From contig CAZZLX010000001.1 of NCBI GenBank assembly GCA_964655235.1, positions 1,842 through 65,841 of the forward strand: a DNA stretch of 64,000 nucleotides, read 5' to 3'. This document shows, in pieces, positions 1-64,000 of this stretch. This DNA comes from an uncultured Rhizobium sp. Lineage in GTDB: Bacteria; Pseudomonadota; Alphaproteobacteria; SHVZ01. Each line of letters opens with the position of its first letter. Within the stretch, counting starts at the first letter, position 1. Both the position numbers and the translations under genes were made by a program. The notes beneath the pieces were generated by a model, which was not told where the DNA came from, made no database searches, and worked only from the letters and a program-made list of their open reading frames with translations.

Positions 1-763
1 CGCCGAAGCCCTGTTCGCACCAGATCAGGAGCCGTAGGCCGGTCTTGATCTCGCCGTCCCAGAAGGGAAACGCCCAATGAGTGCGGGTCCGCTGCATCTC
101 GGTAAGTTCGAAGCGCCGCTGGTAGAGTTCGAAGCCGCGGCGAAGATCGCCGGCGGCCAGGCGACAGGTGGAAAGAGCGAATGCCGCCTCCGCGTTGGAC
201 GGATCGATCGACAGCGCGCGGCCATAGGATCGCTCGGCTTCGCTTCTCAGGCCCAGGGCATTGACGGCCAAGCCCTCGTTCACGCGGGCGGCGACGAGGG
301 CGGGTTCCAGGCAGATCGCGCCGCGGGCCACACGGATGCCGGCCTCCGGCAGCTCGGTGCGATTGAGCGCTTGCGCCAAGTTCGCCATGACGCGCGCCGC
401 GCCGCGGTCCACGGCGAGCGCCCGCCGCTGCCAGGCGATCGCATCCTCCAGCAGGTTTCGTTGCGCCATCGCTTCGCTGGCGTTGGCGAGCACCGGCAGA
501 GTCGACGGAAGAAGGATGACGGCACGGCGAAGAGCCTTGAGAGCACCGGCGGTGTCGTCCGCGACGAGGCGTGCAGTCCCGAGTTCGTAATGGAGATGGC
601 CGTCCGCTTCGATGGCGGCGGCGCGGCCATGGCATGCGGCGGCGCGGTGGATGTCGTGGCGGCGGTGGAGAAAGCCGAGCTGCCGCAGGTGTGCCGGATC
701 GCCGGGTGCCTGCGCGATCTGGCGCCGGACGGATGCGATCACACCGGCTGCCGGATCTTCCAT
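1..763 (-). CDS. TPR-repeat protein with C-terminal GT9-like (heptosyltransferase-type) domain, 3'-truncated by the window edge
   Basis: Minus-strand ATG at 763 (cat at 761-763) hand-translates MEDPAAGVIASVRRQ. The same frame continues to the left edge with no stop, which is why it is absent from the ORF track. TPR-like EAERSYGRALSIDPSNAEAA precedes the hallmark ...RTHWAFPFWDGEIKTGLRLLIWCEQGFGD. GGAG lies 3 nt upstream of the ATG. The 491-aa plus-strand ORF 77..1552 is its antisense shadow. Confidence 0.75.
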   Translation of the reverse strand, partial: MEDPAAGVIASVRRQIAQAPGDPAHLRQLGFLHRRHDIHRAAACHGRAAAIEADGHLHYELGTARLVADDTAGALKALRRAVILLPSTLPVLANASEAMAQRNLLEDAIAWQRRALAVDRGAARVMANLAQALNRTELPEAGIRVARGAICLEPALVAARVNEGLAVNALGLRSEAERSYGRALSIDPSNAEAAFALSTCRLAAGDLRRGFELYQRRFELTEMQRTRTHWAFPFWDGEIKTGLRLLIWCEQGFG

Positions 764-811
764 CGTCTCCAGTCGACTATGGTCGGGCCGGGTTCGAGCG
801 ACGTCCCGGCG

Positions 812-1267
812 TTACGAAGTCCCGGCTGCCTTCTGGGCTTCTTCCCGCTGGCGGACAGCATACAGGACATTGAAGTCGAGCGGCTCCAGCCAGACCGGGG
901 GCAGGCCGGCGCCAACGACCGCCTGAGTCAGGATCGCGGCGGCGTGCGGATAGATGTGACGAGGCGCCTCGACGTTGAGGAACGTACGCGCGATGTCGGG
1001 ATCGAGATTGGTGATGCGGTAGATGACGGCATAAGTGAGTTCGACGATGAAGGCCTGCTGACCGTCGATGCTGCCGGTGGCGCCCAGGAACAGCTCGGAT
1101 TCCTGCAATCCTTCGCCAAGGTCGTTGACGGTGACATGCGCCCGCAGTTCGACGCCCATGGGCCGGATGTCGCGGCGGGCGAGCTTGCCTGTCCGCATGT
1201 TCTCGAACGAAAGATCCTTCAGGTACTGGTTGACGAGCTGAAGGGCGGGCGTGGTCGTTTCGGTCAT
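812..1267 (-). CDS. secB: Protein-export chaperone SecB
   Basis: 151 aa. MTETTTPALQLVNQYLKDLSFENMRTGKLA... is a canonical SecB N-terminus with the conserved acidic C-terminal region; typical length. Confidence 0.93.
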   Translation of the reverse strand: MTETTTPALQLVNQYLKDLSFENMRTGKLARRDIRPMGVELRAHVTVNDLGEGLQESELFLGATGSIDGQQAFIVELTYAVIYRITNLDPDIARTFLNVEAPRHIYPHAAAILTQAVVGAGLPPVWLEPLDFNVLYAVRQREEAQKAAGTS

Positions 1268-1294
1268 GTCGCTGTCCTGGCTTCGGCTGACGGA

Positions 1295-1541
1295 TCAGCT
1301 CTTGTTCTTACAGAAATCGGTAAGGACGCCGATGAGACTGGCGGCCGTGCTGTGGTCCAGGAAGACCGAGCACTGAAAGTTAGGCAGTTCGTCACCCGGC
1401 TGCTTGGATCCGAATACCATCTGGATGAGGTTGTCCGAATTGAACAGGGTGCAGTGGTTGGCGAGATAGGTCGGCACCTTCGCCTTCAAGGCTGCGGTGC
1501 CTTCGGGCGGCATGTTCGGGATGTTCGGTTGATCGGTCATC
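1295..1541 (-). CDS. Hypothetical small protein (81 aa from the internal ATG; ORF extends to 1594)
   Basis: ORF 1295..1594. The internal start MTDQPNIPNMPPEG at 1541 is preceded by AGGTGA 5 nt upstream and avoids overlap with the upstream gene. No recognisable family. Confidence 0.5.
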
Positions 1542-1571
1542 GGTTCACCTGAAGTTCGAAGGGCCGCGCCG

Positions 1572-1910
1572 CTACGGGCGACGAGCGAGGACATCTCGGA
1601 TCGAAGCGACCAGGCCGTCCGCGACCTCGTAGCTCAGATCGATCGAGCATCTGGGATTGGGTTTGCCGTCCCGATGGGGCGTACCGACGAAAATCAGCCG
1701 CATATGCTGCTCGCCGCCGAGCACGATGACGTTCTCGCCGACGAATACCGGCATGTACTGCTTCAGGAGATCCTGGATCTCCTGGGGCAGCTGCCGCGAC
1801 TCGACATTTCCGCTCACGCCTAACTCCTTCGAGATAGCTCGAAGCAAGTGCCAATCGGCACTACGTATCCGAGGACGTTTGCATTTAGGGGCTGGCGGTT
1901 TCGATCTCAA
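1572..1910 (-). CDS. Hypothetical protein, start uncertain (TTG at 1910, or internal ATG/GTG)
   Basis: 112-aa ORF in the same minus-strand string as the AKR gene and secB, with typical GC3-rich codon usage. No recognisable motif. Confidence 0.4.
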   Translation of the reverse strand: MRSKPPAPKCKRPRIRSADWHLLRAISKELGVSGNVESRQLPQEIQDLLKQYMPVFVGENVIVLGGEQHMRLIFVGTPHRDGKPNPRCSIDLSYEVADGLVASIRDVLARRP

Positions 1911-1953
1911 GCCAAATCGCAGCGAAATCTGGGCGGAAAGCCGCGATACGACC

Positions 1954-2883
1954 TCATTTCGTCGATCTGGGCGGCCACCTTCTGGGATCGATCAGTGCTG
2001 GATCGGGTTCGGGCGGCCGGAAAGGCGGAAGTTCGCCTGTCGTGCCGACGGCATCGACGACCTCTCGGAGCTGCGGCACGGCTGCCACGCCCACGATCGC
2101 GCACTCGACGGCTGGACACGCGAGAACGAGCCCAAGACAAGCGGCGATCGGCGAGATGCGGCCGGAGTGCCAGGCGGACCAGGCCAATAGCGCGGGATCG
2201 CGCCGCGCGAAGGCCGGCAGTTCGTCGGGTGCGGCGACGAGAAGTCCCTGAAGGAAGACCGATCGAGCGTGGAGGACCAAGCCGTTGCGTTCCAGAAGCC
2301 CGAGAATGGCATCGTCAAGAAAGCGTCGATCCAAGGGATTGATCGGGGCCTGCACGACGTCGAACACCTTTTCGTCGAAGACCGCGTCGAGCTCCGGCGG
2401 ATCGTAGATGGAAACGCCCAGGCGGGTGACGGCACCCTCGCTCTTGAGCGCCGTCAGAGCGGCGACCAGCTCGGCGACATCCGGCCGGGAGAGGTCGGAC
2501 ACCCGATGCAGCAGAAGGAGATCGATGTGCTCACGACGTAACCGTTCGACCGACCGCGCGACGCTTTCGTGCACGGCGCGGCCTGCCTGACCGACGGGAA
2601 CGTCCGCGAGGGGCCCGATCTTGGTTGCGATGCGGAACGATGGATGACGTCCAAGCTGCTCGCCCAGCCTCGACTCCGCATCGCCGTATGCAGGTGCCGT
2701 GTCGATCCAGGCAACGCCGGCCTCGTCAGCCAAATCAAGCATCGCCGCGAGCGCGTCGGCGTCCGGTGGCGGATGGCGATTGGTCGCGCCGTAGGGCAGG
2801 CCGACCTGTGCGGTTCCGAGCGCGAGCCGGGCGATCGCGGGTCGGCTGTCGAAACGCTGGACGCCGGTCGTGCTATCGATCAT
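1954..2883 (-). CDS. Aldo/keto reductase family oxidoreductase
   Basis: LGTAQVGLPYG..., IDTAPAYGDAE..., IATKIG and LLLHRVSD are AKR signatures. ATG at 2883 (MIDSTTG) is preferred over the ORF-track start at 2928. Divergent from pseB. Confidence 0.8.
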   Translation of the reverse strand: MIDSTTGVQRFDSRPAIARLALGTAQVGLPYGATNRHPPPDADALAAMLDLADEAGVAWIDTAPAYGDAESRLGEQLGRHPSFRIATKIGPLADVPVGQAGRAVHESVARSVERLRREHIDLLLLHRVSDLSRPDVAELVAALTALKSEGAVTRLGVSIYDPPELDAVFDEKVFDVVQAPINPLDRRFLDDAILGLLERNGLVLHARSVFLQGLLVAAPDELPAFARRDPALLAWSAWHSGRISPIAACLGLVLACPAVECAIVGVAAVPQLREVVDAVGTTGELPPFRPPEPDPALIDPRRWPPRSTK

Positions 2884-2915
2884 ATGGTACTTTTCTATCT
2901 CCCGACCGTGCCGAA

Positions 2916-3941
2916 ATGAACAGGCCAAAACACGTCGCCAACATGAGTTTCTTCCAGGACAAGAGCATCCTGGTCACTGGGGGGACCGGGTCGTTCGGTC
3001 GCCGCTTCGTCGAGCGTCTGCTGGCTGCCGGCAAGCCGCGGCGCCTCATCGTATTCAGTCGCGACGAGCTCAAGCAGCATGAGATGCGCGAGAGCATGCT
3101 GGGCGGCAGGACCGATCCGATGCGCTACTTCCTGGGCGACATCAGGGATTGCGACCGGCTTCGTCGGGCATTCCACGGCGTGGACATCGTCGTGCATGCG
3201 GCGGCCCTCAAGCAGGTACCGGCGTGCGAATACAACCCGATCGAGGCTGTCCTCACAAACGTCATGGGCGCGCGCAACGTCGTCGAGGCGGCGATCGACC
3301 AGGGCGTCGAGCGGGTGATTGCTCTGTCGACCGACAAGGCAGTCAATCCGATCAACATCTATGGCGCGACGAAGCTTTGCATGGAAAAGCTGATCGTCCA
3401 GGCCAATGTGTATTCGGGCCGGGGCCAAAAGCCGTTCTTCGCCTGCTCGCGCTACGGAAACGTGATCGGCAGCCGAGGCTCGGTGGTGCCGCTGTTCAAG
3501 GCACAGCGCTCCAGCGGTCGCGTCACCGTCACCGATCGGCGCATGACCCGCTTTTGGCTGACGCTCGACGAAGGCGTCGATTTCGTCTTCGAGTGCATTG
3601 CCCGCATGAAGGGTGGTGAGGTTTTCGTTCCGAAGATTCCCAGCATGCGGATTACCGATCTGGCGGGTGCGGTTGCTCCGGGTTGTGAGATCGACGTCGT
3701 CGGGGTTCGACCAGGCGAGAAGCTGCACGAGGTGCTGCTGTCGGAGGACGAGGCGCGACATGCCCGGGACGTCGGCAACGCATATGTGATCCTGCCGGAC
3801 GGCGAGGATCTGCAGATTCCGGACGATCAGATCCAAGGCGCGACGTTGCCGGAAGGATTTCGCTACAGCAGCGACTCCAACGACAGCTGGTTCAGCGCGA
3901 AGGACTTAGAGGCGATCCTTCAAGAATCCGCCAGCAGCTAG
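2916..3941 (+). CDS. pseB: UDP-GlcNAc 4,6-dehydratase (PseB/FlmA; CapD-like short-chain dehydratase)
   Basis: ILVTGGTGSFG Rossmann motif, YGATKLCMEKL (YxxxK), ~340 aa and ACSRYGNVIGSRGSV match PseB/FlmA. ATG at 2916, or alternatively 2943. The ORF-track start at 2625 is an upstream extension. Confidence 0.88.
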   Translation: MNRPKHVANMSFFQDKSILVTGGTGSFGRRFVERLLAAGKPRRLIVFSRDELKQHEMRESMLGGRTDPMRYFLGDIRDCDRLRRAFHGVDIVVHAAALKQVPACEYNPIEAVLTNVMGARNVVEAAIDQGVERVIALSTDKAVNPINIYGATKLCMEKLIVQANVYSGRGQKPFFACSRYGNVIGSRGSVVPLFKAQRSSGRVTVTDRRMTRFWLTLDEGVDFVFECIARMKGGEVFVPKIPSMRITDLAGAVAPGCEIDVVGVRPGEKLHEVLLSEDEARHARDVGNAYVILPDGEDLQIPDDQIQGATLPEGFRYSSDSNDSWFSAKDLEAILQESASS

Positions 3942-3960
3942 GGCGGTTGGACGTACGAGC

Positions 3961-6258
3961 GTGGTGCAGGCGCTTTTCACGTCCGAACTGGAATCCGCTG
4001 CTCGAGCGCATGATGCCGGAAAGCTGGCAGAAGCGTTGCGCGGCTTCCGTCGCGCCGCTGTGCTGGATCCGGCGAGCCTGCCGGTCATCGGTTCGATCGG
4101 GCTGGTTCTTCTCGATGCGAACTCGAATGAGGCCGGCAGGTGGTGCGGCACCGCCGTGCACCTGGACCCTTACAATATAGCCGCCTTGCACAACCTCGCC
4201 CTGGCATCCAGGCGGGCGGATCCAGGGCGGACACTTCGTCGGCTTCTGGCGCTCGCACCGTCGTACGAGGAGGGCGGCAGGCTGCTTGCAGCCGCCGACG
4301 TGTCGCGCGGAAACCTCCAGACGGGCGACACGAGGCTGAGGCGCGTCTTGGGCGCTGCGCCGCTGTCGGTCGCCGTACTCGTGGACGCCGCGGAAAGCGC
4401 GCGGCGTCTCGGGCGTCAGGGCCGGTCGGATGCGGCGCTTCGGGCCGCGCTGGCACTTGCGCCGACGAATGTCGGCGTTCTTAACGCCGGTGGCGTTCAG
4501 GCCCAGAGGAAGACTGATGGCGACAGGGCCATCCTCCTCTATCGACGCGGCCTCGCGGTGAACGATCGCCATCCGGCTCTGTGGAGCAATGTCGGGATGG
4601 CCTTCATGCGCCGGGGGCTCGTCGGCCTGGCGGCAGGCGGCTTTCGACGGTCGATCGCGCTCAATCCGCCCGGCGCCGATGCGATGGCCGGTCTCGCTTT
4701 CGCCGAGGGCGTCAAGCGGCAGGAAGAGAGGTCCTTGTCCTTGTGCCGGCGTTCCATGGTGCTGGAGCCGGCCGCCGCTGCGGCGCGTGCTCTCTACGCA
4801 TCCATCGAGCGGACGCGCGGGCGACTTTCCGAGGCGGCGCTGCACTGCCGGCTGGCCTTGGTGTCCCAGCCCGACGATGCCACGACGCACATGGTGCTGG
4901 GCGCGGCCTATCAGGAGATGCGAAAGCTCGAAGCGGCAATGACGGCTTTCGGGCGAGCGCTTGCGGGACAGGCAGGCTTCGTCGATGCGGAACGGAATCT
5001 GCTCTACGCGCTCCTTCATCTCCCGGGCGTTTCGGAAGAACGTGTGTTCCGATCGACGGTGCTGTTCGCGACGCGGCATCAGCCCGCGGAAGACGCCGTT
5101 CTGCCGAAACCAGCCAACGATGCCGACGGCGAACGACGTCTCCGCGTCGGCTACGTCTCGTCCGATTTTCGTGAGCATCCCAATCGCTGGTTCATGAATG
5201 CGCTGTTCGAGCACCGGGATCGGGAATCCATCTCGGTCGTCTGCTACAGCGCGAGTTACCAGAAGGATCGCGAAACCGAGTGGATCAGGTCGAAGGTCGA
5301 TGGCTGGCGCGAGGTCGTCGAAATGAGCGACGTCGAGATCGCCAAGGCGATGCGGGAGGACCAGATCGACATCGCTGTTTTCATCGGCGGCCGGTTCGAT
5401 GGAAATCGTCCCCTCGTCGCGGCCTATCGCGCGGCGCCCGTTCAGATCTCCTATCTGGATGGAGGAACCAGCGGCGTCCGCCACATGGACTACTGGATTA
5501 CCGACGGAACGTTGCATCCGGAGGGCGGGACCAAGGAGATCTTCAGCGAGGAGCTGTTTCGACTCCCGGTCTTCTACTCCTTCACGCGGCCGATGCCGAA
5601 CGTTCCCGTGGTCGTGCCGCCGGCCTTGCGGGAAGGGCGGATCACCTTCGGATCTTTCACGCAGCCAGCGAGGATCACGGACGAGGTCATTTCCGTCTGG
5701 TCCGAGATCCTTAATGCGGTACCCGGCAGCCGCGTGCTGCTGAAGTCGCGGAACCGCTACGGCGATCAAGCCAACCGGAATCTTCTGGAAATGGCCTTCG
5801 CCGACCGGGGCATCTCGGGGGATCGCTTGCTGCTAGGGACGACGACGGACAGTCATTCGGCGCATCTGGCGCAGTACGGACGGATGGATATCGCGCTCGA
5901 CACCTTCCCGTTCAACGCGGCGACGACCAACTTCGAGGCGCTCTGGATGGGCGTTCCGATCGTGACCTTGCCGGGCACAAGGTTCGTCGCGAGGATGGGG
6001 GCTGCCATCCTGACGTCCGCCGGCCATCCGGAGCTGGTCGCGACCGACCGCCGCCACTATATCGACATCGCCGTCGGGCTTGCGCGCGACGTCGGCCGAC
6101 TGGCCGATCTCAGGTCCGGGCTTCGCGAACGGCTCAGAGCGTCGCCCTTGTGCGACGGTCCGGCATACGCCAGGAACATGGAGGCGGCTTACCGGTCGAT
6201 GTGGCGGCGATGGTGCCAGCAGCAAGCTGTTGAAGCGCTTCGACAGTCGCGGCCATAA
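3961..6258 (+). CDS. TPR-repeat protein with C-terminal GT41-like (O-GlcNAc transferase family) domain; FlmG/OGT-like
   Basis: 765 aa. The N-terminal half is TPR-like. The C-terminal half has ITFGSFTQPARIT..., RMDIALDTFPFNAATTNFEALWMGVPIVTLPGTRFVARMGAAIL, which matches the human OGT C-lobe motif (…[28 protein letters not shown]…). It lies 20 bp downstream of pseB. Confidence 0.88.
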   Translation: MVQALFTSELESAARAHDAGKLAEALRGFRRAAVLDPASLPVIGSIGLVLLDANSNEAGRWCGTAVHLDPYNIAALHNLALASRRADPGRTLRRLLALAPSYEEGGRLLAAADVSRGNLQTGDTRLRRVLGAAPLSVAVLVDAAESARRLGRQGRSDAALRAALALAPTNVGVLNAGGVQAQRKTDGDRAILLYRRGLAVNDRHPALWSNVGMAFMRRGLVGLAAGGFRRSIALNPPGADAMAGLAFAEGVKRQEERSLSLCRRSMVLEPAAAAARALYASIERTRGRLSEAALHCRLALVSQPDDATTHMVLGAAYQEMRKLEAAMTAFGRALAGQAGFVDAERNLLYALLHLPGVSEERVFRSTVLFATRHQPAEDAVLPKPANDADGERRLRVGYVSSDFREHPNRWFMNALFEHRDRESISVVCYSASYQKDRETEWIRSKVDGWREVVEMSDVEIAKAMREDQIDIAVFIGGRFDGNRPLVAAYRAAPVQISYLDGGTSGVRHMDYWITDGTLHPEGGTKEIFSEELFRLPVFYSFTRPMPNVPVVVPPALREGRITFGSFTQPARITDEVISVWSEILNAVPGSRVLLKSRNRYGDQANRNLLEMAFADRGISGDRLLLGTTTDSHSAHLAQYGRMDIALDTFPFNAATTNFEALWMGVPIVTLPGTRFVARMGAAILTSAGHPELVATDRRHYIDIAVGLARDVGRLADLRSGLRERLRASPLCDGPAYARNMEAAYRSMWRRWCQQQAVEALRQSRP

Positions 6259-6286
6259 TCGTCCGCAACCTGGACTTAAGGAATCG

Positions 6287-8161
6287 ATGGGCGCGGAACA
6301 GCACAAGGAGGGGCGCGAAGGCGCGGCGACCGACGCGGTGGTGCGTGCCGTAGCGCTGGCGGCGACGCTGAGGGATCGCGATCCGTCGTGCCTGATCCCC
6401 GCGCTGGTCGCAACCGTCAAGGACATCTCGACGCGGCTTGCGCGCGAAGAACAACTCTCTCCCGCAGCGCTCGAGCCGATCCTCACCGACGCGGCAAAAC
6501 GCGACAAGGACGACATCGTCGCGGTCCTGTCGGGACTCATCGCCGTGCAGCTGATCGATCGACAGCAGGCGTCGGACGAACCCGCGGATGGCGGCAAGCG
6601 CCTTTCGCCGGATCTCGTGCTCGGCATTACCAAGCGGATCGCCGCCGAGACGATAGGTGAGGATTCCTACCTCCAGCAGCTCGGCCGATGGCTGGCGGCA
6701 GGCGCACGGGCGTGGTCGTCCGAGTTCTATCCGCTCGAGGTGCGGAACCTGATGGAGCGCGTTCTGCGGCTCGTCGCGGTCCACGGTGCCGAAGCCGTCA
6801 TGGGCAGCGTCAGCCTCCTGTCCGCACCGTTCCGGAACGACGAGGATCTCGAGGCTCTGCTCGGCCAGGGACGACGCCGGCAAATGGCCGAGGCCCGCGA
6901 CAATGTCGCCGATGATGCGCTGGTCGTCCTGTCGTCGGCGCACTTCCAGAGCCTCCGGGAGGCTCTCTACAAGAACAACTTCCGGAAGGTCGAAGGATCG
7001 CCTTGGCCGACCGCGCCGCTGGAGCGCAGCAACGCCAAGAGCTACGCGCAGCTGCGGCCGGCCGCGATGGATCTCGGCTCGCTCATGGCGCCCAAGACGA
7101 TCGAAGCTTGGGCGACCACGATGTGGCGACAGCAGAGCGAGCTCTCCGACCTCGACGCGGATGCACTGGATGCGCTTTGTGCCATCTATCTCAGCCAGGC
7201 GCGCGGCCCCGACGACACGGCTGTCGCCGACGTCGACGAGATCCTCGCCATGCGCGGCCTGAAGCCGAAGCGGGCCGGCAGCGGCCGTCGCGGCGGCTAC
7301 GAGCCCGAGCAGCGCGCAGACATGCTGAAGGCGCTCTCGCACATCCAGAATGTCTGGATCAATGTCGCCGAGGTCATGGTGTACGAGAAGGAGACGAACG
7401 GCCAGAAGCCGCGCGCGCCTGTCGCCAAGACCCTTCAGAGCCGTCCCTTCATCATCACCGACCGCATGGGGCAGATCCGGCTCGACGGATACATAGAGGT
7501 GGAGCGCTTCATCTTCCGGCCCGGGAAGGCCTTCGCAGCGTTCCTCTTCGGAACCGGCCAGGAGACCGGCCTGCTGTTCAAGAAGGCCCTGCAGTACGAC
7601 CCGTTCCGTCGGAAATGGGAAAAGCGCATCACGCGCTACATGAGCTGGCACTGGCGAGCCGCCAGCCTGTCGGGCGAGTTCAACCAGACCTATTCCGTCC
7701 GCACGCTCCTCGACGCCGTCGGCGAAAGCGTCAATGAGCGCTACCCGTCGAAAACCCGCGCCCGGCTCGAGCAGGCGTTGGACCAGCTCGCGATCGACAA
7801 GGTTCTGGTGAGCTGGCGCTATGTCGACTGGCGCGAGGACGAGACGTCGTCGCGTGGCTGGACGGAGAAGTGGCTGGACGCGGGGATAGCGATCGAAGCG
7901 CCGCAGGTGATACGCGACTACTATCTGCGCACGCGTGGCCAGAAGCAGTCGCACGCCATCGAGCGCGGTATGCGTGGAGACCCGGCGGATCTGGCGGAGA
8001 GGCTGAAGCGGCTTCGGAAGACGCTGGGCTTGTCCCAGCAGGAAGCGGCCGCCCGCCTCGGCATTCAGCAAGGGCATGTGAGCAAGCTCGAACGTGGGAA
8101 AGCGACTCCTTCACCTCAGCTTCGGGAAGTCATCGAGACGTGGCTGTCCGAGGTGGCGTAG
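6287..8161 (+). CDS. Large protein of unknown function with C-terminal XRE-family helix-turn-helix
   Basis: ATG at 6287 (MGAEQHKEG) follows the previous stop at 6258. The ORF-track start at 6080 overlaps the upstream gene. The C-terminus LRKTLGLSQQEAAARLGIQQGHVSKLERGKATPS is a Cro/C1-type HTH. The ~560-aa N-terminal region has no family recognisable by eye. Confidence 0.75.
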   Translation: MGAEQHKEGREGAATDAVVRAVALAATLRDRDPSCLIPALVATVKDISTRLAREEQLSPAALEPILTDAAKRDKDDIVAVLSGLIAVQLIDRQQASDEPADGGKRLSPDLVLGITKRIAAETIGEDSYLQQLGRWLAAGARAWSSEFYPLEVRNLMERVLRLVAVHGAEAVMGSVSLLSAPFRNDEDLEALLGQGRRRQMAEARDNVADDALVVLSSAHFQSLREALYKNNFRKVEGSPWPTAPLERSNAKSYAQLRPAAMDLGSLMAPKTIEAWATTMWRQQSELSDLDADALDALCAIYLSQARGPDDTAVADVDEILAMRGLKPKRAGSGRRGGYEPEQRADMLKALSHIQNVWINVAEVMVYEKETNGQKPRAPVAKTLQSRPFIITDRMGQIRLDGYIEVERFIFRPGKAFAAFLFGTGQETGLLFKKALQYDPFRRKWEKRITRYMSWHWRAASLSGEFNQTYSVRTLLDAVGESVNERYPSKTRARLEQALDQLAIDKVLVSWRYVDWREDETSSRGWTEKWLDAGIAIEAPQVIRDYYLRTRGQKQSHAIERGMRGDPADLAERLKRLRKTLGLSQQEAAARLGIQQGHVSKLERGKATPSPQLREVIETWLSEVA

Positions 8162-8173
8162 GCACCCACCGCC

Positions 8174-9007
8174 ATGACCGTCGTCATCCCCGGCACGACG
8201 ATCTGCTGCGTCGACTGCAGCGCCTACGACCTCGCCGCGAGAGCCCTTGCGGTCAGCATGGCGCAATGCCGGTTCGAGCACGCGATCCTGTTCACCGATC
8301 GGCCGATGGATGTTGTCGGCGTAGAAGTGCGTCTCATCCCGGCGATCGCCAGCACTGCGGACTATTCGCAGTTCCTGCTGAAGGAGCTGCGCCATCACAT
8401 CACCACCGAGTTCGTGCTCGTCACGCAGTGGGACGGCTACGTGATCGACGGGCGCGAGTGGCGTCCGGATTTCCAGACCTATGACTACATCGGCGCGCGC
8501 TGGCCGCATGTGCCCGGCATCGAGGTCGGCAACGGGGGATTCTCGCTGCGGTCGCGCCGGCTGCTCGAGGCGTGCGGGGACGAGCGCTTCGTCGTGAGCC
8601 ACCCGGAAGACGCGGCCATATGCGTCAGCAACCGGCGTTTCCTCGAGAGGGAGAAAGGCATTCGTTTCGCCCCCCCTGAGCTTGCCGAGCGGTTCTCGTT
8701 CGAGCGCACCAGGGATGGCTGGCCGCATTTCGGCTTCCACGGGCTCTTCAATCTTCCGTTCGTGATGGCGGATGAGGAACTGCCGGGGTTCGTCGCCGCG
8801 ATGCCCGCACGCATCGCCTGGATGGGCGAGCTCTTCGAAGCTCTGCTCGCCTACATGGCGACCGGACGGGTGCGAGAGGCGCGGACGATCTGGCACTGGA
8901 TGACGCGGCATCGCCCGGAAGCGGAGATGGTGAGCTTCATGAGGCAGCACGTCCGGCCGCTCGACGCCTGCGAGAATATCATCGCAGCACTTACTGCCGC
9001 CGGATAG
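8174..9007 (+). CDS. Conserved hypothetical protein, possibly a glycosylation-associated DUF
   Basis: 277 aa, 13 bp after the upstream stop, same operon. Cys-rich N-terminus (TICCVDCSAY). No catalytic motif recognised. Confidence 0.6.
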   Translation: MTVVIPGTTICCVDCSAYDLAARALAVSMAQCRFEHAILFTDRPMDVVGVEVRLIPAIASTADYSQFLLKELRHHITTEFVLVTQWDGYVIDGREWRPDFQTYDYIGARWPHVPGIEVGNGGFSLRSRRLLEACGDERFVVSHPEDAAICVSNRRFLEREKGIRFAPPELAERFSFERTRDGWPHFGFHGLFNLPFVMADEELPGFVAAMPARIAWMGELFEALLAYMATGRVREARTIWHWMTRHRPEAEMVSFMRQHVRPLDACENIIAALTAAG

Positions 9008-10844
9008 GAAAGCTCGCGTCGAGCATCTCGATCACCTTAACGATGACGGCCGACCAATCACCAGGCGAGGGCTGACGGAAGAGCCGGACGCTCGGATACC
9101 AGGGGCTGTCCGTTCGATCGCGAAGCCAGCGCCAGTCCGGCGGCTCGTGCAGCAGCACCCATGTCGGCCGTCCGAGAGCGCCGGAGAGATGCGCGATCGC
9201 CGTATCCGAGGTGATCACCAGGTCGAGCTTCGATATCAGCGCCGCGGTGTCGGACATGTCGGAGACCAGGGGCATCGGGTCAGCCATGCCGTCCGGAAGC
9301 GGTTCCTCCTCCCTGCGATCGAGGACGAGGGAAAGGAGATGGGGGCCCGCGATCCGCAGCAGCGGCGATACGGCGGCATAGCCGGGAGAGCGGTGCCGAT
9401 CCATGCGGAAGCGCGGATTGCCCCGCCAGCAGATGCCGATGCGTGGCTGCGGAAGATCATCGATCTGCAAAGCCCAGGCCGCGACGGCGGTCGGGTCGGG
9501 AGCGAGATAAGAGGCGGCAACGGGAAGCGCGGCCAGGGTCGGTGCGAAGATGGCGCCGAGTTCCATCAAGCCGCAGGACAGGTCGACGGTACCAGGGTCG
9601 CTGCCGATGTCGATCACGCGCGAGACTCCGGGCATTCGGCCGATCAGGCCGTGGAGCGTGTGGGCGCATTCGACGATCACCGTGCTCACACGCTTCGCGG
9701 CTGACGGGATGAAACGCGCGAACTGGATGGTGTCCCCGAGAGCCTGTTCCGGCTCGGCGCGAAGCACCAGGCGAGCAGCGCGGTCGACACGTCCGTCCCA
9801 GGCGCGCGCGCCTGGCGTCGGCCGGAAGTGGCGGTGACTGACGCAGCGCCATCGGGCCGAGAATCCTCTCCAACCTGCCGCGCAGTCGCCGTCCAGAAGC
9901 GTGATCATCGAAAGATTGAGCGTGGCTTCCGGAAAATCCCGAGCGACGGCCTGCACACGGCGAAAGCGAACGGACGCGCCGCTCGTGTCACCGACTTCGA
10001 TGCGCCGGTTCCCCGAAAGAAGAAGGGAGTGAGCGAACGCCGGCTCCGCCGCCAGCGCGCGTCGCAGTCCTCGATCGGTGCTTGGAAAGTCGCCCGCAGC
10101 CGACGCCACGAGCGCGAGGTTGTGCCAGGCGGACGCCATCTCCGGCACGATCGTGCCTGCGCGTCGGAAGGCGCAGTCGGCGTCCCGAGAACTCTGGCCG
10201 CGATGGGCTTGGAGGCCCAGGACCAGCCAGCTACCGGCATCCGCCGGAAGCAGGAGCAGCGCTTGGCAGGCATGTCGTTTTGCCGCGTCGATCTCATCGC
10301 GCGCCAGGAGAGCCTCGGCCAGGGCACGCAATGTCGATCCGTCGTCGTCCGCCAAGGCCAAGGACCGATAGAGAGGCCCAGTGCCGTCGCCTCCGAGCGA
10401 CGACAAGGCGAAACCCAGATCCCGCCACCGCGCCGACGCGCCTGGATCGAGCGCCGTCGCGCGCCGAAGTGCGCGAACGGCGGCGAGAGGATTCGCGATG
10501 CGCTGCGCCACGGAGGCGATGTCGTTCCAGGTATCCGGCGAGTCGGGTCGGGCAGCGGCCGCCCGCTCCAGCATCCCCAGGCCGACCGCCGGGCCCTCTC
10601 CGAGATGCGCATAGGCGGCGAGGCGCCAAGCATCGGCATGGGCGGGCAGCTCGATAAGGATCAGCCGGGACTTCGATCGTGTAGCGCGGAGATCGCCGCG
10701 GGCATAGGCGTCGACGGCCTCGGCGAGAAGCGCGCCGGGCGTCGCCGGGTCATTGTCCCTAGACAATGCTTGTCCTAAACTCCTGCGTCTTGGGCCAGCG
10801 ATATAGCGGCCAGAAGGCCGGCGACGCAAGGCGACGGCGCCCAT
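8991..10844 (-). CDS. TPR-repeat protein with C-terminal GT9-like domain
   Basis: The true start is the internal ATG at 10844 (MGAVALRRRPSG...). The 325 aa upstream of it in the 942-aa ORF are Ser/Thr/Arg-rich antisense of gspE. The C-terminus has RIGICWRGNPRF...SPGYAAV...LVITSDTAIAHLSGALGRPTWVLL...DWRWL...SPWYPSVRLFRQ, which is RfaF/WaaC-like. Confidence 0.85.
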   Translation of the reverse strand: MGAVALRRRPSGRYIAGPRRRSLGQALSRDNDPATPGALLAEAVDAYARGDLRATRSKSRLILIELPAHADAWRLAAYAHLGEGPAVGLGMLERAAAARPDSPDTWNDIASVAQRIANPLAAVRALRRATALDPGASARWRDLGFALSSLGGDGTGPLYRSLALADDDGSTLRALAEALLARDEIDAAKRHACQALLLLPADAGSWLVLGLQAHRGQSSRDADCAFRRAGTIVPEMASAWHNLALVASAAGDFPSTDRGLRRALAAEPAFAHSLLLSGNRRIEVGDTSGASVRFRRVQAVARDFPEATLNLSMITLLDGDCAAGWRGFSARWRCVSHRHFRPTPGARAWDGRVDRAARLVLRAEPEQALGDTIQFARFIPSAAKRVSTVIVECAHTLHGLIGRMPGVSRVIDIGSDPGTVDLSCGLMELGAIFAPTLAALPVAASYLAPDPTAVAAWALQIDDLPQPRIGICWRGNPRFRMDRHRSPGYAAVSPLLRIAGPHLLSLVLDRREEEPLPDGMADPMPLVSDMSDTAALISKLDLVITSDTAIAHLSGALGRPTWVLLHEPPDWRWLRDRTDSPWYPSVRLFRQPSPGDWSAVIVKVIEMLDASFPIRRQ

Positions 10845-10887
10845 TCCGTGTGCGACAGGACATGACGATTCCGAGGATGCTCCCCGG

Positions 10888-12633
10888 TTGACCCTCACCA
10901 CGTCACAACATGTCGGCTCTGCGCATCCGGCGCCCTCGCTGTCGCCGCGGATTGGCGAGCTGTTGATCGCGAAAGGCGCGATCGGCCAGGAAGACCTCGA
11001 AAAGGCGCTGGCGTTCCAGGCCGAGTACAGCGGTCGGCTCGGCAGCATCCTCGTCCGCATGGGCGCGCTGTCGGAAGCCGAGCTCCTGACCGTGCTCTCG
11101 GCGCAGCTCGGCATTCCGGTGCTCGAACCCGAGGAGGTTCCCAAGGCGACGCAACCGGTCCTCGCCGCGATCGAGCAGGCGAAGCTTCCGCTCGCCTGGT
11201 GGCTGGACCAGGAGGTCGTCGCCTGGGAAGCCGCGGACGGGCCGATCCACGTCATCGCTCGCGATCCGATGGAGGACAGCCTCGTCGAGATCATCGCCGG
11301 CGCCTTCGCCGGCCATGCGATGAGCTGGTTCCTCTGCCGCAACCAGGACGTCGACCACGGGCTCGAGCTGCTTCGCGCGATCAGCAGCGCCAACGAACGG
11401 GTCGGTGCCGACATCTCGCAGCTGCGCGAGATGGCCGATGAGGCCCCGGTCGTCGAGCTCGTCGCCAACACGCTTTCGCAGGCCTTCAACGAAGGCTCGT
11501 CGGACATCCATATCGAGCCGAGCGAGCGCAACTTCCGCATCCGCTTCCGCGTCGACGGCGTGCTACAGACCCGATTCACGCTGCCGCGCGAACGTTTCGA
11601 CGCCGTCGCCTCTCGCGTGAAGCTCATCTCGGGGATCGACATCGCCGAGCGTCGCCTGCCGCAGGACGGACGCATGAGCGCGCGGCTCAGCGGCAAGGAC
11701 GTGGACGTGCGCGTCTCCTCGGTCCCCGGCGTCTGGGGCGAGTCCATCGTGATGCGTCTTCTGCCGAAGGAGCGGAAGGCCTTCTCGCTGGATCGGCTCG
11801 GCATGGAAGCCGACCACATCGCGCTCTATGGCCAGGCGATCCAGGAGCCGCACGGGATCATCCTGGTCACCGGTCCGACCGGCTCGGGCAAGTCGACGAC
11901 GCTCTACGCCAGCCTGGAAGCCATCAACGACGGACAGCAGAAAATCATCACGGTCGAGGATCCGGTCGAATACAACGTCCCCGGGATCTCTCAGATCCAG
12001 GTCCATGCCGACATCGGCTACGACTTCGCGCGCGCGCTCCGCGCCATCCTGCGCCAGGATCCCGATACGATCATGATCGGCGAAATCCGTGACGTGGAGA
12101 CCGCGGCCATCGCGGTGCAATCGGCGCTGACCGGCCATCTGGTGTTCTCGACGCTTCACACCAACGATGCGCTCGGTGCGTTTACCCGCCTGATCGACAT
12201 GGGCGTCGAACCCTTCCTCGTCGCGACCTCCGTCCGCCTGGTGATGGCGCAACGCCTGGTTCGCAAGCTTTGCTCGGATTGTGCGACGCCCACCGAAGTG
12301 CCGGCGGAGATCATGACGGAGATCGCCGGGATCAGGCAGGCTCATCCGTCTCTTTTCACCAAGTCCGCGAACTTCCGTCATCCCAAAGGCTGCAGGGCCT
12401 GCCAGGGGATCGGATACAGGGGCCGGATCGCCGTCTACGAGATGGCGGTCGTGGAATCTGAGCTCCACGATGCCGTGCTGCGCCATGCGACGTCCCGCGA
12501 GCTCAAGCAGATCGCCGAGCGTGGCGGGCATCGCACCCTGCGCGAGGACGGTTTCATCAAGGTCTGGCGAGGCGAGACCAGCGTCGAGGAAGTGGCCCGC
12601 GTGACCGGTCTCGGCGAAACATCCGATGAGTAG
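10888..12633 (+). CDS. gspE: Type II secretion ATPase GspE
   Basis: N-terminal GspE_N-like domain (LGELLIAKGAIGQEDLEKALAFQAEYSGRLGSILVRMGALSEAELL). Walker A is GPTGSGKSTTLYA; Asp box and Walker B are present; the tetracysteine C-terminus is CSDC...CRAC. The start is TTG at 10888 per the ORF track and has not been verified. Confidence 0.9.
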   Translation: MTLTTSQHVGSAHPAPSLSPRIGELLIAKGAIGQEDLEKALAFQAEYSGRLGSILVRMGALSEAELLTVLSAQLGIPVLEPEEVPKATQPVLAAIEQAKLPLAWWLDQEVVAWEAADGPIHVIARDPMEDSLVEIIAGAFAGHAMSWFLCRNQDVDHGLELLRAISSANERVGADISQLREMADEAPVVELVANTLSQAFNEGSSDIHIEPSERNFRIRFRVDGVLQTRFTLPRERFDAVASRVKLISGIDIAERRLPQDGRMSARLSGKDVDVRVSSVPGVWGESIVMRLLPKERKAFSLDRLGMEADHIALYGQAIQEPHGIILVTGPTGSGKSTTLYASLEAINDGQQKIITVEDPVEYNVPGISQIQVHADIGYDFARALRAILRQDPDTIMIGEIRDVETAAIAVQSALTGHLVFSTLHTNDALGAFTRLIDMGVEPFLVATSVRLVMAQRLVRKLCSDCATPTEVPAEIMTEIAGIRQAHPSLFTKSANFRHPKGCRACQGIGYRGRIAVYEMAVVESELHDAVLRHATSRELKQIAERGGHRTLREDGFIKVWRGETSVEEVARVTGLGETSDE

Positions 12634-13834
12634 CTTCCGTTACGAGGCGATCAGCAGCGACGGCAGCCAGCTCGACGGAACGATCGCCGCGACCGACGAA
12701 CGCGAAGCGCATCGCGAGCTGAAGCGGCGAGGGCTTACCGCGCTTTCGATCGAGCGTACCGGCGAGGTGCGCGGGAAAACGAAGGGCCGGCGAGGCGGCC
12801 GCGTCACGCAGCGCGATTTGATCACCATCGTCGCCGAATTCGCCACCCTGCTGCAGGCGGGTCTTCCGATTGCGGATGCACTGGCGGCACTTGCCGATGC
12901 GGCGAGCAAGCCGATGCTCGCCGACGGGCTCACGGAGATCTCCCGGCGGCTCAAGCGGGGCGATCGCGTGCCCGCGGCGATCCGCGCCGGACTTCCCGGG
13001 CTTCCGGAATACGCCTATCTGCTGATCGAGGCGGGCGACCGCACCGGTCAACTCGCCCAGGCGCTCAAGGATACCGCCAAGCAGCTCGACTACGACGAGC
13101 GTGTGCGCCAGGACCTGCGCCAGGCTTTGACCTATCCGCTCTTCCTGGTGGCCGCCGGCGTCGCCGCCGTCATCTTCATCCTGACGGTCGTCGTGCCGCG
13201 CTTCAGCACCATGTTCGGCGCGCGCTTCAACGAGCTGCCGCTGCTTTCCCAGATCGTGATGTCGGCAGGCCTGTTCGCCAAAGACAATTGGCAGTGGCTG
13301 CTGATCGCGGCCGCCGTCGTGGCGGTCGGCGGCGCCATCCTCCTGCGTCGTCCGGAGGTCAGGATGGCGATCGCGGAAGCAGGGCTCCGCATCCCGGTGA
13401 TCGGTCCTTGGCTGCTCAACATCGAGACGGCGCGATGGGCGAACGTTCTGGCGACGCTGCTCGCCAATCGCGTCGCGCTGATGGATGCGCTCGATCTTGC
13501 CGGCAAGAGCGTCGGCGTACGCTCCCTGGCCGAGCGCTTGGACCAGGTGAAGCGAGTCGTTCGCGGAGGTGCCGCGCTGTCGCGGGCGCTGACCGACTAC
13601 ACGCCGTTCGATGCCGCCGCCATCGGTCTCGTGCGGGTCGGTGAGAAGGCCGGCAACATGCCCCAGATGCTGGGATCCCTCGGCGCCATGCTCGACGAGC
13701 AGAGCCGTGCCCGGATGAAGCGGGTCTTGGCATTGATCGAGCCGGTAGCGATATTGATGATCGGTGGCATCATCGGTGTCTTCGTGACCGCCATCATTCT
13801 CGCCATAACCAGCGTGAACACGTTGCCCCTATGA
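12626..13834 (+). CDS. gspF: Type II secretion inner-membrane platform protein GspF
   Basis: 402 aa with three TM segments and two GspF repeats. The ATG overlaps the gspE stop. Confidence 0.88.
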   Translation: MSSFRYEAISSDGSQLDGTIAATDEREAHRELKRRGLTALSIERTGEVRGKTKGRRGGRVTQRDLITIVAEFATLLQAGLPIADALAALADAASKPMLADGLTEISRRLKRGDRVPAAIRAGLPGLPEYAYLLIEAGDRTGQLAQALKDTAKQLDYDERVRQDLRQALTYPLFLVAAGVAAVIFILTVVVPRFSTMFGARFNELPLLSQIVMSAGLFAKDNWQWLLIAAAVVAVGGAILLRRPEVRMAIAEAGLRIPVIGPWLLNIETARWANVLATLLANRVALMDALDLAGKSVGVRSLAERLDQVKRVVRGGAALSRALTDYTPFDAAAIGLVRVGEKAGNMPQMLGSLGAMLDEQSRARMKRVLALIEPVAILMIGGIIGVFVTAIILAITSVNTLPL

Positions 13835-14295
13835 TCCAGTCCCCTCGTCCGATCCGGCTTCGCCGCGCCCTGCAGCACGGCTTCACGCTGCTCGAGATTC
13901 TCGTCGTCCTGGTCATCATCGGCCTGCTGGCCGGCCTGGTCGGTCCGCGTCTGCTGTCGCAGGTCGACCGCGGCAAGAACACGACCGCGGAAGCACAGAT
14001 CAAGATGCTGAAGAGCTCGCTGGAGACGATGCGCCTCGACCTCGGTCGTTTCCCCACGACCGAAGAGGGACTAGAATTTCTGGTGACCGCGCCCGCGGAT
14101 CCGGCGCTCCGCGCCAGGTGGGTCGGTCCATATCTGGACGGCAAGATCCCGCTCGATCCATGGGGAAACCCTTATCAGTATTCGGTGCCAGGTCGTGACG
14201 GACAGCCCTTCGCGCTCTACAGCTATGGCGGTGAAGGCAGGCCCGGCCCCGGTGGCGTGGTCGCCGGTATTGGATACCTGCCGCCGGCGAGATGA
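13831..14295 (+). CDS. gspG: Major pseudopilin GspG
   Basis: Prepilin motif G|FTLLEILVVLVIIGLLAG and T2SS-G signature DPWGNPYQY. ATGA overlap with the gspF stop. Confidence 0.9.
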   Translation: MIQSPRPIRLRRALQHGFTLLEILVVLVIIGLLAGLVGPRLLSQVDRGKNTTAEAQIKMLKSSLETMRLDLGRFPTTEEGLEFLVTAPADPALRARWVGPYLDGKIPLDPWGNPYQYSVPGRDGQPFALYSYGGEGRPGPGGVVAGIGYLPPAR

Positions 14296-14734
14296 CTCCG
14301 GCGGCTTCACGCTGCTGGAGATCCTGCTCGTCGTCGCGTTCGTCGGGCTGATGGTCGGCATCGCCGGACCGCGGCTGTCGACGATCTACGACCGTATGAT
14401 GTTCGCGTACCGCGAAACCGACCTGCTTCGGCAGATCAACGATCTCGGCGTCACCGCGCTCACGCGCGGCGCCGACATGCGCCTGTCGACGCAGCCGCCG
14501 ATGCCGCCCGCGAGCACGCGGCCCAACCGGCAGGCGCCCGCACCGCTCCGCTCGGCCGAGGAGGCGAAGCTCGCCCTTCCCGCCGGCTGGCAGTTGGTCG
14601 CCGAGCCGCCGATCGAGTATCGCCTGGACGGGTTCTGCAAGGGCGGACGGATCTCGATCATCGCCGGGGACCGCAAGTCGGATTGGCGGCTCGACGCGCC
14701 TCACTGCTTCGCGCAACCGACGGCCGCGCAATGA
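14270..14734 (+). CDS. gspH: Minor pseudopilin GspH-like (start uncertain; ORF extends to 14195)
   Basis: Contains GG|FTLLEILLVVAFVGLMVG. TTG at 14270 would give a 12-aa leader. Position and size fit GspH. Confidence 0.7.
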   Translation: MDTCRRRDDSGGFTLLEILLVVAFVGLMVGIAGPRLSTIYDRMMFAYRETDLLRQINDLGVTALTRGADMRLSTQPPMPPASTRPNRQAPAPLRSAEEAKLALPAGWQLVAEPPIEYRLDGFCKGGRISIIAGDRKSDWRLDAPHCFAQPTAAQ

Positions 14735-15174
14735 GCGCCGTGCGCAGGCAAAGCGGCTTCACCCTGCTCGAGGCTCTCGTGGCGCTCGTGCTGATCACGA
14801 TAACCCTGATCCCTCTCTACGAGTGGATCGGGCGTTCCCTGGGCGCAGCCGCCAAGATGGCCGACACCACGAAGCAGGCCGAAGCGCAGCTCGCGGCCCT
14901 GGCCGTCATCTCGCGCCTCAATCCGCTGGAGGAGGCGAGCGGGACCAGCGACGCCGGTCCGTATCGCGTGCGCTGGCAGGCGACCGCGAAGGTCGAGCCG
15001 GTCGACAATGTCGCCTATCCGCGCGGCATCGGCCTTTACCAGGTCGCCCTCTACGACGTTCGCGCCCAGGTCCTCAAGGACGGGGGCGTTTGGTTCGAGT
15101 TTCATGTCGATCAGATAGGGTATCGCCGTGTCCGCAACCCGATGGTCTTCCAGGCGCCGCCGCCCCAGCGCTAG
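14731..15174 (+). CDS. gspI: Minor pseudopilin GspI-like
   Basis: MSAVRRQSG|FTLLEALVALVLITITL. ATG at 14731 overlaps the gspH stop (ATGA). 147 aa. Confidence 0.8.
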   Translation: MSAVRRQSGFTLLEALVALVLITITLIPLYEWIGRSLGAAAKMADTTKQAEAQLAALAVISRLNPLEEASGTSDAGPYRVRWQATAKVEPVDNVAYPRGIGLYQVALYDVRAQVLKDGGVWFEFHVDQIGYRRVRNPMVFQAPPPQR

Positions 15175-15784
15175 GCGGCGGGCTGGCGGCTTCACCATCA
15201 TCGAGGCGCTCGTCGTCCTCATGATCGTCGGCTTCGCCGCGTCGATCCTGACGGACTCCCTGTCGCGGGTCTTCGATCTCCGGACGCGGCTCGCGGCCTA
15301 TCTCGATGCGGCTGCGTCCAGCCGCATGACGTTGAGCTGGCTTCGGCGCAGCGTCGCGGGCCTGATGCCGGACTTCGTCGACGGTTCGATCCGCTTCCGC
15401 GGTACCGCGGCTGAGTTCTCGGGCATTACGCTCTCGGCTCCCGGCGCAGATCCCGGCGTGCCGCAGCGTGTCGCGTGGCGCCTCGCCCCCGATGCCGCGA
15501 CCAAGGGTGTGCGCCTGGAGACGCAGGTCGCGGACGGCCCGTGGGTCGGCGTCGCCGCATGGCCGGAAAAGGCCGGCCGACTGAGCTACGACGGAGGCGA
15601 CGGTCAGTGGGTCGAGGAGTGGCCACCGACCTTCGCGACGCCGACGACGCCTCAGATCCCACGATACATCCGCATCGTGATCGGAGCCGGCGCCGACGCC
15701 TGGAGCACGACTCTCGCGTCGAACGGACCCCGCGAGGCGAGGGAGCGGACGGGCGACATCGCGCGCTCGGTGATCGGGCAATGA
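15128..15784 (+). CDS. gspJ: Minor pseudopilin GspJ-like
   Basis: Prepilin-like RRRAGG|FTIIEALVVLMIVG. The GTG start gives an unusually long Arg-rich leader. 218 aa. Confidence 0.75.
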   Translation: MSATRWSSRRRRPSARRRAGGFTIIEALVVLMIVGFAASILTDSLSRVFDLRTRLAAYLDAAASSRMTLSWLRRSVAGLMPDFVDGSIRFRGTAAEFSGITLSAPGADPGVPQRVAWRLAPDAATKGVRLETQVADGPWVGVAAWPEKAGRLSYDGGDGQWVEEWPPTFATPTTPQIPRYIRIVIGAGADAWSTTLASNGPREARERTGDIARSVIGQ

Positions 15785-16842
15785 GGCGCGGGACGCAGCA
15801 CGGGTTCATTCTGGTCCTGACGCTCGGGATGATCGCGGCGTTCGCCTTCGGCGCGTCGATCCTGGGCGAATGGGCCACCCGATCTCTGCGCGATGCCAGG
15901 GCTGCGCGCGAGCAGGCGTCGACCGAGCGGGCGATGATGTCCGCGAGGTCGAACCTCGTTTTCCAGCTGATGACCAACTTCCTCAGCCCCCGCGGACTGG
16001 AGCTGCCGGATTCCTTCGCGGGCGGCATGGAGATGCGGACCCAGGGGGCTGCCGACCCGCTCGGTGCCGCGACTCAGGGCTCGCGCCTGCTTCGCCTCGA
16101 CGGCCGCACCTACGTCTACGACGACGACATCATCGTCTCCGTCCAGGACGCGCGCGGCCTGTTGAACCTGAACGTCGTGCAGGAGATCGAGCTTTCCCGG
16201 CTGCTGACCCGCTTCGGGGTTCCGTTCGAAGTCCATCAGAGCCTGATCAACCGCCTCGCCGACTTCCGGGAGCCGGGCGATCTGGCGCGTCTCGGCGGCG
16301 CGAAGCGCCCGCAGTATCTCGAGGCCGGGCGCCCGCCGCCGCCGGGCCAGCCGCTGCAGACCCCCTGGCAGGCAGCGGCCATCCTTGGATGGGACGAGTA
16401 CCCGCAGCTCTGGCGCAATCCCGGCCTGCCGACCTACACCTCGGCAGGGATCGTCGTCGGCCTCAACGTGAACACTGCGCCGCTGGCGCTCCTCTCGGCG
16501 CTCTACGACATTCCGGAAGACCAGCTGCCGCGGCTGGAACAGGCACGGCAGTCGGTCATCCTGCACTCGGCGAACGACCTCGCGGCCTATGGCGCACGAT
16601 CGCCGCAAGGCGATCCGCTGCGCTTCATTTCGTTCCCGTCGGACACTTTCGTCGTGACCTTTTACGGGCGTCGCTTCGCTCGAAGAACCGTTATGTCTCT
16701 TGCGCTTACACCGAACGGGCTCAACCAGCCCTGGCGTATTGACTACGCTCTCGAAATGCCGTTCGGTACCGCCGATGGCCAGCGAATTCAAAGCACTGTG
16801 GCGCGATTTCCGGCCGTCATCGCCGATACTTCTCCACGTTGA
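15781..16842 (+). CDS. gspK: Minor pseudopilin GspK-like
   Basis: ATG at 15781 overlaps the gspJ stop (ATGA). MRRGTQHGFILVLTLGMIAAF is GspK-type (no conserved Glu5). 353 aa. Confidence 0.75.
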   Translation: MRRGTQHGFILVLTLGMIAAFAFGASILGEWATRSLRDARAAREQASTERAMMSARSNLVFQLMTNFLSPRGLELPDSFAGGMEMRTQGAADPLGAATQGSRLLRLDGRTYVYDDDIIVSVQDARGLLNLNVVQEIELSRLLTRFGVPFEVHQSLINRLADFREPGDLARLGGAKRPQYLEAGRPPPPGQPLQTPWQAAAILGWDEYPQLWRNPGLPTYTSAGIVVGLNVNTAPLALLSALYDIPEDQLPRLEQARQSVILHSANDLAAYGARSPQGDPLRFISFPSDTFVVTFYGRRFARRTVMSLALTPNGLNQPWRIDYALEMPFGTADGQRIQSTVARFPAVIADTSPR

Positions 16843-17839
16843 CAGGATCGAGAGTCCGCCGAAGCCGGGCCGCCAGGTCGCCGTCAGCCGGGCGCTGACG
16901 CCTTATCGGCGCCTGTCGCTCCCGAGCGGGATTCCGCCGGACAAGCGGCTGAATGCGCTGAGGTTGCAGGCGCTCGAGTGGGCGCCCTATGCACGCCCCG
17001 GAATGATGTTCGACCTTTCGGACGACGGAGCCGGGGTCTGGACCTGGGACAGCGATCGCGTGGAGAAGGTCGCGCGCGACAACGGACTCGATCCGGTCTC
17101 GCTCCGCTTCGTGCCCGAGACGGCGCTGCACCGGCCCATGGCTGAGGGACTGCGACTCGTCTCCTGTCTCGATGGGTTCGAGGGCCAAGTCTGGCGCGAC
17201 AAGCGCCTCATGGCGAGCCGCTGGTGGCCGTCGATACCGCCGGGCGAGGATTGGGTGCGGTTCCAGCGGGCCGCCGGGCTCGATCCCCATGCCGTATCGC
17301 CGGACCTCGCCGCGCCTGTGGCCGAGGAATGGCTTCGCAGCCCCTGGCCCCGCCGCGGCTTCGCTTGGTCCTTCAAAGGCATTCCAACAGGCCAGCTGGC
17401 TGCCGCCGCTGCCATGGTTTTCCTGGCGATCACCGCCTATCAGATCGGGGAAGTGGCCCATCTCGGCCGTGCGGTCGCCTCGCTGGCCCGGGCCAACGCG
17501 GCTCTCGCCGCGACCGCGAGGCCTCTCGAGACGGCACGTGCGCAGACCCTTGATGCGAACGCTCGCGCGCAGGCGATCTTCGCGCTCGAGAATCGCGACA
17601 ATCAGCTGACGCTGATGGCCCGTGTCGCCGAGCAGCTGCCGACCAACGGGACCCAGCTCACCAGCTGGACCTACCAGGACGGCGATCTCACGATCACGAT
17701 GGCGAGCGCGGCGCAGCCAATCGACAGCTCCTTCGTCATCCGCAAGCTTGAGGGGATTCCGAACTTCTCCGTGTCCCAGGTCGACCCGTCGGCCGACGGC
17801 AAGAGCCTGCTCGTCCGCATCAAGGTGCGGCCTAAATGA
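16775..17839 (+). CDS. gspL: GspL-like cytoplasmic-membrane T2SS component
   Basis: 354 aa with a single central TM (LAAAAAMVFLAITAYQIG) and a GspL-like domain organisation. Position is between gspK and gspM. Confidence 0.7.
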   Translation: MASEFKALWRDFRPSSPILLHVDRIESPPKPGRQVAVSRALTPYRRLSLPSGIPPDKRLNALRLQALEWAPYARPGMMFDLSDDGAGVWTWDSDRVEKVARDNGLDPVSLRFVPETALHRPMAEGLRLVSCLDGFEGQVWRDKRLMASRWWPSIPPGEDWVRFQRAAGLDPHAVSPDLAAPVAEEWLRSPWPRRGFAWSFKGIPTGQLAAAAAMVFLAITAYQIGEVAHLGRAVASLARANAALAATARPLETARAQTLDANARAQAIFALENRDNQLTLMARVAEQLPTNGTQLTSWTYQDGDLTITMASAAQPIDSSFVIRKLEGIPNFSVSQVDPSADGKSLLVRIKVRPK

Positions 17840-18435
17840 ACATTCTTTCGTCGCTGCAGGGCCTGGCCGCACGCTCCGGCGTCGGCACGGAGATCAAGGG
17901 CAATCGCCTCGTCAGGCTTGGCCTCCTCGCCGCGGCGGTGATCCTGTGGGCCAACGTGACTCTGCTTCTGTTCGACAAGACCCGCGAGCTCGAGGCGCGG
18001 ATCATGACGCTTGCCGAGGAACAGCGCCGCTTCGAGGCGATCGCCAAGGATCCGCAATGGCCGCAGCGTCAGGCGGCGTCGGAAGCCTTGGCCGAACGCG
18101 CGCTGCAGCGTCTTTGGCCGGCCGAGTCCGAGGCGATCGCCAGGGCCGACTTCCAGGAGTGGGTTCTGAAGACGGCGCGCGAGAGCGGACTTGGCCGTCC
18201 GACCGTGCGCGTCGAGCGTTCGGTCGTGACCAAGGGGCCTCCCGGCGCCGATCCGATCGCCGCCCAGCTTTCTGCCGATTTCACGCCGGAGGGACTCACC
18301 GAGTTCCTGAAAAGAATATCGACCGGCCCTCGGATTACCGTGGTGACGTCGCTTCGTGTACAGAAGACACCGGTGCCGCGGATCGATGCGGTCATCACGG
18401 CCTTTACGCGGTCGGCACCTGGAGCGACGTCCTAA
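17836..18435 (+). CDS. gspM: GspM-like T2SS component
   Basis: 199 aa with an N-terminal TM (LVRLGLLAAAVILWANVTLLLF) and a periplasmic domain. ATGA overlap with gspL. Confidence 0.7.
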   Translation: MNILSSLQGLAARSGVGTEIKGNRLVRLGLLAAAVILWANVTLLLFDKTRELEARIMTLAEEQRRFEAIAKDPQWPQRQAASEALAERALQRLWPAESEAIARADFQEWVLKTARESGLGRPTVRVERSVVTKGPPGADPIAAQLSADFTPEGLTEFLKRISTGPRITVVTSLRVQKTPVPRIDAVITAFTRSAPGATS

Positions 18436-18436
18436 A

Positions 18437-18916
18437 ATGGGCCCCGCCGTCTATCGGCTTCTCGCTTTGGGAGTACTGCTGGTCGCCGCTGCCGGCGTGC
18501 TCGGCTGGGTGCGCGCCGACACGCAGGCGAGACTCGGCGCGGCGAGAGGCGGCGAGCCTCCGGCGGTCACCCCGCCACCGCCGTCGACGGTCGCCGCGGA
18601 CCTTGCCGTCCTGGTGCAGCGACAGCCCTGGGGAGCCTCGGCCGCGCCTGCGCCGGTGGCGACCCAAGGAAGCGCGCAGCCGGAAGCACCGGCCGGCAAC
18701 TGGCGGGTCACCGGGATCATGAGCAGCGGAAACGATCGCTATGTGATCCTCATGGTGCAGCCGCAGCCCAACGCTCGCCACATTCTGCGCTATCTTCCCG
18801 TCGGTGAGCGTCTGCCGGACGGTCGGACGATCGAGCGTATCACCGGGGACACTATCCATCTGCGACGGGGAGACCAGGTCAGTGTCTTACGCCTCTATTC
18901 GCCGGGGCAGGGATGA
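18437..18916 (+). CDS. Small GspC/PilP-like secretin-interacting protein (HR domain only, no PDZ)
   Basis: 159 aa with an N-terminal TM and a Pro-rich linker. The C-terminus WRVTGIMSSGNDRYVILMVQPQ...YLPVGERLPDGRTIERITGDTIHLRRGDQVSVLRL resembles the GspC HR / PilP beta-sandwich. Lies immediately upstream of the secretin. Confidence 0.65.
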   Translation: MGPAVYRLLALGVLLVAAAGVLGWVRADTQARLGAARGGEPPAVTPPPPSTVAADLAVLVQRQPWGASAAPAPVATQGSAQPEAPAGNWRVTGIMSSGNDRYVILMVQPQPNARHILRYLPVGERLPDGRTIERITGDTIHLRRGDQVSVLRLYSPGQG

Positions 18917-21051
18917 CGCCTAGCGCCTCCCGATCCGTCATCCGTCGCCGGGCACGCTTTCTCGTCTTGATCGCCGGGATGGTGATCGGTCTCGCCGGCT
19001 GCAGCGCCCTGCGCGTCGGCTCGATCCCGCCGGTGCGTCTTCCCAATGCCCAGGCTCCGGCACCGGCCGACGCCGTCGAGCCGGCCGCGAAAGAGGCGCC
19101 CTGGACGACGAAGGTGACGCCTGGCCGCTCCGCGTCCACCGTCGAGCGGATCTCCGCGACGGCGCCGACCGTCATCGCGCCGGGCGGCCCCGCGGCCGAG
19201 ATCAGTGTCGAGAACATGCCGATCCCGGCATTCATCAATACGGTCTTTGGCGAGACGCTGAGGCTCGCCTTCGACATCGACGCACGCGTCGCGCAGCGCA
19301 ACGACCTGGTCACGCTTCGCACGGGCGGGCCGAAGTCGCCGGCGGAAGTTCTTTCGATCGTGCGCCAGATCCTCGCCGCCTACGGCATCGAGGTCGTCCA
19401 GGCCGACAAGCTGTATCGGATCGTGCCGAGCGAGGCGCTGCTGTCGCAGACGCCGCGCCTTCTCCGTTCGCGCGCGCAGGCCGAAGTCCCGGCCGACCTG
19501 CGTCCGGTCTTCCAGTACGTCGAGGTCAAGAACGTCAAGATGCCGGAGCTGAGAGGTTGGCTCAACGAAGCGTACGGCCAGAAGCTCCGTATCATCCAGC
19601 TCAACGAGTTCAACGCGATGCTGGTGATGGGCCTGCCCGAGGACGTGCGCGCCGGCCTCGAGGCCATCCGCCTGCTGGATCAGCCGAGGCTCGCGGGGCG
19701 CCGCAGCGTGCGCATCGAGCCCGTCTACTGGGCCGTCGATCGCCTGGCACTCAAGATCGCCGAGGTGATGAAGATCGAGGGCTACAACACGGCGATCGGA
19801 TCCGTGCCGGCATCGGCGATCAACATGCTGCCGATCGAGCAGACCAACGCCCTGCTGGTCTTCGCCACCGACCAGACGCTTCTCGACCACGTGATCGGCT
19901 GGGCAAGGGATCTCGATCAGCCGAGCCAGGCCGATCCGCTGAAGCGCCTCTTCTTCTATCAGGTCCGCAACACCAACGCCGAGACCGTGGCGCAGGTGGT
20001 GTCCCAAGTCATCGAAGGCATGCTCCCGGCCAGCGCCGGCGGTGCCGTCGGCGGCACCGGTGCGAGCGGGGCGGCCGCCCCCGCCCCTGCCCCGACCGCG
20101 GCGACCTCGGGCGTCGGATCGGTCGCCGCACCGCCGGCCGGCACCCAGCGCACCATCATCGCGACCAAGCGACTGGTCGTGGATCTCGCGCGGAATGCCA
20201 TCATCTTCCAGGGCACCGCAGAAGAGTATGCGCAGGTCCGTCAACTTCTCGAGACGCTCGACCAGCCTACCCGGGAAGCGCTCATCGAAGTGACCGTGGC
20301 GGAAGTCACTCTCGACAACACGACGCAGCTCGGCGTCGAGTGGGCCCTCGACCTCGCCGGCCTCGGCGGCAACCAGGTGAAGTTCGGCACCCTCGGCGGC
20401 CTCGGCATCGGCACCAAGGGCCTCAACTTCTCGATCCTCAACTCTGCCGGCGAAACCCGGGCGCTGATCAACGCCCTGGCGAGCAGCAACCGCGCGACCA
20501 TTCTCTCGAGCCCGAGGCTCGTCGCGCGGAGCGGCGGCGAGGCACGGATCCAGGTTGGCAGCGAAGTGCCCCTGCTGACCAGCCAGACAACCAGCAATCA
20601 GCAGGTCGGCGGCAACACCGGCATCCTCCAGACCATCCAGTACCGGAACACCGGCGTCCTGCTGACGGTGAAGCCGATCATCCACGGCTCGCGACGCGTC
20701 GACCTCGACGTCAGCCAGGAGGTCAGCGAAGCGACGACCAACAAGACGTCGGACCTCAACACGCCGGTGATCTCGAGCCGCAAGGTGAATACCCAGCTCT
20801 CGCTCGGCGACGGAGCGACGGTGATCATCGGCGGCCTGCTTCGCGAAACCGCGAGCACCGGCAACTCGGGCATCCCGGGATTGCGGGACCTCCCCGGCGT
20901 CGGCCAGCTCTTCCGCACCAACAACGATGCGAGCGGCCGGACCGAGCTGATCATGCTGATCACGCCCTACGTGATCACCTCCGACGACGAGGCGCGGACC
21001 ATCACGGAAACCTTCCGCCGTCAGCTCGGAGACTGGGTGACTCTCGACTGA
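18913..21051 (+). CDS. gspD: Secretin GspD, predicted lipoprotein (liposecretin)
   Basis: C-terminal secretin domain GLLRETASTGNSGIPGLRDLPGVGQLFRTNNDASGRTELIMLITPYVITSDD. The N-terminus VLIAGMVIGLAGC has a lipobox L-A-G-C. ATGA overlap with the preceding gene. Confidence 0.9.
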   Translation: MTPSASRSVIRRRARFLVLIAGMVIGLAGCSALRVGSIPPVRLPNAQAPAPADAVEPAAKEAPWTTKVTPGRSASTVERISATAPTVIAPGGPAAEISVENMPIPAFINTVFGETLRLAFDIDARVAQRNDLVTLRTGGPKSPAEVLSIVRQILAAYGIEVVQADKLYRIVPSEALLSQTPRLLRSRAQAEVPADLRPVFQYVEVKNVKMPELRGWLNEAYGQKLRIIQLNEFNAMLVMGLPEDVRAGLEAIRLLDQPRLAGRRSVRIEPVYWAVDRLALKIAEVMKIEGYNTAIGSVPASAINMLPIEQTNALLVFATDQTLLDHVIGWARDLDQPSQADPLKRLFFYQVRNTNAETVAQVVSQVIEGMLPASAGGAVGGTGASGAAAPAPAPTAATSGVGSVAAPPAGTQRTIIATKRLVVDLARNAIIFQGTAEEYAQVRQLLETLDQPTREALIEVTVAEVTLDNTTQLGVEWALDLAGLGGNQVKFGTLGGLGIGTKGLNFSILNSAGETRALINALASSNRATILSSPRLVARSGGEARIQVGSEVPLLTSQTTSNQQVGGNTGILQTIQYRNTGVLLTVKPIIHGSRRVDLDVSQEVSEATTNKTSDLNTPVISSRKVNTQLSLGDGATVIIGGLLRETASTGNSGIPGLRDLPGVGQLFRTNNDASGRTELIMLITPYVITSDDEARTITETFRRQLGDWVTLD

Positions 21052-21131
21052 GCGGGACGGCGCCAAGCTTCGACGAACGGTCGCTGCGCCGGTCCATCGC
21101 CGAGACGCCGTCGTCCCCTCCGCTGCTGAAC

Positions 21132-22361
21132 ATGCTCGGCGCGGCACACGGTGTCCGAGGCGACTCTGGTTCCGCCGCGACATGGTTCCGACGTCTGCTG
21201 GACACGGATGTCGGATCAGTCGACGGCATGGTGAACCTGGGCTTCGCCTGCCTGCACGAGCGTCGATGGGCGGAAGCCCTCAGATGGCTGCGGCGGTCGA
21301 TCGCGCTCGTCCCGAGCCATCCTCTCGTTCACTACAATCGCGGCGTCGCGGCACTGCATCTCGGTCGCTTCCCCGAGACGGTGCGGGCCTCCGCCCGGAC
21401 GCGGGTCATCGACCCGTCTCATCGCGACGCGCCGTACAACGAAGCGCTGGCCCGTCTCGCGCTCGGGGATTGGCGCAAAGGCTTCGCTCTTTACGAAAGC
21501 CGCTGGGACGCGCCGAGCTTCCCGATCCGCTGGCGGCCGCCCCCCGGCCGGCGATGGGACGGCCGACCGGCGCCAGGCAAGACCCTGTTGCTGCTTGCCG
21601 AGCAGGGACACGGAGACTCCATCCAGTTCATCAGGTACGCGGCGATGGCGGCTCCGCTCGTCGGACGAGTCGTCGTCGCGGGCCCCCCTCCGCTGCTGCG
21701 ACTCCTGGCGACGGCGCGAGGTGTCGAGCGGGCCGGCGATGCCACGAACGTGCCGACCGACATCGATCTGCACCTGCCGCTGCTGAGCCTCCCCCTGGCA
21801 TTCGGAACCGAGCCCGACACCGTGCCCGCCGATATCCCCTACTTCGATATTCAGGGCGCGCGGATCGGCGGGATCGCCGGCTCGATGCTGTCGACGGACC
21901 AACCGAAGGTCGGCCTCTGCTGGCGGGGCAATCCGGCGTTCTCCGACGACTTCAGCCGTTCGCCCGGCATTTCTGTCATGAAGTCCGTCCTGGTCGTACC
22001 GGGAGTTCAGTTCGTCAGCCTGGTGAAGGAGAAGCGAGCCGGGGAGACTGATGGACTCGGCCTCCTCGATCCCATGGACCAGATGCAGGATTTCTTCGAC
22101 ACGGCGACGCTGATCCGATCTCTCGATCTGGTCATCACCAGCGACACCGCCGTCGCGCATCTTGCAGGTGCGCTGGGACGCCCGGCATGGGTGCTTCTTT
22201 CCGCTGCCGCCGACTGGCGATGGCTGACGAAGGGGGCCGGGTCGCGATGGTATCCGACCATGACGCTGTTCCGCCAATCGGCACTCGGGCGATGGGACGA
22301 GGTCGGAGACCGTGTCGGATCGGCGCTGGCGGCCTGGCGGCACAAGTGGTCGCCCGCATGA
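21132..22361 (+). CDS. Short-TPR protein with C-terminal GT9-like domain
   Basis: True start is the ATG at 21132 (MLGAAHGV). The 934-aa ORF 19557..22361 is an artefact that runs through gspD in another frame. Motifs: LLLLAEQGHGDSIQFIRYA, KVGLCWRGNPAF, LVITSDTAVAHLAGALGRPAWVLL, RWYPTMTLFRQ. Confidence 0.82.
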   Translation: MLGAAHGVRGDSGSAATWFRRLLDTDVGSVDGMVNLGFACLHERRWAEALRWLRRSIALVPSHPLVHYNRGVAALHLGRFPETVRASARTRVIDPSHRDAPYNEALARLALGDWRKGFALYESRWDAPSFPIRWRPPPGRRWDGRPAPGKTLLLLAEQGHGDSIQFIRYAAMAAPLVGRVVVAGPPPLLRLLATARGVERAGDATNVPTDIDLHLPLLSLPLAFGTEPDTVPADIPYFDIQGARIGGIAGSMLSTDQPKVGLCWRGNPAFSDDFSRSPGISVMKSVLVVPGVQFVSLVKEKRAGETDGLGLLDPMDQMQDFFDTATLIRSLDLVITSDTAVAHLAGALGRPAWVLLSAAADWRWLTKGAGSRWYPTMTLFRQSALGRWDEVGDRVGSALAAWRHKWSPA

Positions 22362-24112
22362 CGTCCCCTTCAACCCGGGGCGACGACTGGTCCGACCTGG
22401 CGCGCCGGCGTCTCGGCCAAGGCGACGGCCGCGGTGCCATCACCTGCTTCCGAAAAGCCCTCGCCTTACAGCCCGGCGACGCGCATGCACTGAACGACTT
22501 CGGGATCGCCATGAAGCAGGCCGGGAATCCGACGGGAAGCGCACGATCCTATCTGCGGTCCCATGCCGTCGATCCGAACGACGCTGCACCGCTCAACAAT
22601 CTTGCGAACGTTTTGGCGATGAGCGGCGACCGCGCTGCTGCTTGCCGCATCCTCCGCGACACTCTTCGCCGCTTTCCATGGTTTGCCGAAGGACACCAGA
22701 ACCTCGGCGATCACCTCCGGCATCTCAAGCAGCTGGACGAAGCCGCGACGGCGATCAGAACGGCGCTCGTGCTCAAGCCGGACCTCGTGGCGTCACACGT
22801 CACGGCCGGAGCGACGGCTCTCACGCTCGGCGACATTCCGCCGGCCATCTCTGCCTTTCGCCGGGTTCTGGCCCTGGCTCCCTCGGCCGCTGCCCATTCC
22901 GATCTTCTTCTCACGCTCACCTATGACGGCACGATCAGCGGCGACGCGCTGTTCAACGAGCACGTGCGTTGGGCAAGACGATACGCTCCGGAAGAGGCGA
23001 GCTCACCGCCTCCCCGGATCGTTGGGGACTTTTCGCAAAGGAAGCTGAGGGTCGGGTACCTGTCGGCCGATCTGCGCGACCATCCGGTGGCCAGAAACCT
23101 GATCGGGCTCATCGAGGGGCACGACCGCGACCGGTTTTCCGTCACAATCTACCCGGAGTTGACGGCGCAGGACGCGGTTACGGAGCGCTTTCGATCCTTG
23201 GCCGACCGCTGGCACCCCACCCAGGGACTCTCCGATGCGGCGCTGGCCGGCATGGTTCTCCGGGACCAGATCGACGTTCTGGTCTTCGTCGCTCCCCATA
23301 CAGGTGCAAATCGCGTGACCGTTGCAGCATACGGAGCGGCGCCGGTCCAGGCCGCGCTCTTCGGCGTCACGACCACAGGCATTCCGAGAATTGACGCCTG
23401 GCTTACCGACGACGTCCTGCATCCCGGTGATACCCGGGAGCGGTTCGTCGAAGAGCTTGTCCGCATCCCCAATCTCTATATCTACGAGCCACCGCCCGCG
23501 GCGCTTCCGCCGCCTCGCGCCGGCGACACCGTCGTCTTCGCGTCGTTCAACAATCCGGCGAAGCACGCGCCCGAGGTTTATCGCCTGTGGGCGGGGATAC
23601 TTCGTGCAACGAAGAACACCGCGCTAAGGCTCAAGTATCGCGGCGTCTACCAGACCCCGAGCCTTCGGCGCCGGATCGGCGATATCTTCGCCTCACACGG
23701 CGTCGATCCTGGCCGACTTCAGTTCGTCGCAGAGATGGAGTCGAGGAACGATCATCTCGCGAACCTGGCGGAAGTCGACATCGCGCTCGATCCGTTCCCC
23801 TTCAATGGCTGCAACACCACGCTCGAAGCGCTCTGGATGGGCATCCCGGTCGTCACACGAGCCGGCGATCGTTTCCTCTCGCGCATGGGTGCCAGCTTCC
23901 TTAGCCGTATCGGCTTGCCGGAACTGATCGCCGCCGATGACGAAGGGTACGTAGCCGCGGCCGTCGCCCTTGCCGCGGACACGGCGAGGCGAACGGAATT
24001 GCGCCTCGGGTTGCGCGAACGGATGTCGAAGTCTTTGCTGTGCGATCCGATGGCCTATGCTCGCTCGATCGAGGCAGCCTATGTCGCGCTCTGCCACGAC
24101 AAGAGCCGCTAA
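22358..24112 (+). CDS. TPR-repeat protein with C-terminal GT41-like domain
   Basis: ATG at 22358 overlaps the upstream stop (ATGA). Motifs: LRVGYLSADLRDHPV, VVFASFNNPAKH, VDIALDPFPFNGCNTTLEALWMGIPVVTRAGDRFLSRMGASFLSRIGLPELIA. Confidence 0.85.
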   Translation: MTSPSTRGDDWSDLARRRLGQGDGRGAITCFRKALALQPGDAHALNDFGIAMKQAGNPTGSARSYLRSHAVDPNDAAPLNNLANVLAMSGDRAAACRILRDTLRRFPWFAEGHQNLGDHLRHLKQLDEAATAIRTALVLKPDLVASHVTAGATALTLGDIPPAISAFRRVLALAPSAAAHSDLLLTLTYDGTISGDALFNEHVRWARRYAPEEASSPPPRIVGDFSQRKLRVGYLSADLRDHPVARNLIGLIEGHDRDRFSVTIYPELTAQDAVTERFRSLADRWHPTQGLSDAALAGMVLRDQIDVLVFVAPHTGANRVTVAAYGAAPVQAALFGVTTTGIPRIDAWLTDDVLHPGDTRERFVEELVRIPNLYIYEPPPAALPPPRAGDTVVFASFNNPAKHAPEVYRLWAGILRATKNTALRLKYRGVYQTPSLRRRIGDIFASHGVDPGRLQFVAEMESRNDHLANLAEVDIALDPFPFNGCNTTLEALWMGIPVVTRAGDRFLSRMGASFLSRIGLPELIAADDEGYVAAAVALAADTARRTELRLGLRERMSKSLLCDPMAYARSIEAAYVALCHDKSR

Positions 24113-24120
24113 GGAGCGGC

Positions 24121-25881
24121 CTAAAGCCGGCCGTCGACCATCGCCTCGAACGCGTCCTCGAGCTCGCGCGTATATCCCGCGACATCGCAGAGCTGCGATC
24201 TGAGCAGCATGGCCGGCAGGTCGCGTCGCATTCGTTCCAGCGCGTCGAGATCGCTCGCCAGCGCAACCGCCGTCTCGACGAACCGATCGGCCGAGGCGGC
24301 AACCAGGTGTCCGAGACCGGCTCGTGAAAGCAGGGAGTCTCCGAGCCTGCCCATGATCATCGGGGATCGCAGATTGACCACCGGCACGCCCATCGCCAAG
24401 GTCTCGACCGTGGTCCGGCCGCCGGAGAACGGGACCGGGTCGAGCGCGATGTCGGCTCGTGCGAGCGCGCTCAGATGGGCATGATTGTCCGGCACCGATC
24501 CCATGATGTCGATCCGGCGGGGCTCGATGCCCGCTCGCGTTGCCAAATCGAGATAGCGGGTCGTGACCTTTGCATCCTCGAGAGCCCGCGCCTTCAGAAG
24601 CAGCCGCGATGTCGGGAGCGCCGCCAGCACCCTCGACCAGAGCGCCAGGGTGCCCGGGGTTATCTTGGAAAGATTGTTGAACGATCCGAACGTGACGTAG
24701 CCTTTGGCGCGCGCCGGAAGGGGAGTGCCTCCGGGCGCGCCGGCGGGAGGCCGCATCGGGACATAGCCATGCGCGAGCCGGACGAGCTTCTCCACGTTCC
24801 ATCTTTCAGTGGCCCCAGGCGGATCGAGCCACCGGTCGGTGACACGGAAGTCGAAGGCCTTCATCCCCGTCGTCGACACATGATTCATGAGCGCGACCTG
24901 GACCGGCGCGATGCGGGGAGCGAAGACCAGGCGCTGCACCGTCAGGTATCCGGTCAGGCAGACCGCGATATCGAGGTCGAGCCCTCTCAGACGCTCCACC
25001 TTTGCCGCCAGATCCAGGCCGGCGACATCCACCCATCGGTCCGCGCATGTCTGGAGCTCGTCCGTGCGTCGATCCTGACGGCCGCCGTCGCCGATGAGCA
25101 CGATCTCGAACCGGCGCCGGTCGTGGCTCTCCAGAACCGGCGGGAAATAGTCGTCCAGAGCGGAGCGGGCGAAGAACTCGAAGGAGTGATAGCCGATCCG
25201 AAGCCGCCCACGCCTGATCGGCCGGGGCATCGGCACAGGAGGAAAGGCCGCCTCCAGAATGCGCCCCGAGGTCCGGGCGGCCTGGTACAGCGCCTCGTCG
25301 TCCGTGGTCTCGGCGAAGCAGAGAGTGAACTGACGGTTGCCATGCGCGATGATGCTGTTCGGCGAGAGCGCCATTGCTCGTGCATAAGCGCCCAGCGCCT
25401 CAGGGATCCGCCCCGCCGCCTGCAGCGCGTTGCCGATCGTGGTCCAGGTCTCGTCCCGTCCAGGCTCGAGAGCCGCTGCCTGGCGTCCCGCGCCCAGCGC
25501 CTGCACCGACCGGAGGTCGGCGCGGAGAATGTCCGCTCGGGTCGAGAGCGCCCGGGCCTTGCCGGGATCGAGGTCGAGCGCTGCTGCGCTCGAGGCCAAG
25601 GCCTCTTCATGGCGACCCTGGGCAAGCAGCGCCGAGGCCAGATTGACCCTGACATCGACCAGATCGGCCCCTGTCGTCAGGAGGCCCCCACGCCGAAGCC
25701 AGCGCTCGGCCTCGCCATGCCGGCCGAGCTGGAATAATGCCAGGCTCAGGAGATGAATAACCCGCCCGTCTGCGGGGCTCCTGCACGCCATCCGGCGGCA
25801 GCCGACCTCCACCGCCAAGAATGCTCCGCGCTGGTAAGCTACGAAAAAGTCTTGGAAATTCGAATCCGAGCCCGCGGTCAT
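24121..25881 (-). CDS. TPR-repeat protein with C-terminal GT41-like domain
   Basis: 586 aa, convergent with the previous gene. Motifs: LRIGYHSFEFF, YVTFGSFNNLSKIT, ADIALDPVPFSGGRTTVETLAMGVPVVNL. Confidence 0.85.
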   Translation of the reverse strand: MTAGSDSNFQDFFVAYQRGAFLAVEVGCRRMACRSPADGRVIHLLSLALFQLGRHGEAERWLRRGGLLTTGADLVDVRVNLASALLAQGRHEEALASSAAALDLDPGKARALSTRADILRADLRSVQALGAGRQAAALEPGRDETWTTIGNALQAAGRIPEALGAYARAMALSPNSIIAHGNRQFTLCFAETTDDEALYQAARTSGRILEAAFPPVPMPRPIRRGRLRIGYHSFEFFARSALDDYFPPVLESHDRRRFEIVLIGDGGRQDRRTDELQTCADRWVDVAGLDLAAKVERLRGLDLDIAVCLTGYLTVQRLVFAPRIAPVQVALMNHVSTTGMKAFDFRVTDRWLDPPGATERWNVEKLVRLAHGYVPMRPPAGAPGGTPLPARAKGYVTFGSFNNLSKITPGTLALWSRVLAALPTSRLLLKARALEDAKVTTRYLDLATRAGIEPRRIDIMGSVPDNHAHLSALARADIALDPVPFSGGRTTVETLAMGVPVVNLRSPMIMGRLGDSLLSRAGLGHLVAASADRFVETAVALASDLDALERMRRDLPAMLLRSQLCDVAGYTRELEDAFEAMVDGRL

Positions 25882-26014
25882 GTAGCAACATTAACGGCTC
25901 GCGACGCCCCTAGGGCGTTTGGAGCCCAATGACCCCGACTACATTCCTTAGGCATATTCGACTCCCCGCGGTTTCGCCTTGCTAAGCCGGAGGAGGAAAG
26001 GCCACTAGGCATCA

Positions 26015-27610
26015 ATGTCCCCGCCGAGGCCGCCGCTCACGGTCATCCCGCTCGCTCCGGGCCAGTCCAAGCCATCCTTGGCCATGCTCAAGCGCGCGGC
26101 CGCGCAATTTCCCGCCGGGCTTGCGACGCTTCATGACCTCGCTGCGCTGGCGCTGATCACCGAACAGATCGTCGCGTCGATTCTATGGGTGGTGCGGGCG
26201 CGGGCGGTGCATCCCGCGGATCCAGGCCTCCGGCGGCTTCACGCGCTCGGTCTCCTGCGCCTGGCCGATGTCAGGCATCATGGCCGATGGCAGGGGCCGC
26301 GGCCCTGGCGTCGTGCGGACGGCAAGGGCGATGCTGAACTCCTCGCGGCGCTGGACCTGCTTGTCGCCCTTGCCGAGGAAAGACCCGACGATCCCGGACT
26401 CCATTTGAGCCTGGGCGGCGCATATCAAGCGCTCGGCCATCTGCGGGATGCCGCGAAAGCCTATCGCCGGGCCGTTGCGCTTGCTCCGGCCTATCTCGAA
26501 GCGCTGAACAATCTCGGCACCATTCATGCCGACGCGCTGGACCGTGCTTCGAGCGAAGCCTGGCTGCTCCGAAGCCTGGCGACGTCGCCGGACTATGCCG
26601 AGGGCTGGAATAATCTCGCTTCGACCCGTCTCCATGACGGACGAGCGGGCGCCGCCGCAAAGGCGGCGCGGCAAGCGCTCGAGCTCCACCCGGGCTGGGC
26701 GGAGCCGCGTTGGAATCTGGCGCTCGCACAGCTTGCGATCGGCGACCTCGCTCAAGGCTTCGCCGGCTACGAGTCCCGCTTCGGGCTTGCCGAGGCCGGC
26801 ATCGCACCGACGATCCTGCGTCGCTGGGCGGGTCCGGCGCTGCCGCCCGGGCCGACCGTCGCGGTCAGGGCGGAGCAGGGCTACGGCGACATGCTTCAAT
26901 TCGTCCGCTATGTCCCGCTCCTCAGGGACCGCGGCCTCGCGCCCATTCTCGAATGCCATGCCGCGCTCGTTCCGCTGATGTCCTCAGTCCGCGGCCTCGA
27001 ACGCGTCCTGCCGATCGGCGACCCGTTTCCCGAAGGCGCCGCGCAGGTCGCGCTCCTGAGCCTTCCTTATTTGATGGGGACGCGGCTGGAGACGATTCCG
27101 GCGGAGGTTCCCTATCTGGCGGCACCGGTCGAGCGACGGACGCGGTGGAAGGAACGCCTGGCCTCGCTCCCCCGCCCGCTCGTCGGCCTCAACTGGCAGG
27201 GCAACCCCGCCTTCCGGCGCGACCGCGAGCGCTCTCCCGGCTTCGCTCCCATCCGGCCCCTCCTCGATCTCCAGCCCTTCGTCGGCCTCGTCCGCGATCC
27301 GGGACCGCACGACAACCACCCGAACCTCACCCATCTCGGACCGGACTTCGCCGACTTCGCCGATACCGCCGCCTGCCTCGAGCAGCTCGACCTCGTCATC
27401 ACCTCGGATACCGCCCTCGCCCATCTCTCAGGCGCCCTCGCCAAACCCACCTGGCTCCTTCTCCACCACGCACCCGACTGGCGCTGGCTCGAACACCGAG
27501 CCGACAGCCCCTGGTATCCCACCTTCCGCCTCTTCCGCCAAACCAAGCCCGGCGACTGGACCACCGTCTTCCAACAAGTCGCAGCCCAATTCCGAGGCTT
27601 TGCCACGTGA
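26015..27610 (+). CDS. TPR-repeat protein with C-terminal GT9-like domain
   Basis: 531 aa. Motifs: VRAEQGYGDMLQFVRYVPLL, LVGLNWQGNPAFRRDRERSPGF, LVITSDTALAHLSGALAKPTWLLL, SPWYPTFRLFRQ. Confidence 0.85.
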   Translation: MSPPRPPLTVIPLAPGQSKPSLAMLKRAAAQFPAGLATLHDLAALALITEQIVASILWVVRARAVHPADPGLRRLHALGLLRLADVRHHGRWQGPRPWRRADGKGDAELLAALDLLVALAEERPDDPGLHLSLGGAYQALGHLRDAAKAYRRAVALAPAYLEALNNLGTIHADALDRASSEAWLLRSLATSPDYAEGWNNLASTRLHDGRAGAAAKAARQALELHPGWAEPRWNLALAQLAIGDLAQGFAGYESRFGLAEAGIAPTILRRWAGPALPPGPTVAVRAEQGYGDMLQFVRYVPLLRDRGLAPILECHAALVPLMSSVRGLERVLPIGDPFPEGAAQVALLSLPYLMGTRLETIPAEVPYLAAPVERRTRWKERLASLPRPLVGLNWQGNPAFRRDRERSPGFAPIRPLLDLQPFVGLVRDPGPHDNHPNLTHLGPDFADFADTAACLEQLDLVITSDTALAHLSGALAKPTWLLLHHAPDWRWLEHRADSPWYPTFRLFRQTKPGDWTTVFQQVAAQFRGFAT

Positions 27611-29319
27611 CCGGCCCAGCTCTCCAAGCCCTCAATGCCGGAGATACCAAATCCGCAGCCAGACTCCTAAGACAGCACATCTCTCATGAGCCTGTTGATC
27701 CGAACGCCTGGCTCCCGCTTGCCGCGTGCCATCTTTCGGACCTCCCCGATCGCGCCCTGCTCCTGGTCGAGCGCACGCTCGCGATCGCACCCGCCTCTGC
27801 TTCCGCGCGACAGAACGCGATCGCGTTGCTTCGCCCGACGCGCAACCTCAAGCGGCTCCTTCATCACCTGGACCGTTCGATCGCCGTCCAGGATACGAGC
27901 GATCTTCGCCTCCTCCGCGCGGAGATGCTCGCCGCCGACGGACGCCCTCAGGAGGCGCAGCGCGACTACCGAACCGTGCTCGAACGCGAGCCCGGCCATT
28001 TCGCGGCCAACGTCAATCTTGCCGGCATCCTCAACAACGACGGCAGGTCGAGAGAGGCGGAGATCCTCGTACGTCGCGCGCTTGCGCTTGCGCCCGACGC
28101 CGCGCCCGGCTGGCACAACCTCACCTACGCGTGGCTGCAGCGCGGCAAGACCGCGGCTACCTTGCTCGCGGCGCGCGTGGCGGCGACTCTCGATCCCCTC
28201 TCACCCGTCTCGCAGGTGAACCTCGCCGCGACGACGGAGACCGCCGGCCTGCCCGGCGTGGATTTGGCTCTTCGTCGCGCCGTCGCGCTGACGCCCGACT
28301 TCCCGGCCGCCATGCTGAGCCTCGCACGTTACGCCAGCCGCATGTCGGACTGGCTCAGGCTCGAAGAATGGGCGCGGCGAACGCTTTCGGTCGCGCCCGG
28401 CAGCGCCGATGCCGCCCTCACCTTGGCCCAGGGCTTCCTCGTGCGCGGCGATGCGAGGCACGGATGGCCTTACTGGGAAGCGCGCCTGTCGAGGCCGGGC
28501 TTGATCCGCACCGAACTTTCCGGTCGGCGCTGGAACGGCGAGGTCATCCCCGGAAGCCGGCTGCTTCTCCATTGCGAGCAGGGCTTCGGCGAGACGATCC
28601 AGTTCGTGCGTCTCGTTCCGATCGCGGCACGAAGAACCGGCAGCGTGCTGCTCGAAACCGTGCGCGAGCTGGCGCCGCTTCTGTCACGCTCATTTCCCGA
28701 GATCGAGGTCTTCGTGCGCGGAACGCGCTCGCCTCCACACGACTACCAATGCTCCCTTCCTAGCCTGCCGGCCGCGCTCGACGCGTCGCTCACCGAGGCC
28801 CCCGGGCCGGTCCCTTACCTCACGCCAGATCCCTCGGCCGTGGCTGCATGGCGGCAAAAGCTCAAAGACCTTCCGCGCCCATGGATCGGCTTCTGCTGGC
28901 GCGGCAATCCGCAGTTCGTGGATGACCGCCGGCGGTCGCCCGGGCTCGCGGCGTTGAGGGAGACCGCGAACAGTGCCGCGTCTCTGATCTCGCTGACCAA
29001 GATTCCGACGGACGAGGATCGCGCCTCGATGGGCGCCATCAAGGACCTCTCGACGGAGCTCGCGACCTTCGACGATACCGCCGCCCTGATCGCCGCTCTC
29101 GATCTGGTCATCACGTCGGATACGGCAATTGCCCATCTCTCCGGGGGTCTCGGCCAGAAGACCTGGGTGATGCTCGCTCATGCCGCGGATTGGCGCTGGC
29201 TGATGGAACGCGACGACGCGCCCTGGTATCCGACGGCGACGCTGTTCCGCCAAGCCCGTCCGGGCGATTGGTCCACCGTCGATCATGCCCTCGCGGAGCG
29301 GCTCCGCGATCTGGCGTGA
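27607..29319 (+). CDS. TPR-repeat protein with C-terminal GT9-like domain
   Basis: GTG at 27607 overlaps the upstream stop (GTGA). The 869-aa ORF-track extension is an artefact. Motifs: LLLHCEQGFGETIQFVRLVP, WIGFCWRGNPQF, LVITSDTAIAHLSGGLGQKTWVML, APWYPTATLFRQ. Confidence 0.85.
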   Translation: MTGPALQALNAGDTKSAARLLRQHISHEPVDPNAWLPLAACHLSDLPDRALLLVERTLAIAPASASARQNAIALLRPTRNLKRLLHHLDRSIAVQDTSDLRLLRAEMLAADGRPQEAQRDYRTVLEREPGHFAANVNLAGILNNDGRSREAEILVRRALALAPDAAPGWHNLTYAWLQRGKTAATLLAARVAATLDPLSPVSQVNLAATTETAGLPGVDLALRRAVALTPDFPAAMLSLARYASRMSDWLRLEEWARRTLSVAPGSADAALTLAQGFLVRGDARHGWPYWEARLSRPGLIRTELSGRRWNGEVIPGSRLLLHCEQGFGETIQFVRLVPIAARRTGSVLLETVRELAPLLSRSFPEIEVFVRGTRSPPHDYQCSLPSLPAALDASLTEAPGPVPYLTPDPSAVAAWRQKLKDLPRPWIGFCWRGNPQFVDDRRRSPGLAALRETANSAASLISLTKIPTDEDRASMGAIKDLSTELATFDDTAALIAALDLVITSDTAIAHLSGGLGQKTWVMLAHAADWRWLMERDDAPWYPTATLFRQARPGDWSTVDHALAERLRDLA

Positions 29320-29322
29320 TCA

Positions 29323-30807
29323 TCAAAGCAGTGCCTCGAGCTCCATGAGGCCCCGCTCGCCAAGGATGATGTCCGAATACTGAAGCGCATACGGCGATAC
29401 GGCCCGTCCCGTCACTCGCCGGTACTGTGCGCCGTTCATCGCCGCGATGACTGAAAAGAAACTGCGGTGCGATCCTTCTGCATCGATTTCGACCACCCGG
29501 GCACCCGGTGAGACGAAGGCGAGGTTGGCAAGTGCCGCCCCGTGCACGGAAACGATCAGCTCGGCCGCCGCAAACAGAGCCGCCTGACGAGTCACCGGCA
29601 TGCCTTCCGTGGTCACGACCGCGACGCCGCGACGCCGCAGGACGTCGACGACCTCCCGCTCGTCATGCAGAAGCCGGTGCTTCGCCTCGCGGCGTGAAAC
29701 GTAGATCCGCTTCGGCGCGTCAGGTGCCGTCCCGTCGGACAGGAACTGCTTTCTCAGCCAGACCAGCGCGGCCGGATGTACGAGGCTCGATTTCGTCAGT
29801 AGCGAGGGAACGGTCAGGTCGTCCACTTCGATCCGATCATCGGGAACGAGCTTCAGCAGCCGGTCTTCCCCGAGGCGAAGATGGCGCAGGCTGTCGATCT
29901 GGAACGGCGCGAGATCGGCGTTCACGATCAATGGGCGGTCGACCTCCGGGTCGAAGAGCGCCAAGCGTGGCAGATGGTCGATGATCCAGTGGTAGTAGTT
30001 CCGCGCCCCGCCGAGCAGCGCCGCCCGTGCGACGCGGCGCGCCTTACCCTTGCGCACGAGCGCATAACGGGGACCGATCACGGCGATGGAGCGAACCAGT
30101 TGCAGAGGATCGGCCGGATCGGGCACCTGCCCGTCGATGAGGATCTGGGTCGGTGTCGGCATGACCATGAAGTCGCCGGTGACGACGGCGTGCTTCATGG
30201 AAAGGAAGTAGGGAGAGATCGACAGTTCGCCGTCGTCGAGGATCAGCCGCGCCGGCTCGATCCGGCATGCGACGGTGGGCGGCCGAGCCAGTTCCCGTAT
30301 TTCGAACGCCGTGGACCTGCCACTGATCGTTTCGGCGCGTTGAGCCGCGACCAGCGCTCTGCCGGCGAATGCAAGAGCAAGGAGGCCGGCCGACATCCGC
30401 ATCCAGGCCGCGGCTTCGGCCGGTTCCAGCGCGATACCGCGGCGAAGGGCCTTTTCGGCGCCGCCGGCACGCTCGAGCGTGAACCAATGTTCGGCGACGT
30501 CGGGTTCGATCGAGGCCGCCCGGCTGATGAACCGGCCCGCCTGCTCTTGGTCGGGAAGCGCCAGATCGCGCCAGGTCTTGGCGCGACCGGGCACGAGAGC
30601 CAGCGCCTGTCGCAACCATCGGCAAGCAAGGCCGCGGTGGTTGCGCTGATATGCGATCAGACCGAGAAGGTCGTAGAGACCGTCGTGGGAAGGGTTTTCA
30701 CTCAGGAGGCGGAGATAGATATGCTCCGCCTGGCCGAGACGCCCGGATCGATGGAACTCCGCTGCCTCGGCGAGGGATCGGTTGAACCCTCGCTCTTCCG
30801 ACGGCAC
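29323..30807 (-). CDS. TPR-repeat protein with C-terminal GT61/DUF563-like glycosyltransferase domain
   Basis: 494 aa. N-terminal TPRs (GRLGQAEHIYLRLLSENPSHDGLYDLLGLIAYQ). The C-terminus has GGARNYYHWIIDHLPRL and ...VSVHGAALANLAF, typical of the DUF563/GT61 (EOGT-related) family. Confidence 0.7.
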   Translation of the reverse strand: MPSEERGFNRSLAEAAEFHRSGRLGQAEHIYLRLLSENPSHDGLYDLLGLIAYQRNHRGLACRWLRQALALVPGRAKTWRDLALPDQEQAGRFISRAASIEPDVAEHWFTLERAGGAEKALRRGIALEPAEAAAWMRMSAGLLALAFAGRALVAAQRAETISGRSTAFEIRELARPPTVACRIEPARLILDDGELSISPYFLSMKHAVVTGDFMVMPTPTQILIDGQVPDPADPLQLVRSIAVIGPRYALVRKGKARRVARAALLGGARNYYHWIIDHLPRLALFDPEVDRPLIVNADLAPFQIDSLRHLRLGEDRLLKLVPDDRIEVDDLTVPSLLTKSSLVHPAALVWLRKQFLSDGTAPDAPKRIYVSRREAKHRLLHDEREVVDVLRRRGVAVVTTEGMPVTRQAALFAAAELIVSVHGAALANLAFVSPGARVVEIDAEGSHRSFFSVIAAMNGAQYRRVTGRAVSPYALQYSDIILGERGLMELEALL

Positions 30808-30837
30808 CGGCGCCCCATCGCCTGGAGGTGAGACGCG

Positions 30838-31113
30838 TCAGGTGATGTCGCTGATGTCGACTGGACCGTGACGGAACACGATCCACTTCTTAGTGTCCGG
30901 GCGGAACTCGATGCCGTAGGCGGTCTTCAGGAAGATGCGCAGCGGAGGCACGCCGCCGCCCTCGCGCTGGGTGCGGTCGGCGTCGAGCATCGGAGTCTTG
31001 GAGAAGACGTTGGCCCAGGCCTTCGGCGGATCGCCGTCCTTGTAGCCTTCCTCGTCGTTATTGACCACGTCGCAGAGCTGCCAGGCAGCCTCGACATCGT
31101 CCCAAGCCGTCAT
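30838..31113 (-). CDS. Small conserved hypothetical protein (91 aa)
   Basis: ATG at 31113 is preceded by GGAGGA. MTAWDDVEAAWQLCDVVNNDEEGYKDGD... Upstream of and co-oriented with the TPR-GT61 gene. Confidence 0.55.
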   Translation of the reverse strand: MTAWDDVEAAWQLCDVVNNDEEGYKDGDPPKAWANVFSKTPMLDADRTQREGGGVPPLRIFLKTAYGIEFRPDTKKWIVFRHGPVDISDIT

Positions 31114-31232
31114 CGTCTTCCTCCAATTACGGGTCTGCGACCCGCGTAGAATGGCCGGGTTGCGGCCGGCGGTCCAGCTAATGCACAAATCACCCGCAGT
31201 CCGTCAATAGTTTGCCGTGACAGAGGGTTGGC

Positions 31233-33182
31233 TTGGGGGCTATGGCAATGACCATGCCCGAAACTGAATCGGTGGCAGCCTCCTCCGTCCGCATGTCCGA
31301 GGATGCGAGCGCTCGCCCGATCGGGAGTGAAACAGCCGATCGTCTGGCGAGGGAACCGGCGGACGCCGAATTGCACGTGGCGTTGGCCCAGGACGCGCTG
31401 CGGGAGGGCCGGCGCGATCTTGCGGGGACCCGTATCCGGCGCGCGCTCGCGATCGTTCCGGTCGCCGCCCCGCTTCACGCAAATCTCGCCATCCTCAGCG
31501 ACGGTCCCCGCGCGCGCCGCGCGATCAGGCGTGCCCTCGCCCTCGCGCCGGACGTCTTCCCGTTCCACGCGAACCTTTCCGCGATGCCCGCCTTCTCCGC
31601 CGGGCAACGTGTTCGTCACGGATGGCGAGCTATGGCACTGCAGGCTGGCGACCCCGGAGCCATCCTCAATCTCGCGCTTGCACTGGGCGAGGCCAACCGC
31701 GCCAACGAAGCGGCGGCCTTACTGGCGCCGGCCGTGCGTGCAACCCCCCTCTCCGTCGACCTTCACTTCACCCTTGGAGGGGTTCTCGCTGATCTCGGCG
31801 AGACCGGCGGAGCCTGGCATCAGCTCCGCTGCGCTGCCGCGCTGGCGCCGGCAGACGCGGGCGTGTGGTTGCGCATGGCCAGGATCGCCTCGTCAGCGGC
31901 CGCCCCTCTGGCAGCAAGCGACATCGTCTCGCGCGCAACGAGCATCGACCCTCGAACGCCTGCCGCCTGGAGCGCGCGCCTGATGGTATCGCTCTACGAT
32001 CATCGGACGACTCCGCTGCAGGAGCGCGGCTACGCGCGTTCGCGCCGCCAGGCCGAGCAACGACCGATCCGCCGCCGGCCGAGGCCTTCTCATTGCGCAG
32101 ACAGGATCCGCCTCGCCTATGTTTCGGCCGATTTCTGGAAGCATCCTGTCGCCTACAATATCGCGCCCGCGATCGAGGCTCACGACCGGCGGAGATTCCA
32201 GATCACGTGCTATGCCGACATGGGTCGGCGTGACGACATGACCGATCGCCTCGCGCGCTCCGCTGATCGCTGGGTGGATATCACCGGCCACGACGACGAG
32301 ACGCTCGCCCATCGGATCCGTGCGGACGGGATCGACGTGCTGGTCGTCCTCGCGGGCAATACCGCCCGTAACCGCCTCGGCATCGCCTCCCTCCGTCCGG
32401 CCCCGGTACAGCTTTCCATGCTCGACGTCGCGAGCAGCGGGTCGCCCGAGATCGATGGGATCGTCGTCGATCCGATGCTGTGCCCGCCCTCGGACCAGGC
32501 AGCCCTCGCCGAGCGGCCTCTCAACGTTTCGTGCCTCTTCTGCTTCACAAAGCCGGAGGGCCTGCTCCCGACCATGCGACGCGCGGAGGGCGACGGCATC
32601 GTGTTCGGATCGTTCAGCAACCCGGCCAAGATCGGGCCTGCCACGGTCGCTCTCTGGGCACCGCTGCTGCACGACCTTCCGGGTGCTCGGCTGCTCTTGA
32701 AGTACAAGAATCTTTACGATGATCGCAGCGTGCAGGCGCGTATCCGCGGAGAGTTCGCCGCGCACGGCGTGGACACGGCGGCGCTCGACTTCTCGACGCG
32801 GGTCGACAGCCGTGAGACACACCTCGACGCTTACCGCGACATCGACATCGCGCTCGATCCGATCCCCTTCAATGGCTGCACCACGACGTTCGAGGCTCTC
32901 TGGATGGGCGTTCCCGTCTTGAGCAGGACAGCCGGGCGCATGATGGGGCGGATGGGAGCGTCGATACTTTCCGCTGCTGGTCTGCCTGATCTGGTTTTCG
33001 AGGACGACACCGCCTTTCACGAGAAGGGGCGCGTCCTAGCCATCGCGGGCGAGCGGCGACGCCAGCTCCGGCAAGAGCTACGACCGAAACTGCTCGCGTC
33101 CCGCCTCACGGATGGACGCCCACTTGCCCGCGAGCTCGAGGCCGTCTTCGAGGAAGCGCACCGCGCCTTCGCCCAGGCATGA
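31233..33182 (+). CDS. TPR-repeat protein with C-terminal GT41-like domain
   Basis: 649 aa. Motifs: IRLAYVSADFWKHPV, IVFGSFSNPAKIGP, IDIALDPIPFNGCTTTFEALWMGVPVLSRTAGRMMGRMGASIL. The start may be a downstream in-frame ATG. Confidence 0.85.
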   Translation: MGAMAMTMPETESVAASSVRMSEDASARPIGSETADRLAREPADAELHVALAQDALREGRRDLAGTRIRRALAIVPVAAPLHANLAILSDGPRARRAIRRALALAPDVFPFHANLSAMPAFSAGQRVRHGWRAMALQAGDPGAILNLALALGEANRANEAAALLAPAVRATPLSVDLHFTLGGVLADLGETGGAWHQLRCAAALAPADAGVWLRMARIASSAAAPLAASDIVSRATSIDPRTPAAWSARLMVSLYDHRTTPLQERGYARSRRQAEQRPIRRRPRPSHCADRIRLAYVSADFWKHPVAYNIAPAIEAHDRRRFQITCYADMGRRDDMTDRLARSADRWVDITGHDDETLAHRIRADGIDVLVVLAGNTARNRLGIASLRPAPVQLSMLDVASSGSPEIDGIVVDPMLCPPSDQAALAERPLNVSCLFCFTKPEGLLPTMRRAEGDGIVFGSFSNPAKIGPATVALWAPLLHDLPGARLLLKYKNLYDDRSVQARIRGEFAAHGVDTAALDFSTRVDSRETHLDAYRDIDIALDPIPFNGCTTTFEALWMGVPVLSRTAGRMMGRMGASILSAAGLPDLVFEDDTAFHEKGRVLAIAGERRRQLRQELRPKLLASRLTDGRPLARELEAVFEEAHRAFAQA

Positions 33183-34948
33183 CGACTTCCGGCACGAAAC
33201 TCCGACAGGCACTCGCTTCTTCGCCGAGCGACGCCTCGGCGTGGCACGAACTCGGCGCGGCTTTCATTCGCGCTTCGAATGCAGTGATGGCCGTGACCGC
33301 GTTCTCGCGCCAAGCGATCCTCGCCCCGATGGACGCGATCGCGCGCGTCAATGTCGCGAACGCCTTGAAGCGCCTGTCGCGCGACGACGAGGCAGCGCGA
33401 TGGCTGCGACGTGCGCAGGCATTGGCCGGCTCCGTCGCTCCCGCGAGCGAAAGCTTGGCCAACACCGCCTGGAGACGCGGTCAGACACAGGAGGCGCGGA
33501 CGCGCTATGGGCGCGCCTTGACGACGAGCCCGTCGGATTGGCGCTCGCGGCTGGGGGCCTGCGTCGCCGAATTGCCGGTCCTCTATGAAACCGAAGCGGA
33601 GATCGAGAGCGCGCGGCGCGCCTATTCGAATGCTCTTGGCCGGCTCGAGGCATGGTCCGAGGTCGCCGAGACCGAGGAACTCGCGCGATTTGCCGACGCC
33701 GTCGGATCGGTCCAGCCATTCTTCCTCGCCTACCAGGCCCGCGACGACCGCGAGCTCCAGGCGCGCTATGGGCGGCTGTTGTGCCGGGCCTTGGCGGCGC
33801 GTCATCCGGACCTGGCCCGCGCGCCGGCGAGACGCGAAAGAAGCGACAAGGAGCGCCTGCGTATCGGCTTGGTGTCCGGATACTTCAGGCGCCACTCGGT
33901 ATGGAAGATGGCCTTGGCAGGCTGGGTAGAGGCGCTCGACCGGTCCCGCTTCGAAGTCTTCGGCTACCACACGAGCGCAATCGCCGACGACGTGACGGCA
34001 CGGGCCGCCGCACGCCTCGACCGGTTCCTCGCCGGACCGCTCGATCGCAAGGTGCTGGCGCAACGCATCCGGGACGACCGCCTCGACTTTCTCTTCTATC
34101 CCGAGATCGGCATGGATCCGATCGCCGCCTGGCTCGCGGCACTCAAGCTGGCGCCCGTGCAGGCGATGTCCTGGGGTCACCCGACCACGTCGGGATATCC
34201 GACGATGGACCTCTTCTTCTCGAGCGACCTTATGGAGCCAGCGGACGGCGCCACGCGCTACGTCGAGCAGCTCGTGCGGCTTCCCGGTCTCGGATGTCTC
34301 TACACGCCGAGCCCGGTTTCGCCGGCTCCCATCTCGCGGCAGGACGCCGGTATCGGCACCGATGACGTCGTCTACCTCTGCGCCCAGTCTCTTTATAAGT
34401 ATCTGCCCCAGGATGACGAACTCCTGGCTCGCATTGCCGACGCCGTACCGCGTAGCCGGTTCGTCTTCTTCTCCGGCCCGATGCCGACAGTCACCCGGAC
34501 CTTCGTCAATCGCCTGTCCCGGCGTTTCGCCGCCGTGGGCCACGACCCAGGCTCTCGCATCCTCATGCTGCCGACCCTGACCGAGGAGGGCTTCCTCGGC
34601 GTCGCCAGACATGCCGACGTGCTCCTGGATTCGATCGGCTGGTCGGGCTTCAACTCGACGATCGAGGTGATCGGACACGGCGTGCCCGTCGTCACGCTGC
34701 CGGGCGACAGCATGCGAAGCCGACACACCTCCGCGACACTGACGAAGATGGGCCTGGACGACATGGTCGCATCAACCCGCGACGACTACGTCCGGCGAGC
34801 GGTCCGCCTCGGGCTCGACGAATCCCTTCGTCGGACCGACGGAAGCCGGATCGCGCGCACGCTCGACCGGTTGTTCGGTGATGCGGCTCCCATACGGGCG
34901 GTGGAAGCAGCGGTCCTCGCAGCCTGCGCGGCGGAGCTCCGGCGATGA
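33179..34948 (+). CDS. TPR-repeat protein with C-terminal GT41-like domain (divergent subfamily)
   Basis: ATGA overlap with the upstream gene. Motifs: LRIGLVSGYFRRHSV, APVQAMSWGHPTTSGYPTMDLFFSSDLMEP, ADVLLDSIGWSGFNSTIEVIGHGVPVVTLPGDSMRSRHTSATL. Confidence 0.82.
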   Translation: MTTSGTKLRQALASSPSDASAWHELGAAFIRASNAVMAVTAFSRQAILAPMDAIARVNVANALKRLSRDDEAARWLRRAQALAGSVAPASESLANTAWRRGQTQEARTRYGRALTTSPSDWRSRLGACVAELPVLYETEAEIESARRAYSNALGRLEAWSEVAETEELARFADAVGSVQPFFLAYQARDDRELQARYGRLLCRALAARHPDLARAPARRERSDKERLRIGLVSGYFRRHSVWKMALAGWVEALDRSRFEVFGYHTSAIADDVTARAAARLDRFLAGPLDRKVLAQRIRDDRLDFLFYPEIGMDPIAAWLAALKLAPVQAMSWGHPTTSGYPTMDLFFSSDLMEPADGATRYVEQLVRLPGLGCLYTPSPVSPAPISRQDAGIGTDDVVYLCAQSLYKYLPQDDELLARIADAVPRSRFVFFSGPMPTVTRTFVNRLSRRFAAVGHDPGSRILMLPTLTEEGFLGVARHADVLLDSIGWSGFNSTIEVIGHGVPVVTLPGDSMRSRHTSATLTKMGLDDMVASTRDDYVRRAVRLGLDESLRRTDGSRIARTLDRLFGDAAPIRAVEAAVLAACAAELRR

Positions 34949-36696
34949 CGCCCGCACTTCACGCGATGAAGGCGCTCATCGATGCCGGGCTGGATCATCA
35001 TCGACACGGCCGCGCATCCGAGGCGGCCGAACTGTATCGGCAGGCGATCGCGGCGGGAGCCGGTGCGCCGGCGCGAGATCTTCTCGGCGTCGTGCTCACC
35101 GAGCAGGCTCGAGCGGCGGAAGCGGAGGTAGAGTTTCGCCGGGCCCTGATCCACGAGCCTTCGCTCGCCAGCGCCCATGGTCACCGCGGCAACGCCCTCG
35201 CCGCACGAGGTCGCTGGCCGGAGAGCGTCGGCAGCTACCGTCGTGCCCTCTCGATCAGCGGTCCCGACCCCCTCTGGCTGCGCAATCTCGGCGGCGCGCT
35301 GATGAAAGCGGGCGATGTCGTCGGCGCTTTTGCCGTCTTTGCGGCCGCGAATGCCCGACGGCCCGGCGAGAGCGCGACGCTGAACGACCTCGGTCGTGCC
35401 TCCGTCGAACTCGGCCGCATCGACATGGCCGGATGTTTCTTTCGTCAGGCGGTTGCATCGGATCCCAGTCATCCCGAAGCGGCCCTCAACCTGGCGCTAG
35501 CCGAGCTCAGTCGTGGTGATGGCGCGGCGACGCGCTGCCACGCGCTGAGAGCAGGAGCCTTGTCGACGGCCTCGCCGGACGTCATCAACGCCTTGGGAGC
35601 CGCCGATCTCGCCGAGGACCGTCCCGATGCCGCCGTGTCCCGGCTCCGCGAAGCCGTGAGGCGACGACCGGACTTCGCTGAAGCGCACTACAACCTCGGA
35701 CTTGCCGACTTCGACCGCCTCCGGCTCTCCGAGGCCAAGGTCCATCTCCGGCGCGCGCTCGACCTGAAGCCAAGCTATGCCGAGGCCCGATGGAACCTCG
35801 CGCTTGCACAGCTGCTCGAGGGAAACTTCGCCGACGGCTGGCGCGGCTACGAAGCGCGCTGGCGCATGCGTCGGTTTCCCACGCGGCCTCGCAATTGGCC
35901 GGTTCCCGAATGGGCGGGCGAGGATCTGGCTGGCCGGCGAATCCTTCTTCATGCGGAGCAGGGTCTTGGCGACACGCTGCAGTTCATCCGGTACGCGCCC
36001 CTGGTGGCCGCGCGCGGCGGGCGCGTAATCCTCGAGTGCCAACGGCCGCTTCGTCGCCTCCTGGCCCTCATGCCGTCGATCGAGGAGGTCTGCGTACAGG
36101 GCGATGCCCTGCCTGCATTCGACCGGCACGCGCCGCTGATGTCGTTGCCGCGCATCTTTCAGACAACTCTCGCGACAATTCCACAGGACGTGCCCTATCT
36201 GCCGACAAGCAAACCGGCATTCCATCGCCCGAAACATCCCGTCATCGGAGTCGTGTGGGGCGGAAGCGCGCTACATCCGCGCGACCGGGCCCGCTCCATC
36301 TCGCCCGAAACGGCCCGAGCCCTGGTGCGCCGGCTGATGGAAGCCGGCATCGGCGAGGTCGTCAGTCTCCAGTTCGGGCCGCGGGCCGCCGAGCTAGACG
36401 ACCTTATTACCTGTCCTGTCGGCAATAAGGACTTTCTGGATACCGCACGAGTCCTAGAGGACATCTCAGTCGTCGTCGGCGTGGATACTTCGGCACTTCA
36501 CCTGGCCGGCGGCCTCGGGCGCCCGGGTCTCGTCCTTCTCAACCATATTCCGGACTTCCGGTGGCTTCTCGGACGCCTGGACTCTCCCTGGTATCCTACC
36601 CATCGGCTGCTCCGGCAACCGAGTCCCGGGGATTGGGCGTCTGTTCTCGAGGCCGTTCCCGCCATAACTGCGGAAATCCTGGAGTCACGCACCTGA
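34945..36696 (+). CDS. TPR-repeat protein with C-terminal GT9-like domain
   Basis: ATGA overlap. Motifs: ILLHAEQGLGDTLQFIRYAPL, VIGVVWGGSALHPRDRARS, VVGVDTSALHLAGGLGRPGLVLL, SPWYPTHRLLRQ. Confidence 0.85.
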   Translation: MTPALHAMKALIDAGLDHHRHGRASEAAELYRQAIAAGAGAPARDLLGVVLTEQARAAEAEVEFRRALIHEPSLASAHGHRGNALAARGRWPESVGSYRRALSISGPDPLWLRNLGGALMKAGDVVGAFAVFAAANARRPGESATLNDLGRASVELGRIDMAGCFFRQAVASDPSHPEAALNLALAELSRGDGAATRCHALRAGALSTASPDVINALGAADLAEDRPDAAVSRLREAVRRRPDFAEAHYNLGLADFDRLRLSEAKVHLRRALDLKPSYAEARWNLALAQLLEGNFADGWRGYEARWRMRRFPTRPRNWPVPEWAGEDLAGRRILLHAEQGLGDTLQFIRYAPLVAARGGRVILECQRPLRRLLALMPSIEEVCVQGDALPAFDRHAPLMSLPRIFQTTLATIPQDVPYLPTSKPAFHRPKHPVIGVVWGGSALHPRDRARSISPETARALVRRLMEAGIGEVVSLQFGPRAAELDDLITCPVGNKDFLDTARVLEDISVVVGVDTSALHLAGGLGRPGLVLLNHIPDFRWLLGRLDSPWYPTHRLLRQPSPGDWASVLEAVPAITAEILESRT

Positions 36697-37028
36697 AACT
36701 GCCTGTTGCCAGCGGCACACACCCCTTCTGATTTTTCACGATGTCGACGAAAACAACGGCCGCCCTGTCCTTCCAGAGTGAAAGATTACCCCGACAATAC
36801 TTTCTCTTGCCGAAACAAGACAATTAACCGGCCTTGTTCGCAGTACACACGTCTCCCCGTCGCAACCAATGAGATTCTGGCGCGACTAAACGGGAAATGG
36901 GGGCAAAGGACGCGGGAAATGCGACCGGCATGCCCATCGTCCGAAGTTATTCCTTATAGCCGTTCCGGACCCGTCGGAGACGATGCCCGCCCCCCTGCTA
37001 AACCCGCGAAAATGCTGGTCCCGCCCCG

Positions 37029-37058
37029 TTGACAACGGCCAAAAGCCAGCCGTATAAA
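37029..37058 (+). promoter_or_regulatory. Near-consensus sigma70-type promoter (TTGACA-N18-TATAAA) for the Thr/Ser-rich secreted protein gene
   Basis: TTGACA at 37029-34, an 18-nt spacer, TATAAA at 37053-58. It closes a 420-bp comparatively AT-rich intergenic region. GGAG lies 11 nt before the ATG at 37123. Confidence 0.55.
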
Positions 37059-37122
37059 CCGTGAGCCGCGGGCCTTGGACCCGAAAACGGCATGTCGTCA
37101 ACGTAACTGGAGCTGGAAAAAA

Positions 37123-38484
37123 ATGTTTGAGACTCAGAGCTCTCGCAAGAGGCTGCTGCTGGCGACGACGGGTCTGGGAACCGTCATGACGACCATGTCG
37201 TTCCTGGGTGTCATGTCGCCTGCTTCCGCGTCGTCGCTCGTTGTGAGCGCTGCGAACACCTTCGCTCGTCAGCTGACTTCGACCGGCAACGCGACCCTGA
37301 GTGGCACCACCATTCAGCTAATCACCACGGCCGCGACGCTCACGACCGGTAACTTCATCACCTTCGGTCTGCCTTCGGGCATGACCTTCGCCGCCAACCC
37401 GACCGTCGGGTTCTCGGCTGGTGTCAACCTGGCGCTGACCCTCTCGACGGGCGGCTCGGGTGCTGCCTCGGCCGTCTACCAGGTGACCACCGCGAGCTCC
37501 GGTTCGACCGCGGTCTCGCTGACGGGCATCCAGGTCTCGGGCCTGCAGACCTACGTCTCGACGAACTCGACGGCGAACACCTTCAACATCTCTGCCACCC
37601 TGACTGCTGATACCGCCACTCAGCAGGGCAGCGCGGCTTCGACCATCGTCGCCAACATCACGGACGCGGCCTCCGCGACCCAGGCTGCTGGTGCGGCTCA
37701 GACCATCGACGTCTCGTCGGGCGGCAACCGCTTCATCTCGGGTACGGGCACGGCTCTGTTCGCCCCGCTCGGCACGGTCGCCTTCGCCAACGCCGCTATC
37801 GCCCCGAACGACGTCAGCGGCGGCAGCGCCGTCTCGATGAGCGCTCAGGGTGGTGCGATCACCGTCAGCGGCTCGCTGACCGGTATCTCGACCGTCTACG
37901 CGATCGCCACTGCTGTTGCCACGACCTGCGCCACCGCGGCTCCGTCGGGTGCGTTCACCGCGACCCCCGGCTCGACCTCGGCGACGCTCACCGGGCTCAG
38001 CGTGTCGACGTTCCAGGTCTGCGCGATCGCCAACGGCTCGAGCGTGCTGAGCAACGGCTCGATCACTGTTCGCGGCGTCGTCACGACCAGCAACAACGGC
38101 ACGATCACCGGCACGACGACCTCCAACGCCGTCGGTTACAGCGGCACGGTGCGCACGTCGAACTACTTCGTCGGTGTCACGGGCGGCTACAGCTCGTTCG
38201 CCTACGCGGTGAACGGCGGCACCTCGGCGTCGACCGCCCTGGTCAGCGTCCGCCGCTCGGACGGCGCGACCGCGGTCGGCTCGCTCAGCAGCCTCGCTGC
38301 TGGCGCCTCGGCTCTGTTCGGCGCGTCGGACATCAACACCGCGGTCGGCAGCACCTTCCTGGGTGATGCGTCGTCCCGCGCTCAGGTCACCTTCCTGTTC
38401 GGTTCGAGCAGCGTGAAGCTGACCGGCCTGCTGCTGAACCCGGCGGGCGTTGTCACCAACATGGGCGCGGTCTTCAGCGACTAA
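37123..38484 (+). CDS. Secreted Thr/Ser/Ala/Gly-rich repetitive protein (candidate surface/S-layer-like glycoprotein)
   Basis: Start at MFETQSSRKR (ATG 37123). The ORF-track start at 37075 is a 5' extension. Sec signal peptide with an AxA site (…MSPASA|SS). The mature protein is ~45% Thr+Ser+Ala+Gly, with few charged residues and no Cys pair. Seven N-x-S/T sequons and many S/T clusters. Strong promoter and terminator. Confidence 0.8.
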   Translation: MFETQSSRKRLLLATTGLGTVMTTMSFLGVMSPASASSLVVSAANTFARQLTSTGNATLSGTTIQLITTAATLTTGNFITFGLPSGMTFAANPTVGFSAGVNLALTLSTGGSGAASAVYQVTTASSGSTAVSLTGIQVSGLQTYVSTNSTANTFNISATLTADTATQQGSAASTIVANITDAASATQAAGAAQTIDVSSGGNRFISGTGTALFAPLGTVAFANAAIAPNDVSGGSAVSMSAQGGAITVSGSLTGISTVYAIATAVATTCATAAPSGAFTATPGSTSATLTGLSVSTFQVCAIANGSSVLSNGSITVRGVVTTSNNGTITGTTTSNAVGYSGTVRTSNYFVGVTGGYSSFAYAVNGGTSASTALVSVRRSDGATAVGSLSSLAAGASALFGASDINTAVGSTFLGDASSRAQVTFLFGSSSVKLTGLLLNPAGVVTNMGAVFSD

Positions 38485-38508
38485 GCCACAAGAACTACGC
38501 TTCAACTC

Positions 38509-38538
38509 AAAGGGCCCCGAAAGGGGCCCTTTTCTTTT
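38509..38538 (+). terminator. Rho-independent terminator
   Basis: Stem GGGCCCC (38512-38518), loop GAAA, perfect complement GGGGCCC (38523-38529), then T-tract TTTTCTTTT (38530-38538). Confidence 0.85.
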
Positions 38539-38617
38539 GCAGCTCGACGGTCGGAGGTACGCTTCCGTCCGGACTCGCTTCAGGACCTCCGCCATCGATC
38601 CCGACGTTGCACGAGCC

Positions 38618-39994
38618 GTGGAGCTGGATGTCGCCGGCCGGCGCACCGAGGCGACGGCCCTGGCGCGCGCTGTCCTGCAGCGCACGCCCTCCTCGGTCGA
38701 GGCGCGGTGCGTGCTGGCGACGATCGCCCTTCGTGATGGGTCTGCTTCCACCGCCGGAGCCCTGCTACGGCAGGCCTGCGTGCTCGAGCCCAGCTATCCT
38801 CAGGTTCACTACTACCTCGCCCTGTGGCGTCCGGATCGTGGCGACATCCCGGGCATGGAGTCGTCCCTTGCCCGGGCCCGCCAACTGCTCGGCACGGGAT
38901 CCAGAATGGCGACGAGTCTCGAGGCCTTCGCCGGCGCGTGGAGATGGCTCTCCGACCGCAGGGTCCCGTCTATGCCCCTGCGGTCAACTTCCCGTTCATC
39001 CGAGCCCGGAAGCACGCGCTGGCTGTTCGTCTGGCGCGATCTGGAGGAGTTCCTTGACCACTTCGACCAGGCACAGGTCGGAGGTCGGAGCACGTTCCGC
39101 CTGCCCAAGCGGGACCAGGGACCATCCTCGGACCCATCGGAGCAGCTGCTACGCTATTGCAAGGACGTCGATCCGGAGATCGTGGTCTTCCTGCCGGGAA
39201 CGGCCCAGCATCGAAATCCGACGCTCGGCGTCTTTCGGCAGCTGCGTGCCCAAGGGATCCCGACCGTCCTGTTCGTCGCCGATCTACGAAAGGCGCTTTG
39301 GCAAGGAGTCGCAAATCGCGTTGCCGATGCCTTCGACCTCGTGCTGCCGATCGACGGCTGCAGTCTCGAGAGCCTGCCCTCGCTCCGTCACCTGGGCCGA
39401 CGCTTCTTTCGCGGCTGGTCGCCGATATCCCCAGGAAACGTTCCGCCTTTCGCCACCCGGCGGTCTTGCGTGAACCTTGTAGGCAGCCTGTGGGGCGAGC
39501 GCGTTCACGGCGTCCAGGCGCTGAGAAATGCCGGGATCGAGGTGATCACCCGTCCGTCCGCGATCGAGGCGCATCGGGATCCGAATTTGCCGGCCCACAA
39601 GACTCTTTCGACGGCGACCTATCTAGACTCGCTCAGGCAGGCTCAGCTGACGGTCAACTACAGCGCCTGCAGCACGGGAGACGGGCACCAGCTCAAAGGC
39701 CGGGTCCTGGAAGCGGCGGCGTGCGGCTCGATGCTTCTCGAGTCGGCCAACGACGTCACCTGCGACTTCTTCGAAGAGGGACGCGAATACGTCTCTTTCG
39801 ACGGAGCGGCCGATCTCGTCGAGAAGGTCCGGTATTTTCTCGCTCATCCCGAACGCGCCGCGGAAATCGCCGCGAACGCGACATCGCGGTTCCTCAGGGA
39901 CTACACCGCAACGACGTTCTGGACTCGCGTCCTCGCCGCCGCTCGCGAGAACAATGCCTCGATCGAGTCCGCTAGGCGACGTCTCCACCCCTGA
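38618..39994 (+). CDS. TPR-repeat protein with C-terminal CgeB-like (GT1-type) glycosyltransferase domain
   Basis: GTG at 38618 (VELDVAGRR...) is preferred. The ORF-track start at 38450 runs through the terminator. The C-terminus GRVLEAAACGSMLLESANDVTCDFFEEGREYVSFDGAADLVEKVRYFLAHPERAAEIAANATSRF matches the CgeB/Glyco_trans_1_2 C-terminal pattern. Confidence 0.7.
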   Translation: MELDVAGRRTEATALARAVLQRTPSSVEARCVLATIALRDGSASTAGALLRQACVLEPSYPQVHYYLALWRPDRGDIPGMESSLARARQLLGTGSRMATSLEAFAGAWRWLSDRRVPSMPLRSTSRSSEPGSTRWLFVWRDLEEFLDHFDQAQVGGRSTFRLPKRDQGPSSDPSEQLLRYCKDVDPEIVVFLPGTAQHRNPTLGVFRQLRAQGIPTVLFVADLRKALWQGVANRVADAFDLVLPIDGCSLESLPSLRHLGRRFFRGWSPISPGNVPPFATRRSCVNLVGSLWGERVHGVQALRNAGIEVITRPSAIEAHRDPNLPAHKTLSTATYLDSLRQAQLTVNYSACSTGDGHQLKGRVLEAAACGSMLLESANDVTCDFFEEGREYVSFDGAADLVEKVRYFLAHPERAAEIAANATSRFLRDYTATTFWTRVLAAARENNASIESARRRLHP

Positions 39995-42023
39995 CGCTCC
40001 GGAGTGCCTTGACGAGGTTGTGGGCGTAGAGATTTGCGTTGCAGAGGGGTGAGTTGATCACCTGGCTGCGGAGGTTGGCTCGGAGGGTTGCGAGTGCGGG
40101 GAGATCTCGCGCCAGCGCATCGGCCCTCTCGACGTAGCCCTGGTGGTCGGGCGCCACCAGATGATCGAGCCCCACCAGCGGCAGGAAGCCCGCTCCCATC
40201 CGCGCGATGAAGCGCTCGCCCGCCAGCGTCACCACCGGAACCCCCATCCACAGAGCCTGGAACGTCGCGTTGCACCCGACGAACGGAAACGGATCCAAGG
40301 CAATGTCGACCTGATGGTAGATCGACAGATGCGCCGTCCCCTCCGTCGAGCCGGCCTCGAACTCGATCCGGTCCCCGCTCACCCCAAACCCTGAGAACGA
40401 CGACCGGATATGGGCGCGAAGCGTCGGGTCTTCGTAGAAATGCAGATACTTGAGAAGAAGCCGAGATCCCGGAACGGCCCGCATCACTGATGCCCAGGTC
40501 GACAACGTCGAGGGCGACAGCTTCGCCGGGTTGTTGAAGCACCCGAACGTCACCCGGCCCGAGCTCAGAGCCGGAAGCGCCGATACCAGAGGCTCCTCCG
40601 GCGGGCGGCGGAACACGTACCAGCACGGCAGCCGCAACAGCCTCTCGCTGAACTTCTCCTCCGTCCCCAATGGCGTCGTCGCCTCGTCGCCTACCCAGTA
40701 GTCCATCTCCGCCAGACCCGTCGTCGTCAAATCGAACAGAGACGCCTGGACCGGCGCCGCCCTCGACGCAAACACACGAAGACGACCACCAGCCGTGTGA
40801 CCCGCAACCGATACCAGAACGTCGATCCCGTCCTCGCGAACCGCAGAAACAACCTCCTCGTCGCTCAGATCCGCAATCACACGCCACCCATCCGCCAGAG
40901 ACGCAAATCGAGCACTCATCTCGTCCGGACGAGCGACATTCGCATACAGAAAAACCTCGACACCCCCCCGATCCATCCCCTCAACAATCGAAAGCAACGT
41001 CTCCCCTACCGCATGCCGGCGGAGATCGGCCGAGACAATGCCCAGCCGCAGCTGCCGTCCATCAGGCAAGTCCGGCCGCCTCGGCATCGGCAATCGGAGG
41101 GCCTGATCGTGACGACCGGCGACAGCCCTGAACAGCTCCTCGGCCGTGGTCGAGTCCCGGTACAGCAGCGACATCACGCGATTGCTGGCGAAAGCCGCAT
41201 TCGACGGCGCGAGCATGACAGCGCGACCACCCCACGCAGCGGCCTCATCCGGGAAAGCCAGCGTTGACGACGCCACGCCGAGGTTGCTCACGGCGTCCGC
41301 ATCGGTCGGCTCCAGCACGACGGCCCGCCGCAAAGCAGTCCGTGCGTCCCCGAGCCGTCCTGCACGATGGAAGGCGCGGCCAAGATTGTTCTGGAGGCCG
41401 GCGAGAACCGGATCGAGTTCCGCCGCCTTCTCGAGTGTGGCGATGCGGTCCCGGCCACGATCCGAAAGCTCGTATGCGTTCGCCAAATTGACCAGGATCC
41501 GCGCCGATCCGCGATCCATCTGCGACGCCCGGACCAGCGCAGCGATCGAGGCACTGATCGCCTTCTCGCCGAGGAGAAGGATTCCGAGGTTCGATTGCAC
41601 CGCGGCGCTTCCGGGCTCTAGGCAGGCATGCCTTTGCGCGAAGCGCAGAAGATCCCTGACCGAGAGCACGGTCCGGCACCGCCCGATCAGGTTGCCGTAG
41701 GCCGAGGCGAAAAGAGGATCGCAGGCGATGGCACGGCGATAGATCCCGACGGCCGAAGAAAGATCGGCCGGTGCGACAGCTTCGCCCATGTTGCCGTGAA
41801 ACAACGCAACGGCAGGATCGACCGCCAGCGCGATGCGCAGGAAGCGCAGAGCGAGGTCGCTTCGTCCGCGCTGAAGCTCCCCCACACCTCGAAAATGCCA
41901 TGCCCAGGAATGCAGGGGGATCTGTGCGAGGATCTGCTCGTAGAGTCCGAGGGCCTCCGGCACCCGACCGGCCTGATGAAGCTGAAGCGCGTTCTGGAAC
42001 TGGGCGGCAGGATCGTTCGGCAT
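39972..42023 (-). CDS. TPR-repeat protein with C-terminal GT41-like domain (paralog A; catalytic domain identical to paralog B)
   Basis: 683 aa. Motifs: LRLGIVSADLRRHAVGE, VTFGCFNNPAKLSP, VDIALDPFPFVGCNATFQALWMGVPVVTLAGERFIARMGAGFL. Residues ~338-674 are encoded by the 1012-bp repeat. Confidence 0.85.
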   Translation of the reverse strand: MPNDPAAQFQNALQLHQAGRVPEALGLYEQILAQIPLHSWAWHFRGVGELQRGRSDLALRFLRIALAVDPAVALFHGNMGEAVAPADLSSAVGIYRRAIACDPLFASAYGNLIGRCRTVLSVRDLLRFAQRHACLEPGSAAVQSNLGILLLGEKAISASIAALVRASQMDRGSARILVNLANAYELSDRGRDRIATLEKAAELDPVLAGLQNNLGRAFHRAGRLGDARTALRRAVVLEPTDADAVSNLGVASSTLAFPDEAAAWGGRAVMLAPSNAAFASNRVMSLLYRDSTTAEELFRAVAGRHDQALRLPMPRRPDLPDGRQLRLGIVSADLRRHAVGETLLSIVEGMDRGGVEVFLYANVARPDEMSARFASLADGWRVIADLSDEEVVSAVREDGIDVLVSVAGHTAGGRLRVFASRAAPVQASLFDLTTTGLAEMDYWVGDEATTPLGTEEKFSERLLRLPCWYVFRRPPEEPLVSALPALSSGRVTFGCFNNPAKLSPSTLSTWASVMRAVPGSRLLLKYLHFYEDPTLRAHIRSSFSGFGVSGDRIEFEAGSTEGTAHLSIYHQVDIALDPFPFVGCNATFQALWMGVPVVTLAGERFIARMGAGFLPLVGLDHLVAPDHQGYVERADALARDLPALATLRANLRSQVINSPLCNANLYAHNLVKALRSVRGGDVA
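40000..41011. repeat. Perfect 1012-bp direct repeat, copy 1 (copy 2 at 42074..43085; period 2074 bp)
   Basis: Six spot-checked stretches (about 340 bp in total, at 40001-40050, 40021-40080, 40081-40140, 40441-40500, 40861-40920 and 40921-41011) match the second copy base for base. The ORF-track translations from both copies are identical (40143..40394 = 42217..42468, 40450..40701 = 42524..42775). The boundaries were found by inspection: 39999 c vs 42073 a, and 41012 c vs 43086 g. Confidence 0.9.
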
Positions 42024-42027
42024 TCGC

Positions 42028-44097
42028 TCAGGCCCGAGCCGGCTGTCCAGGGTGTTCCTGCATCGCGACCCGACGGAGTGCCTTGACGAGGTTGTGGGCG
42101 TAGAGATTTGCGTTGCAGAGGGGTGAGTTGATCACCTGGCTGCGGAGGTTGGCTCGGAGGGTTGCGAGTGCGGGGAGATCTCGCGCCAGCGCATCGGCCC
42201 TCTCGACGTAGCCCTGGTGGTCGGGCGCCACCAGATGATCGAGCCCCACCAGCGGCAGGAAGCCCGCTCCCATCCGCGCGATGAAGCGCTCGCCCGCCAG
42301 CGTCACCACCGGAACCCCCATCCACAGAGCCTGGAACGTCGCGTTGCACCCGACGAACGGAAACGGATCCAAGGCAATGTCGACCTGATGGTAGATCGAC
42401 AGATGCGCCGTCCCCTCCGTCGAGCCGGCCTCGAACTCGATCCGGTCCCCGCTCACCCCAAACCCTGAGAACGACGACCGGATATGGGCGCGAAGCGTCG
42501 GGTCTTCGTAGAAATGCAGATACTTGAGAAGAAGCCGAGATCCCGGAACGGCCCGCATCACTGATGCCCAGGTCGACAACGTCGAGGGCGACAGCTTCGC
42601 CGGGTTGTTGAAGCACCCGAACGTCACCCGGCCCGAGCTCAGAGCCGGAAGCGCCGATACCAGAGGCTCCTCCGGCGGGCGGCGGAACACGTACCAGCAC
42701 GGCAGCCGCAACAGCCTCTCGCTGAACTTCTCCTCCGTCCCCAATGGCGTCGTCGCCTCGTCGCCTACCCAGTAGTCCATCTCCGCCAGACCCGTCGTCG
42801 TCAAATCGAACAGAGACGCCTGGACCGGCGCCGCCCTCGACGCAAACACACGAAGACGACCACCAGCCGTGTGACCCGCAACCGATACCAGAACGTCGAT
42901 CCCGTCCTCGCGAACCGCAGAAACAACCTCCTCGTCGCTCAGATCCGCAATCACACGCCACCCATCCGCCAGAGACGCAAATCGAGCACTCATCTCGTCC
43001 GGACGAGCGACATTCGCATACAGAAAAACCTCGACACCCCCCCGATCCATCCCCTCAACAATCGAAAGCAACGTCTCCCCTACCGGGTGGCTGCAGAGGT
43101 CCGCCGATACAAACCCAATTCTGAATTTCCCCCTGGATCCGTTCGCAAGCGTACGCGACGGAGCGGGCGCATTCCGGATCATGCTGCCACTCGATGTCGC
43201 ACGCATCAGCTCGGATGCGCTCGTCGAGTCCGCATAGAGTAGCGTCATCACGTAGTTGCCGCGAAAAGCCGCATTCGTCGGCGCGACCGCCAAGGCCCGC
43301 CGAACGAACGCTTTGGCGCCCTCCGCGTCGCCCAAGGCGAGAGCGATATTTCCCAGATTGTTGAGGGCTTCCGCCTCGTCGGAATGCAGCGCCAAGGCGC
43401 GCCTGAGAGAGCGCCGCCCTTCGCCGATGCGTCCCGCGCGCTGATAGGCGCGACCCAGATTGTTGTGACTGCTCGCCGCGTGCGGGCTGAGCCGAGCCGC
43501 CTTCTCGAGAACCACTGTCGCCCGATCGGCCTCGCCTCCGACCACCAGGGCGCGGCCGAGATTGGCGAGGATCTCGGCCGCATCCGGCGAGAGCGATACC
43601 CCCCGCATCAACGCCTTCTCCCCGTGAGGAAGGTCACCCCGATCGCAAAGCAGCAATCCGAGATTTGACTGGGCGGCCGGATTGTTAGGCTCGACGGCGA
43701 CGTGACGGCGCGAAAATCGGAGCAGCGTTCCGGCACTCTCGATCGCGCGGCATCGAGCGACCAGGTTCCCGTATGCCGACCCGAACATGACGTCGCAGCT
43801 GATCGCACGACGATAGAGGCGTGCCGCAGATCCAAGGTCCGCGCCCGCCAGGGCTTCGCCCAGGTTACCGTGGAACACCGCGACGGACGGGTCGATCGCA
43901 AGCGCAACGTGAAGGCACCGAAGCGCGTCGCTCGACCGCCCTCGCTGCAGCTCGATCAGGCCCAGATAGTGCCATGCCCAGGAATGGAGCGGGACGCCCG
44001 ACAGCACGTCGCGGTAGCGCCTCTCGGCCTCGTCAACCCGGCCGACCTGATGCAGACCTAGGCCTTCCTGGAATATCCCGTTCCAATCACCTGCCAT
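42028..44097 (-). CDS. TPR-repeat protein with C-terminal GT41-like domain (paralog B)
   Basis: 689 aa. The N-terminal TPR region is distinct. From ...VGETLLSIVEG onward it is identical to paralog A until the final ~10 residues. Confidence 0.85.
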   Translation of the reverse strand: MAGDWNGIFQEGLGLHQVGRVDEAERRYRDVLSGVPLHSWAWHYLGLIELQRGRSSDALRCLHVALAIDPSVAVFHGNLGEALAGADLGSAARLYRRAISCDVMFGSAYGNLVARCRAIESAGTLLRFSRRHVAVEPNNPAAQSNLGLLLCDRGDLPHGEKALMRGVSLSPDAAEILANLGRALVVGGEADRATVVLEKAARLSPHAASSHNNLGRAYQRAGRIGEGRRSLRRALALHSDEAEALNNLGNIALALGDAEGAKAFVRRALAVAPTNAAFRGNYVMTLLYADSTSASELMRATSSGSMIRNAPAPSRTLANGSRGKFRIGFVSADLCSHPVGETLLSIVEGMDRGGVEVFLYANVARPDEMSARFASLADGWRVIADLSDEEVVSAVREDGIDVLVSVAGHTAGGRLRVFASRAAPVQASLFDLTTTGLAEMDYWVGDEATTPLGTEEKFSERLLRLPCWYVFRRPPEEPLVSALPALSSGRVTFGCFNNPAKLSPSTLSTWASVMRAVPGSRLLLKYLHFYEDPTLRAHIRSSFSGFGVSGDRIEFEAGSTEGTAHLSIYHQVDIALDPFPFVGCNATFQALWMGVPVVTLAGERFIARMGAGFLPLVGLDHLVAPDHQGYVERADALARDLPALATLRANLRSQVINSPLCNANLYAHNLVKALRRVAMQEHPGQPARA
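42074..43085. repeat. Perfect 1012-bp direct repeat, copy 2
   Basis: See copy 1. Confidence 0.9.
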
Positions 44098-44398
44098 CGG
44101 ACTCGCTCTGGAACGCTCGCTTCGCCTTTCGCCTGACCCGACGCCAGGGCTCCTCGCTGACGGGAGCGCTGCTTGATCGATAAAACCTTAATACAATCAA
44201 CGCGCTATATCGATCGATCAAACTCGAGCCGACCGGACTTCCTAACGCGGTATCAAGTGCCCATATACAGGCCAGCGTCCTCGTGGACACGCTCCACGGG
44301 CAAGGGCGCCGCAAGCGCTTCTCCCAAACGTTGACGAATTTCGCCGGGAGGATGTCGACGACGTCCTCCCGGACCTTTCGTCCGACCTCTACGGAAAA

Positions 44399-44776
44399 TC
44401 AGCGGCAGCGCTTGAAGGTAGGCGTCGGGGCTCCGTCGCGCATCCCGTCCTTTATGACCGAGCCGTTCGGGCCCTGTTGCCAGGGTCGAATGGTCGCACC
44501 CACGATCTTCCAGACGGTGGGGCCGCCACCATCGTTGAAGTCCAGCGTGAAGAACTCCGGCGACTCCTCCGTCAAGGTCGGGGAGCCGAAGTCGGCCGCC
44601 ACGCCCTTGTTGACCGTATAGGCGATCAGCTTGCCGCTCGGGTTCAGGCGATAGCCGATCTTGAAGTCTCCTCCGCAGTCCCCCGCCCACTCGCCGACCA
44701 CGAGAGGCTGCCGCGACTGAGCGCCCGCGCCGGAGGCGACAAGCAAAAGCGCGATCACGAAAAGGGCCCTCAGCAT
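44399..44776 (-). CDS. Small secreted protein of unknown function (signal peptide)
   Basis: Internal ATG at 44776 gives MLRALFVIALLLVASGAGA|QS. 125 aa with two Cys. The ORF-track start at 44848 adds an Arg-rich extension. Confidence 0.6.
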   Translation of the reverse strand: MLRALFVIALLLVASGAGAQSRQPLVVGEWAGDCGGDFKIGYRLNPSGKLIAYTVNKGVAADFGSPTLTEESPEFFTLDFNDGGGPTVWKIVGATIRPWQQGPNGSVIKDGMRDGAPTPTFKRCR

Positions 44777-44967
44777 GAAGTCGCTCCTCGCATTGTCGGC
44801 TCCGCGCCGACGGATCCAGCGCCACAGATCTATCATCAACCGGTGCAAGAGATCGAGCCGCTTGGCCCTGCAACCGAGCGTTACGAGGCAATGGCCGAGC
44901 CCTGAAGGGGTGGTCGCCCCGACCTCGATCTCCTATAGATTGGTCGTTCAACACCACCGGACACTCG

Positions 44968-46596
44968 ATGAAGACGAAAAGGAACCGGGATCTGCAGCGG
45001 GCGCGCAACGCGCCCGTTGCCGGCAATCTTTTTGCCGAGGCCAGCCGCGCGTACACCGCTGGCGATCTCGACGCCGCCGAGCGTCACGCGAGCCAGCTCC
45101 TACGCGCCCAGCCAAGAAATGCCGATGCACTCAATCTCATCGGCGTCATCGCCGCCGCCCGAAGCGACATGCCTCGCGCGGCGAAATTTCTCGGCCAGGC
45201 GGCCGAGCTCATGCCTCGATCCGCCTCGATCCGAGGCAATCTCGCCCTCGCGCTGAAGATGCTCGGCCGCTGGCATGACGCGATCGCGCAGGCACGCGAG
45301 GGAGTCCGGCTCGAGCCCGGCAACTCGATCATCTGGAACACGCTTTGCGCCGCGCAATACGAGGTCGGGGACCATGCCGGCGCCTTGGTCAGCGGCCGCA
45401 CGGCGATCGCCCTAGGCCCGACCATGGCCGAGGCCTGGAACAACTTCGGTAACGTTCTCGTCGAGTTCGGCCACGCGCGGACGGAAAGCGCCTTTCGCAT
45501 GGCCCTCGCGCTCAATCCCTTCCTGGTTCAGGCATGGTCGGGGCTCGGCAGCGCCGCGCTCAGGCAGAAGCGCCACGAAGCGGCTCAAGCGGCCTTCGAG
45601 CGAGCCCTCACCATCCGCTGGCCCAGCCGATGGTGGCCTGGAAATCGCCCGGCCTCCGTCCTCCCGCCGCCGCAGAGTCTCACCAACACCGTCAAGCTGC
45701 GCCACGACATCGAGCAGTTCGAAGCAGGCCGCCGGTCGGGGATCTATGGAGCGGAGTTCGATCCGATCATTTCGGCCTATCGCCGTGCACTCGATCGATT
45801 TGTCGGGCGATATGGCGCGTCGGCGAATGGCGCCCTTCATCCCGAGGACGTCGCTGCCATCGGCGATGTCTACGGACGCATCGTCAACTGGACCCCTCCG
45901 GCCAAGATCGCCGGTGGAGCCGTGGCGGCCGATTGGGATCGCGCTGACGTCGCACGACGCTACGCGGTGCCCCCCGGTATCTGCTGGGTCGACGGCTTCC
46001 TGACGGCGGAGGCCCTCTCCTCTCTCCGCAAGTTCTGCCTCGACTCGACCATCTGGAACGACATCAGTCACAATTACCAGGCGGCGCCGGTCGCTCGCGG
46101 ATATCTCGGGGCCTACGCCGCCGACGGCTTCTTCGCCCCGCTGCTCTTCCAGATCGCCGAGGAGCTGGCCGCGGCGCTTCCCGGGATCTTCGGTGGACAC
46201 CCTCTTCGCCAGATCTGGGCGTACAAGTACGAGAAGAAGCTCGAGGGCATCGGAATCCATGGCGACGACGCCGCGGTCAACGTCAACTTCTGGATCACGC
46301 CGGACAGCGCCAACCTGGACCCGGACTCCGGTGGCCTGATCGTCTATCCGGTGGAGGCGCCGGCTGATTGGGACTTCGCCGCGATCAATACCGAGCCGGA
46401 GACGATGCATCGCTTCGTCGAGGCGGCCGGGGAGCCTCCGGTCAATGTTCCGTACCGGCAGAACCGCGCCGTCATCTTCAACTCCGACCTCTTCCATGCG
46501 ACGGCGCCTCTCCGATTCCGTCCTGGATACGAAAACCGCCGCATCAACGTGACGATGCTGTTCGGCCAGCGACAGCCACGATCACGTTCAGCATGA
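44968..46596 (+). CDS. TPR-repeat protein with C-terminal 2OG-Fe(II) oxygenase-like (cupin) domain; candidate protein hydroxylase
   Basis: 542 aa. N-terminal TPRs. The C-terminus has IGIHGDDAAVNVNFWITPD (HxD) and a distal VIFNSDLFHAT (His). The architecture resembles Asp/Asn beta-hydroxylase. Confidence 0.7.
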   Translation: MKTKRNRDLQRARNAPVAGNLFAEASRAYTAGDLDAAERHASQLLRAQPRNADALNLIGVIAAARSDMPRAAKFLGQAAELMPRSASIRGNLALALKMLGRWHDAIAQAREGVRLEPGNSIIWNTLCAAQYEVGDHAGALVSGRTAIALGPTMAEAWNNFGNVLVEFGHARTESAFRMALALNPFLVQAWSGLGSAALRQKRHEAAQAAFERALTIRWPSRWWPGNRPASVLPPPQSLTNTVKLRHDIEQFEAGRRSGIYGAEFDPIISAYRRALDRFVGRYGASANGALHPEDVAAIGDVYGRIVNWTPPAKIAGGAVAADWDRADVARRYAVPPGICWVDGFLTAEALSSLRKFCLDSTIWNDISHNYQAAPVARGYLGAYAADGFFAPLLFQIAEELAAALPGIFGGHPLRQIWAYKYEKKLEGIGIHGDDAAVNVNFWITPDSANLDPDSGGLIVYPVEAPADWDFAAINTEPETMHRFVEAAGEPPVNVPYRQNRAVIFNSDLFHATAPLRFRPGYENRRINVTMLFGQRQPRSRSA

Positions 46597-48152
46597 CGGA
46601 AGTGCCGCCGTTGGCACACCCGTCGACCGACATCGCGGAAGCGCGCCGCACGCTTCTAGCCGAAGCCACCCGATCGACGGCCGCTTCTCGCCGGGCCTAT
46701 CGAGCCCTCCTCGCCCTCGTGCCGGGGGACGCCCACACGCTCATGTCCCTCGGCACACTCGCGGCCCAGGCGAGAGATGCCGAGGACCTGGCACTTCTTC
46801 GGCGCGTGCCTCACCTCGATCCGGAAGGCGCCGACGGGTATGCCAACTATGGAAGCGCTCTTCTCTCTAGGCGGGATCCCGCTTCGGCGCAGCCGGCGCT
46901 CCGCCGGGCTCTCGCCTTGCAGCCCGACCATGTCACCGCCTGGTATAACGAAGGCCTTTCCCGTCAGCAGGCCGGAGAGATCCGGGATGCGTCGACGGCC
47001 TACCGGCGCGCCGTCGCCGCCAGTCCATGCCACATCGAGGCGCGCCGAAATCTCGCCGTCTGCCTTCATTCCCTGAAGAAGATCGACGAGGCCCTGCATC
47101 TCCTGCAGGACCTCGTGAGGGAAACCCCCGATCGGGCCGACATACGCGAGAACATCGCCTTCATCCTCCTCGACATCGGACGGACCGACGACGCCTTCGA
47201 GGAGCTGGCGCGCGCCGCCGAGACCCGATACGGGCTCGGCTCGGCAGCTTCCGGCTCAGATCCGGCGCTCAGCCAGGTCACACCCGTCCGGCTCAAGCAC
47301 GATCGCGAGCAGCTCGATCATCTGCTCGCCCAAGGTCGTGGCGACGCTGCGCTCCGGCAGCTTCGCGACACCTACGCGGGCTTGCTGGAACAGGTGCCTC
47401 ACACCGCGCACGCGGTCCAGGCGCTCGCGCTCTCGCGGGAACAGTCCCGTGTCCTGGCGCCCTGGTACGGCCGTCGCTACGCGAGACGAGAGGCTTTGGC
47501 GGTTCCCGGCAGCGCGCTCAATCCCGCGCTCGATCTTCACGACGTCGAACGGCGCTATCTCGACTCCAGACCGGAAATCACCGTCATCGACGGTCTGCTT
47601 TCCGACGCATCGCTGCTCGCGCTCCGCCGGTTCTGCCTGGAGAACAGCTTCTGGATCCGAAGCTACGGCGGCGGCTATCTCGGATCATTCATGGAGGACG
47701 GTTTCGTCTGCCCGCTGATCGCGCAGATTGCCGGTGAGCTCAGGGCCGGCATGAGCCGGGTCGTCGGGCCGCATCCATTGAAGAAGGTCTGGGGCTTCAA
47801 GTACGACAGCCGCCTTTCTGGCATCAATCTGCATGCGGACTTCGCCGCTGTGAACGTCAATTTCTGGATCATGCCCGACAGTGCAAATCGCGATCCGTCC
47901 TCGGGTGGCCTGATCATCTGGGACAAGCCGGCGCCACTGTCCTGGGGGTTCGAGGAGTACAACCGCTCGCCTGAGCTTGCCCGGCGCTATCTCGATGGCG
48001 AAGGGGCGAAGGCCATCACCGTGCCCTATCGCGCCAACCGGGCGGTCATCTTCAACTCGAACCTGTTCCACGAGACCGATCGCATCGACTTCAAGGACGG
48101 CTACGAGAACCGGCGCGTCAACATCACGCTTCTCTACGGATCGCGATCATGA
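46593..48152 (+). CDS. TPR-repeat protein with C-terminal 2OG-Fe(II) oxygenase-like domain (paralog)
   Basis: ATG at 46593 overlaps the upstream stop (ATGA). Motifs: INLHADFAAVNVNFWIMPD, VIFNSNLFHET. ~45% identical to the preceding gene over the C-terminal domain. Confidence 0.7.
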   Translation: MTEVPPLAHPSTDIAEARRTLLAEATRSTAASRRAYRALLALVPGDAHTLMSLGTLAAQARDAEDLALLRRVPHLDPEGADGYANYGSALLSRRDPASAQPALRRALALQPDHVTAWYNEGLSRQQAGEIRDASTAYRRAVAASPCHIEARRNLAVCLHSLKKIDEALHLLQDLVRETPDRADIRENIAFILLDIGRTDDAFEELARAAETRYGLGSAASGSDPALSQVTPVRLKHDREQLDHLLAQGRGDAALRQLRDTYAGLLEQVPHTAHAVQALALSREQSRVLAPWYGRRYARREALAVPGSALNPALDLHDVERRYLDSRPEITVIDGLLSDASLLALRRFCLENSFWIRSYGGGYLGSFMEDGFVCPLIAQIAGELRAGMSRVVGPHPLKKVWGFKYDSRLSGINLHADFAAVNVNFWIMPDSANRDPSSGGLIIWDKPAPLSWGFEEYNRSPELARRYLDGEGAKAITVPYRANRAVIFNSNLFHETDRIDFKDGYENRRVNITLLYGSRS

Positions 48153-49853
48153 CGGCATCGCGTCGCGAACTGCATTCTCGATGCTGGCGGCCATGGCGCG
48201 GCCGTCGCATAGAGGCGATGCGCGCATGCGGTCGCGCAGGCTGCCTCTGAGGGCGGCCCGGCCCACATCGTCGGCGGCGAGTGCGACGGCCTTCGCGACG
48301 TAATCGTCCTCGTCGGTCGCGGACAGCTCTGGAAGTCCCAGAACACTGACGAACGCGTGGCTGTAGCGTCCGAGGACGCGGTCCCCCGCCAACGTAATCA
48401 CCGGCACGCCCATCCACATCGCTTCCAGCGTGGTGATCACGCCCCCATACGGCGTAGGGTCGAGCGCGATATCGATATCGGCATAGCTCGCCATGTGCGC
48501 GCCGATATCGGGCGTCGGCAGCCGGAGCTCGACGACGTCGGGCGCGACGCCGGCCCTGGAAAAGAGCGATCTCACCCGCGCCTGGGCTTCCGCCCCGAAG
48601 CCCCCTGCCTTCAGGACCAGGCGCGATCCCGGCACGGCGTTCAGGATCCTTGCCCAGAGACGTATTGTCCGCCCCGAAAGCTTGGCCAGCTGGTTGAAGC
48701 TGCCGAACACCACCCCCCGCGACGGCGCTGCAACCGCGTTCGGCAGATCAGCCAGGGGATCATAGACATAGGCCAGCGGCAGGCGCTCGACCCTCTCGAT
48801 GAACCAATCCTCGGCCCCTTGCGGGATGATCCAGCGATCGCCCAGAACCAGATCCACGGCATCCAGGCCCAGGCTTCCCATCGGCATCCAGTTCACCTGG
48901 AGCCTCCCCGGACGCCTCGCCAGAGCCAGCACCCGCGAGCCCGGCGGATAGCCGAGACTATCGATGACCACATCGATGTCGTCGTCGACGATGGCTGCTG
49001 CGACGGCCTCGTCGGAAAGCCCGGAAACGTCGCGGAACCCGGTCGAGGCGGCACGGAATCTCGCCGTGATCTGATCCTGACGATCCGCCGGAACGTCGGA
49101 ATAGCAGAACGCCTCGATCCGGGCGCGATCATGACCTTCGATCGTCGGCAGCAGTGTAAAGGCAGTGGTGTGGAGAGCGAAACTGCGGCCGGCGAGATAG
49201 CCGATGCGAAGGCGGCGCCCCGTTCCGCTGCGCTTTCGCGATGAGGCTCCGCACGCCGGCAGGGATCGCGCGAAGCGTTCATCGAACTCACGCGCCAACG
49301 CCAGGGACGTTGCCGGTCCAGCCTCTTCCAGCAGGAAGGATGCGCAGATCCGGGCTGCTTGCAGGCGGGGGGTCCGGGGAAGCCGATCCCCCGCGCCGAG
49401 CTTTGCCGCCGCCGGTGCGTCGCCGATCGCCAGGAGTTTGCTGATCGCCAAAAGCGCGATTTCCTCGGATGCCGGCTCCACGGCCAGCGCCCGCCGCGCC
49501 CAGTCGCTCCTTGTTTCGAAAAGGCCGGCGAGCGCCGCCATGCAGGCAGGATCGTCAGGTGCAAGGGCGAGAAGCCGCCGCAGGGGTCGTTGCGTGAGCT
49601 CGCGGCGACCGCCCTGCGTCATCGTCGCCACCAAGGCCCGAAGCGCAGGAATGTCGGCCGGCGCCAGAGCCAAGGTTCGCCTCAGCATCACCTCCGCAAG
49701 CGATGCGTCGGCTTGCCACCAAGTCGCCGCGAGCAGCTGCCAGGACCAGGGGATCGAAGGCTCTCTGACGATGGCGGCCCGTAACGATCGACGCGCCCCG
49801 TCTGTCTTACCTAAAGACAGATGAGCCAGGATGCTCGCTACGATGTCGCTCAT
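48147..49853 (-). CDS. TPR-repeat protein with C-terminal GT41-like domain
   Basis: 568 aa. Motifs: LRIGYLAGRSFALHT, VVFGSFNQLAKLSG, IDIALDPTPYGGVITTLEAMWMGVPVITLAGDRVLGRYSHAFV. Confidence 0.85.
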   Translation of the reverse strand: MSDIVASILAHLSLGKTDGARRSLRAAIVREPSIPWSWQLLAATWWQADASLAEVMLRRTLALAPADIPALRALVATMTQGGRRELTQRPLRRLLALAPDDPACMAALAGLFETRSDWARRALAVEPASEEIALLAISKLLAIGDAPAAAKLGAGDRLPRTPRLQAARICASFLLEEAGPATSLALAREFDERFARSLPACGASSRKRSGTGRRLRIGYLAGRSFALHTTAFTLLPTIEGHDRARIEAFCYSDVPADRQDQITARFRAASTGFRDVSGLSDEAVAAAIVDDDIDVVIDSLGYPPGSRVLALARRPGRLQVNWMPMGSLGLDAVDLVLGDRWIIPQGAEDWFIERVERLPLAYVYDPLADLPNAVAAPSRGVVFGSFNQLAKLSGRTIRLWARILNAVPGSRLVLKAGGFGAEAQARVRSLFSRAGVAPDVVELRLPTPDIGAHMASYADIDIALDPTPYGGVITTLEAMWMGVPVITLAGDRVLGRYSHAFVSVLGLPELSATDEDDYVAKAVALAADDVGRAALRGSLRDRMRASPLCDGRAMAASIENAVRDAMPS

Positions 49854-50109
49854 AAGCGTTCAGACACCAGGGGCCGGAACCGCCCTACGCGCTTCTCTCT
49901 GCTCGAGTCTCTCACCTCATCAAGCGCGGCATTGTTGTTCCGCAATATCCATGGTCGAAGCCGAATTGGGACGGGGTTTAAAGAACCACCTTTCGGCGAG
50001 TTGAGCGATTGAATCCTCTTACCAATAGCGTTTGAATATGCTGACATTTTTTTGCGTCTACGGGAATGCACCTTGACGCTTGTCCCCGCGCCTAAGGGTA
50101 AAACGAAGA

Positions 50110-50721
50110 ATGTTTGCTCTCTCTCCCGGTGCCACTATTTCGACGGATACGCAAGCATCGGGGCCGGTATCTCTAGGAGACGGGGTTGAAATTTTAGCCG
50201 GAGTCCGATTTGGCAAATTCACCCTTGTAAACGCTTGGTCAACAGTCAATGCAGCTGATATCGGGAACTACGTTTCTATCGGTGAATATGTTCGCATTAA
50301 TGTCTTCAATACGCATCCGATCAACTGGCTAAGCACGCATCCTTTTCAAGTCAATGACGCTCACTTCTCAGAGATTCCGGGCTATCGAGACGTTCACCGA
50401 ATTGCTCGAGCCTGGCATCCCGGAACACTTCACATCGGCCACGATGTCTGGATCGGCAGCCACGCCAAGTTACTGAACGCAGTAACCATCGGAACCGGCG
50501 CCGTTGTTGGCGCTGCCGCCGTTGTCGCAGACGACCTTCCGCCGTTCGCTATCGTTGGCGGGGTCCCGGCCAAGGTAATTCGTTACAGGTTCGAACAGCC
50601 AACGATCGCCCGCCTTCTTGCGTCCCGGTGGTGGGATCTTGACCCATGGGACCTAAGTGGTGTGCCGTTCAATGACATCAATCTCGCCCTCGATGAGATA
50701 GAACGAAGGAAAGGCGCATGA
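50110..50721 (+). CDS. Xenobiotic acetyltransferase family (Vat/CatB-type hexapeptide-repeat O-acetyltransferase) in a low-GC island
   Basis: MFALSPG start (ATG 50110). Motifs: HPINWLSTHPF, IGHDVWIGSHAKLL, PPFAIVGGVPAKVIRYRF, SRWWDLDPWDL, matching the VatD/SatA/CatB pattern. GC is about 52% against about 68% for its neighbours; the upstream 250 bp are also AT-rich. Confidence 0.8.
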   Translation: MFALSPGATISTDTQASGPVSLGDGVEILAGVRFGKFTLVNAWSTVNAADIGNYVSIGEYVRINVFNTHPINWLSTHPFQVNDAHFSEIPGYRDVHRIARAWHPGTLHIGHDVWIGSHAKLLNAVTIGTGAVVGAAAVVADDLPPFAIVGGVPAKVIRYRFEQPTIARLLASRWWDLDPWDLSGVPFNDINLALDEIERRKGA

Positions 50722-50766
50722 GGGCACAACCAAGCTTGCCGCGCCTCTGAAGAGCACCACCGAGAT

Positions 50767-52503
50767 TTAGCGCTCTCCGATGATGTTACGAATGGCGGTC
50801 TCGATGGCCGATGCCATCGCGCGACCGTCACCGAGAAGCGATCGTTTCATGCGCGAGCGAAGGTCGCTGCGCAGCGTCTCCCGCCGCAACTCGTCGGCAG
50901 CTAGCGCCTGGGCAGCTGCGACGTAACCATCCTCGTCGGCGACCCCAAGCTCCGGCATCCCGAGGGTATTTACGAACGCATAGCCATAGCGTCCCAGGAT
51001 TCGATCGCCCGCCAAGGTAACCACCGGGACTCCCATCCACATGGCCTCCAGCGACGTAATAACGCCACCATAAGGCGTCGGATCGAGAGCGATGTCGATA
51101 TCGGCATAGCTCGCCAAGTGCTGTTCGAACCCCGCTATCGGAAAGCGAAGCTCGACACGGTCAGCATTGATGCCTTCGCGCTCGAATTGCGCCAAAAGTC
51201 GTTGTGCGGTCTCTTCCGTCGTTAAACCGATCGCCTTGAGCATCAAGCGGGCATGCGGAACCAAACGCAATATTCGCGCCCAAAGACGGATCGTCCGCGT
51301 CGACAGCTTGGCAAGCTGGTTAAAACTCCCGAACACCACGTCGCGCGCTGGCGACGGCGACGGCTCGGGCATCACCACTAGCGGATCGTACATGATGGAG
51401 AGAGGCAACCGCACGACCCGTTCATCAAACCATCGCTCCGCCCCGACGGGAATTGTCCATCGGTCGCCGAAGACCACGTCGACCATACCCGAGCCAACAC
51501 TTCCCATCGACATCCAGTGGACCTGTAGCCGAGCGGGGCGGCGCGCCAGCGCCAGGAGACGAGATCCCTGCGGATAACCCAGGCTATCGATGACGACGTC
51601 TATCTCGTCGTCGGCGATCGCGGCGGCGAATGCCGAGTCGTCGAGGCTTAAGGTGTGCCTGAACCCAGTGGACGCGGCGAAGAAGCGCTCGGTGATCGAA
51701 TCCTGCCGTGACGGCCGCACATCGGAGTAGCAGAAGACTTCGACAGACTCACGATCATGGTGCTCGATTGTCGGCAGCAGCGTAAATGCAGCCGTGTGGA
51801 GCCGAAAGGAGTCACCCGCGACATAGCCGATGCGAAGCTTGCGCCGCCGACGATGAATGTTTGGAGCCCGACCGATACCCAATGGCCGGGCGAAGTGTTC
51901 GTCGAAGGTCCGAACGAGATCGAGAAACTGCGCAGGGCCGGCATCTTCGAGAAGATAGGCCGTACAGATCCGCGCCGCCTGGAGCCGATGATCAGAACCG
52001 TCCGAGACGGAATCAAGAAGCTTGGCCGCCTCTTGCGCCCGGCCCCGGACGAGGAGCTGGGCGTGACGTTCGAGGATCAGATCCACATTGCCTGGATTCA
52101 GCAAAAGGGCCCGCCGGCACCACGACAGGGCCGCGGCGCCGGGCATGTTCGCCAGGTTGGCGAGCGTGGCCGGTTCGTCCGGCTGCACGGCAGCGGCCAT
52201 CCGCAGCCAGCGTAGCGCGGCGATCGGCCTTCCCGACGACTTGAGCGTCGCCGCCAGGGCATTGAGGGCGGACACGTTCAACGGGTCGAGCGCCAGCACC
52301 CGGCGGAGCCAAATCTCGGCGTTTGCCGCGTCGTGCTGCCAGCGCATCGCCGCGAGAAGGTGGAGCGAGGTCCCGAGCCGCGGCTCGTCCGCGGCCAGGC
52401 GGCGCAGGGCCGCTTCCGCCTGGGCGACGCGCCCTTGAGCAAAATCCGCCCACGCCGACGCCAGCTGCGCCTGCGCTGTCTCGCGTCCGGAAGCCGCCGT
52501 CAT
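50767..52503 (-). CDS. TPR-repeat protein with C-terminal GT41-like domain (paralog of 48147..49853)
   Basis: 578 aa, ~75% identical to the 48147..49853 product. Motifs: LRIGYVAGDSFRLHT, VVFGSFNQLAKLST, IDIALDPTPYGGVITSLEAMWMGVPVVTLAGDRILGRYGYAFV. Confidence 0.85.
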   Translation of the reverse strand: MTAASGRETAQAQLASAWADFAQGRVAQAEAALRRLAADEPRLGTSLHLLAAMRWQHDAANAEIWLRRVLALDPLNVSALNALAATLKSSGRPIAALRWLRMAAAVQPDEPATLANLANMPGAAALSWCRRALLLNPGNVDLILERHAQLLVRGRAQEAAKLLDSVSDGSDHRLQAARICTAYLLEDAGPAQFLDLVRTFDEHFARPLGIGRAPNIHRRRRKLRIGYVAGDSFRLHTAAFTLLPTIEHHDRESVEVFCYSDVRPSRQDSITERFFAASTGFRHTLSLDDSAFAAAIADDEIDVVIDSLGYPQGSRLLALARRPARLQVHWMSMGSVGSGMVDVVFGDRWTIPVGAERWFDERVVRLPLSIMYDPLVVMPEPSPSPARDVVFGSFNQLAKLSTRTIRLWARILRLVPHARLMLKAIGLTTEETAQRLLAQFEREGINADRVELRFPIAGFEQHLASYADIDIALDPTPYGGVITSLEAMWMGVPVVTLAGDRILGRYGYAFVNTLGMPELGVADEDGYVAAAQALAADELRRETLRSDLRSRMKRSLLGDGRAMASAIETAIRNIIGER

Positions 52504-52513
52504 GAGCTGGCGT

Positions 52514-53302
52514 TCAGAATCCGGAGAAGCGGGTCAGCGCCACGGTCGAACCATTCGGCAGGATGATCGATCCCGCCGTCGTGCTCGAGAAGGTCGCCGT
52601 GATCTGCCCGGGGGTCGAGGTCCTGGAGGGTGTGGTGTAGGCGCCTGCCAGCGTCGGGCCGCCGCCATACTCCTCGAGCGTCGCCGTCATCGTCGGCCTG
52701 AGGCCGAAAGGACCGAAGACCAGGCTGCCGGTCGCCGTGTACCAGCGGCTGGTGCCGTCGCTTTCGTACATCATCAGCAGCATGAAGAGCTGGTTGCCCT
52801 GCACCTCGATGAAGTAGCCGCGGCCGGGCTCGTTCGCGTTCCACCACCACCCCGTCTCCGGAGCCCCGGATGGCCGCCCGATCGTCGCGCCGCTGCCGAC
52901 GAATTCGTAGCGCTTCAGCGCGAGCGACTGGGCGCCCGGAAGGATGATGGACGCGTCGGTTGCCGACGTCGTCGTGAACGAGAGGGTCCCGACGGCGATC
53001 GTCGAGGTCGGAGCGCGCGCCGCGCCCGACAGCGTCTGGCCGCCCGCATACTCGTACAGGTCGCCCGAGAACACGCTCGACGAGAACAGCGACCCGACCG
53101 ACGAGTACCAGGGCGAGGTTCCCCCTGAGCGATATCCAAGCACCCCGATCAGCGCCCGGGAGCCGCTGACCTCGACGATGTAGCCCCGTCCGGGCTGGCT
53201 GGTGCTCCACCAGACGCCGGTCGAGATCTGCGCCTGTGCCTGGACGGCCCAGAGCCCGAGAAGCAGGCAAGCCAGGAGCTGGAAGACGCGGTGTTTCATC
53301 AT
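52514..53302 (-). CDS. Secreted protein with two tandem ~120-aa repeats of an unknown domain
   Basis: ATG at 53302/53299 gives MMKHRVFQLLACLLLGLWAVQAQA|Q, a signal peptide. Repeats: TGVWWSTSQPGRGYIVEVSG...GTSPWYSSVGSL and ETGWWWNANEPGRGYFIEVQG...GTSRWYTATGSL, joined by T/S-rich linkers. 11 bp upstream of, and co-oriented with, the GT41 gene. Confidence 0.7.
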   Translation of the reverse strand: MMKHRVFQLLACLLLGLWAVQAQAQISTGVWWSTSQPGRGYIVEVSGSRALIGVLGYRSGGTSPWYSSVGSLFSSSVFSGDLYEYAGGQTLSGAARAPTSTIAVGTLSFTTTSATDASIILPGAQSLALKRYEFVGSGATIGRPSGAPETGWWWNANEPGRGYFIEVQGNQLFMLLMMYESDGTSRWYTATGSLVFGPFGLRPTMTATLEEYGGGPTLAGAYTTPSRTSTPGQITATFSSTTAGSIILPNGSTVALTRFSGF

Positions 53303-53401
53303 GGTGCGATGATATCGCATTTCGCGTGTCCGTTCTTTCGGCGCTTGTTCCCGACTGCCGGCCCTTGGCACACTGGAGGTCCCCCACCCATCGGATTCGC
53401 C

Positions 53402-54559
53402 ATGCGACTGACGTCGCGAGGAACACTCTACTCGATCCTCGAAGGACCGGACCGGACCAGCCTAAGGATCGAGGGCGGGGCGGCGCGCGGAACGGCCATC
53501 GTGGCCATCTCCCGGGACGCCGCCCGGGCGGACGACGACGCGCGGTTGCTGCGTGCCCACAGCATCTTCTGGGAATCGCGGGAGATCTATCGCACCCTTC
53601 TGGATCTTGGCTTTCATGTCGATGTGATCGACCTGGGGGCGCAGCTCCCGGCGGGCGGCGGCCCCTATGCTGTATCCCTGACGCTTCATTTCCAGCTTCT
53701 GATGGTCGAGGCCGCGCTCGCCCCGAACGCGATCCGCATCACCTGGCTGACGGGCTCCCATCCTCGCGTCCAGAACGCACGCGAGATCGCGCGCATCCGT
53801 GCGCTCGAGCAACGGCGGGACTGCGTCTATGAACCAAAGCGTCAGCGCGATCACGTCGATGCCGAGCTCGAAGCTATCGACCGTTCCGATCACTGCGTGC
53901 TCGTCGGCAACGCCGTCACGCTCGACACCTATCCCCGACGCTGGCATCCCAAGATGCGGTTGTTCGACGTGTCGGCGGCCAATGTCGGCTACGTCAAATC
54001 CGACGACATGCTCGCGCCGGCGGAGCGGGAGTTCGTCTGGTTCTCGGCCAGCGGAGCCGTCTTGAAGGGCCTCGATCTTCTTCTCGAACTCTTCTCGAGC
54101 CGCGATCTGCCGACGCTGCATGTCGTCGGCTCGCTCGATGGGGAAGAGGATTTTCGCAACATCTATCATGCGGAACTGAGTGGACACCCCCGCATCCGCT
54201 ATCACGGGTTCCTCCACGGCAACGACCCGGCACTCGCCGAGGTCTTCCGGCGCAGCGTCTCGGTTCTGCATCCCAGCGCCTCCGAAGGGATGGCGGGCTC
54301 AGTCGCGCACTGCCTCAAGGTCGGCCTCTATCCCGTGATCAGCCGGTCCTCCGGCATCGACCTCCCGCCCGGCTGCGGCCGGATACTGGACGGAAGCACG
54401 CTCGAGGAGATCGAAATCGCGGTGACCGATGTGCTGGCCATGCCCGATGCAGAGCTTCGTCGACAGATCTCGGCGCTGCAGTCGATGGCGGAGGAACGTT
54501 TCTCACGACAGGCATATACGCGCCGCCTGCGCGAGGTGCTCGGCGAGTTCCTTTCCTGA
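53402..54559 (+). CDS. Glycosyltransferase, GT4-like (group 1)
   Basis: ATG at 53402 (MRLTSRG). The C-terminus HPSASEGMAGSVAHCLKVGLYPVISRSSGID has an E-x7-E-like motif and a GT-B-like layout. Confidence 0.65.
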   Translation: MRLTSRGTLYSILEGPDRTSLRIEGGAARGTAIVAISRDAARADDDARLLRAHSIFWESREIYRTLLDLGFHVDVIDLGAQLPAGGGPYAVSLTLHFQLLMVEAALAPNAIRITWLTGSHPRVQNAREIARIRALEQRRDCVYEPKRQRDHVDAELEAIDRSDHCVLVGNAVTLDTYPRRWHPKMRLFDVSAANVGYVKSDDMLAPAEREFVWFSASGAVLKGLDLLLELFSSRDLPTLHVVGSLDGEEDFRNIYHAELSGHPRIRYHGFLHGNDPALAEVFRRSVSVLHPSASEGMAGSVAHCLKVGLYPVISRSSGIDLPPGCGRILDGSTLEEIEIAVTDVLAMPDAELRRQISALQSMAEERFSRQAYTRRLREVLGEFLS

Positions 54560-54609
54560 CGGCGGATCGCTTCCACCGCCGATACAGGACTGCTAAGTCT
54601 CAACCGTTC

Positions 54610-55374
54610 ATGACCACCGTCGCGATCATCCAGGCGCGCATGCGCTCGACCCGCCTTCCGGGGAAGGTCCTGGCCGACCTCGGCGGCAAACCGGTGCTCC
54701 AATGGGTCGCCGATGCCGCCCGGGCCATTCCCGGCGTCGACGAGGCGATCGTCGCGACCTCCACCGGTGCGGATGACGATGCCGTCGCGGCCTGGGGAGC
54801 GCGGTCCGCCGTCCGCATCTTCCGGGGCGACGAAGATGACGTTCTCGGACGCTTCGCCGGGGCCGCCCATCTCGGCAAGGCCGATCTGATCGTCAGGGTC
54901 ACTGCCGACTGTCCGCTGCTCGATCCCGTCGAGGCAGGGAAGGTCGTCGCGGCGGTCGCCGGCGGGGACGCGGACTACGCCTGCAACAACGACCCGCCGA
55001 CCTATCCCGACGGGCTCGACTGTGAGGCCTTCACCCGCGCCGCGCTCGATCGGGCCGCGGCCGAAGCGCGCCGGCCCAGCGAACGCGAGCACGTCACTCT
55101 CTTCATCCGCGAGCCCAAGAACGGCTTCCGCCGCATCAACATCCGTTGTCCGCATGGCGATCTCAGCGGCGAGCGATGGACCTTGGATACGCCCGAGGAT
55201 CTCGCCTTGCTCCGCGCCATCGCGCCCAGCCTCAGCGGTACGCGACCGCCGCGGCTGACCGAGGTGCTGGCGGCGATCGACCGGTCCCCGGAGCTCCGAT
55301 GCATCAATGGCGGCATCGTCCGCAACGAAGGGCTGATCAAGTCGCTGGCGCGCGACCGCGCCCAGGGCTTCTGA
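54610..55374 (+). CDS. Nonulosonic-acid cytidylyltransferase, SpsF/FlmC-type (PseF-like)
   Basis: MTTVAIIQARMRSTRLPGKVLADLGGKPVLQWV is the SpsF/FlmC acylneuraminate cytidylyltransferase family N-terminal signature. 254 aa. Confidence 0.8.
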   Translation: MTTVAIIQARMRSTRLPGKVLADLGGKPVLQWVADAARAIPGVDEAIVATSTGADDDAVAAWGARSAVRIFRGDEDDVLGRFAGAAHLGKADLIVRVTADCPLLDPVEAGKVVAAVAGGDADYACNNDPPTYPDGLDCEAFTRAALDRAAAEARRPSEREHVTLFIREPKNGFRRINIRCPHGDLSGERWTLDTPEDLALLRAIAPSLSGTRPPRLTEVLAAIDRSPELRCINGGIVRNEGLIKSLARDRAQGF

Positions 55375-55378
55375 CGCC

Positions 55379-56254
55379 GTGCAGTGCCTTGTTCTCGGCG
55401 CGACCGGCCTCCTTGGGCAAGCCTTCGTGACGACGGGCCTGGCCCGGGGCCACAGGATGACCGCAGCCGCCCGCCGCGGCGCCGCGCTCCCGATCGACGC
55501 GACCGACGACGATGCCCTGGTCCGGGCGATCGACGGGCTTCGTCCCGATGCCGTGATCAACTGCACCAGCTACGGCTCGCTCGAAGCCTGCGCCAAGGAC
55601 CCCGGAGCGGCATACCGGATCAACGCACGTCTCAACGCGCGCCTGGCCGAGCTCTGCCGCGCTGCCGACGCCCTGCTTGTGGCCATCGGGACGGATCACT
55701 ATTTCACCGGCGACGGGGCCGCCAGGCATGACGAGCTTGCCGATATCCGGCTCCTAAACGACTATGCCGTCGGAAAATATGCCGGCGAGCAATTGGCGCT
55801 TACCTGGCGGCGTTGCCTCGCCGTACGGACCAACGTTACCGGCTTTCGCGGATGGGCCGGCCAGCCCACCTTCGTCGAGTGGGCGTGCGAAAGCCTGCGG
55901 GCCGGCGCACCGATCGAGCTCTTCGACGACTATTATTGCTCCACCATCGACTCGGGCAGCCTGGCGCTGGCCGTGATCGAGATGATGGAGCGGGGAGTCA
56001 CTGGGTTGTTCAATGTCGCCTGCCGTGAGGTCGCGTCGAAGCGCCGTTTCGTGCTCGCCCTCGCCGACCGCCTGTCGCTTCCGGGACATCACCTGCGCAC
56101 CGGATCGGTGAGGTCGCTGTCGGTCCCGCGCGCCGAGAGCGCCGGTCTCGACGTCGCCAAGGCCGAGGCCGCCCTCGGCCGGCCGCTCCCGGGCTTCGAC
56201 GCGGTGATCGGCACGCTGGCGAACCAGGCTCGTGCCGCGGCAGGACGCGCATGA
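55379..56254 (+). CDS. RmlD-like NAD(P)-dependent sugar-nucleotide reductase/epimerase
   Basis: GTG start. LVLGATGLLGQAF Rossmann motif, followed by …DATDDDALVRAIDGLRPDAVINCTSY…, as in the RmlD substrate-binding family. 291 aa. Confidence 0.75.
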   Translation: MQCLVLGATGLLGQAFVTTGLARGHRMTAAARRGAALPIDATDDDALVRAIDGLRPDAVINCTSYGSLEACAKDPGAAYRINARLNARLAELCRAADALLVAIGTDHYFTGDGAARHDELADIRLLNDYAVGKYAGEQLALTWRRCLAVRTNVTGFRGWAGQPTFVEWACESLRAGAPIELFDDYYCSTIDSGSLALAVIEMMERGVTGLFNVACREVASKRRFVLALADRLSLPGHHLRTGSVRSLSVPRAESAGLDVAKAEAALGRPLPGFDAVIGTLANQARAAAGRA

Positions 56255-57942
56255 TCATCCTCGGCGTTTCCTTCCTCAGCGACGCCTCCGCCGTCGTTCT
56301 TCGCGACGGACGGCTGGTCGCGGCCATCGCCGAGGAACGTCTCAATCGCGTCAAGCAGTGGAACGGCATCCCGCACGGCGCGATCGCCAAGGTGCTGGCG
56401 ATGGCCGGGATCACGCTCGACCAGGTCGACGTGGTCGCGACCCACGGCGCCGCGCCGTCCGAGCCGCCCTCCGAACCCTATCGCGAGAAGGAGCGTGCGA
56501 TCCGCGCCGCCGGCCTTCCTGCCGATCTGGCGGAAAGCCAGCTCAAGCGGCTGGCCGAGCGCGAAGGGCACGAGCGGCGCGTCCTTGCCGAACGGACGCC
56601 CGGCTATCTGGCCGAGGTGCGGGCGCTCGGCCGGCCGCTCGATGTCCATGGCCACCATGAGTCCCACGCCGCGACCGCCCTGATCGGGCGCGGCGCTGGC
56701 GACGGCTGGATCGTGACGCTGGACGGATGGGGCGAGGACGGCTCCGGCACCGTCTGGAAGACCGATGGCGCCCGCATGGAGCGTGTCGCCTTCTCCAATA
56801 CCTTCGACTCCCTCGGCTATTTCTACGGCGCCGTCACCAAGGCGCTGGGATTCATCCCCCACCGCCACGAGGGCAAGGTGCTCGGCCTCGCGGCCTACTG
56901 CCAGCAGCCGCAGTCGTTCCGCGAGCTTCGCTCGATGATCGACTACGACCCCGGCCGCTTCCGCTTCCTCGGGCGCATGGAGCGAGGCCTCTATGTGCCC
57001 CGCATGGAGAACCCGCTGCTGTCGGCGCTCGTCGCCCGCCTGCCCCGCGAGGACATCGCCGCCGGAACCCAGCAGAGCCTCGAACAGGTCGTCTCCGAGC
57101 TGATTGACGATTTCGGTCCCGGCGCGCACAAGATCATGGTGGCCGGCGGCGTCTTCGCCAATGTGAAGCTCAACCAGCGGATCGCCGAACGGCCGAACGT
57201 CACCGACGTCTACGTCTTTCCCAACATGGGGGACGGTGGCCTCGCGGCAGGGGCCGCCTGGCTCAGCCACCTGCAGCGCGTCGGCACGACGCCCGAGCGG
57301 TTCGAGACGGCGCTGCTCGGCCCGGCGCCGACCGAAGCCGAGGTGCTGCACGAGCTCAAGAGCAGCGGCCTCGCCTACACACGCCCGGCCGACATGGAGG
57401 ATCGCGTCGCCGAGCTGCTGGCATCCAATCATGTCGTGGCGCGCTGCGCCGGCCCGATGGAGTACGGACCCCGCGCGCTCGGCAACCGCAGCATCCTCTA
57501 TCACGGCTCCGATCCGGGCGTGAACGACTGGCTGAACCGCCGGCTCAAGCGCTCCGAGTTCATGCCGTTCGCGCCGGCGACGCTGGCCGAGGCAGCGGCA
57601 GAGCGCTACATCGGCCTGGAGAAGGCGCGCGAGACCGCGAAGTTCATGGCGATCACCTTCGCCTGCACCAAGGTCATGCAGGACGAGGCGCCGGCGGCCG
57701 TCCATGTCGACGGCACGGCACGCCCGCAGGTCGTGGATCCCGTCAGCTACCCGGCCTTCCACAAGATCCTCACCGCCTATCGGCGCAGGACCGGCCGGGC
57801 CTCGGTGATCAACACCAGCTTCAACATGCACGAGGAACCGATCGTCTGCTCGGCCGCGGACGCCATGCGGGCGTTCCGGGCGAGCGACCTCCCCTACCTC
57901 GTCCTCGGCGACTATCTTGTGTCGTCGCCGTCCGCCGCCTGA
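56251..57942 (+). CDS. Carbamoyltransferase (NodU/CmcH family)
   Basis: 563 aa. MIILGVSFLSDASAVVL..., HHESHAATA metal motif, and a C-terminal domain ...FMPFAPATL...SVINTSFNMHEEPIVCS. ATGA overlap with the upstream gene. Confidence 0.85.
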   Translation: MIILGVSFLSDASAVVLRDGRLVAAIAEERLNRVKQWNGIPHGAIAKVLAMAGITLDQVDVVATHGAAPSEPPSEPYREKERAIRAAGLPADLAESQLKRLAEREGHERRVLAERTPGYLAEVRALGRPLDVHGHHESHAATALIGRGAGDGWIVTLDGWGEDGSGTVWKTDGARMERVAFSNTFDSLGYFYGAVTKALGFIPHRHEGKVLGLAAYCQQPQSFRELRSMIDYDPGRFRFLGRMERGLYVPRMENPLLSALVARLPREDIAAGTQQSLEQVVSELIDDFGPGAHKIMVAGGVFANVKLNQRIAERPNVTDVYVFPNMGDGGLAAGAAWLSHLQRVGTTPERFETALLGPAPTEAEVLHELKSSGLAYTRPADMEDRVAELLASNHVVARCAGPMEYGPRALGNRSILYHGSDPGVNDWLNRRLKRSEFMPFAPATLAEAAAERYIGLEKARETAKFMAITFACTKVMQDEAPAAVHVDGTARPQVVDPVSYPAFHKILTAYRRRTGRASVINTSFNMHEEPIVCSAADAMRAFRASDLPYLVLGDYLVSSPSAA

Positions 57943-57952
57943 GACCGAAATC

Positions 57953-59377
57953 ATGAACGACATCGCGCCGCTGCCGAACCACATCCCGCCCCGGACGATC
58001 ACCCGCTTCACGCGATCGGACGCCTATCGCGCCCAGGTCCACGAGGCGATCGCCGGCGGCGCCCACACCTATTCGAAGGGCGACGACCAGTTCCCGATCC
58101 GCTCCCCGGCCGCGATCGCCCGCGGCAAGGGCGGTCGGGTCTGGGATCCCGACGACAACGAGTATGTCGACGTCGCTCTCGGCCTCGGCTCGATCAGCCT
58201 TGGCCATGCGTACGAGCCGGTGCTCGCGGCGGTCCGCGCGCAGCTCGACCTCGGCGTCAACTTCCAGCGGCCGGCGACAGTGGAGCTCGAACTCGCCCAT
58301 GCGCTGAAGGCCGTCATCCCGGGTGCGGAGCGGGTCAAGTTCGCTAAGAACGGCTCGACCGTCACGACGGCCGCGGTGAAGCTGGCGCGCGCGTTCACCG
58401 GCCGCGACCTCGTTGCCTTTCCGTTCAACCACCCGTTCTACAGCTACGACGACTGGTACATCGGCCGGGGCAAGGCCGCCTCCGGCGTCCCCACCGGCAC
58501 GATGGCGATGTCGCTGACCTACGACTCGACCAAGCCGGACACGCTGGCCGCGCTGTTCAAGCAGCATCCCGGCAAGATCGCCGCGGTCATCACCGAGACC
58601 GAGGAACTGTTCCCGACCTCGCCCGAGTACATCCGCGAGGTCGAGCGGCTGGCGCGCAAGGACGGCGCCCTGCTCATCCTCGACGAGATGGTCTCCGGCT
58701 TCCGCTCGAGCTTCCCCGGCGCCTATCCGCGCCTCGGCCTCACGCCCGACCTGGTGACCTGGGGCAAGGGTGCCGGCAACGGCTTCTCCTTCTGCGCGCT
58801 GACCGGGCGGGCCGACGTCATGGACCTCGGCGGCCTGAAGCAGTTGGAGCGGCCCCGCGTCTTCCTTATCTCGACCACCCATGGCGGCGAGGCGCATGCG
58901 CTGGCGGCCGGGCTCGCCGTGCTCGAGGAGTACCGCCGCCACGACGTACTCGGCCATCATCATCGGCTCGTGGCGCGGATGGCGGCGTCGTTCAAGGCGA
59001 CGATCGACCGCTATGGCCTCGGCGATGCGATCCAGGCCTTCGCCTCTCCTTGGCGCATCGTTTTCGTCTGCAAGGATGCCAAGGGCGCGGTGTCGCTCGG
59101 CCACCGCACGCTGCTGATGCAGGAGATGATTGGCCGCGGTGTCCTGTTCCAGGGCCTGTTCCTGCCCTGCTTCGCGCACACCGACGCCGACATGGAGCGG
59201 ATCGAGCAGGCTTTCGACGCGTCCTGCCAGGTCTATAAGCTGGCGCTCGAGCACGGCTACGAGCGCTACCTCGACGGCGAGCCGCTCCGGCCGGTGTTCC
59301 GGCGCTACAACGGCTGTCGCCAATCCTGCCCGACCGAGCCTTGCCCGCACGAGCAGACCTGCCGCACGACGCCGTGA
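57953..59377 (+). CDS. Class-III (HemL/GSA-aminomutase-like) PLP-dependent aminotransferase
   Basis: ATG at 57953 (MNDIAPLP). ...LILDEMVSGFR...TWGKGAGNGF has the PLP-lysine context, and HGGEAHALAAGLAVLE fits the fold. The unusual Cys-rich C-terminal tail is unexplained. Confidence 0.78.
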   Translation: MNDIAPLPNHIPPRTITRFTRSDAYRAQVHEAIAGGAHTYSKGDDQFPIRSPAAIARGKGGRVWDPDDNEYVDVALGLGSISLGHAYEPVLAAVRAQLDLGVNFQRPATVELELAHALKAVIPGAERVKFAKNGSTVTTAAVKLARAFTGRDLVAFPFNHPFYSYDDWYIGRGKAASGVPTGTMAMSLTYDSTKPDTLAALFKQHPGKIAAVITETEELFPTSPEYIREVERLARKDGALLILDEMVSGFRSSFPGAYPRLGLTPDLVTWGKGAGNGFSFCALTGRADVMDLGGLKQLERPRVFLISTTHGGEAHALAAGLAVLEEYRRHDVLGHHHRLVARMAASFKATIDRYGLGDAIQAFASPWRIVFVCKDAKGAVSLGHRTLLMQEMIGRGVLFQGLFLPCFAHTDADMERIEQAFDASCQVYKLALEHGYERYLDGEPLRPVFRRYNGCRQSCPTEPCPHEQTCRTTP

Positions 59378-60408
59378 GGCGCGGCGCGCTCGTCATCCGC
59401 GCGGACGCTGATCCGACCATCGGCATCGGACATGTAGGACGGACGCTTGCCTTGAGCGCCGCCTGGCGCCAGGGCGGCGGGACGGTGCGCTACGTCACGA
59501 CCGCGCCGCTGTCCGCGGGGGCAAGATCCTGGATCGCCTCCGCCGGCATCGAGTTCGAGGTCATCGAGGCCGAGCGCTACTCCGACGAGGATGCGCGGCA
59601 GACGGCAGCGCGGGCCACCGGCGCGACGGTGGTCATGGACGTCTTCGGAACCCCCCGCGCCTATCGCACGGCGCTTCGAAGCCAGGTCGAGCGGCTCGTG
59701 ATCATCGACGATACCGGAGGGCCGGGTCCCTGGTCGGCCGACGTCATCGTCAACCAGAACCACGGCGCCTCGGCCGCGCTCTATCCTCAGCACGATGAAG
59801 GGTCGGCGTTGCTGCTGGGGCCGCGCTTCGCACTGCTCCGTCCGGAGTTCGCCCGAAGACGGGCGTTGAGACACCGCGCCGAAGGCCGAGTCCACCGCAT
59901 CGCGGTCAGCCTCGGCGGGACCGATCCCAAGGACGCGGCATCCCTCGTCCTTTCGGCCTTCGCGGCCCTGCCCGAGTCCGGCTGGCGGGCGATCCTCGTC
60001 GCCGGCGCCGGCAACCCGCGTGCCGCGGCCCTGAAGGCGCGGACCGCAGCCCTCGGCAGGCCGGTCCACGTGATCCGCAGTCCCAGCTCGATGGCGAGGC
60101 TCCTTGCCTGGGCCGATCTCGCGATCCTCGCCGGCGGGGTCACCGTGTGGGAGGCGCTGTCGCTGGGCGTTCCGGTGATCGGCATCGCCGTCGCCGACAA
60201 TCAGGTGCCGGCGGCCGAAGCCCTCTCCCGCGACGGCCTCTGGCATTTTCTCGGCCAGGTCGAGGAGATCGGGGCTGCGCAGGTCTCCGATGCGATCGAG
60301 CGGCTTCGTGCCGACTCCGGGGAGCGCCGACGGCTGTCGGCGGCCGGTCAAGCGCTGGTGGATGGAAGAGGCGCGGAACGGGTCGCCGACGTACTGGCCC
60401 GTCTCTGA
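59374..60408 (+). CDS. pseG: UDP-2,4-diacetamido-2,4,6-trideoxy-beta-L-altropyranose hydrolase (PseG)
   Basis: GTG at 59374 overlaps the upstream stop (GTGA). ALVIRADADPTIGIGHVGRTLAL is the PseG signature, and the C-terminal half is MurG-like (GGVTVWEALSLGVPVIGI). Confidence 0.82.
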   Translation: MRRGALVIRADADPTIGIGHVGRTLALSAAWRQGGGTVRYVTTAPLSAGARSWIASAGIEFEVIEAERYSDEDARQTAARATGATVVMDVFGTPRAYRTALRSQVERLVIIDDTGGPGPWSADVIVNQNHGASAALYPQHDEGSALLLGPRFALLRPEFARRRALRHRAEGRVHRIAVSLGGTDPKDAASLVLSAFAALPESGWRAILVAGAGNPRAAALKARTAALGRPVHVIRSPSSMARLLAWADLAILAGGVTVWEALSLGVPVIGIAVADNQVPAAEALSRDGLWHFLGQVEEIGAAQVSDAIERLRADSGERRRLSAAGQALVDGRGAERVADVLARL

Positions 60409-60480
60409 CGGCCGCCCCTGGCCCCGGGCCGGCAGGATCCCCAAATGACGGCAATGCGCGTATCGGCTAAGAAGGGCCCC

Positions 60481-61551
60481 ATGCCTGCCACGTCGATCAA
60501 CATCGCCGGCCGGGAGATCGGCCCCGGCCACCCGCCCTACGTCGTCGCCGAGATGTCGGGCAACCACAACGGCGACATCAGGCGCGCCTACGCCATCATG
60601 GAAGCGGCGAAGCAGGCCGGCGCCGACGCCGTGAAGCTCCAGACCTACACCGCCGACACCATCACCATCGACCACGACGCGCCCGAGTTCCGCATCACCG
60701 GCGGCCTCTGGGACGGGCGCTCGCTTTACGAGCTCTACGGCGAGGCGCATACGCCCTGGGAATGGCATCGCGACCTTTTCGCCAAGGGCCGCGAGCTCGG
60801 CATCCACGTGTTCAGCGCTCCCTTCGATCCGACCGCGATCGACTTTCTCGAGGAGCTCGGCGCGCCAGCCTACAAGATCGCGTCGTTCGAGATCGTCGAC
60901 CTGCCGCTGATCCGACGCGCCGCGGCGACCAGCAAGCCGATGATCATCTCGACCGGCATGGCGACGATGCCCGAGATCGAGGAGGCGGTCGCCGCCGCAC
61001 GCGATGCCGGCTGCACGGCGCTCACGCTGCTCCACTGCGTGAGTGGCTATCCGACTCCGGCCGAGGAAGCCAACCTCGCCACCATCCCCGACCTCGCCCG
61101 ACGTTTCGACTGCCCGATCGGGCTCTCCGACCACACCCACGGCATCGCGGTCGCGGTTGCCGGCGCGGCGCTCGGCGCGGTGGTGATCGAGAAGCACCTG
61201 ACCCTGGCGCGCGCCGACGGCGGTCCGGACTCCGCCTTCTCGCTCGAGCCGGCCGAGCTCGCGGCGCTGGTCCCGGCCGTACGCACCGCCGCAGCCGCGC
61301 TCGGCAAGGCCGGATATGACCTGAAGCCGAGCGAGCGCGGTAACACCGTGTTCCGCCGCTCGCTCTATGCAGTCGCCGACATCCGCAAGGGCGATGTCTT
61401 CGACGAGCGCAACATCCGCTCGATCCGGCCCGGCTTCGGCATGGCGCCGAAGCACCTGCCCGCCGTGCTCGGCCGTCGCGCCACGCGCGATATCCCGCGC
61501 GGCACGCCGCTCGACAGCGGCATGGTCGACAGCAACCTCGGCCCGGGCTGA
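60481..61551 (+). CDS. pseI: Pseudaminic acid synthase (PseI, NeuB family)
   Basis: ATG at 60481 with AAGAAGGG upstream. The ORF-track start is 60445. Motifs: INIAGREIGPGHPPYVVAEMSGNHNGDIRRA, KLQTY, LSDHTHG, and a C-terminal SAF/antifreeze-like domain. Confidence 0.88.
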   Translation: MPATSINIAGREIGPGHPPYVVAEMSGNHNGDIRRAYAIMEAAKQAGADAVKLQTYTADTITIDHDAPEFRITGGLWDGRSLYELYGEAHTPWEWHRDLFAKGRELGIHVFSAPFDPTAIDFLEELGAPAYKIASFEIVDLPLIRRAAATSKPMIISTGMATMPEIEEAVAAARDAGCTALTLLHCVSGYPTPAEEANLATIPDLARRFDCPIGLSDHTHGIAVAVAGAALGAVVIEKHLTLARADGGPDSAFSLEPAELAALVPAVRTAAAALGKAGYDLKPSERGNTVFRRSLYAVADIRKGDVFDERNIRSIRPGFGMAPKHLPAVLGRRATRDIPRGTPLDSGMVDSNLGPG

Positions 61552-61602
61552 CCTCGCTCAGGAAGCGGCAGCGGCGGATATCAGCGTTCTGTTTCTGGAA
61601 AT

Positions 61603-61635
61603 AAAGGTGAGGCGTCCTTGGTACGCCTCACCTTT
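61603..61635. terminator. Hairpin between convergent pseI and the GT41 gene (possible bidirectional terminator)
   Basis: AAAGGTGAGGCG (61603-61614), a 9-nt loop, then CGCCTCACCTTT (61624-61635). A-rich on the 5' side and T-rich on the 3' side. Confidence 0.55.
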
Positions 61636-61821
61636 AGAACGAATGCATCGCCGGCTTGGAGAGTTCCGGCGTTCGGCCGATGTCGGTGAAGCAGGCATGT
61701 CAGAACGGCTCCCCGACACCCTTTCGTCGGAACGAGCAGCCGACGGGTTCAATCGCTCTGCGGCATTCTTCGCCTTGCTTCGACCGTGCGAATTCGCGGC
61801 GGTACGCGTATACGATCCGCG

Positions 61822-63654
61822 TCAGCAAGCCGCCTCGAGCGTCAGGAGTCCGTTCCATCGTTGGCCGGCGCAGTGCGCCCGCCACATCGTGCGGTAAGCC
61901 GCTTCCACGCTTCTCGCATATCGCAAGGGATCGCAGAGGCGCGACGCGAGCACGCGGCCTCGAAGCGAAGCGCGAAGCGAAGCGCGCCGCGTCGGATCCA
62001 ACGCCAGCGCGGACGCGATCCGCACGTAGTCGTCGGGCGTCGCCGCGATCAGCTCGTCGAGACCGACCTGGCGCAGATGCGCCGCGCCGACCCGGCCGAG
62101 GAACCGCCGACCGGCCAAGGTCACGACGGGCACCCCCATCCACAGAGCCTCGAAGGTCGTCGTCGCCCCGTTGAAGGGAAACGGATCCAGAATGACGTCG
62201 ATCGACGCCAGGTGGTCGAGCTGGTCGTCGCGTTCGCGACGGCCGATGACGAAGTCCAACCGGTCGCCGTCGATCCCATGGCGGGCAAGACAGGCCTTGA
62301 TTGGCGTCCGCCCGTCCTCGTGCGCGAAGTGATCAAAGTATCGAAAGGAAAGACGCGAGCCCGGTACGGCGACAAGCACCCGCGCCCACAGCGCCAGGAC
62401 TTCCTCGCTCAGCTTCGCCGGGTTGTTGGTCGACCCGAAGACCACCGGTCCCCGTTCCCTTGCGGGCGGAGGATCGTGGGGACGCGATGACGGAGCGGTA
62501 TGGAGATAGAAGCTCGGCAGCCGGACCAGCGTCTCGGTGAACAGCTCCGGGCCGTCCGGCGGGTTGAGGTCGGCGTCGGTGAACCAGTAGTCCATCGCCG
62601 CGAGGCCGGTCGAGGTCAGGTCGTGCATCGAGGCCTGGATCGGCGCCGGCCGGTGGCTCGCGACGCCAGGACGGTTGGCGCTGGTATGGCCGGCGGCGGC
62701 GACCAGGATGTCGATCCCGTCGGCGGCGATCAGCGCGGCGACCTCCCTGTCGTCGAGACGCGCGACCTCGCGCCAGCCGTCCCCGAAGGCGGCCCGGAAG
62801 CGGCCCGCCAGGCCATCGGACACCGGCCCCGCGGCATAGCCGTGGATACCGACGACCCGCGGGTCGTGATGCTCGATCAGGCCGATCAGGTTCCACCCGA
62901 CCGGATGGCTCCGAAGATCGGACGAGAGGTAGCCGATCTTGAGGCGCCGGTCGGGATCGGGGTCGCGCGTCCGCGGCGGTGCCGACGACGAGGCGTAGTG
63001 CGCGCTCCATGCACGCACGGTGGCGAAGAGCCGCCGCTCATCGACATCCGGGCGATAGGTTCTGGCGAAGACGAGGTTACTGTGGATGGCTGCGTTCCTT
63101 GCGACAGCCAAGGCGCGCTGCAGGCCCAGGTCGGCGCCCGCGTGATCCAGCGTGGCCTGCTGGATCTGAGCCAGGTTGCTGAGAATGGCGGGTATCTGCG
63201 GGGCAAGTGCCAGACCCTGCCGGCTGGCGCGCATCGCCGCGGCCAGCCGACCATCGCCGCGAAGAGCATTCGCGAGATTGCCGTAAGGGGGAAACCAGGT
63301 CGGGCGAAGGCATATCGCGCGCCGGAACCATCTCTCCGCGGGGGCCGAAGCGCCGAGCTCAAGCTCGGCCACGCCACAGCTGTTGGCGGCTTCGACCTGA
63401 CCGGGCTCGATGGCGAGGGCGCGTCGATACCGCCGGCGCGCGCCGAGGCCGTTCCCGTTTCTATAAGCGCACAGGCCGAGGCCGAGCTCGGCGCGTGGGC
63501 GATCGGCAGCAATCGCCAGCGAACGCGCGAACCAGACCACCGCTTCCGCGATACGACCGTCGTCGTGAAGACCGAAGGCGAGCTGCTCCAGCAGTCCAGG
63601 ACTCCCTGGGGCCTCGATCACCGGAACCATGCGACGGGCCGTTGCTGTCGTCAT
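61822..63654 (-). CDS. TPR-repeat protein with C-terminal GT41-like domain
   Basis: 610 aa. Motifs: LKIGYLSSDLRSHPVG, VVFGSTNNPAKLSE, IDVILDPFPFNGATTTFEALWMGVPVVTLAGRRFLGRVGAAHL. Confidence 0.85.
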   Translation of the reverse strand: MTTATARRMVPVIEAPGSPGLLEQLAFGLHDDGRIAEAVVWFARSLAIAADRPRAELGLGLCAYRNGNGLGARRRYRRALAIEPGQVEAANSCGVAELELGASAPAERWFRRAICLRPTWFPPYGNLANALRGDGRLAAAMRASRQGLALAPQIPAILSNLAQIQQATLDHAGADLGLQRALAVARNAAIHSNLVFARTYRPDVDERRLFATVRAWSAHYASSSAPPRTRDPDPDRRLKIGYLSSDLRSHPVGWNLIGLIEHHDPRVVGIHGYAAGPVSDGLAGRFRAAFGDGWREVARLDDREVAALIAADGIDILVAAAGHTSANRPGVASHRPAPIQASMHDLTSTGLAAMDYWFTDADLNPPDGPELFTETLVRLPSFYLHTAPSSRPHDPPPARERGPVVFGSTNNPAKLSEEVLALWARVLVAVPGSRLSFRYFDHFAHEDGRTPIKACLARHGIDGDRLDFVIGRRERDDQLDHLASIDVILDPFPFNGATTTFEALWMGVPVVTLAGRRFLGRVGAAHLRQVGLDELIAATPDDYVRIASALALDPTRRASLRASLRGRVLASRLCDPLRYARSVEAAYRTMWRAHCAGQRWNGLLTLEAAC

Positions 63655-63725
63655 GGCGACCGACGTGTGGCCTCAGGACCGGCTGGAGCCGTCTCCGCCG
63701 CGAAGACGCGCGAGACGTCTTTGGA

Positions 63726-64000
63726 TCAGCTCTTCGGGGTCCAGCGGGGCGGCGGGCCGAGCGGCGGGGCGGGGATCATGCCCGAGCTCGCGGCAGGGGC
63801 CGGGGCCGGCTGGGACGCCGGCGCGACCTGCGGAGCTGCGGCGACCTGGCCTCCCCCTGCCTGCGCGACCAGACGGTTCAGATCGGCGAGCAGGCCCGGC
63901 ATCATGTTGAGCGGCAGCATCAGGCGCGCCACCTGCAGCTCCTGATTGCCGCTGCCGGCGACCGGTTCGACCTCGACCAGGTCCAGGCGCACGACGTTGT
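63726..64000 (-). CDS. C-terminal part of an unidentified protein (Pro/Ala-rich tail), 5'-truncated by the window edge
   Basis: The frame is open to the window edge. The reported GTG at 63992 is probably internal. No family recognised. Confidence 0.35.
   Translation of the reverse strand, partial: NVVRLDLVEVEPVAGSGNQELQVARLMLPLNMMPGLLADLNRLVAQAGGGQVAAAPQVAPASQPAPAPAASSGMIPAPPLGPPPRWTPKS

Follow-up and report, generated by a model that had tools for sequence, protein, structure and literature searches.

TPR-glycosyltransferase fusions clustered with a type II secretion operon and a Ser/Thr-rich secreted protein in an uncultivated alphaproteobacterium

The FlmG proteins of Caulobacter and Brevundimonas are soluble cytoplasmic enzymes linked to Pse/Leg genes, in which an N-terminal TPR binds the acceptor and a C-terminal GT-B domain selects the donor (PMC7591256; 10.1101/2022.03.25.485807). 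The stretch of DNA analysed here (64 kb, referred to as the window) resembles these systems in layout. FlmG systems have one enzyme, flagellin acceptors and export by the flagellar type III system, whereas the window lacks flagellin, encodes about 17 enzymes with four folds between them and links them to a Sec/type II secretion system (T2SS) cargo. A dedicated T2SS adjoins S-layer genes in the Aeromonas Sps/VapA system (PMC4483657) and in the NpdA family of Beta- and Gammaproteobacteria (PMC10765051). Much as in the window, a private gsp cluster lies by the gene for a protein with a signal peptide and no known domains, in these systems an abundant surface protein of 45-52 kDa, and in Aeromonas the whole is set within a locus for glycan synthesis (PMC4483657). 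Unlike the window, these systems have no battery of TPR-glycosyltransferases, and the cargo described here has no homology to NpdA detectable by sequence comparison. OGT, SPINDLY, TtOGT, XcOGT and Synechococcus Ogt share the TPR and GT41 architecture and strong catalytic-domain similarity with the island, and Synechococcus Ogt is required to glycosylate a pilin handled by a T2SS-related machine (PMC9306852). These enzymes are usually encoded by one gene per genome and have intracellular targets, in contrast to the ten paralogues found here around a secreted protein. HMW1C (GT41) and TibC/Aah (GT9-like) glycosylate adhesins in the cytoplasm before these are exported through Sec. HMW1C/NGT and the heptosyltransferases TibC/Aah represent the two catalytic folds of the main enzyme families of the island, but they lack TPR arms, are single genes and have two-partner or autotransporter adhesins as acceptors.

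Gene calling with a codon-usage model gave 51 genes, which were scanned against Pfam and NCBIfam (Table 1). TPR arrays are joined to modifying enzymes in about 20 of the 51, a clustering far beyond chance. Between positions 2916 and 63654, 17 TPR-glycosyltransferase fusions were found (10 GT41, 5 GT9-like, 1 GT61 and 1 CgeB-like), one fewer than the 18 counted in the initial annotation. An eighteenth TPR gene lies outside this range; its TPR region is nearest to the GT9-like paralogues in blastp, and its C-terminal domain is not visible because the gene runs off the window. No signal peptide was detected in any of the TPR enzymes, which are therefore taken to be cytoplasmic.

Table 1. Coordinates of features in the window and the evidence for each.
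Feature	Position	Strand	Evidence or remark
N-terminal TPR part of protein	2..763	-	Pfam TPR matches; blastp to GT9_b, TPR_X1, GT9_d
SecB chaperone	812..1267	-	PF02556, 98 bits
PseB, UDP-GlcNAc 4,6-dehydratase (inverting)	2916..3941	+	TIGR03589, 463 bits (cut-off 408)
TPR-GT41 (a)	3961..6258	+	PF13844, 164 bits
624-aa protein, C-terminal Xre-type HTH	6287..8161	+	HTH_3, HTH_31 matches; tblastn
DUF5672 protein	8174..9007	+	PF18922, 65 bits
TPR-GT9-like (a), divergent from gspE	8991..10766	-	weak GT9 and heptosyltransferase I matches; paralogy; family fold
T2SS operon, 11 genes, gspE-F-G-H-I-J-K-L-M-(GspC/N-like)-D	10888..21051	+	Pfam/NCBIfam; TM pattern; synteny
gspE, N-terminal MshEN c-di-GMP-binding domain	10888..12633	+	
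gspF	12626..13834	+	
gspG	13831..14295	+	
gspH	14225..14734	+	
gspI	14731..15174	+	
gspJ	15128..15784	+	
gspK	15781..16842	+	
gspL-like	16700..17839	+	position, TM segment at residue 228 and conserved synteny only
gspM	17836..18435	+	
GspC/N-like gene, 159 aa	18437..18916	+	weak GspC assignment
gspD, secretin	18913..21051	+	
TPR-GT9-like (b), short TPR arm	21228..22361	+	profile scan, paralogy
TPR-GT41 (b)	22346..24112	+	PF13844, 116 bits
TPR-GT41 (c)	24121..25881	-	PF13844, 95 bits
TPR-GT9-like (c)	26015..27610	+	profile scan, paralogy
TPR-GT9-like (d), first gene of close-relative conserved block	27826..29319	+	profile scan, paralogy, synteny
TPR-GT61	29323..30807	-	PF04577, 84 bits
h91, 91 aa, acidic, cytoplasmic, no known family	30838..31113	-	alignment of relatives
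TPR-GT41 (d), in conserved block 5' of cargo	31233..33182	+	PF13844, 124 bits; synteny
TPR-GT41 (e)	33179..34948	+	PF13844, 102 bits
TPR-GT9-like (TPR_X1), directly 5' of cargo	34945..36696	+	AF2 model, Foldseek, synteny
Cargo promoter, near-consensus sigma-70, TTGACA-N18-TATAAA	37029..37058	+	read from sequence; conserved in relatives
Candidate cargo, 453 aa	37123..38484	+	sequence, signal peptide, model
Intrinsic terminator hairpin, 10 pairs then T-run, directly 3' of cargo gene	38509..38532	+	sequence
TPR-Glyco_trans_1_2 (CgeB-like)	38618..39994	+	PF13524, 81 bits; synteny
TPR-GT41 (f)	39972..42023	-	PF13844, 137 bits
TPR-GT41 (g), tandem partner of (f)	42028..44097	-	PF13844, 148 bits
h149, small secreted protein	44399..44848	-	signal peptide; conserved in relatives
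TPR + putative 2OG-Fe(II) oxygenase-like domain (TPR_X2)	44968..46596	+	TPR matches; motif; sub-threshold profile
TPR + putative 2OG-Fe(II) oxygenase-like domain (TPR_X3)	46593..48152	+	TPR matches; motif; sub-threshold profile
TPR-GT41 (h)	48147..49853	-	PF13844, 124 bits
Hexapeptide-repeat acetyltransferase (Vat/CatB-like)	50080..50721	+	profile scans
TPR-GT41 (i)	50767..52503	-	PF13844, 131 bits
h268, second secreted Ser/Thr-rich protein (24%), internal duplication	52514..53320	-	sequence; conserved in L003, L010
Sugar-nucleotide operon, seven genes	53501..61551	+	profile scans
GT1/GT4-like	53501..54559	+	
CTP_transf_3 cytidylyltransferase	54610..55374	+	
RmlD-like reductase	55379..56254	+	
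Carbamoyltransferase	56251..57942	+	
Class-III aminotransferase	57953..59377	+	PRK06209
PseG	59341..60408	+	
PseI	60445..61551	+	
TPR-GT41 (j)	61822..63654	-	PF13844, 126 bits

The profile searches agree with the earlier assignment of the C-terminal domains to glycosyltransferase folds. All ten GT41 genes score 95-164 bits against PF13844 (cut-off 25 bits), and the one paralogue compared with PDB sequences, GT41 (g), matches SPINDLY, TtOGT, human OGT and XcOGT across the entire catalytic domain. In the alignment, the UDP-binding motif is present in all ten paralogues and the active-site Lys in nine, with GT41 (a) having Arg at this position (motif FGSFTQPARITD). GT41 (h) and (i) are 58% identical, and GT41 (e), the most divergent paralogue, shows a distant match to the NGT/HMW1C-type model NF049992 (59 bits, far below the cut-off). 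The five GT9-like paralogues are 35-41% identical to one another and match Pfam GT9 below threshold. An AF2 model of the C-terminal domain of TPR_X1 (pLDDT 82) gave WaaF, WaaC, a GT9 enzyme and TibC as best Foldseek matches (probability 1.0, TM about 0.5), and modelling thus confirmed a common predicted GT-B fold for the five, nearest to WaaF, WaaC and the protein O-heptosyltransferase TibC. In the GT41 (f)/(g) tandem, 40000-41011 is an exact copy of 42074-43085 (1012 bp over the catalytic domain), whereas the TPR halves are merely 42-66% identical at the nucleotide level; the related locus L002 retains this arrangement independently. The combinatorial target specificity proposed in the initial annotation has this tandem as its one supporting item. 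Two further proteins, TPR_X2 and TPR_X3, had been described as TPR-oxygenase fusions. The TPR part was recovered in both, and a 2OG oxygenase domain is plausible from an HxD...H...R motif invariant between them and from sub-threshold matches to 2OG-FeII_Oxy_3/DUF6445 (E about 0.1-0.2; 2OG-FeII_Oxy_3 at E=0.2 for TPR_X2).

The candidate cargo starts with a predicted cleavable signal peptide of 36 aa ending in ASA. The mature protein of about 40 kDa has two invariant Cys and is very poor in charged residues, and Ser and Thr make up 31% of the cargo compared to about 10% in the products of neighbouring genes. Its model predicts three beta-sandwich domains resembling those of surface adhesins and matrix proteins. 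It matches no Pfam or NCBIfam family, shows no detectable homology to solved S-layer proteins and is a member of an undescribed family. The promoter is conserved in loci L001, L002, L004 and L010 and partly in L003, with the remaining spacer scrambled, and is followed by a 5' UTR with a GGAG Shine-Dalgarno sequence that is almost invariant across genomes. The terminator hairpin 3' of the gene is a strong one. About 13 of 20 metagenome matches to the cargo, plus L007, are single-gene contigs of 1.40-1.55 kb. Nine of the ten from close relatives have their start within the conserved region, 40-61 nt 5' of the ATG, which fits assembled mRNA, and L007 ends at 38506; these public contigs look like the cargo transcript. 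The Ser/Thr-rich and secreted character assigned to this protein at the outset was retained, while its high expression is suggested by promoter quality and the transcript-like contigs.

In the window, 16 kb separate the end of the T2SS operon from the cargo gene. The operon had been called complete, and the eleven genes were recovered; however, no GspO or prepilin peptidase was found in the window by profile scans and TM pattern, GspL was placed by position, TM segment and synteny, and GspC is weakly assigned. Among the sugar-nucleotide genes, PseB, PseG and PseI exceed the NCBIfam equivalog cut-offs and the carbamoyltransferase, the aminotransferase and the RmlD-like gene were profile-confirmed, but the gene read as pseF-like encodes a generic CTP_transf_3 protein (19 bits against the PseF model). 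PseC (DegT) and PseH were absent among the window genes in profile scans. With these two missing and the cytidylyltransferase doubtful as PseF, the genes of the window do not add up to a full Pse pathway. Heptose-donor genes are absent from the window as well.

Comparison with related loci supports that the linkage of TPR-glycosyltransferases, T2SS and cargo is no coincidence of one genome. In five close relatives the cargo is 69-91% identical and is preceded by a block of GT9_d, GT61, h91 (missing in L003), GT41_d, GT41_e and the TPR-GT9-like gene. All close relatives have TPR_X1 immediately 5' of the cargo, and the distant loci have a homologue of it 5' of theirs. On the 3' side of the cargo, L001, L002, L004 and L010 have CgeB-like and GT41 genes; L003 lacks the CgeB-like gene. 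Four long loci (L005, L020, L024 and L027) encode cargo proteins of 33-35% identity, and the link recurs there. The gsp order is conserved in these four, the cargo gene lies directly 5' of gspD, the gspF-to-N operon converges on the cargo, and a GT41 gene is immediately 5' of gspF on the same strand. The nearest counterparts of GT41 (j) occupy this position in L005, L020 and L024. Two TPR-GT9-like genes lie 5' of the cargo in L020, L024 and L027, with GT41 genes in front of them in L020 and L027, while L005 is cut off on the upstream side of the cargo. In a short fifth distant locus (L006) the cargo adjoins a secretin fragment. The conserved synteny points to one or a few dedicated cargoes and not to the proteome-wide, "general" glycosylation suggested initially. 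TPR-GT9-like and TPR-GT41 fusions are, however, widespread in bacteria that need not carry this cargo, and other acceptors are therefore possible.

Several other genes are conserved. The protein h91 has 100% amino-acid identity in L004 and 98.9% in L010; 14-15 of the 15 nucleotide changes fall on third codon positions, and an 82% identical homologue is present in a distant island. By these alignments h91 is the best-conserved protein of the system and is under extreme purifying selection. Comparison with L028 and L029 by tblastn placed a 54% identical homologue of the Xre-type HTH protein in a distant TPR-GT41/PseI island, and this protein is a candidate regulator of the island described here. 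The secreted protein h268 is a candidate second target; a TPR_X3 homologue lies 5' of it in L003 and L010, directly adjacent in L010 only. The acetyltransferase gene is located in a low-GC patch (0.58) between GT41 (h) and (i). The divergent intergenic regions 25882..26014 and 44098..44398 are comparatively AT-rich, as noted before (GC 0.58 and 0.59 versus 0.665 window-wide). The palindrome ATCGATCGAT occurs once, at 44209, and has no conserved copy in the closest relative.

We consider it about evenly balanced whether the dedicated T2SS exports an abundant S-layer-like protein that is modified in the cytoplasm by the TPR-glycosyltransferases. TPR arms would bind the unfolded pre-protein in the cytoplasm, as those of OGT and FlmG do, and the catalytic domains would attach single sugars or very short glycans to Ser/Thr. 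The modified chain would pass the inner membrane via Sec, then fold and form one disulfide in the periplasm, after which the private T2SS would push it out to form a glycosylated, S-layer-like surface coat or a matrix. Mono- or very short glycans are needed because long glycans could not pass SecYEG. At least 17 transferases seem many for one 40-kDa acceptor, which counts against this model, as do the 16-kb gap between T2SS operon and cargo gene, the incomplete set of Pse genes, the wide occurrence of TPR-GT9-like and TPR-GT41 fusions, and the absence of detectable cargo homology to NpdA or solved S-layer proteins.

A FlmG-type island for glycosylation of flagellin (or pilin), with acceptors encoded elsewhere and with T2SS and Ser/Thr-rich protein as functionally unlinked neighbours, is unlikely. 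Flagellin genes are commonly found elsewhere in the genome, and PseB, PseG and PseI are present. FlmG, with the same TPR and GT-B layout, uses Pse (PMC7591256), and a cyanobacterial GT41 enzyme is needed for pilin glycosylation (PMC9306852). However, none of the 51 called genes of the 64-kb window matches a flagellin domain, as the initial annotation had stated, and related loci showed no flagellar or flagellin genes in Pfam scans or tblastn mapping. The linkage of cargo, T2SS and TPR-glycosyltransferases is kept at 33-35% cargo identity, FlmG systems have one transferase compared to about 17 here, and FlmG is reported to be confined to Caulobacterales (10.1101/2023.12.03.569772).

There is still less to favour a surface-polysaccharide locus (LPS, capsule or EPS), in which the transferases build a glycan to which the T2SS-exported S-layer-like protein merely attaches. 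To our knowledge, all characterised GT41 enzymes act on proteins, the PDB matches of GT41 (g) are all protein glycosyltransferases, and almost every transferase has a TPR protein-binding arm. No polysaccharide polymerase, flippase or ABC exporter was detected in the window by profile scans and TM pattern, nor was Wzx, Wzy, Wzm, Wzt, Wza, ABC-2 or an initiating phosphoglycosyltransferase, GspF being the sole multi-TM protein. These results outweigh the facts that GT9 relatives are LPS heptosyltransferases, that glycan loci typically contain genes such as the GT1/GT4-like, carbamoyltransferase, RmlD-like and acetyltransferase ones, that some capsules, for example in S. fredii, contain Pse (PMC7591256), and that Aeromonas vapA and sps are embedded in an O-antigen cluster (PMC4483657). 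An intracellular, "general" OGT-like network modifying many cytoplasmic proteins and unrelated to secretion is similarly improbable. In its favour, the GT41 domains closely resemble OGT and SPINDLY, paralogues are many and their TPR arms diverse, and a bacterial OGT-type enzyme is reported to modify multiple Yersinia proteins (PMC11329713). Against it, the genes for the enzymes cluster closely, in locus after locus, with a single secreted protein and its T2SS. The island also holds genes for nonulosonate synthesis, which is typical of surface structures, and has conserved a further secreted protein rich in Ser/Thr.

Export of a cytoplasmically modified protein remains the preferred reading, and the best explanation of the window is a conserved three-part module of uncultivated Alphaproteobacteria. 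This module would consist of a dedicated T2SS, one strongly promoted, Sec-signal-bearing, Ser/Thr-rich cargo with three predicted beta-sandwich domains, and cytoplasmic enzymes that join an N-terminal TPR arm to a GT41, GT9-like, GT61, CgeB-like or putative 2OG oxygenase domain. An operon for a pseudaminic-acid-type nonulosonate, and probably for other modified sugars too, would accompany the enzymes. On this reading, the window would serve to produce a surface protein with a coat of sugars.

Because the window is 66% GC, genes were called with a codon-usage model trained on unambiguous open reading frames, and every call, together with competing reading frames on the opposite strand, was checked against Pfam. 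About 51 genes were called. No tRNA was found in the window, and no Rfam RNA family in the window or in the leader of the gene for the 453-aa secreted, Ser/Thr-rich protein that we refer to as the cargo. From the left edge, the map consists of an edge-truncated TPR gene, secB, two 81-aa genes, an aldo-keto reductase gene, pseB, a TPR-GT41 gene (a TPR array fused to a GT41 glycosyltransferase domain), the gene for a 624-aa HTH protein, a DUF5672 gene, a TPR-GT9-like gene on the minus strand and an 11-gene type II secretion system (T2SS) operon. The 40 kb 3' of this operon mostly encode TPR-enzyme fusions, with the cargo gene midway, and the right part carries a seven-gene sugar-nucleotide operon with pseG-pseI at its end, followed by a final TPR-GT41 gene. 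No curated NCBIfam family was found for the TPR-glycosyltransferases, the cargo, the 91-aa protein h91 or the DUF5672 protein. The two 81-aa genes lie next to each other beside secB and encode proteins of similar layout; neither these nor the partial small ORF at the right edge belong to a Pfam family.

Positions of the features discussed in the text
Feature	Position	Strand
81-aa protein, first	1295-1540	-
81-aa protein, second	1572-1817	-
GT41_a (TPR-GT41)	3961-6258	+
624-aa HTH protein	6287-8161	+
GspE	10888-12633	+
159-aa GspC-like protein	18437-18916	
GT9_d (TPR-GT9-like)	27826-29319	+
h91	30838-31113	-
TPR_X1 (TPR-GT9-like)	34945-36696	+
Conserved spacer block	36700-36730	
Conserved spacer block	36785-36802	
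Cargo promoter	37029-37058	
Cargo	37123-38484	+
Cargo terminator hairpin	38509-38532	
GT41_f/GT41_g repeat, first copy	40000-41011	
GT41_f/GT41_g repeat, second copy	42074-43085	
TPR-oxygenase-like gene, first	44968-46596	
TPR_X3 (TPR-oxygenase-like gene, second)	46593-48152	
Low-GC patch	49854-50766	
h268	52514-53320	-
Partial small ORF	63726-63998	-

The initial annotation had counted 18 TPR-glycosyltransferase fusions. We found 17 in the range it covered (ten GT41, five GT9-like, one GT61 and one CgeB-like), and the gene cut off by the left edge may account for its eighteenth. All 17 have an N-terminal TPR and C-terminal GT-B layout and none has a signal peptide, as in cytoplasmic proteins. 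The ten GT41 domains (PF13844) score 95-164 bits against a gathering cut-off of 25, and the full catalytic domain of the paralogue GT41_g aligns with SPINDLY, TtOGT, OGT and XcOGT. The UDP-binding motif DxxLDxxP..G..T is kept in all ten paralogues, and the active-site Lys, which we take to correspond to K842 of human OGT, in nine. In GT41_a this Lys is replaced by Arg (FGSFTQPARITD vs FNNPAK in the other nine), and the activity of this enzyme may be altered or lost. A faint NGT signal was seen in GT41_e. The GT41 enzymes of the window may transfer sugar to protein acceptors.

The five GT9-like genes form one paralogous family (35-41% identical) and match Pfam GT9 only below threshold. PDB sequence and profile searches with their C-terminal domains, and with those of the oxygenase-like proteins, matched only residual TPR or nothing. 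The C-terminal domain of TPR_X1, the member adjoining the cargo gene, was modelled with AF2 (pLDDT 82, pTM 0.82), and the best PDB matches of this model in Foldseek (prob 1.0, TM 0.50-0.56) were 1psw, 3tov, 2gt1 and 4rap, comprising the heptosyltransferases WaaF and WaaC, a Veillonella GT9 enzyme and TibC (4rap), the protein O-heptosyltransferase of ETEC. The model points to a GT9-type GT-B fold for the family. The glycosyltransferase nature proposed earlier for these C-terminal domains was thus upheld, above the Pfam threshold for GT41 and by model and Foldseek for the GT9-like fold. A homologue search with TPR_X1 mostly retrieved generic TPR proteins; it gave no functional names, and no match was called FlmG. 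Profile scans found neither the ADP-heptose donor genes GmhA, HldE and GmhB nor an autotransporter in the window.

The tandem genes GT41_f and GT41_g share an exact 1012-bp repeat spanning the whole catalytic domain, while identity falls to 42-66% in the 5' halves, which encode the TPR. The orthologues in the related locus L002 have only about 73% protein identity to the window enzymes, and there too the two copies have about 1 kb in common at 99.9%. Since this pattern has been kept independently in L002, we attribute it to repeated gene conversion limited to the catalytic module, and the two enzymes would have the same chemistry and differ in their TPR arms. In the TPR-guided cytoplasmic O-glycosylation by FlmG, the acceptor is selected by the TPR arm and the donor by the GT-B domain (PMC7591256; 10.1101/2022.03.25.485807); by analogy, GT41_f and GT41_g would use the same donor on a different acceptor or site. 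The locus L001 has a single copy of the repeat, possibly as a result of assembly collapse.

Two TPR-oxygenase fusions had also been proposed. Both are present as paralogues (34% identity) with a TPR and an invariant HxD...H...R pattern; the oxygenase part matched Pfam only below threshold (2OG-FeII_Oxy_3, E=0.2; DUF6445, E=0.0025-0.08) and had no PDB sequence match, which makes a putative 2OG-Fe(II) oxygenase assignment no more than plausible. A second secreted protein, h268 (24% Ser/Thr, with two internal repeats, GxWW..PGRGY...), is kept downstream of a TPR-oxygenase-like gene in L003 and L010, adjacent only in L010, and may be a second substrate or further acceptor. In the window, a low-GC patch (0.58 vs 0.665) with a Vat/CatB-like hexapeptide acetyltransferase gene lies between GT41_h and GT41_i, which are 58% identical. 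Because TPR_X3 and h268 are adjacent in L010, we regard the three-gene segment of GT41_h, acetyltransferase and GT41_i as a lineage-specific insertion.

Among the pseudaminic acid genes named in the initial annotation, PseB, PseG and PseI were recovered as NCBIfam equivalogs above cut-off, and the PseF-like gene proved to encode a generic cytidylyltransferase, with only 19 bits against the PseF model. No DegT-type PseC and no PseH were found in the window, which does not contain the full six-enzyme set (PseB, C, H, G, I and F); the missing steps may be encoded outside it. The T2SS operon consists of the genes E, F, G, H, I, J, K, L-like, M, a small C/N-like gene and D. GspD, E, F, G, K and M have family matches, GspH, I and J have prepilin motifs and weak GspH/I matches, and GspL was assigned from position, TM topology and synteny. 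Of the T2SS that had been called complete, the core (D, E, F, G, H-K, L and M) stood; the 159-aa protein matches GspC_delta weakly (E=4e-4), and the prepilin peptidase GspO is absent from the window and may be encoded elsewhere. Residues 21-73 of GspE match an MshEN-type c-di-GMP-binding domain (NF053729, 60.6 bits vs a cut-off of 38), suggesting that secretion may be under second-messenger control.

The cargo has a 36-residue signal peptide ending in ASA and a mature chain of about 40 kDa. Ser+Thr account for 31% of the chain, Ala for 16% and Gly for 12%; there are only 16 charged residues and two Cys, and the protein has no match in Pfam or NCBIfam. Look-ups of the exact cargo and PseI sequences gave no match in a collection that lacks the source genome. 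A word-based search returned just 22 relatives, every one of metagenome or MAG origin, and a full HMMER profile search returned 179 cluster representatives, most of which are 440-490 aa long and have signal peptides; their median Ser+Thr content is 24%. From the number of representatives, their mostly similar length and their signal peptides, we conclude that the cargo represents a real, undescribed family of predicted secreted proteins. Both Cys are invariant across the family alignment, compatible with a periplasmic disulfide. An AF2 model (pLDDT 70) contains three beta-sandwich domains, for which Foldseek found only generic tandem Ig-like surface proteins in the PDB (SpaP, RbmA; TM ~0.2). 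A Tat signal was rejected, as SRKRLLL is not a conserved twin-arginine and Arg is absent there in distant homologues, and for this reason the Sec route was assumed. Homology to the S-layer protein NpdA was also rejected: the cargo-family profile scores below zero against P. citrulli NpdA, and blastp of the published NpdA sequence against 170 family members gave a best E of 0.25. Some distant relatives (P0199, P0202, P0206, P0210 and others) are 800-2100 aa long with about four tandem copies of the cargo C-terminal domain (profile positions about 330-440), suggesting that this domain is a reusable module in larger secreted proteins.

The cargo gene is preceded by a promoter (TTGACA-N18-TATAAA) and a 5' UTR with GGAG, and followed by a 10-bp, GC-rich terminator hairpin. 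Promoter and UTR are near-invariant across five related genomes; outside them the 430-nt spacer cannot be aligned. Many public contigs with the cargo gene are 1.40-1.55 kb long and contain this single gene. Those of close relatives begin 40-61 nt before the ATG in nine of ten cases, inside the conserved region and not at its edge, and several single-gene contigs stop within about 20 nt of the stop codon. We read these contigs as probable assembled mRNAs, and the cargo is probably highly expressed. Two blocks of the spacer, ATTACCCCGACAATACTT at 36785-36802 and CTGTTGC...GCACACAC at 36700-36730, the latter directly 3' of the upstream stop codon, are also conserved across all related loci and are candidate regulator-binding sites. 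The palindrome ATCGATCGAT, put forward earlier in a candidate promoter region, was dismissed: the window has it once, some 60 palindromes of ten bases, whatever their sequence, are to be expected in 64 kb, and it is not conserved in L001.

All window proteins were mapped by tblastn onto every long related locus, and cargo, T2SS and TPR-glycosyltransferases were found linked in distant loci as well. In close relatives (L001-L004 and L010) the cargo is 69-91% identical and lies at the end of a block of GT9_d, GT61, h91 (absent in L003), GT41_d, GT41_e and a TPR-GT9-like gene, in this order, followed 3' of the cargo by CgeB-like and GT41_g genes in L001, L002, L004 and L010. A deep second branch (L005, L020, L024, L027 and the short L006) has a cargo of 33-35% identity, a GC content of ~0.71 and a compact layout, in which gspD directly follows the cargo gene and gspN-M-L-K-J-I-H-G-F converge from the other side, with a GT41 gene immediately upstream of gspF on the same strand. 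Two TPR-GT9-like genes precede the cargo gene in L020, L024 and L027, and GT41 genes precede these in L020 and L027. Cargo and gspD abut in all five loci of this branch; in the window they are in the same island, 16 kb apart. That the three components stay together though the cargo has lost two-thirds of its identity argues strongly that they form a functional unit and that the cargo is the substrate of this T2SS.

The acidic (pI 4.7), cytoplasmic protein h91 has no family, and a set of 5.8 billion proteins contains only two clusters of it. Its identity is 100% in L004 (3196-3471) and 98.9% in L010 (3000-3275), where its flanks are ~74% identical at the nucleotide level, and 14-15 of its 15 nucleotide differences are at third codon positions. 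In a distant lineage (L028, 10001-10294) it is 82% identical, again within a TPR-GT41/PseI island, and its role in the system could be that of an adaptor, chaperone or regulator. The 624-aa protein carries an Xre-type HTH at its C-terminus; a homologue with 54% identity is found in the same distant island, adjoining a RepA_C replication-initiator gene (L028, 3653-4648 and 5551-7407). In that lineage the island may be on a plasmid or chromid, with the HTH protein as its regulator.

A flagellin or pilin glycosylation island is an unlikely explanation. A GT41 Ogt is required for pilin glycosylation (PMC9306852), and FlmG-class enzymes share the cytoplasmic N-terminal TPR and C-terminal GT-B layout of the window fusions; FlmG-class systems, however, have flagellin as acceptor, whereas the window fusions lack flagellin or flagellar linkage. 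As initially annotated, profile scans found no flagellin gene in the window, and flagellar genes are likewise missing from it and from the gene tables and tblastn maps of related loci. A polysaccharide locus is less probable still, as flippase, polymerase, ABC exporter and initiating phosphoglycosyltransferase have no Pfam match in the window and no window protein other than GspF is predicted to have more than two TM segments. Intracellular regulatory glycosylation we hold to be just as improbable.

We give an even chance to the reading of the island as a factory devoted to a surface protein that is glycosylated and S-layer-like, in which glycosylation of the cargo is deduced from the genes. 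HMW1C (GT41) and TibC/Aah (GT9-like) glycosylate Sec-exported adhesins before export, and OGT is a further precedent for TPR-guided cytoplasmic O-glycosylation. Both Aeromonas (PMC4483657) and the NpdA family (PMC10765051) have a private T2SS operon beside the S-layer gene. The VapA/Sps and NpdA systems have a secreted protein of about 40-50 kDa beside a private gsp cluster, which is matched by the cargo loci, although NpdA has no sequence homology to the cargo; by analogy with them, the cargo may form a lattice on the cell surface. Every component has a precedent. What appears to be new is that about 20 bipartite enzymes occur together with a nonulosonate operon, a dedicated T2SS and one abundant protein rich in Ser/Thr, a combination of which a literature search found no description. 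Three points count against the surface-protein factory: there are many enzymes for a single acceptor, the window contains only part of the Pse pathway, and passage through Sec limits the size of the glycans.

More tentatively, and doubtful as a whole, the island could be an undescribed 'glyco-secretion' module. Cytoplasmic TPR-transferases and TPR-hydroxylases would each read a different stretch of the unfolded pre-secretory protein and write a multi-sugar pattern, nonulosonate included, onto the S-layer-like protein, which would exit through Sec and then a private c-di-GMP-sensing T2SS. The ultra-conserved h91 would act as cytoplasmic adaptor or chaperone, and gene conversion would preserve the identity of the catalytic modules as the TPR modules, which bind the acceptor, drift apart.

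How O-glycosyltransferases choose their targets is poorly understood, and FlmG is the first bacterial case in which the TPR determines the acceptor and the GT-B domain the donor. With about 20 bipartite enzymes grouped around one likely acceptor, the island forms a natural series, and because the catalytic halves of GT41_f and GT41_g are identical and their TPR halves different, acceptor-site specificity is directly testable by reconstitution. The enzymes are also a possible source of glyco-engineering parts. If the reading is true, cytoplasmic protein glycosylation would be extended from flagellins and adhesins to a T2SS substrate, and the cargo family would be a new group of abundant proteins on the surface of environmental Alphaproteobacteria.

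Follow-up and report, generated by a model that had tools for sequence, protein, structure and literature searches.

Among described type II secretion systems (T2SSs), the Xanthomonas Xps system is published as having its genes in the order E F G H I J K L M C D; its GspC contains an HR region and lacks a PDZ domain, its secretin has been shown by experiment to be lipidated, it has no pilotin, and its gspO gene is located elsewhere (PMC11981180, PMC7777525). The Aeromonas S-layer T2SS comprises sps E-M, a 166-aa orf2, spsD, and vapA within an O-antigen cluster (PMC4413209), and VapA, Slr4, and NpdA are surface-layer proteins whose genes are tied to a dedicated T2SS (PMC10765051).

Here, we analyze a 64-kb window, the whole stretch of DNA under study, in which 11 consecutive ORFs on the forward strand exactly span positions 10888-21051. 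From HMM matches, a structure model, and gene position, these are assigned as gspE F G H I J K L M, a minimal HR-only gspC, and gspD (a slash marks the end of a leader or signal).

10888..12633, + strand: gspE, secretion ATPase (581 aa, TTG start; PF00437, E = 1.2e-134)
10948..11106, + strand: predicted MshEN_N c-di-GMP-binding module of GspE (residues 21-73; NF053729, 60.6 bits, cut-off 38)
12626..13834, + strand: gspF, inner-membrane platform (402 aa; PF00482 twice)
13831..14295, + strand: gspG, major pseudopilin (154 aa; leader MIQSPRPIRLRRALQHG/FTLLE)
14270..14734, + strand: gspH-like minor pseudopilin (G/FTLLE prepilin motif; start uncertain, 14195, 14225, or 14270)
14731..15174, + strand: gspI-like minor pseudopilin (147 aa; MSAVRRQSG/FTLLE)
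15128..15784, + strand: gspJ-like minor pseudopilin (218 aa, GTG start; N_methyl, E = 3.5e-5)
15781..16842, + strand: gspK (353 aa; MRRGTQHG/FILVL, without Glu5)
16775..17839, + strand: gspL (354 aa; from structure model and homologue lengths)
17836..18435, + strand: gspM (199 aa; NF040576 T2SS_GspM_XpsM, E = 1.2e-14)
18437..18916, + strand: minimal gspC (159 aa: TM helix, Pro/Ala linker, HR-like beta domain)
18913..21051, + strand: gspD, secretin (712 aa; lipobox L-A-G-C at residues 27-30, nt 18991-19002)

The first-pass annotation of this DNA had described 11 consecutive gsp genes, secretin last, as an operon of unusual composition. The gene content and order stand, with all ORFs present and intact, but the composition is not unusual, the same pattern having been published for Xps and the same order for the Aeromonas system. 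The cluster is a complete, architecturally ordinary T2SS of the Xps/Sps type, a known kind of system found here in an uncultured alphaproteobacterial clade whose closest relatives are Rhodospirillales-like MAGs. It shares with Xps the eleven-gene order (xpsE F G H I J K L M C/N D), the HR-only, PDZ-less GspC, a lipobox-bearing secretin (lipoprotein status being experimental for XpsD and predicted here), the lack of a pilotin and of GspA, GspB, and GspN, a prepilin peptidase outside the cluster, and a four-helix MshEN_N-type extension at the N-terminus of the ATPase; the NCBIfam XpsF, XpsH, XpsI, and GspM_XpsM models give partial matches, all far under their cut-offs. Unlike Xps, the system resides in an alphaproteobacterium, and its 159-aa GspC has no second periplasmic region, where XpsC has a single helix. 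Whereas Xps forms three transcription units and has many enzyme substrates, all junctions here are overlapping or abutting and a single dedicated cargo is suspected. The Aeromonas Sps/Aps system, compared by order and sizes, has the same order and products very close in size (SpsM 198 versus 199 aa here, Orf2 166 versus 159, SpsD 743 versus 712, and VapA 469 versus 453 for the proposed cargo), and is likewise embedded in a glycan-biosynthesis locus.

All 11 genes are intact and under purifying selection. Their substitutions relative to locus L001 (87.7% identity) are strongly biased to the third codon position (149 of 170 in gspE, 160 of 184 in gspD, 75 of 89 in gspK), and the genes are therefore real and coding. 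Linkage of all genes by ATGA or GTGA overlaps, as originally proposed, holds in part: ATGA overlaps occur at five of the 10 junctions (F/G, H/I, J/K, L/M, C/D) and GTGA overlaps at none, the others being joined by overlaps of 8 nt (E/F), at least 26 nt (G/H), 47 nt (I/J), and 68 nt (K/L) or separated by a 1-nt spacer (M/C). Since no gap exceeds 1 nt, "tightly coupled" is still a fair description.

The sequence evidence supports identification of the cluster as a T2SS and not a type IV pilus or competence system, because GspG exceeds the NCBIfam trusted cut-off (TIGR01710, 159.8 bits against 88.85; PF08334, E = 3.1e-31), GspD, GspF, and GspM match best to T2SS models, GspK lacks Glu5, and the GspL model shows the T2SS-specific fused architecture. 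GspD scores 297.7 bits with TIGR02517 (E = 1.7e-88) against 140.9 for PilQ, and GspD proteins make up the top 11 matches in a PDB search; GspF scores 292 bits with TIGR02120 against 172 with PilC models. GspM reaches 54.4 bits with NF040576, below the cut-off of 60, with a weak match to PF10741, and GspK matches NF037980 T2SS_GspK over residues 7-309 (E = 9.3e-10) and, weakly, PF03934 and PF21687. It is the ATPase that would suit a type IVa or MSHA-like pilus or competence system misread as a T2SS: its N-terminus is of the MshE/PilB type, its closest solved structures are PilB of Geobacter and Myxococcus (pairwise 434 and 423 bits, against 388 for GspE structures), and the PilB model TIGR02538 spans it end to end at 520 bits, while TIGR02533 GspE gives 561 bits over residues 172-573, short of its cut-off of 630. 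True T2SS ATPases, XpsE and PA14_29490 among them, however, also have MshEN domains (PMC5013675). With GspK, a fused-architecture GspL, an XpsM-type GspM, and an HR-type GspC all present, and no PilM, PilN, PilO, PilP, PilT, or large pilin gene at the cluster, we consider a misread pilus very unlikely. HMM assignment of each component, proposed earlier as a check, thus favors a T2SS over PilB/C/Q, with GspH, GspI, GspJ, and GspC matching weakly and placed with the help of gene position.

Among the minor pseudopilins, GspH matches NF047827 XpsH over residues 27-158 (E = 4.5e-5), with a C-terminal Cys pair conserved in the alignment, and GspI matches the GspI and XpsI models at E = 1.6e-4 each, its assignment depending partly on gene position. 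The same is true of GspJ, whose clade profile aligns weakly with three GspJ structures (positions 97-180, E about 0.2). Long Arg-rich leaders had been noted for both GspJ and GspH. That of GspJ is borne out, with 21 basic residues (MSATRWSSRRRRPSARRRAGG/FTIIE) from the sole available start, GTG 15128, and leaders of 15-17 residues conserved in its subclade; that of GspH hinges on the start codon, as TTG 14270 yields a 12-residue leader (MDTCRRRDDSGG/F), which fits homologue leaders of 3-16 residues. GspL had no match in HMM searches. In its AF2 model (mean pLDDT 77), Foldseek matches the N-terminal domain to PilM and the cytoplasmic domains of PulL (5tkw) and GspL (4pht, 1yf5), and the C-terminal domain to the periplasmic domains of PulM/PulL/XcpY. 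The start at 16775 is supported by full-length homologues of 354-355 aa.

GspC matches PF11356 T2SSC (E = 0.02, residues 12-151) and NF041515 GspC_delta (E = 4e-4), and its clade profile matches the GspC structure 7oio (E = 0.002). HMM searches found no PDZ or other domain after the HR region, in agreement with the earlier reading that no PDZ-containing GspC is present; of the label "HR-only GspC/PilP-like," the first half applies and the second does not, because the protein has no lipobox. The lipobox reported in the secretin was found again in its N-terminus, MTPSASRSVIRRRARFLVLIAGMVIGLAGC, and is kept in 85 of 120 clade members, most of the others appearing N-terminally truncated. GspD is thus a predicted liposecretin, and because the GspD model stops at residue 698 of 712, it has no S-domain. 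Hxc is a low-substrate-number T2SS with its cargo gene encoded alongside; it has a different gene order, is phosphate-regulated, and secretes a phosphatase. Its secretin, HxcQ of Pseudomonas aeruginosa, is a self-piloting lipoprotein (PMC7777525), as is predicted for GspD here. The reported lack of gspO in the window also holds, with a best tblastn E value of 0.4 across the 64 kb for GspO from a related T2SS locus and no Peptidase_A24 match in the locus context scans.

The most likely main cargo, judged from sequence and synteny, is encoded in the same island.

37123..38484, + strand: proposed dedicated cargo (453 aa; Ser+Thr 31%, charged residues 4%)

This protein has no match in Pfam or NCBIfam, a predicted Sec-type signal ending ASA/SS, and two invariant Cys; such a signal and Cys pair are what a periplasmic folding intermediate would be expected to have. 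Its AF2 model (pLDDT 70) contains three beta-sandwich domains, with fold matches to generic Ig-like adhesins at TM scores of about 0.2, and in sequence it resembles neither the S-layer protein NpdA nor any solved structure. NpdA and Slr4, like it, carry a signal peptide, have masses of about 45-52 kDa, lack known domains, and are encoded next to a T2SS cluster (PMC10765051); their gsp clusters belong to Beta- and Gammaproteobacteria, unlike the one here. We regard the 453-aa protein as a candidate surface, matrix, or S-layer-like protein. Its Ser+Thr content sets it apart from VapA, and any S-layer role or lattice formation is putative.

Export of a locus-encoded cargo, as first suggested, is supported by synteny for the 37123-38484 product only, as homologues adjoin the T2SS clade in several loci whose arrangements differ. 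At L005 (secretin 56% identical), the homologue (48%, E = 5e-89) neighbors gspE in divergent orientation. At L012 and L013 (33-35% identical), it lies directly upstream of gspD, matching the Aeromonas arrangement of a dedicated cargo gene adjoining the secretin. L004 and L008 (secretin 49-51% identical) have the permuted order K-L-M-C-D-E-F-G, and Ser/Thr-rich signal-peptide proteins upstream of gspK are remote cargo homologues (hhalign probability 86%, E = 5e-6, 352 columns including both conserved Cys). The cargo family was always found among glycosyltransferases in the loci scanned. These neighbors of the T2SS clade had not been recorded in the first-pass annotation.

Two glycosyltransferase genes with TPR and Glyco_transf_9 matches flank the operon.

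8991..10790, - strand: TPR-GT9 glycosyltransferase divergent from gspE (conserved in L001, L002, and L006)
21132..22361, + strand: TPR-GT9 glycosyltransferase after gspD

The latter, also absent from the earlier annotation, has its first canonical start 81 nt past the gspD stop, with conserved coding beginning earlier; there is no terminator, and no room for one, between the two genes. The arrangement is common to L006 and L007, and the gene is probably co-transcribed with gspD. Whereas the Aeromonas locus makes the LPS O-antigen that tethers the S-layer, the neighbors here are TPR-linked protein glycosyltransferases.

Together, these observations suggest a T2SS dedicated to exporting one Ser/Thr-rich surface protein of its own island, and with moderate confidence we favor a functional Xps/Sps-type system with the 453-aa protein as main cargo, likely c-di-GMP-tuned and with the cargo putatively O-glycosylated. 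It is less likely, though plausible, that this is a general-purpose housekeeping T2SS for assorted hydrolases, its island position reflecting shared ancestry or island assembly. Xps, of matching architecture, secretes many enzymes (PMC11981180, PMC7777525), the cargo gene lies 16 kb from the operon, and no cargo homologue and no glycosyltransferase lies within 10 kb at L010, the most remote of the T2SS relatives examined; conversely, at L011 and L014 the cargo has no T2SS gene closer than 10 kb. Several supporting loci are close relatives that share their context by common descent, and the loci of identical context (L001, L002, L006/L007, and L014) are likewise close relatives; independent T2SS-cargo arrangements number only three or four. 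Yet adjacency to the cargo outlasts three rearrangements (divergent from gspE, upstream of gspD, upstream of gspK) while cargo identity drops to 33% and below, a TPR-GT9 gene abuts gspD, and GspC lacks the second periplasmic domain usually proposed for docking diverse substrates (PMC11981180). Export of polysaccharide or slime made by the neighboring glycosyltransferases, as recently proposed for cyanobacterial and myxobacterial GspD-family secretins, would fit a locus dense in glycosyltransferase and sugar-nucleotide genes, and T2SS secretins are reported to be needed for slime secretion (PMC12475490). We find this highly improbable: the glycosyltransferases are mainly TPR-GT41 and TPR-GT9, families known to modify proteins, the context proteins scanned include no polysaccharide polymerase or export genes, and a full pseudopilus set accompanies a conserved protein cargo candidate.

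In the favored dedicated system, GspF, GspL, and GspM with the minimal HR-only GspC would form the inner-membrane platform, and GspE would drive the assembly of a pseudopilus built of GspG with H-I-J-K at its tip, the pseudopilins being matured by a prepilin peptidase presumably encoded elsewhere in the genome. GspD would provide the outer-membrane channel, targeted by its own N-terminal lipid anchor without a pilotin, with a linker of ~70 residues spanning down to the N0 domain. The island's many cytoplasmic TPR-GT41/GT9 enzymes would O-glycosylate the cargo ahead of export, making it probably a glycoprotein.

Secretion is probably also tuned by c-di-GMP, as predicted from the intact MshEN module of GspE. 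This module contains two intact 24-residue motifs, RIGELLIAKGAIGQEDLEKALAFQ and RLGSILVRMGALSEAELLTVLSAQ, separated by a 5-residue spacer, as defined for MshEN domains, which bind c-di-GMP in MshE and the T2SS ATPase PA14_29490 (PMC5013675). Such a tandem pair, with this spacing, in the N-terminal part of an ATPase of the GspE/PilB family places GspE alongside those two proteins as a putative c-di-GMP binder, although MshE serves a pilus and not a T2SS. Both binding motifs are kept in GspE but lost in XpsE, and they are largely kept across the GspE clade. A CxxC...CxxC motif is also present in GspE, and the two-motif module itself is an addition to the first-pass annotation.

Eleven plus-strand ORFs lie between positions 10888 and 21051 in the order gspE, F, G, H, I, J, K, L, M, C, D, with the largest gap between neighbors amounting to 1 nt, in a window whose G+C content is 64–70% throughout, apart from one short patch described below. 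L001, a metagenome-assembled genome (MAG) contig labelled Alphaproteobacteria, is collinear with positions 2630–22074 at 87.7% nucleotide identity, and L002, a second MAG contig, with positions 2663–13386 at 75%. In the comparison with L001, the excess of third-codon-position substitutions is overwhelming in all eleven genes (for example, 149 of 170 in gspE, 112 of 146 in gspF, 75 of 89 in gspK, and 160 of 184 in gspD), which rules out chance ORFs and indicates intact genes under purifying selection. The first-pass annotation, which had recognized a complete type II secretion system (T2SS) operon here, was thus largely right. It had also described the genes as coupled by ATGA or GTGA start–stop overlaps; the junctions are indeed tight, but ATGA overlaps occur at only five of the ten (F/G, H/I, J/K, L/M, and C/D) and GTGA overlaps at none, the remainder consisting of overlaps of 8 nt (E/F), at least 26 nt (G/H), 47 nt (I/J), and 68 nt (K/L) and a 1-nt spacer (M/C). 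A promoter and terminator scan of window positions 10–24.5 kb was uninformative because the sites were no more common than in shuffled sequence, and an exact-sequence look-up of GspF returned no record.

Products of the operon (10888–21051, plus strand) in gene order, with their lengths and principal matches
GspE, 581 aa: PF00437, E = 1e-134; GspE HMM, 561 bits over the core (residues 172–573); PilB HMM, 520 bits end to end
GspF, 402 aa: 292 bits, versus 172 for PilC
GspG, 154 aa: major pseudopilin; TIGR01710, 159.8 bits, above the trusted cut-off of 88.85
GspH, 154 aa: weak XpsH match, E = 4.5e-5 over 130 residues
GspI, 147 aa: weak XpsI/GspI matches, E = 1.6e-4
GspJ, 218 aa: weak matches to GspJ structures, E about 0.2, to three chains in the same region
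GspK, 353 aa: model match over the whole length, E = 9e-10; N-terminus G↓FILVL, without Glu5
GspL, 354 aa: assigned from a structure model
GspM, 199 aa: GspM_XpsM model, 54.4 bits, just below the cut-off of 60
GspC, 159 aa: three weak, concordant GspC matches (T2SSC, E = 0.02; GspC_delta, E = 4e-4; clade profile against 7oio, E = 0.002)
GspD, 712 aa: TIGR02517, the best model, 297.7 bits over residues 100–698, below the equivalog cut-off of 351; PilQ, 140.9 bits

One alternative to a T2SS is a type IVa pilus or competence system, and the ATPase is the component that leans toward it: in pairwise comparison with PDB sequences, the Geobacter and Myxococcus PilB proteins score 434 and 423 bits, versus 388 bits for GspE. 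By these scores, the ATPase is the sole discordant component of the operon, and a better fit to PilB, PilC, or PilQ, which the first-pass annotation had named as the outcome that would count against it, is found at most weakly and for this one protein of the three. The secretin points the other way, its best eleven matches among solved structures all being T2SS GspD chains. The tenth gene encodes a transmembrane helix, a Pro/Ala linker, and a beta domain of ~70 residues, a topology that, together with its position in the operon, is compatible with GspC; the transmembrane helix and the missing lipobox rule out PilP. No PilM, PilN, PilO, PilP, PilT, or PilQ-type secretin was found in the operon or among the scanned context proteins. 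With GspG, K, L, M, and D and a probable GspC assigned and PilMNOP and PilT absent, the system as a whole is, by its component matches, a T2SS.

Two sets of components were harder to place. The prepilin motif G↓F(T/I)(L/I)(L/I/V) occurs in four genes besides gspG, taking the form G↓FT(L/I)(L/I)E with Glu5 in H, I, and J, and the minor pseudopilin set H, I, J, K is complete, with the individual H, I, and J labels leaning partly on gene order; when the H and I profiles were compared with the PDB, the matches were confined to the generic N-terminal pilin helix. For GspL, neither the HMM search nor a comparison of the GspL-clade profile with PDB sequences produced a match, and the assignment was therefore made from an AlphaFold (AF2) model (15 homologues in the alignment, pLDDT 77). 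In Foldseek searches, its N-terminal alpha/beta domain retrieves PilM and the cytoplasmic domains of PulL (5tkw) and GspL/EpsL (4pht, 1yf5), and its C-terminal ferredoxin-like domain retrieves the periplasmic domains of PulM, PulL, and XcpY, the two being joined by one long membrane and coiled-coil helix. As modeled, this fused layout is that of T2SS GspL. The HMM assignments, the GspL model, and the secretin structure matches together bear out the T2SS identity proposed at first pass.

The proposal that GspD is a liposecretin also holds at the level of prediction, being borne out by the sequence and by conservation in the clade. Among the best 120 of 480 secretin matches at E ≤ 1e-20 (46–100% identity), 85 carry a lipobox, and most of those lacking it look like start-codon truncations; the predicted lipobox is, on this comparison, a feature of the clade and no quirk of the window genome. 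About 70 Pro/Ala-rich residues lie between Cys30 and the N0 domain. The GspD model stops 14 residues before the C-terminus, so that the pilotin-binding S-domain is absent. A search of the 64-kb window for a prepilin peptidase found none, in agreement with the first-pass annotation; in L010, the most distant T2SS examined, gspO adjoins gspE.

The same annotation had considered the composition of the operon unusual. The Xps cluster of Xanthomonas comprises eleven genes, XpsE, F, G, H, I, J, K, L, M, C, and D, with the GspO homologue located outside the cluster and the pilotin absent, and XpsC (formerly XpsN) combines an HR region with a single helix where the PDZ domain would be (PMC11981180). 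Lipidation of the Xps secretin, XpsD, has been shown experimentally. The operon described here shares with Xps the E-to-D gene order with the secretin gene last, a putative GspC without a PDZ domain, the lack of a pilotin, and the absence of gspO from the cluster; lipidation here is predicted from the lipobox. Because no sequence follows the beta domain of the tenth gene product, the PDZ domain and the helix are both absent from this GspC. A second match, with the genes E to M, a small orf, and D in the same order, is the S-layer T2SS of Aeromonas, in which SpsE (551 aa), F (399), G (144), H (123), I (139), J (201), K (340), L (252), M (198), Orf2 (166), and SpsD (743) are followed by vapA (469 aa), the cluster being inserted in an O-antigen cluster (PMC4413209; PMC4483657). 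All four supposedly unusual features (the secretin gene in last place, the missing PDZ domain, the lipobox of the secretin, and gspO outside the cluster) follow the Xps pattern; the earlier reading was wrong because the operon repeats the Xps/Sps blueprint, here in an alphaproteobacterial lineage that is poorly sampled.

The N-terminus of GspE holds a module overlooked at first pass. Residues 21–73 match NF053729, the model for MshE-related c-di-GMP-binding motifs, at 60.6 bits (cut-off 38), and contain two tandem 24-residue motifs, RIGELLIAKGAIGQEDLEKALAFQ (residues 21–44) and RLGSILVRMGALSEAELLTVLSAQ (residues 50–73), separated by AEYSG; the MshEN motif is defined as RLGxx(L/V/I)(L/V/I)xxG(L/V/I)(L/V/I)xxxxLxxxLxxQ in two copies with a 5-residue spacer. 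Across the six clade members examined, the second motif does not vary at all, and the first does so, in some of them, at its first residue only. The MshEN domains of MshE and of the T2SS ATPase PA14_29490 bind c-di-GMP, and XpsE has the same fold with the key residues lost (PMC5013675). With the motifs intact here and lost in XpsE, the system resembles Xps with the sensor still in place, and from these motifs we infer that GspE binds c-di-GMP.

The first-pass annotation further suggested that the system exports glycoproteins encoded in the same locus and named two candidates:
37123–38484, plus strand: candidate cargo, a 453-aa Ser/Thr-rich protein
52514–53302, minus strand: candidate cargo, 262 aa long, in which a signal peptide precedes a sequence containing two repeats; no family match

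The 453-aa protein consists of 31% Ser+Thr, has only 20 charged residues and two invariant Cys, and starts with a Sec-type signal peptide with predicted cleavage at ASA↓SS; a Tat signal was rejected, given that the twin arginine varies among homologues (SRKRLLL, TTRGLLL, STRFLLA). Searches of Pfam and NCBIfam gave no match, and comparison with PDB sequences found no relatives. The AlphaFold model (pLDDT 70) consists of three beta-sandwich domains, for which Foldseek retrieved from the PDB only generic multi-domain Ig-like adhesins and matrix proteins (SpaP, RbmA, MSCRAMMs) at a TM of about 0.2; with such generic, low-scoring matches, a specific fold family is unsupported. A full HMMER scan with the profile of the family, clustered at 50%, yielded 179 representatives, of which 100 have E ≤ 1e-10. 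Among the best 148 of these 179, 84 are 420–520 aa long, of which 82 have a hydrophobic signal-like N-terminus; the medians for the 84 are 24% Ser+Thr, 6% charged residues, and two Cys. None of ten homologues looked up has any name beyond “hypothetical protein.”

The C-terminal beta-sandwich of the family (38125–38445, residues about 335–440) is also seen, as about four matched stretches, in large proteins of the extracellular type, among them RCC1-repeat proteins, a subtilase, and an NHL/TIG protein; Pfam matches to Lamin-tail/MTH865 are weak. On this distribution, the domain may serve several proteins as a common module for surface attachment or secretion. Several homologues (P0121, P0123, and P0138, with 25–28 member sequences) are each the sole gene on a contig of about 1.4 kb; such contigs may derive from abundant transcripts, as for a major surface protein.

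Linkage of surface-layer protein genes to a dedicated T2SS has precedents in VapA–Sps, Slr4, and NpdA–gsp (PMC10765051). Sequence comparison of the 453-aa protein with the S-layer protein NpdA (taken from the supplement of the respective paper) found no similarity (E at least 0.5), and homology between the two was rejected. The decisive evidence for the cargo assignment comes from the comparative loci. In L005, a Rhodospirillaceae MAG locus whose secretin is 56% identical and whose genes follow the same E-to-D order, a 48%-identical cargo homologue (E = 5e-89) with its own signal peptide divergently adjoins gspE. In two further loci, L012 and L013, a 33–35%-identical homologue lies directly upstream of the secretin gene and co-directional with it, the remaining T2SS genes being convergent and a TPR-GT41 gene lying beyond. 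Two loci with 49–51%-identical secretins, L004 and L008, have a permuted operon (K-L-M-C-D-E-F-G-H) flanked by GT4 genes, and the second gene upstream of gspK encodes a Ser/Thr-rich signal-peptide protein that matches the cargo family in profile–profile comparison (probability 86%, E = 5e-6, 352 columns, both Cys kept). In L011 and L014, the cargo gene lies among TPR-GT41 and GT61 genes, as in the window. L010 is a counter-example, with neither a cargo homologue nor glycosyltransferases within 10 kb of its T2SS genes. The hypothesis that the product of 37123–38484 is the cargo thus gains real, purely genomic support from its recurrence beside T2SS genes in rearranged loci. The product of 52514–53302 fared differently: a 59%-identical homologue is encoded in the related island L011 (17050–17775), and no link to T2SS genes was found.

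The operon is embedded in a glycosylation island with about ten TPR-GT41 genes, two of which are a recent tandem duplicate, and several TPR-GT9 genes, of which one is divergently oriented next to gspE and another begins no more than 81 nt downstream of gspD, along with TPR-GT61 and TPR-GT1-like genes and a cluster encoding NeuB, an aminotransferase, and a carbamoyltransferase. The TPR-GTs of the island have no signal peptides. GT41 and GT9-like enzymes are known protein glycosyltransferases, and the substrates of HMW1C and of the TibC/Aah family are glycosylated in the cytoplasm, before export. Cytoplasmic O-glycosylation is therefore the simplest model, in which the Ser/Thr-rich cargo would be decorated before it leaves the cytoplasm. 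The 453-aa protein would then leave the cytoplasm via Sec, acquire its fold and its disulfide in the periplasm, and pass through GspD in a standard T2SS cycle that would employ a self-piloted liposecretin and a minimal GspC, with secretion probably modulated by c-di-GMP via GspE and the system dedicated mainly to this protein. Only tentatively do we extend this scheme to the clade, which might use a c-di-GMP-gated, self-piloting T2SS as the dedicated exporter of a single, heavily O-glycosylated protein of the surface or S-layer-like type. TPR-GT41/GT9 enzymes would modify this protein in the cytoplasm, possibly with nonulosonic acid from the NeuB cluster, before it is handed to Sec and the T2SS; as a whole, this scenario is possible but doubtful. 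To our knowledge, no described T2SS substrate takes the route from cytoplasmic O-glycosylation through Sec to a T2SS.

The machine itself adds little because it repeats the Xps/Sps blueprint, and the cargo hypothesis for 37123–38484 is the part worth following up. The leads are a hitherto unnamed family of secreted Ser/Thr-rich proteins of ~450 aa in which charged residues are very scarce, its repeated genetic link to one liposecretin T2SS clade, and its recurrent association with TPR-bearing protein glycosyltransferases. Should the link prove functional, it would offer a tractable single-cargo T2SS, help with the long-standing question of T2SS substrate recognition, notably as GspC here is without the substrate-docking domain, and provide a bacterial example in which protein O-glycosylated in the cytoplasm is passed on to a T2SS, with c-di-GMP possibly in control.

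Several other features of these loci were noted. In L004 (3503–4663) and L008 (3100–4374), a second signal-peptide protein (386 and 424 aa, about 38% mutual identity), with no NCBIfam match, is encoded beside the remote cargo homologue. Upstream of the TPR-GT9 gene divergent from gspE, the window encodes a protein of ~700 aa with a C-terminal XRE-type HTH (6014–8161), followed by a DUF5672 protein (8162–9007); the HTH protein occupies the same place in the related locus L006 and is thus a possible regulator of the locus. The duplicated TPR-GT41 genes (39972–42131 and 42028–44187, both minus strand) share a tandem duplication, 39990–41024 and 42064–43098, of 1035 nt at 99% identity and an offset of 2074 nt, their C-terminal catalytic halves being near-identical and their TPR halves diverged. 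The sugar-nucleotide cluster at 55337–61551 encodes an RmlD-like reductase, a carbamoyltransferase, a class-III aminotransferase, a GT28/PseG-like enzyme, and NeuB (298 bits), a gene content pointing to a nonulosonic-acid-type sugar as the product, with which the island glycoprotein could be decorated. The patch at 50001–52000 has a G+C content of 0.58, versus 0.64–0.70 elsewhere, and may be a later insertion; the ORF at 50080–50721 within it resembles, as judged by eye, a hexapeptide-repeat acetyltransferase. Finally, 44779–46596 and 46368–48152 encode paralogues whose N-termini carry TPRs and whose C-terminal domain gives only a weak DUF6445 match, and a different nearby gene in L011, without TPR matches, carries 2OG-FeII_Oxy_3; judging from these domains, the paralogues may be protein hydroxylases working beside the glycosyltransferases.

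Follow-up and report, generated by a model that had tools for sequence, protein, structure and literature searches.

Slr4 of Pseudoalteromonas tunicata is an experimentally demonstrated S-layer protein, the most abundant protein of the culture, which carries a Sec signal and is encoded directly downstream of a type II secretion system (T2SS) operon (Ali et al. 2020, PMC7821379); glycosylation is nowhere mentioned in that paper. In the case of Paracidovorax and Delftia, the S-layer is formed by NpdA, a 'hypothetical' protein with a Sec signal and without conserved domains, whose gene has a 12-gene gsp cluster adjacent to it (PMC10765051). For the Aeromonas S-layer protein VapA/AhsA, passages of two reports (PMC7821379, PMC4483657) describe a signal peptide, dedicated T2SS-like Sps/Aps export genes and linked LPS O-antigen genes.

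In this study, we describe a locus from an uncultured alphaproteobacterium that can be set beside these systems. The window, that is, the whole stretch of 64,000 nucleotides analysed, holds an open reading frame, hereafter the target (37123-38484, plus strand; 453 aa counted from the ATG), a T2SS operon and an array of glycosyltransferase (GT) genes. VapA/AhsA is like the target in combining a signal-peptide protein of S-layer type with a dedicated T2SS, and we know of no cytoplasmic TPR-GT array at the Aeromonas loci. With NpdA the target shares the logic of an S-layer-type Sec-signal protein accompanied by a conserved gsp cluster; the two have no sequence relationship (NpdA, WP_011797163, gives 0.08% by hhalign and a best phmmer E of 0.69 against the whole target family), and GT arrays are not described for NpdA. 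Taking all the evidence together, we give a probability of about 60% to the reading that the target is a major S-layer-type coat protein, exported by the T2SS and O-glycosylated in the cytoplasm by the neighbouring TPR-GTs.

Relation to Slr4 and to type II secretion

The target alone gives no Pfam (E≤0.1), NCBIfam or PDB sequence match, and at that Pfam threshold it does not reach the Slr4 model, PF19526; NCBIfam likewise returns nothing for ten diverse members of its family. This family comprises 179 cluster representatives, unannotated, secreted proteins of about 450 aa labelled 'hypothetical' in all sources seen, most of them full-length (440-490 aa) and with Sec signal peptides. PF19526 is matched by 7 of 88 family members, with scores of 41.9 bits for P0099 (cutoff 25), 23.9 for P0095 and 20.2 for P0026, and comparison by hhalign of these 88 sequences, target first (alignment A3), with 27 Slr4 proteins (A4) gives 90.5%, with an E of 1.4e-6 over 296 colinear columns. 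The narrow close-family alignment (A1) alone finds no Slr4 match by profile comparison, and the homology therefore depends on intermediate sequences. We read the target as a divergent branch, and a distant one, of the superfamily of Slr4-like S-layer proteins.

Slr4 and the target are alike in their Sec/SPI signal peptide, in the tie to a dedicated gspE...gspD operon, in profile-level homology and in the occurrence of their genes on single-gene contigs. They differ in size and composition (579 aa and 17-21% S+T in Slr4, 453 aa and 31% S+T in the target) and in host, marine Gammaproteobacteria in the case of Slr4. The Slr4 locus contains polysaccharide genes and one TPR-only protein, with no GT41, whereas the target locus is rich in TPR-GT41s; and Slr4 directly follows its T2SS operon, whereas in the window TPR-GT genes stand between the operon and the target.

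The T2SS operon of the window (10888-21051, plus strand) is complete by Pfam matches, with GspE, F, G, minor pseudopilins, K, an L-like protein, M and the secretin GspD, and lies 16 kb from the target, without direct adjacency. Outside the close clade, all the homologues examined on longer contigs (L007, L008, L023, L027, L030, L031, L033 and L034) lie directly beside a full T2SS operon. The operon of the window is orthologous to all of these, with identities of 51-59% (GspD) and 65% (GspE) in L007, L008, L023, L027 and L030 and of 36-45% in L031, L033 and L034. It is presumed to be the dedicated exporter of the target protein. Neither this operon nor the relation to S-layer proteins had been noticed in the earlier note.

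The target gene, its transcript and its product

The N-terminus of the target, read from the sequence, consists of RKR, a hydrophobic stretch and then A-S-A-S at residues 34-37, and thus a Sec/SPI signal peptide of 36 aa (37123-37230, plus strand) with predicted cleavage at ASA/S. Residue A36 is invariant across the 88 aligned family members (88/88), the clades share no conserved twin-arginine motif, and in the AF2 model pLDDT is low over residues 1-31, with order and the first strand beginning at residue 37. These observations bear out the Sec signal peptide that an earlier note on this DNA had claimed.

The mature protein (37231-38484, plus strand) is of about 40 kDa (predicted mass of residues 37-453, about 39.95 kDa), with a pI of 6.0, and is modelled as three β-sandwich domains, the AF2 model being all-β with a pLDDT of 89.9. 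Both members of the Cys269-Cys300 pair are kept in 21/21 close-family sequences. The C-terminal domain (residues ~335-447) shows a TM1070/ASRT-like fold, is well conserved in the close family and is also used, in tandem copies, by other large proteins that are likely extracellular. The composition is marked by 58.5% T+S+A+G (the earlier figure of ~45% was too low), by 31% S+T, by few charged residues and by the absence of His and Trp.

The gene is preceded by a sigma-70-type promoter, TTGACA-N18-TATAAA (37029-37058, plus strand; TTGACA at 37029-37034, TATAAA at 37053-37058). The pattern TTGACA-N16-19-TATAA has a single match in the 64 kb and none in 100 shuffles, and the N18 motif is found ~70-100 nt 5' of the gene in eight homologous loci (L001-L004, L013, L008-L010), which include a clade at just 45-49% protein identity; the strong promoter noticed earlier is therefore both unique in the window and conserved. 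It was not called by a generic promoter scan because the scan demands that the -10 hexamer end in T. In the five-locus alignment A2 the promoter motif is invariant and the remaining spacer has diverged; two non-coding boxes are conserved as well. The first, GAGTGAAAGATTACCCCGACAATAC (36776-36800, plus strand), is a candidate regulator site whose core, TTACCCCGAC, is identical in 5/5 loci in the midst of diverged spacer; the second, GCTAAACCCGCGAAAATGCTGG (36997-37018, plus strand), touches the -35 hexamer, is conserved in A2 and may act as an UP element or an activator site.

The predicted 5'UTR is short, ~57 nt (37066-37122, plus strand), with a Shine-Dalgarno-like GGAG at 37109-37112; it is highly conserved in A2 and shows no unusual folding (z +1.68). 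Contigs that carry this gene alone start 40-61 nt ahead of the ATG, that of L006 at window position 37073. The 426-bp spacer before the ORF, with a GC content of 52-62% against 66.5% overall, is thus mostly upstream region and little of it is leader, contrary to the 420-bp AT-rich leader proposed before. Downstream, an intrinsic terminator (38509-38540, plus strand) is formed by a 10-bp stem with 7 GC pairs (38509-38532), a GAAA loop and a T tract, in agreement with the hairpin and T tract already described; the stem is kept in homologous contigs, and the loop changes from GAAA to TTCG in L015.

Besides the unique and conserved promoter, several features suggest that the target gene is apparently very highly expressed, as the earlier note had held. 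Its Nc of 29.9 is the lowest among 36 genes of the window, followed by those of the NeuB, aminotransferase and carbamoyltransferase genes (31-33). Dozens of contigs of 1.37-1.55 kb bear a gene of the target family alone, spanning promoter to terminator; the L006 contig maps from 15 nt past the -10 hexamer to 3 nt short of the terminator stem. The shape of these contigs suggests a metatranscriptome origin, and their promoter-to-terminator extent points to an abundant monocistronic mRNA.

An array of cytoplasmic glycosyltransferases

The target is surrounded by 17 cytoplasmic TPR-glycosyltransferase genes, ten of them TPR-GT41, consistent with the TPR-GT surroundings reported before; neither a signal peptide nor a transmembrane segment was found in the GT genes of the window. 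Seventeen such genes look excessive for a single substrate, a counterpoint that glycosylation of the target has to face. Between the T2SS operon and the target lie a TPR-GT41 at 22187-24112 (plus strand) and another at 24121-25881 (minus strand), both matching PF13844, a GT61-domain enzyme with a TPR-like N-terminus (29323-30807, minus strand; PF04577 E 1.7e-23) and two GT41 genes (31233-33182 and 33179-34948, plus strand; PF13844 E 1e-35 and 4e-29), the last three genes being syntenic in five loci. Directly upstream of the target, a protein with strong TPR matches is weakly GT9-like, that is, heptosyltransferase-like (34945-36696, plus strand; GT9 E 0.047, TIGR02193 E 0.019). All close loci have this gene in the same place, and the clade at 33-37% identity carries two copies of it upstream of the homologue; paralogues lie at 26015-27610 and ~27610-29319. 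Its product is a candidate cytoplasmic protein glycosyltransferase.

On the other side, a TPR protein with a Glyco_trans_1_2 domain, a CgeB-like GT-B (38618-39994, plus strand; PF13524 E 1e-22, TPR_14, TPR_16; alternative TTG start at 38537), begins ~80 nt past the target terminator, where the earlier note had placed it, and is also found downstream of the target in L002, L003, L004 and L013. Further on are two TPR-GT41 genes (39972-42023 and 42028-44097, minus strand; PF13844), two paralogous TPR proteins (44968-46596 and 46656-48152) and two further GT41 genes (48147-49853 and 50767-52503, minus strand). A sugar-donor block (53291-61551, plus strand) is recognised by Pfam matches to two GT4-like proteins, a CMP-sugar cytidylyltransferase, an RmlD-like reductase, a carbamoyltransferase, an aminotransferase and a NeuB-type nonulosonic acid synthase, and a PseB-like dehydratase is likewise matched at 2625-3941.

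The TPR-CgeB-like protein belongs to a narrow family, with 13 homologues, all of one clade, in a word-based search, none of them named FlmG, and it has no PDB match. By its architecture, an N-terminal TPR and a C-terminal GT-B, it can be likened to FlmG of Caulobacter and Brevundimonas, the TPR + GT-B O-glycosyltransferase that transfers pseudaminic/legionaminic acid to flagellin (PMC7591256; bioRxiv 2022.03.25.485807). The nonulosonic-acid genes of the island (NeuB, CMP-transferase and PseB-like) fit this type of donor. The acceptors would differ: flagellin leaves by the flagellar type III system, whereas the target, as putative acceptor, would be a Sec/T2SS cargo.

The neighbourhood is conserved together with the target. 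The block GT61/GT41/GT41/TPR-GT9-like/target recurs in five loci at 69-91% identity, four of which continue with TPR-GT1_2/GT41, and homologues at 33-37% identity are also flanked by GT41 and TPR-GT9-like genes. In L033 the order is gspE-K/GT41/GT41/gspL/homologue/gspM/gspD. TPR-GT41 genes thus accompany the target family in three divergent clades, once within the T2SS operon itself. Members with GT41 neighbours contain 30-33% S+T and Slr4 proper 17-21%; P0204 (L008), a member without GT41, contains 32%. In L008, L031 and L034 the T2SS is present and GT41 is absent within 10 kb; the association with GT41 is not universal in the family, and this is a further counterpoint to glycosylation.

This distribution bears on an alternative in which the target is indeed an S-layer-type T2SS cargo and the TPR-GTs have different acceptors, for example flagellins, pilins or pseudopilins, proteins of the cytoplasm or a surface polysaccharide that anchors the layer. 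The GT41-free T2SS loci sit beside O-antigen/polysaccharide genes (rml, Wzm/Wzt, GT2, GT4), Aeromonas S-layers are, according to passages of PMC4483657 and PMC4413209, anchored to an O-antigen encoded nearby, and the silence of the Slr4 paper on glycosylation points the same way. Moreover, cytoplasmic enzymes face a topological hurdle with a Sec-exported cargo. All the GT41s characterised to our knowledge are, however, protein O- or N-glycosyltransferases and not polysaccharide enzymes, and the TPR domains suggest protein acceptors; no window ORF scanned against Pfam matches a flagellin family. The GT41 genes of L033 lie between gspK and gspL, beside the homologue, TPR-GT9-like and GT41 genes flank the target gene in two further clades, and the members with associated GTs have the highest S+T. 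We therefore regard action on other acceptors as unlikely, and glycosylation of the target protein itself as plausible but unproven.

Proposed coat function, linkage and pathway

The target might also be a T2SS exoprotein that is set free or stays loosely attached, for instance a biofilm-matrix protein or an adhesin, and that forms no S-layer lattice. Dedicated T2SSs with a single adjacent substrate that is not an S-layer protein do exist, as in Hxc/LapA and T2SS-beta/SslE. Yet it is an S-layer family in particular to which the profiles show homology; a coat protein needed in stoichiometric amounts fits with codon bias this extreme, with contigs resembling transcripts and with a composition like that of S-layer proteins, and the conserved, tandem-reused C-terminal domain fits surface binding, which leaves an exoprotein without a lattice quite improbable.

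As to the type of linkage, SPINDLY (1e-77) and the OGT of T. terrenum (TtOGT; 4e-75) are end-to-end matches of the GT41 encoded at 39972-42023, against ~1e-5 for HMW1C-type and NGT structures and 2.7e-6 for the NCBIfam NGTferase model (26 bits against a 1000-bit cutoff). In a residue comparison with SPINDLY (SPY) that covers this one of the ten GT41s, the alignment spans SPY residues 162-839, with K665 (the essential Lys), N661, D491, H495 and H728 conserved. The departures are S496 to A, Y744 to F and T747-T749 to CNA; the phosphate-binding GTTT motif of SPY reads GCNAT here. As this GT41 aligns with SPINDLY/OGT, O-linkage to Ser/Thr is the likelier one, and cytoplasmic O-glycosylation followed by Sec and T2SS export is favoured.

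This comparison also weighs against the proposal of the earlier note that HMW1C-type GT41s N-glycosylate the N-x-S/T sequons of the target in the cytoplasm before Sec. Seven sequons are present exactly as listed there (N56, N148, N155, N178, N304, N311 and N325), in no excess over the 6.7±2.1 expected from composition in 2000 shuffles. N304-G-S/T is retained in 19/21 sequences and N148-S-T in 17/21, the other five being poorly conserved, and the conservation of N304 can be structural, since this residue lies in a C-A-I-A-N-G motif adjoining Cys300. Considering also that the SPINDLY/OGT match is better than the weak HMW1C-type one by some 70 orders of magnitude, such N-glycosylation appears very improbable. 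What the HMW1 system does offer is a topological precedent: passages of PMC2877744 and PMC3012730 describe how the cytoplasmic GT41 HMW1C modifies a Sec-exported surface protein, the HMW1 adhesin, before its export. It differs from the target in using two-partner secretion rather than a T2SS and an enzyme of the HMW1C rather than the SPY/OGT-like branch. Cytoplasmic O-glycosylation of Ser/Thr followed by Sec-type export occurs in AIDA-I/AAH and TibA/TibC (O-heptosylation) and in the serine-rich repeat proteins (GtfA/B, accessory Sec). The heptosylation systems find a parallel in the heptosyltransferase-like gene directly upstream of the target, whose product has weak GT9 resemblance (E 0.02-0.05) and a long TPR domain; an accessory Sec system is absent. 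Glycosylation in the periplasm by an oligosaccharyltransferase of PglL/PglB type, with the cytoplasmic GTs building a lipid-linked glycan, is the usual route in Gram-negative O-glycosylation and for many S-layer glycoproteins, and GT4-like and nucleotide-sugar genes are at hand, but it is hardly credible here, as Pfam scans of the window ORFs contain no oligosaccharyltransferase, Wzx flippase or initiating phosphoglycosyltransferase family and TPR-GT41s, which modify proteins directly, predominate.

Returning to the preferred reading of a glycosylated, T2SS-exported coat protein, the strong sigma-70 promoter and the intrinsic terminator would yield an abundant monocistronic mRNA of ~1.45 kb. 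The precursor, whole or in part, would be O-glycosylated on Ser/Thr in the cytoplasm by the neighbouring soluble TPR-GTs (the SPINDLY/OGT-like GT41s, the GT9-like, GT61 and CgeB-like GT-B enzymes), with the TPR domains choosing the acceptor and one TPR-GT possibly transferring nonulosonic acid from the NeuB/CMP-transferase block. Sec would then take the precursor across the inner membrane, with removal of the signal peptide; in the periplasm the three β-sandwich domains would fold and the Cys269-Cys300 disulfide would form, and the T2SS encoded at 10.9-21 kb would drive the folded protein out via the GspD secretin. Retention at the surface would most likely occur via the conserved C-terminal domain. 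The anatomy of the gene, its family as seen by profile comparison, the conserved synteny with the T2SS and the TPR-GTs, the enzyme families of the GTs and the codon bias are direct observations; the formation of a lattice, anchoring by this domain, glycosylation with its type of linkage and the sequence of the steps are inferences. Bulky cytoplasmic glycans might fail to pass SecYEG. A fuller version, in which the whole TPR-GT battery (the ten GT41s with the GT9-like, GT61 and FlmG-like enzymes) decorates the unfolded S-layer precursor before Sec and the T2SS, and one of the donors is a modified nonulosonic acid, is proposed tentatively, as possible rather than probable; decoration by soluble cytoplasmic TPR-GTs is a route not previously described for S-layers.

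The S-layer proteins of most Gram-negative lineages still await identification. The link to Slr4 and to the T2SS suggests a probable coat protein and its exporter for uncultured Alphaproteobacteria represented by MAGs and environmental metagenome contigs only, and the target family extends the Slr4 superfamily far past marine Gammaproteobacteria. From a practical point of view, an expression cassette for related bacteria could be made of the promoter, 5'UTR and terminator, which form a compact set. Bacterial OGT/SPINDLY-like GT41s are widespread, with substrates mostly unknown, and the target is a directly testable candidate substrate. If the proposal is true, these homologues would gain a clear physiological substrate, and the paralogous GT array would yield a combinatorial, fast-evolving glycan coat; if confirmed, it would represent a new path of S-layer glycosylation, cytoplasmic and oligosaccharyltransferase-independent, followed by export through Sec and the T2SS.

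A divergent relative of the S-layer protein Slr4

The region singled out in the earlier note comprises a 426-bp spacer, one ORF and the terminator of that ORF, which (ATG 37123, stop 38482-38484, + strand) encodes the 453-aa Thr/Ser-rich secreted protein. Searches with this protein of Pfam, NCBIfam and PDB sequences, an NCBIfam search with ten diverse members of its family, and tblastn of a plasmid collection with the target and with the family member P0095 all returned no match. A word-indexed search gave 22 relatives, all annotated as 'hypothetical', and an exhaustive profile search gave 179 cluster representatives, most of them full-length, 440-490 aa long and provided with a classical signal peptide. 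One family member bore a weak precomputed Pfam match to Slr4, and in a Pfam scan of 88 members seven match PF19526, the best being P0099 at 41.9 bits, above the gathering threshold.

Slr4 is a demonstrated S-layer protein and the most abundant protein of Pseudoalteromonas tunicata; it carries a Sec signal, and its gene lies immediately downstream of a type II secretion system (T2SS) operon (PMC7821379). We took the Slr4 sequence from Ali et al. 2020 (PMC7821379) and collected its family. Of the comparisons made, only that between the two families was informative: the narrow close-family profile is too shallow and left the relationship to the Slr4 family undetected, and comparisons with the single Slr4 sequence were too weak (E 0.012 with the 88-sequence family alignment, 0.42 with the narrow one). 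Aligned as families with hhalign, the two are related with a probability of 90.5% (E 1.4e-6); the 296 colinear columns of the match span residues 74-380 of the target and 164-495 of Slr4. These profile comparisons place the target in the Slr4 superfamily, of which we take it to represent a new and divergent branch in the Alphaproteobacteria, and we consider it an S-layer-type T2SS cargo with a probability of roughly 0.8. Homology to NpdA, the S-layer protein of Paracidovorax/Delftia, looked attractive because of the similar protein size and the same T2SS context, NpdA being, like the target family, linked to an adjacent gsp cluster (PMC10765051); it was rejected on an hhalign probability of 0.08%.

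An initial AlphaFold2 model of the target, built from 21 sequences, reached a pLDDT of only 70 and was replaced by one from 88 sequences with a pLDDT of 89.9. Fold searches with the model found no solved S-layer homologue, returning only generic Ig-like surface-protein folds and, for the C-terminal domain (residues ~335-447, window ~38125-38463), TM1070/ASRT. This domain is also found in a fragment from a Chloroflexota MAG (L005) and, as four tandem copies, in a few large, likely extracellular family matches (P0047, P0050, P0054, P0058), where RCC1-repeat, subtilase or lamin-tail domains accompany it. Possibly it is a portable module for surface binding. Tat export, considered because the signal peptide is long and contains S-R-K-R-L-L-L, was rejected, as no twin arginine is conserved and other clades read T-T-R-G-L-L or S-T-K-F-L-L.

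Promoter, terminator and expression

The promoter proposed in the earlier note is present, with TTGACA at 37029-37034, an 18-nt spacer and TATAAA at 37053-37058. The 64-kb window has a single match to the pattern TTGACA-N16-19-TATAA, against none in 100 shuffles. Eight other loci carry the pattern ~70-100 nt upstream of their homologue, among them loci of a clade with only 45-49% protein identity to the target. A generic promoter scan of the window left the site uncalled, as it requires a T in the final position of the -10 hexamer. An alignment of the spacer from five loci shows conservation of both hexamers, of a 22-nt box directly adjoining the -35 and of the ~57 nt that precede the ATG, amid otherwise diverged sequence. 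The two non-coding boxes upstream of the promoter that the five loci share, at 36776-36800 (TTACCCCGACAAT) and 36997-37018 (GCTAAACCCGCGAAAATGCTGG), are candidate regulator or UP-element sites. The supposed 420-bp AT-rich leader thus consists mostly of upstream region (GC 52-62% vs 66.5%), and the leader proper is short. A structured, stabilising 5'UTR was rejected, the leader folding worse than shuffled sequences (z +1.68). The expected hairpin terminator was found at 38509-38540, with a 10-bp stem, a GAAA loop and a T tract; the stem is kept in homologues, and the loop changes to TTCG in one.

The codon bias of the target is the strongest of the 36 window genes examined (Nc 29.9, GC3 0.87), the TPR-glycosyltransferase genes being ordinary (Nc 39-48). 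Next come the nonulosonic-acid genes at 54610-61551 (+ strand), namely NeuB (Nc 31.0), the aminotransferase (32.0) and the carbamoyltransferase (32.8), followed by GspD (34.2) and GspE (35.9). In public collections, the family is found on dozens of contigs of 1.37-1.55 kb, each with only this gene. L006, one of these contigs, covers window positions 37073-38506, from 15 nt past the -10 hexamer to 3 nt short of the terminator stem, and others begin 40-61 nt before the ATG; by their shape, such contigs would represent assembled abundant monocistronic mRNA. The gene of Slr4, whose product is experimentally abundant, is likewise found on single-gene contigs.

Linkage to a type II secretion system

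A complete T2SS is encoded at 10888-21051 (GspE, F, G, minor pseudopilins, K, L-like, M and the secretin GspD). On every longer contig of the more distant relatives, the homologue directly adjoins an orthologous T2SS. At 33-37% identity (L007, L023, L027, L030) the gene is followed by gspD, with the rest of the operon beyond; at 45-49% (L008, L010) a divergent gspE lies immediately upstream; and in L031/L032 and L034 the homologue follows gspD. In L033 (JGI Ga0100045_101683, 1-13879), the homologue P0026 and two TPR-GT41 genes are embedded in the operon itself, in the order gspE-F-G-H-I-J-K, GT41, GT41, gspL, homologue, gspM, x, gspD. Since these orthologous operons abut the homologues and, in the nearer clades, their GspD is 51-59% identical to that of the window, the window T2SS is most likely the cognate exporter of the target, although it lies 16 kb upstream.

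The N-terminus of GspD (18913-21051, + strand) ends ...LIAGMVIGLAGC and resembles a lipoprotein signal with a lipobox, suggesting a self-piloting liposecretin; HxcQ, of the single-substrate Hxc T2SS, is such a secretin. At the left edge of the island, a SecB homologue (812-1267, - strand; PF02556, E 4.6e-28) adjoins an aldo-keto reductase and a PseB-like gene. It could be an extra copy serving an abundant Sec cargo, compatible with the proposed export route, or may simply be the housekeeping secB.

The glycosyltransferase island and a proposed route

Besides ten GT41 genes, in most of which TPR repeats can be recognised, the window encodes three TPR + GT9-like paralogues, a pair of paralogous TPR proteins with an unassigned C-terminal domain, a single TPR + PF13524 (CgeB-like GT-B) protein and a single GT61 protein; none of the glycosyltransferase genes of the window encodes a signal peptide or a transmembrane segment. 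A nonulosonic-acid donor block (NeuB, CMP-transferase, aminotransferase, carbamoyltransferase and an RmlD-like gene) is also present, with the PseB-like gene at the far left, and its carbamoyltransferase suggests a carbamoylated sugar. Four 'TPR-only' proteins of ~500-540 aa (26015-29319 and 44968-48152) form two paralogue pairs; over ~440 aa, two of them share 35-36% identity with the product of the TPR-GT9-like gene at 34945-36696, so that their C-terminal part is probably a GT-like domain missed by Pfam. A regulatory role in the island is possible for the ORF at 6080-8161 (+ strand; up to 693 aa), which is flanked by a GT41 gene and a DUF5672 gene and has no recognisable feature other than an XRE-type helix-turn-helix at its very C-terminal end (PF01381, E 1.6e-10). 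A homologue search with the downstream TPR + PF13524 protein gave 13 close relatives only, and a literature search on its Pfam name found nothing.

The block GT61 / GT41 / GT41 / TPR-GT9-like / target is kept in five loci at 69-91% identity, continued in four of the five by TPR-GT1_2 / GT41. The clade at 33-37% identity has three GT41 and two TPR-GT9-like genes upstream of the homologue and another GT41 beyond the T2SS. The association of GT41 with the family has exceptions: no GT41 gene lies within 10 kb in L008, L031, L034 or the Slr4 locus, where Maf, rml, Wzm/Wzt or polysaccharide genes are present instead. The Ser + Thr content, 25.6% on average, is 30-33% in GT41-associated members vs 17-21% in Slr4 proper, with an exception in the L008 homologue, at 32% despite its lack of a nearby GT41. 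On this 121-kb freshwater metagenome contig (region 11492-21344; homologue 45-49% identical), the homologue is followed by a B12-binding radical SAM gene and, ~8 kb further on, by a Maf-type (Maf_flag10_N + MptE-like) glycosyltransferase and a radical SAM/SPASM gene. In the Slr4 locus of P. tunicata D2 (L036; 13037-14938, - strand), the genes that follow Slr4 encode a 633-aa TPR protein, sulfotransferases, a Wzx-type flippase and GT4/GT2 enzymes; tblastn of this locus with the TPR-glycosyltransferases of the window found no relative.

The earlier note had proposed HMW1C-type N-glycosylation of the target. For the GT41 at 39972-42023, however, end-to-end alignments are obtained with SPINDLY from Arabidopsis (1e-77), OGT from T. 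terrenum (4e-75), human OGT and XcOGT, and only marginal ones with HMW1C-type N-glycosyltransferases (~1e-5), so that O-linkage to Ser/Thr is more likely than N-linkage. Aligned with SPINDLY, this GT41 conserves the essential K665, as well as N661, D491, H495 and H728, but has F for Y744 and CNA for the T747-T749 motif, which suggests an active enzyme with a different donor.

In the route we propose, transcription from the strong promoter would yield abundant mRNA, and the TPR-glycosyltransferases would recognise the precursor through their TPR domains and modify it in the cytoplasm. After Sec export and cleavage at ASA|S, the protein would fold and acquire disulfide bonds in the periplasm, be secreted folded by its dedicated T2SS and stay at the surface, where it may form a lattice, with the conserved C-terminal domain as a plausible anchor. 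Gene anatomy, homology, synteny and enzyme classes are observed here, whereas a lattice, surface anchoring, glycosylation, its chemistry and its timing with respect to export are inferred. Whether the neighbouring enzymes glycosylate the target we judge an even bet. Cytoplasmic glycosylation before Sec-type export has precedents in autotransporter heptosylation by AAH/TibC and in serine-rich repeat proteins. HMW1/HMW1C is a further precedent (PMC2877744, PMC3012730).

An S-layer protein with a dedicated T2SS is already known from Slr4, NpdA and Aeromonas. In the literature searched, we found no paper linking GT41 with S-layers or combining S-layer, T2SS and TPR-glycosyltransferases as here, and no description of an S-layer-type cargo coupled to a TPR-glycosyltransferase battery. 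The present system stands apart by the conserved coupling of the target to cytoplasmic TPR-glycosyltransferases of the OGT/SPINDLY-like type, which form a very large battery.
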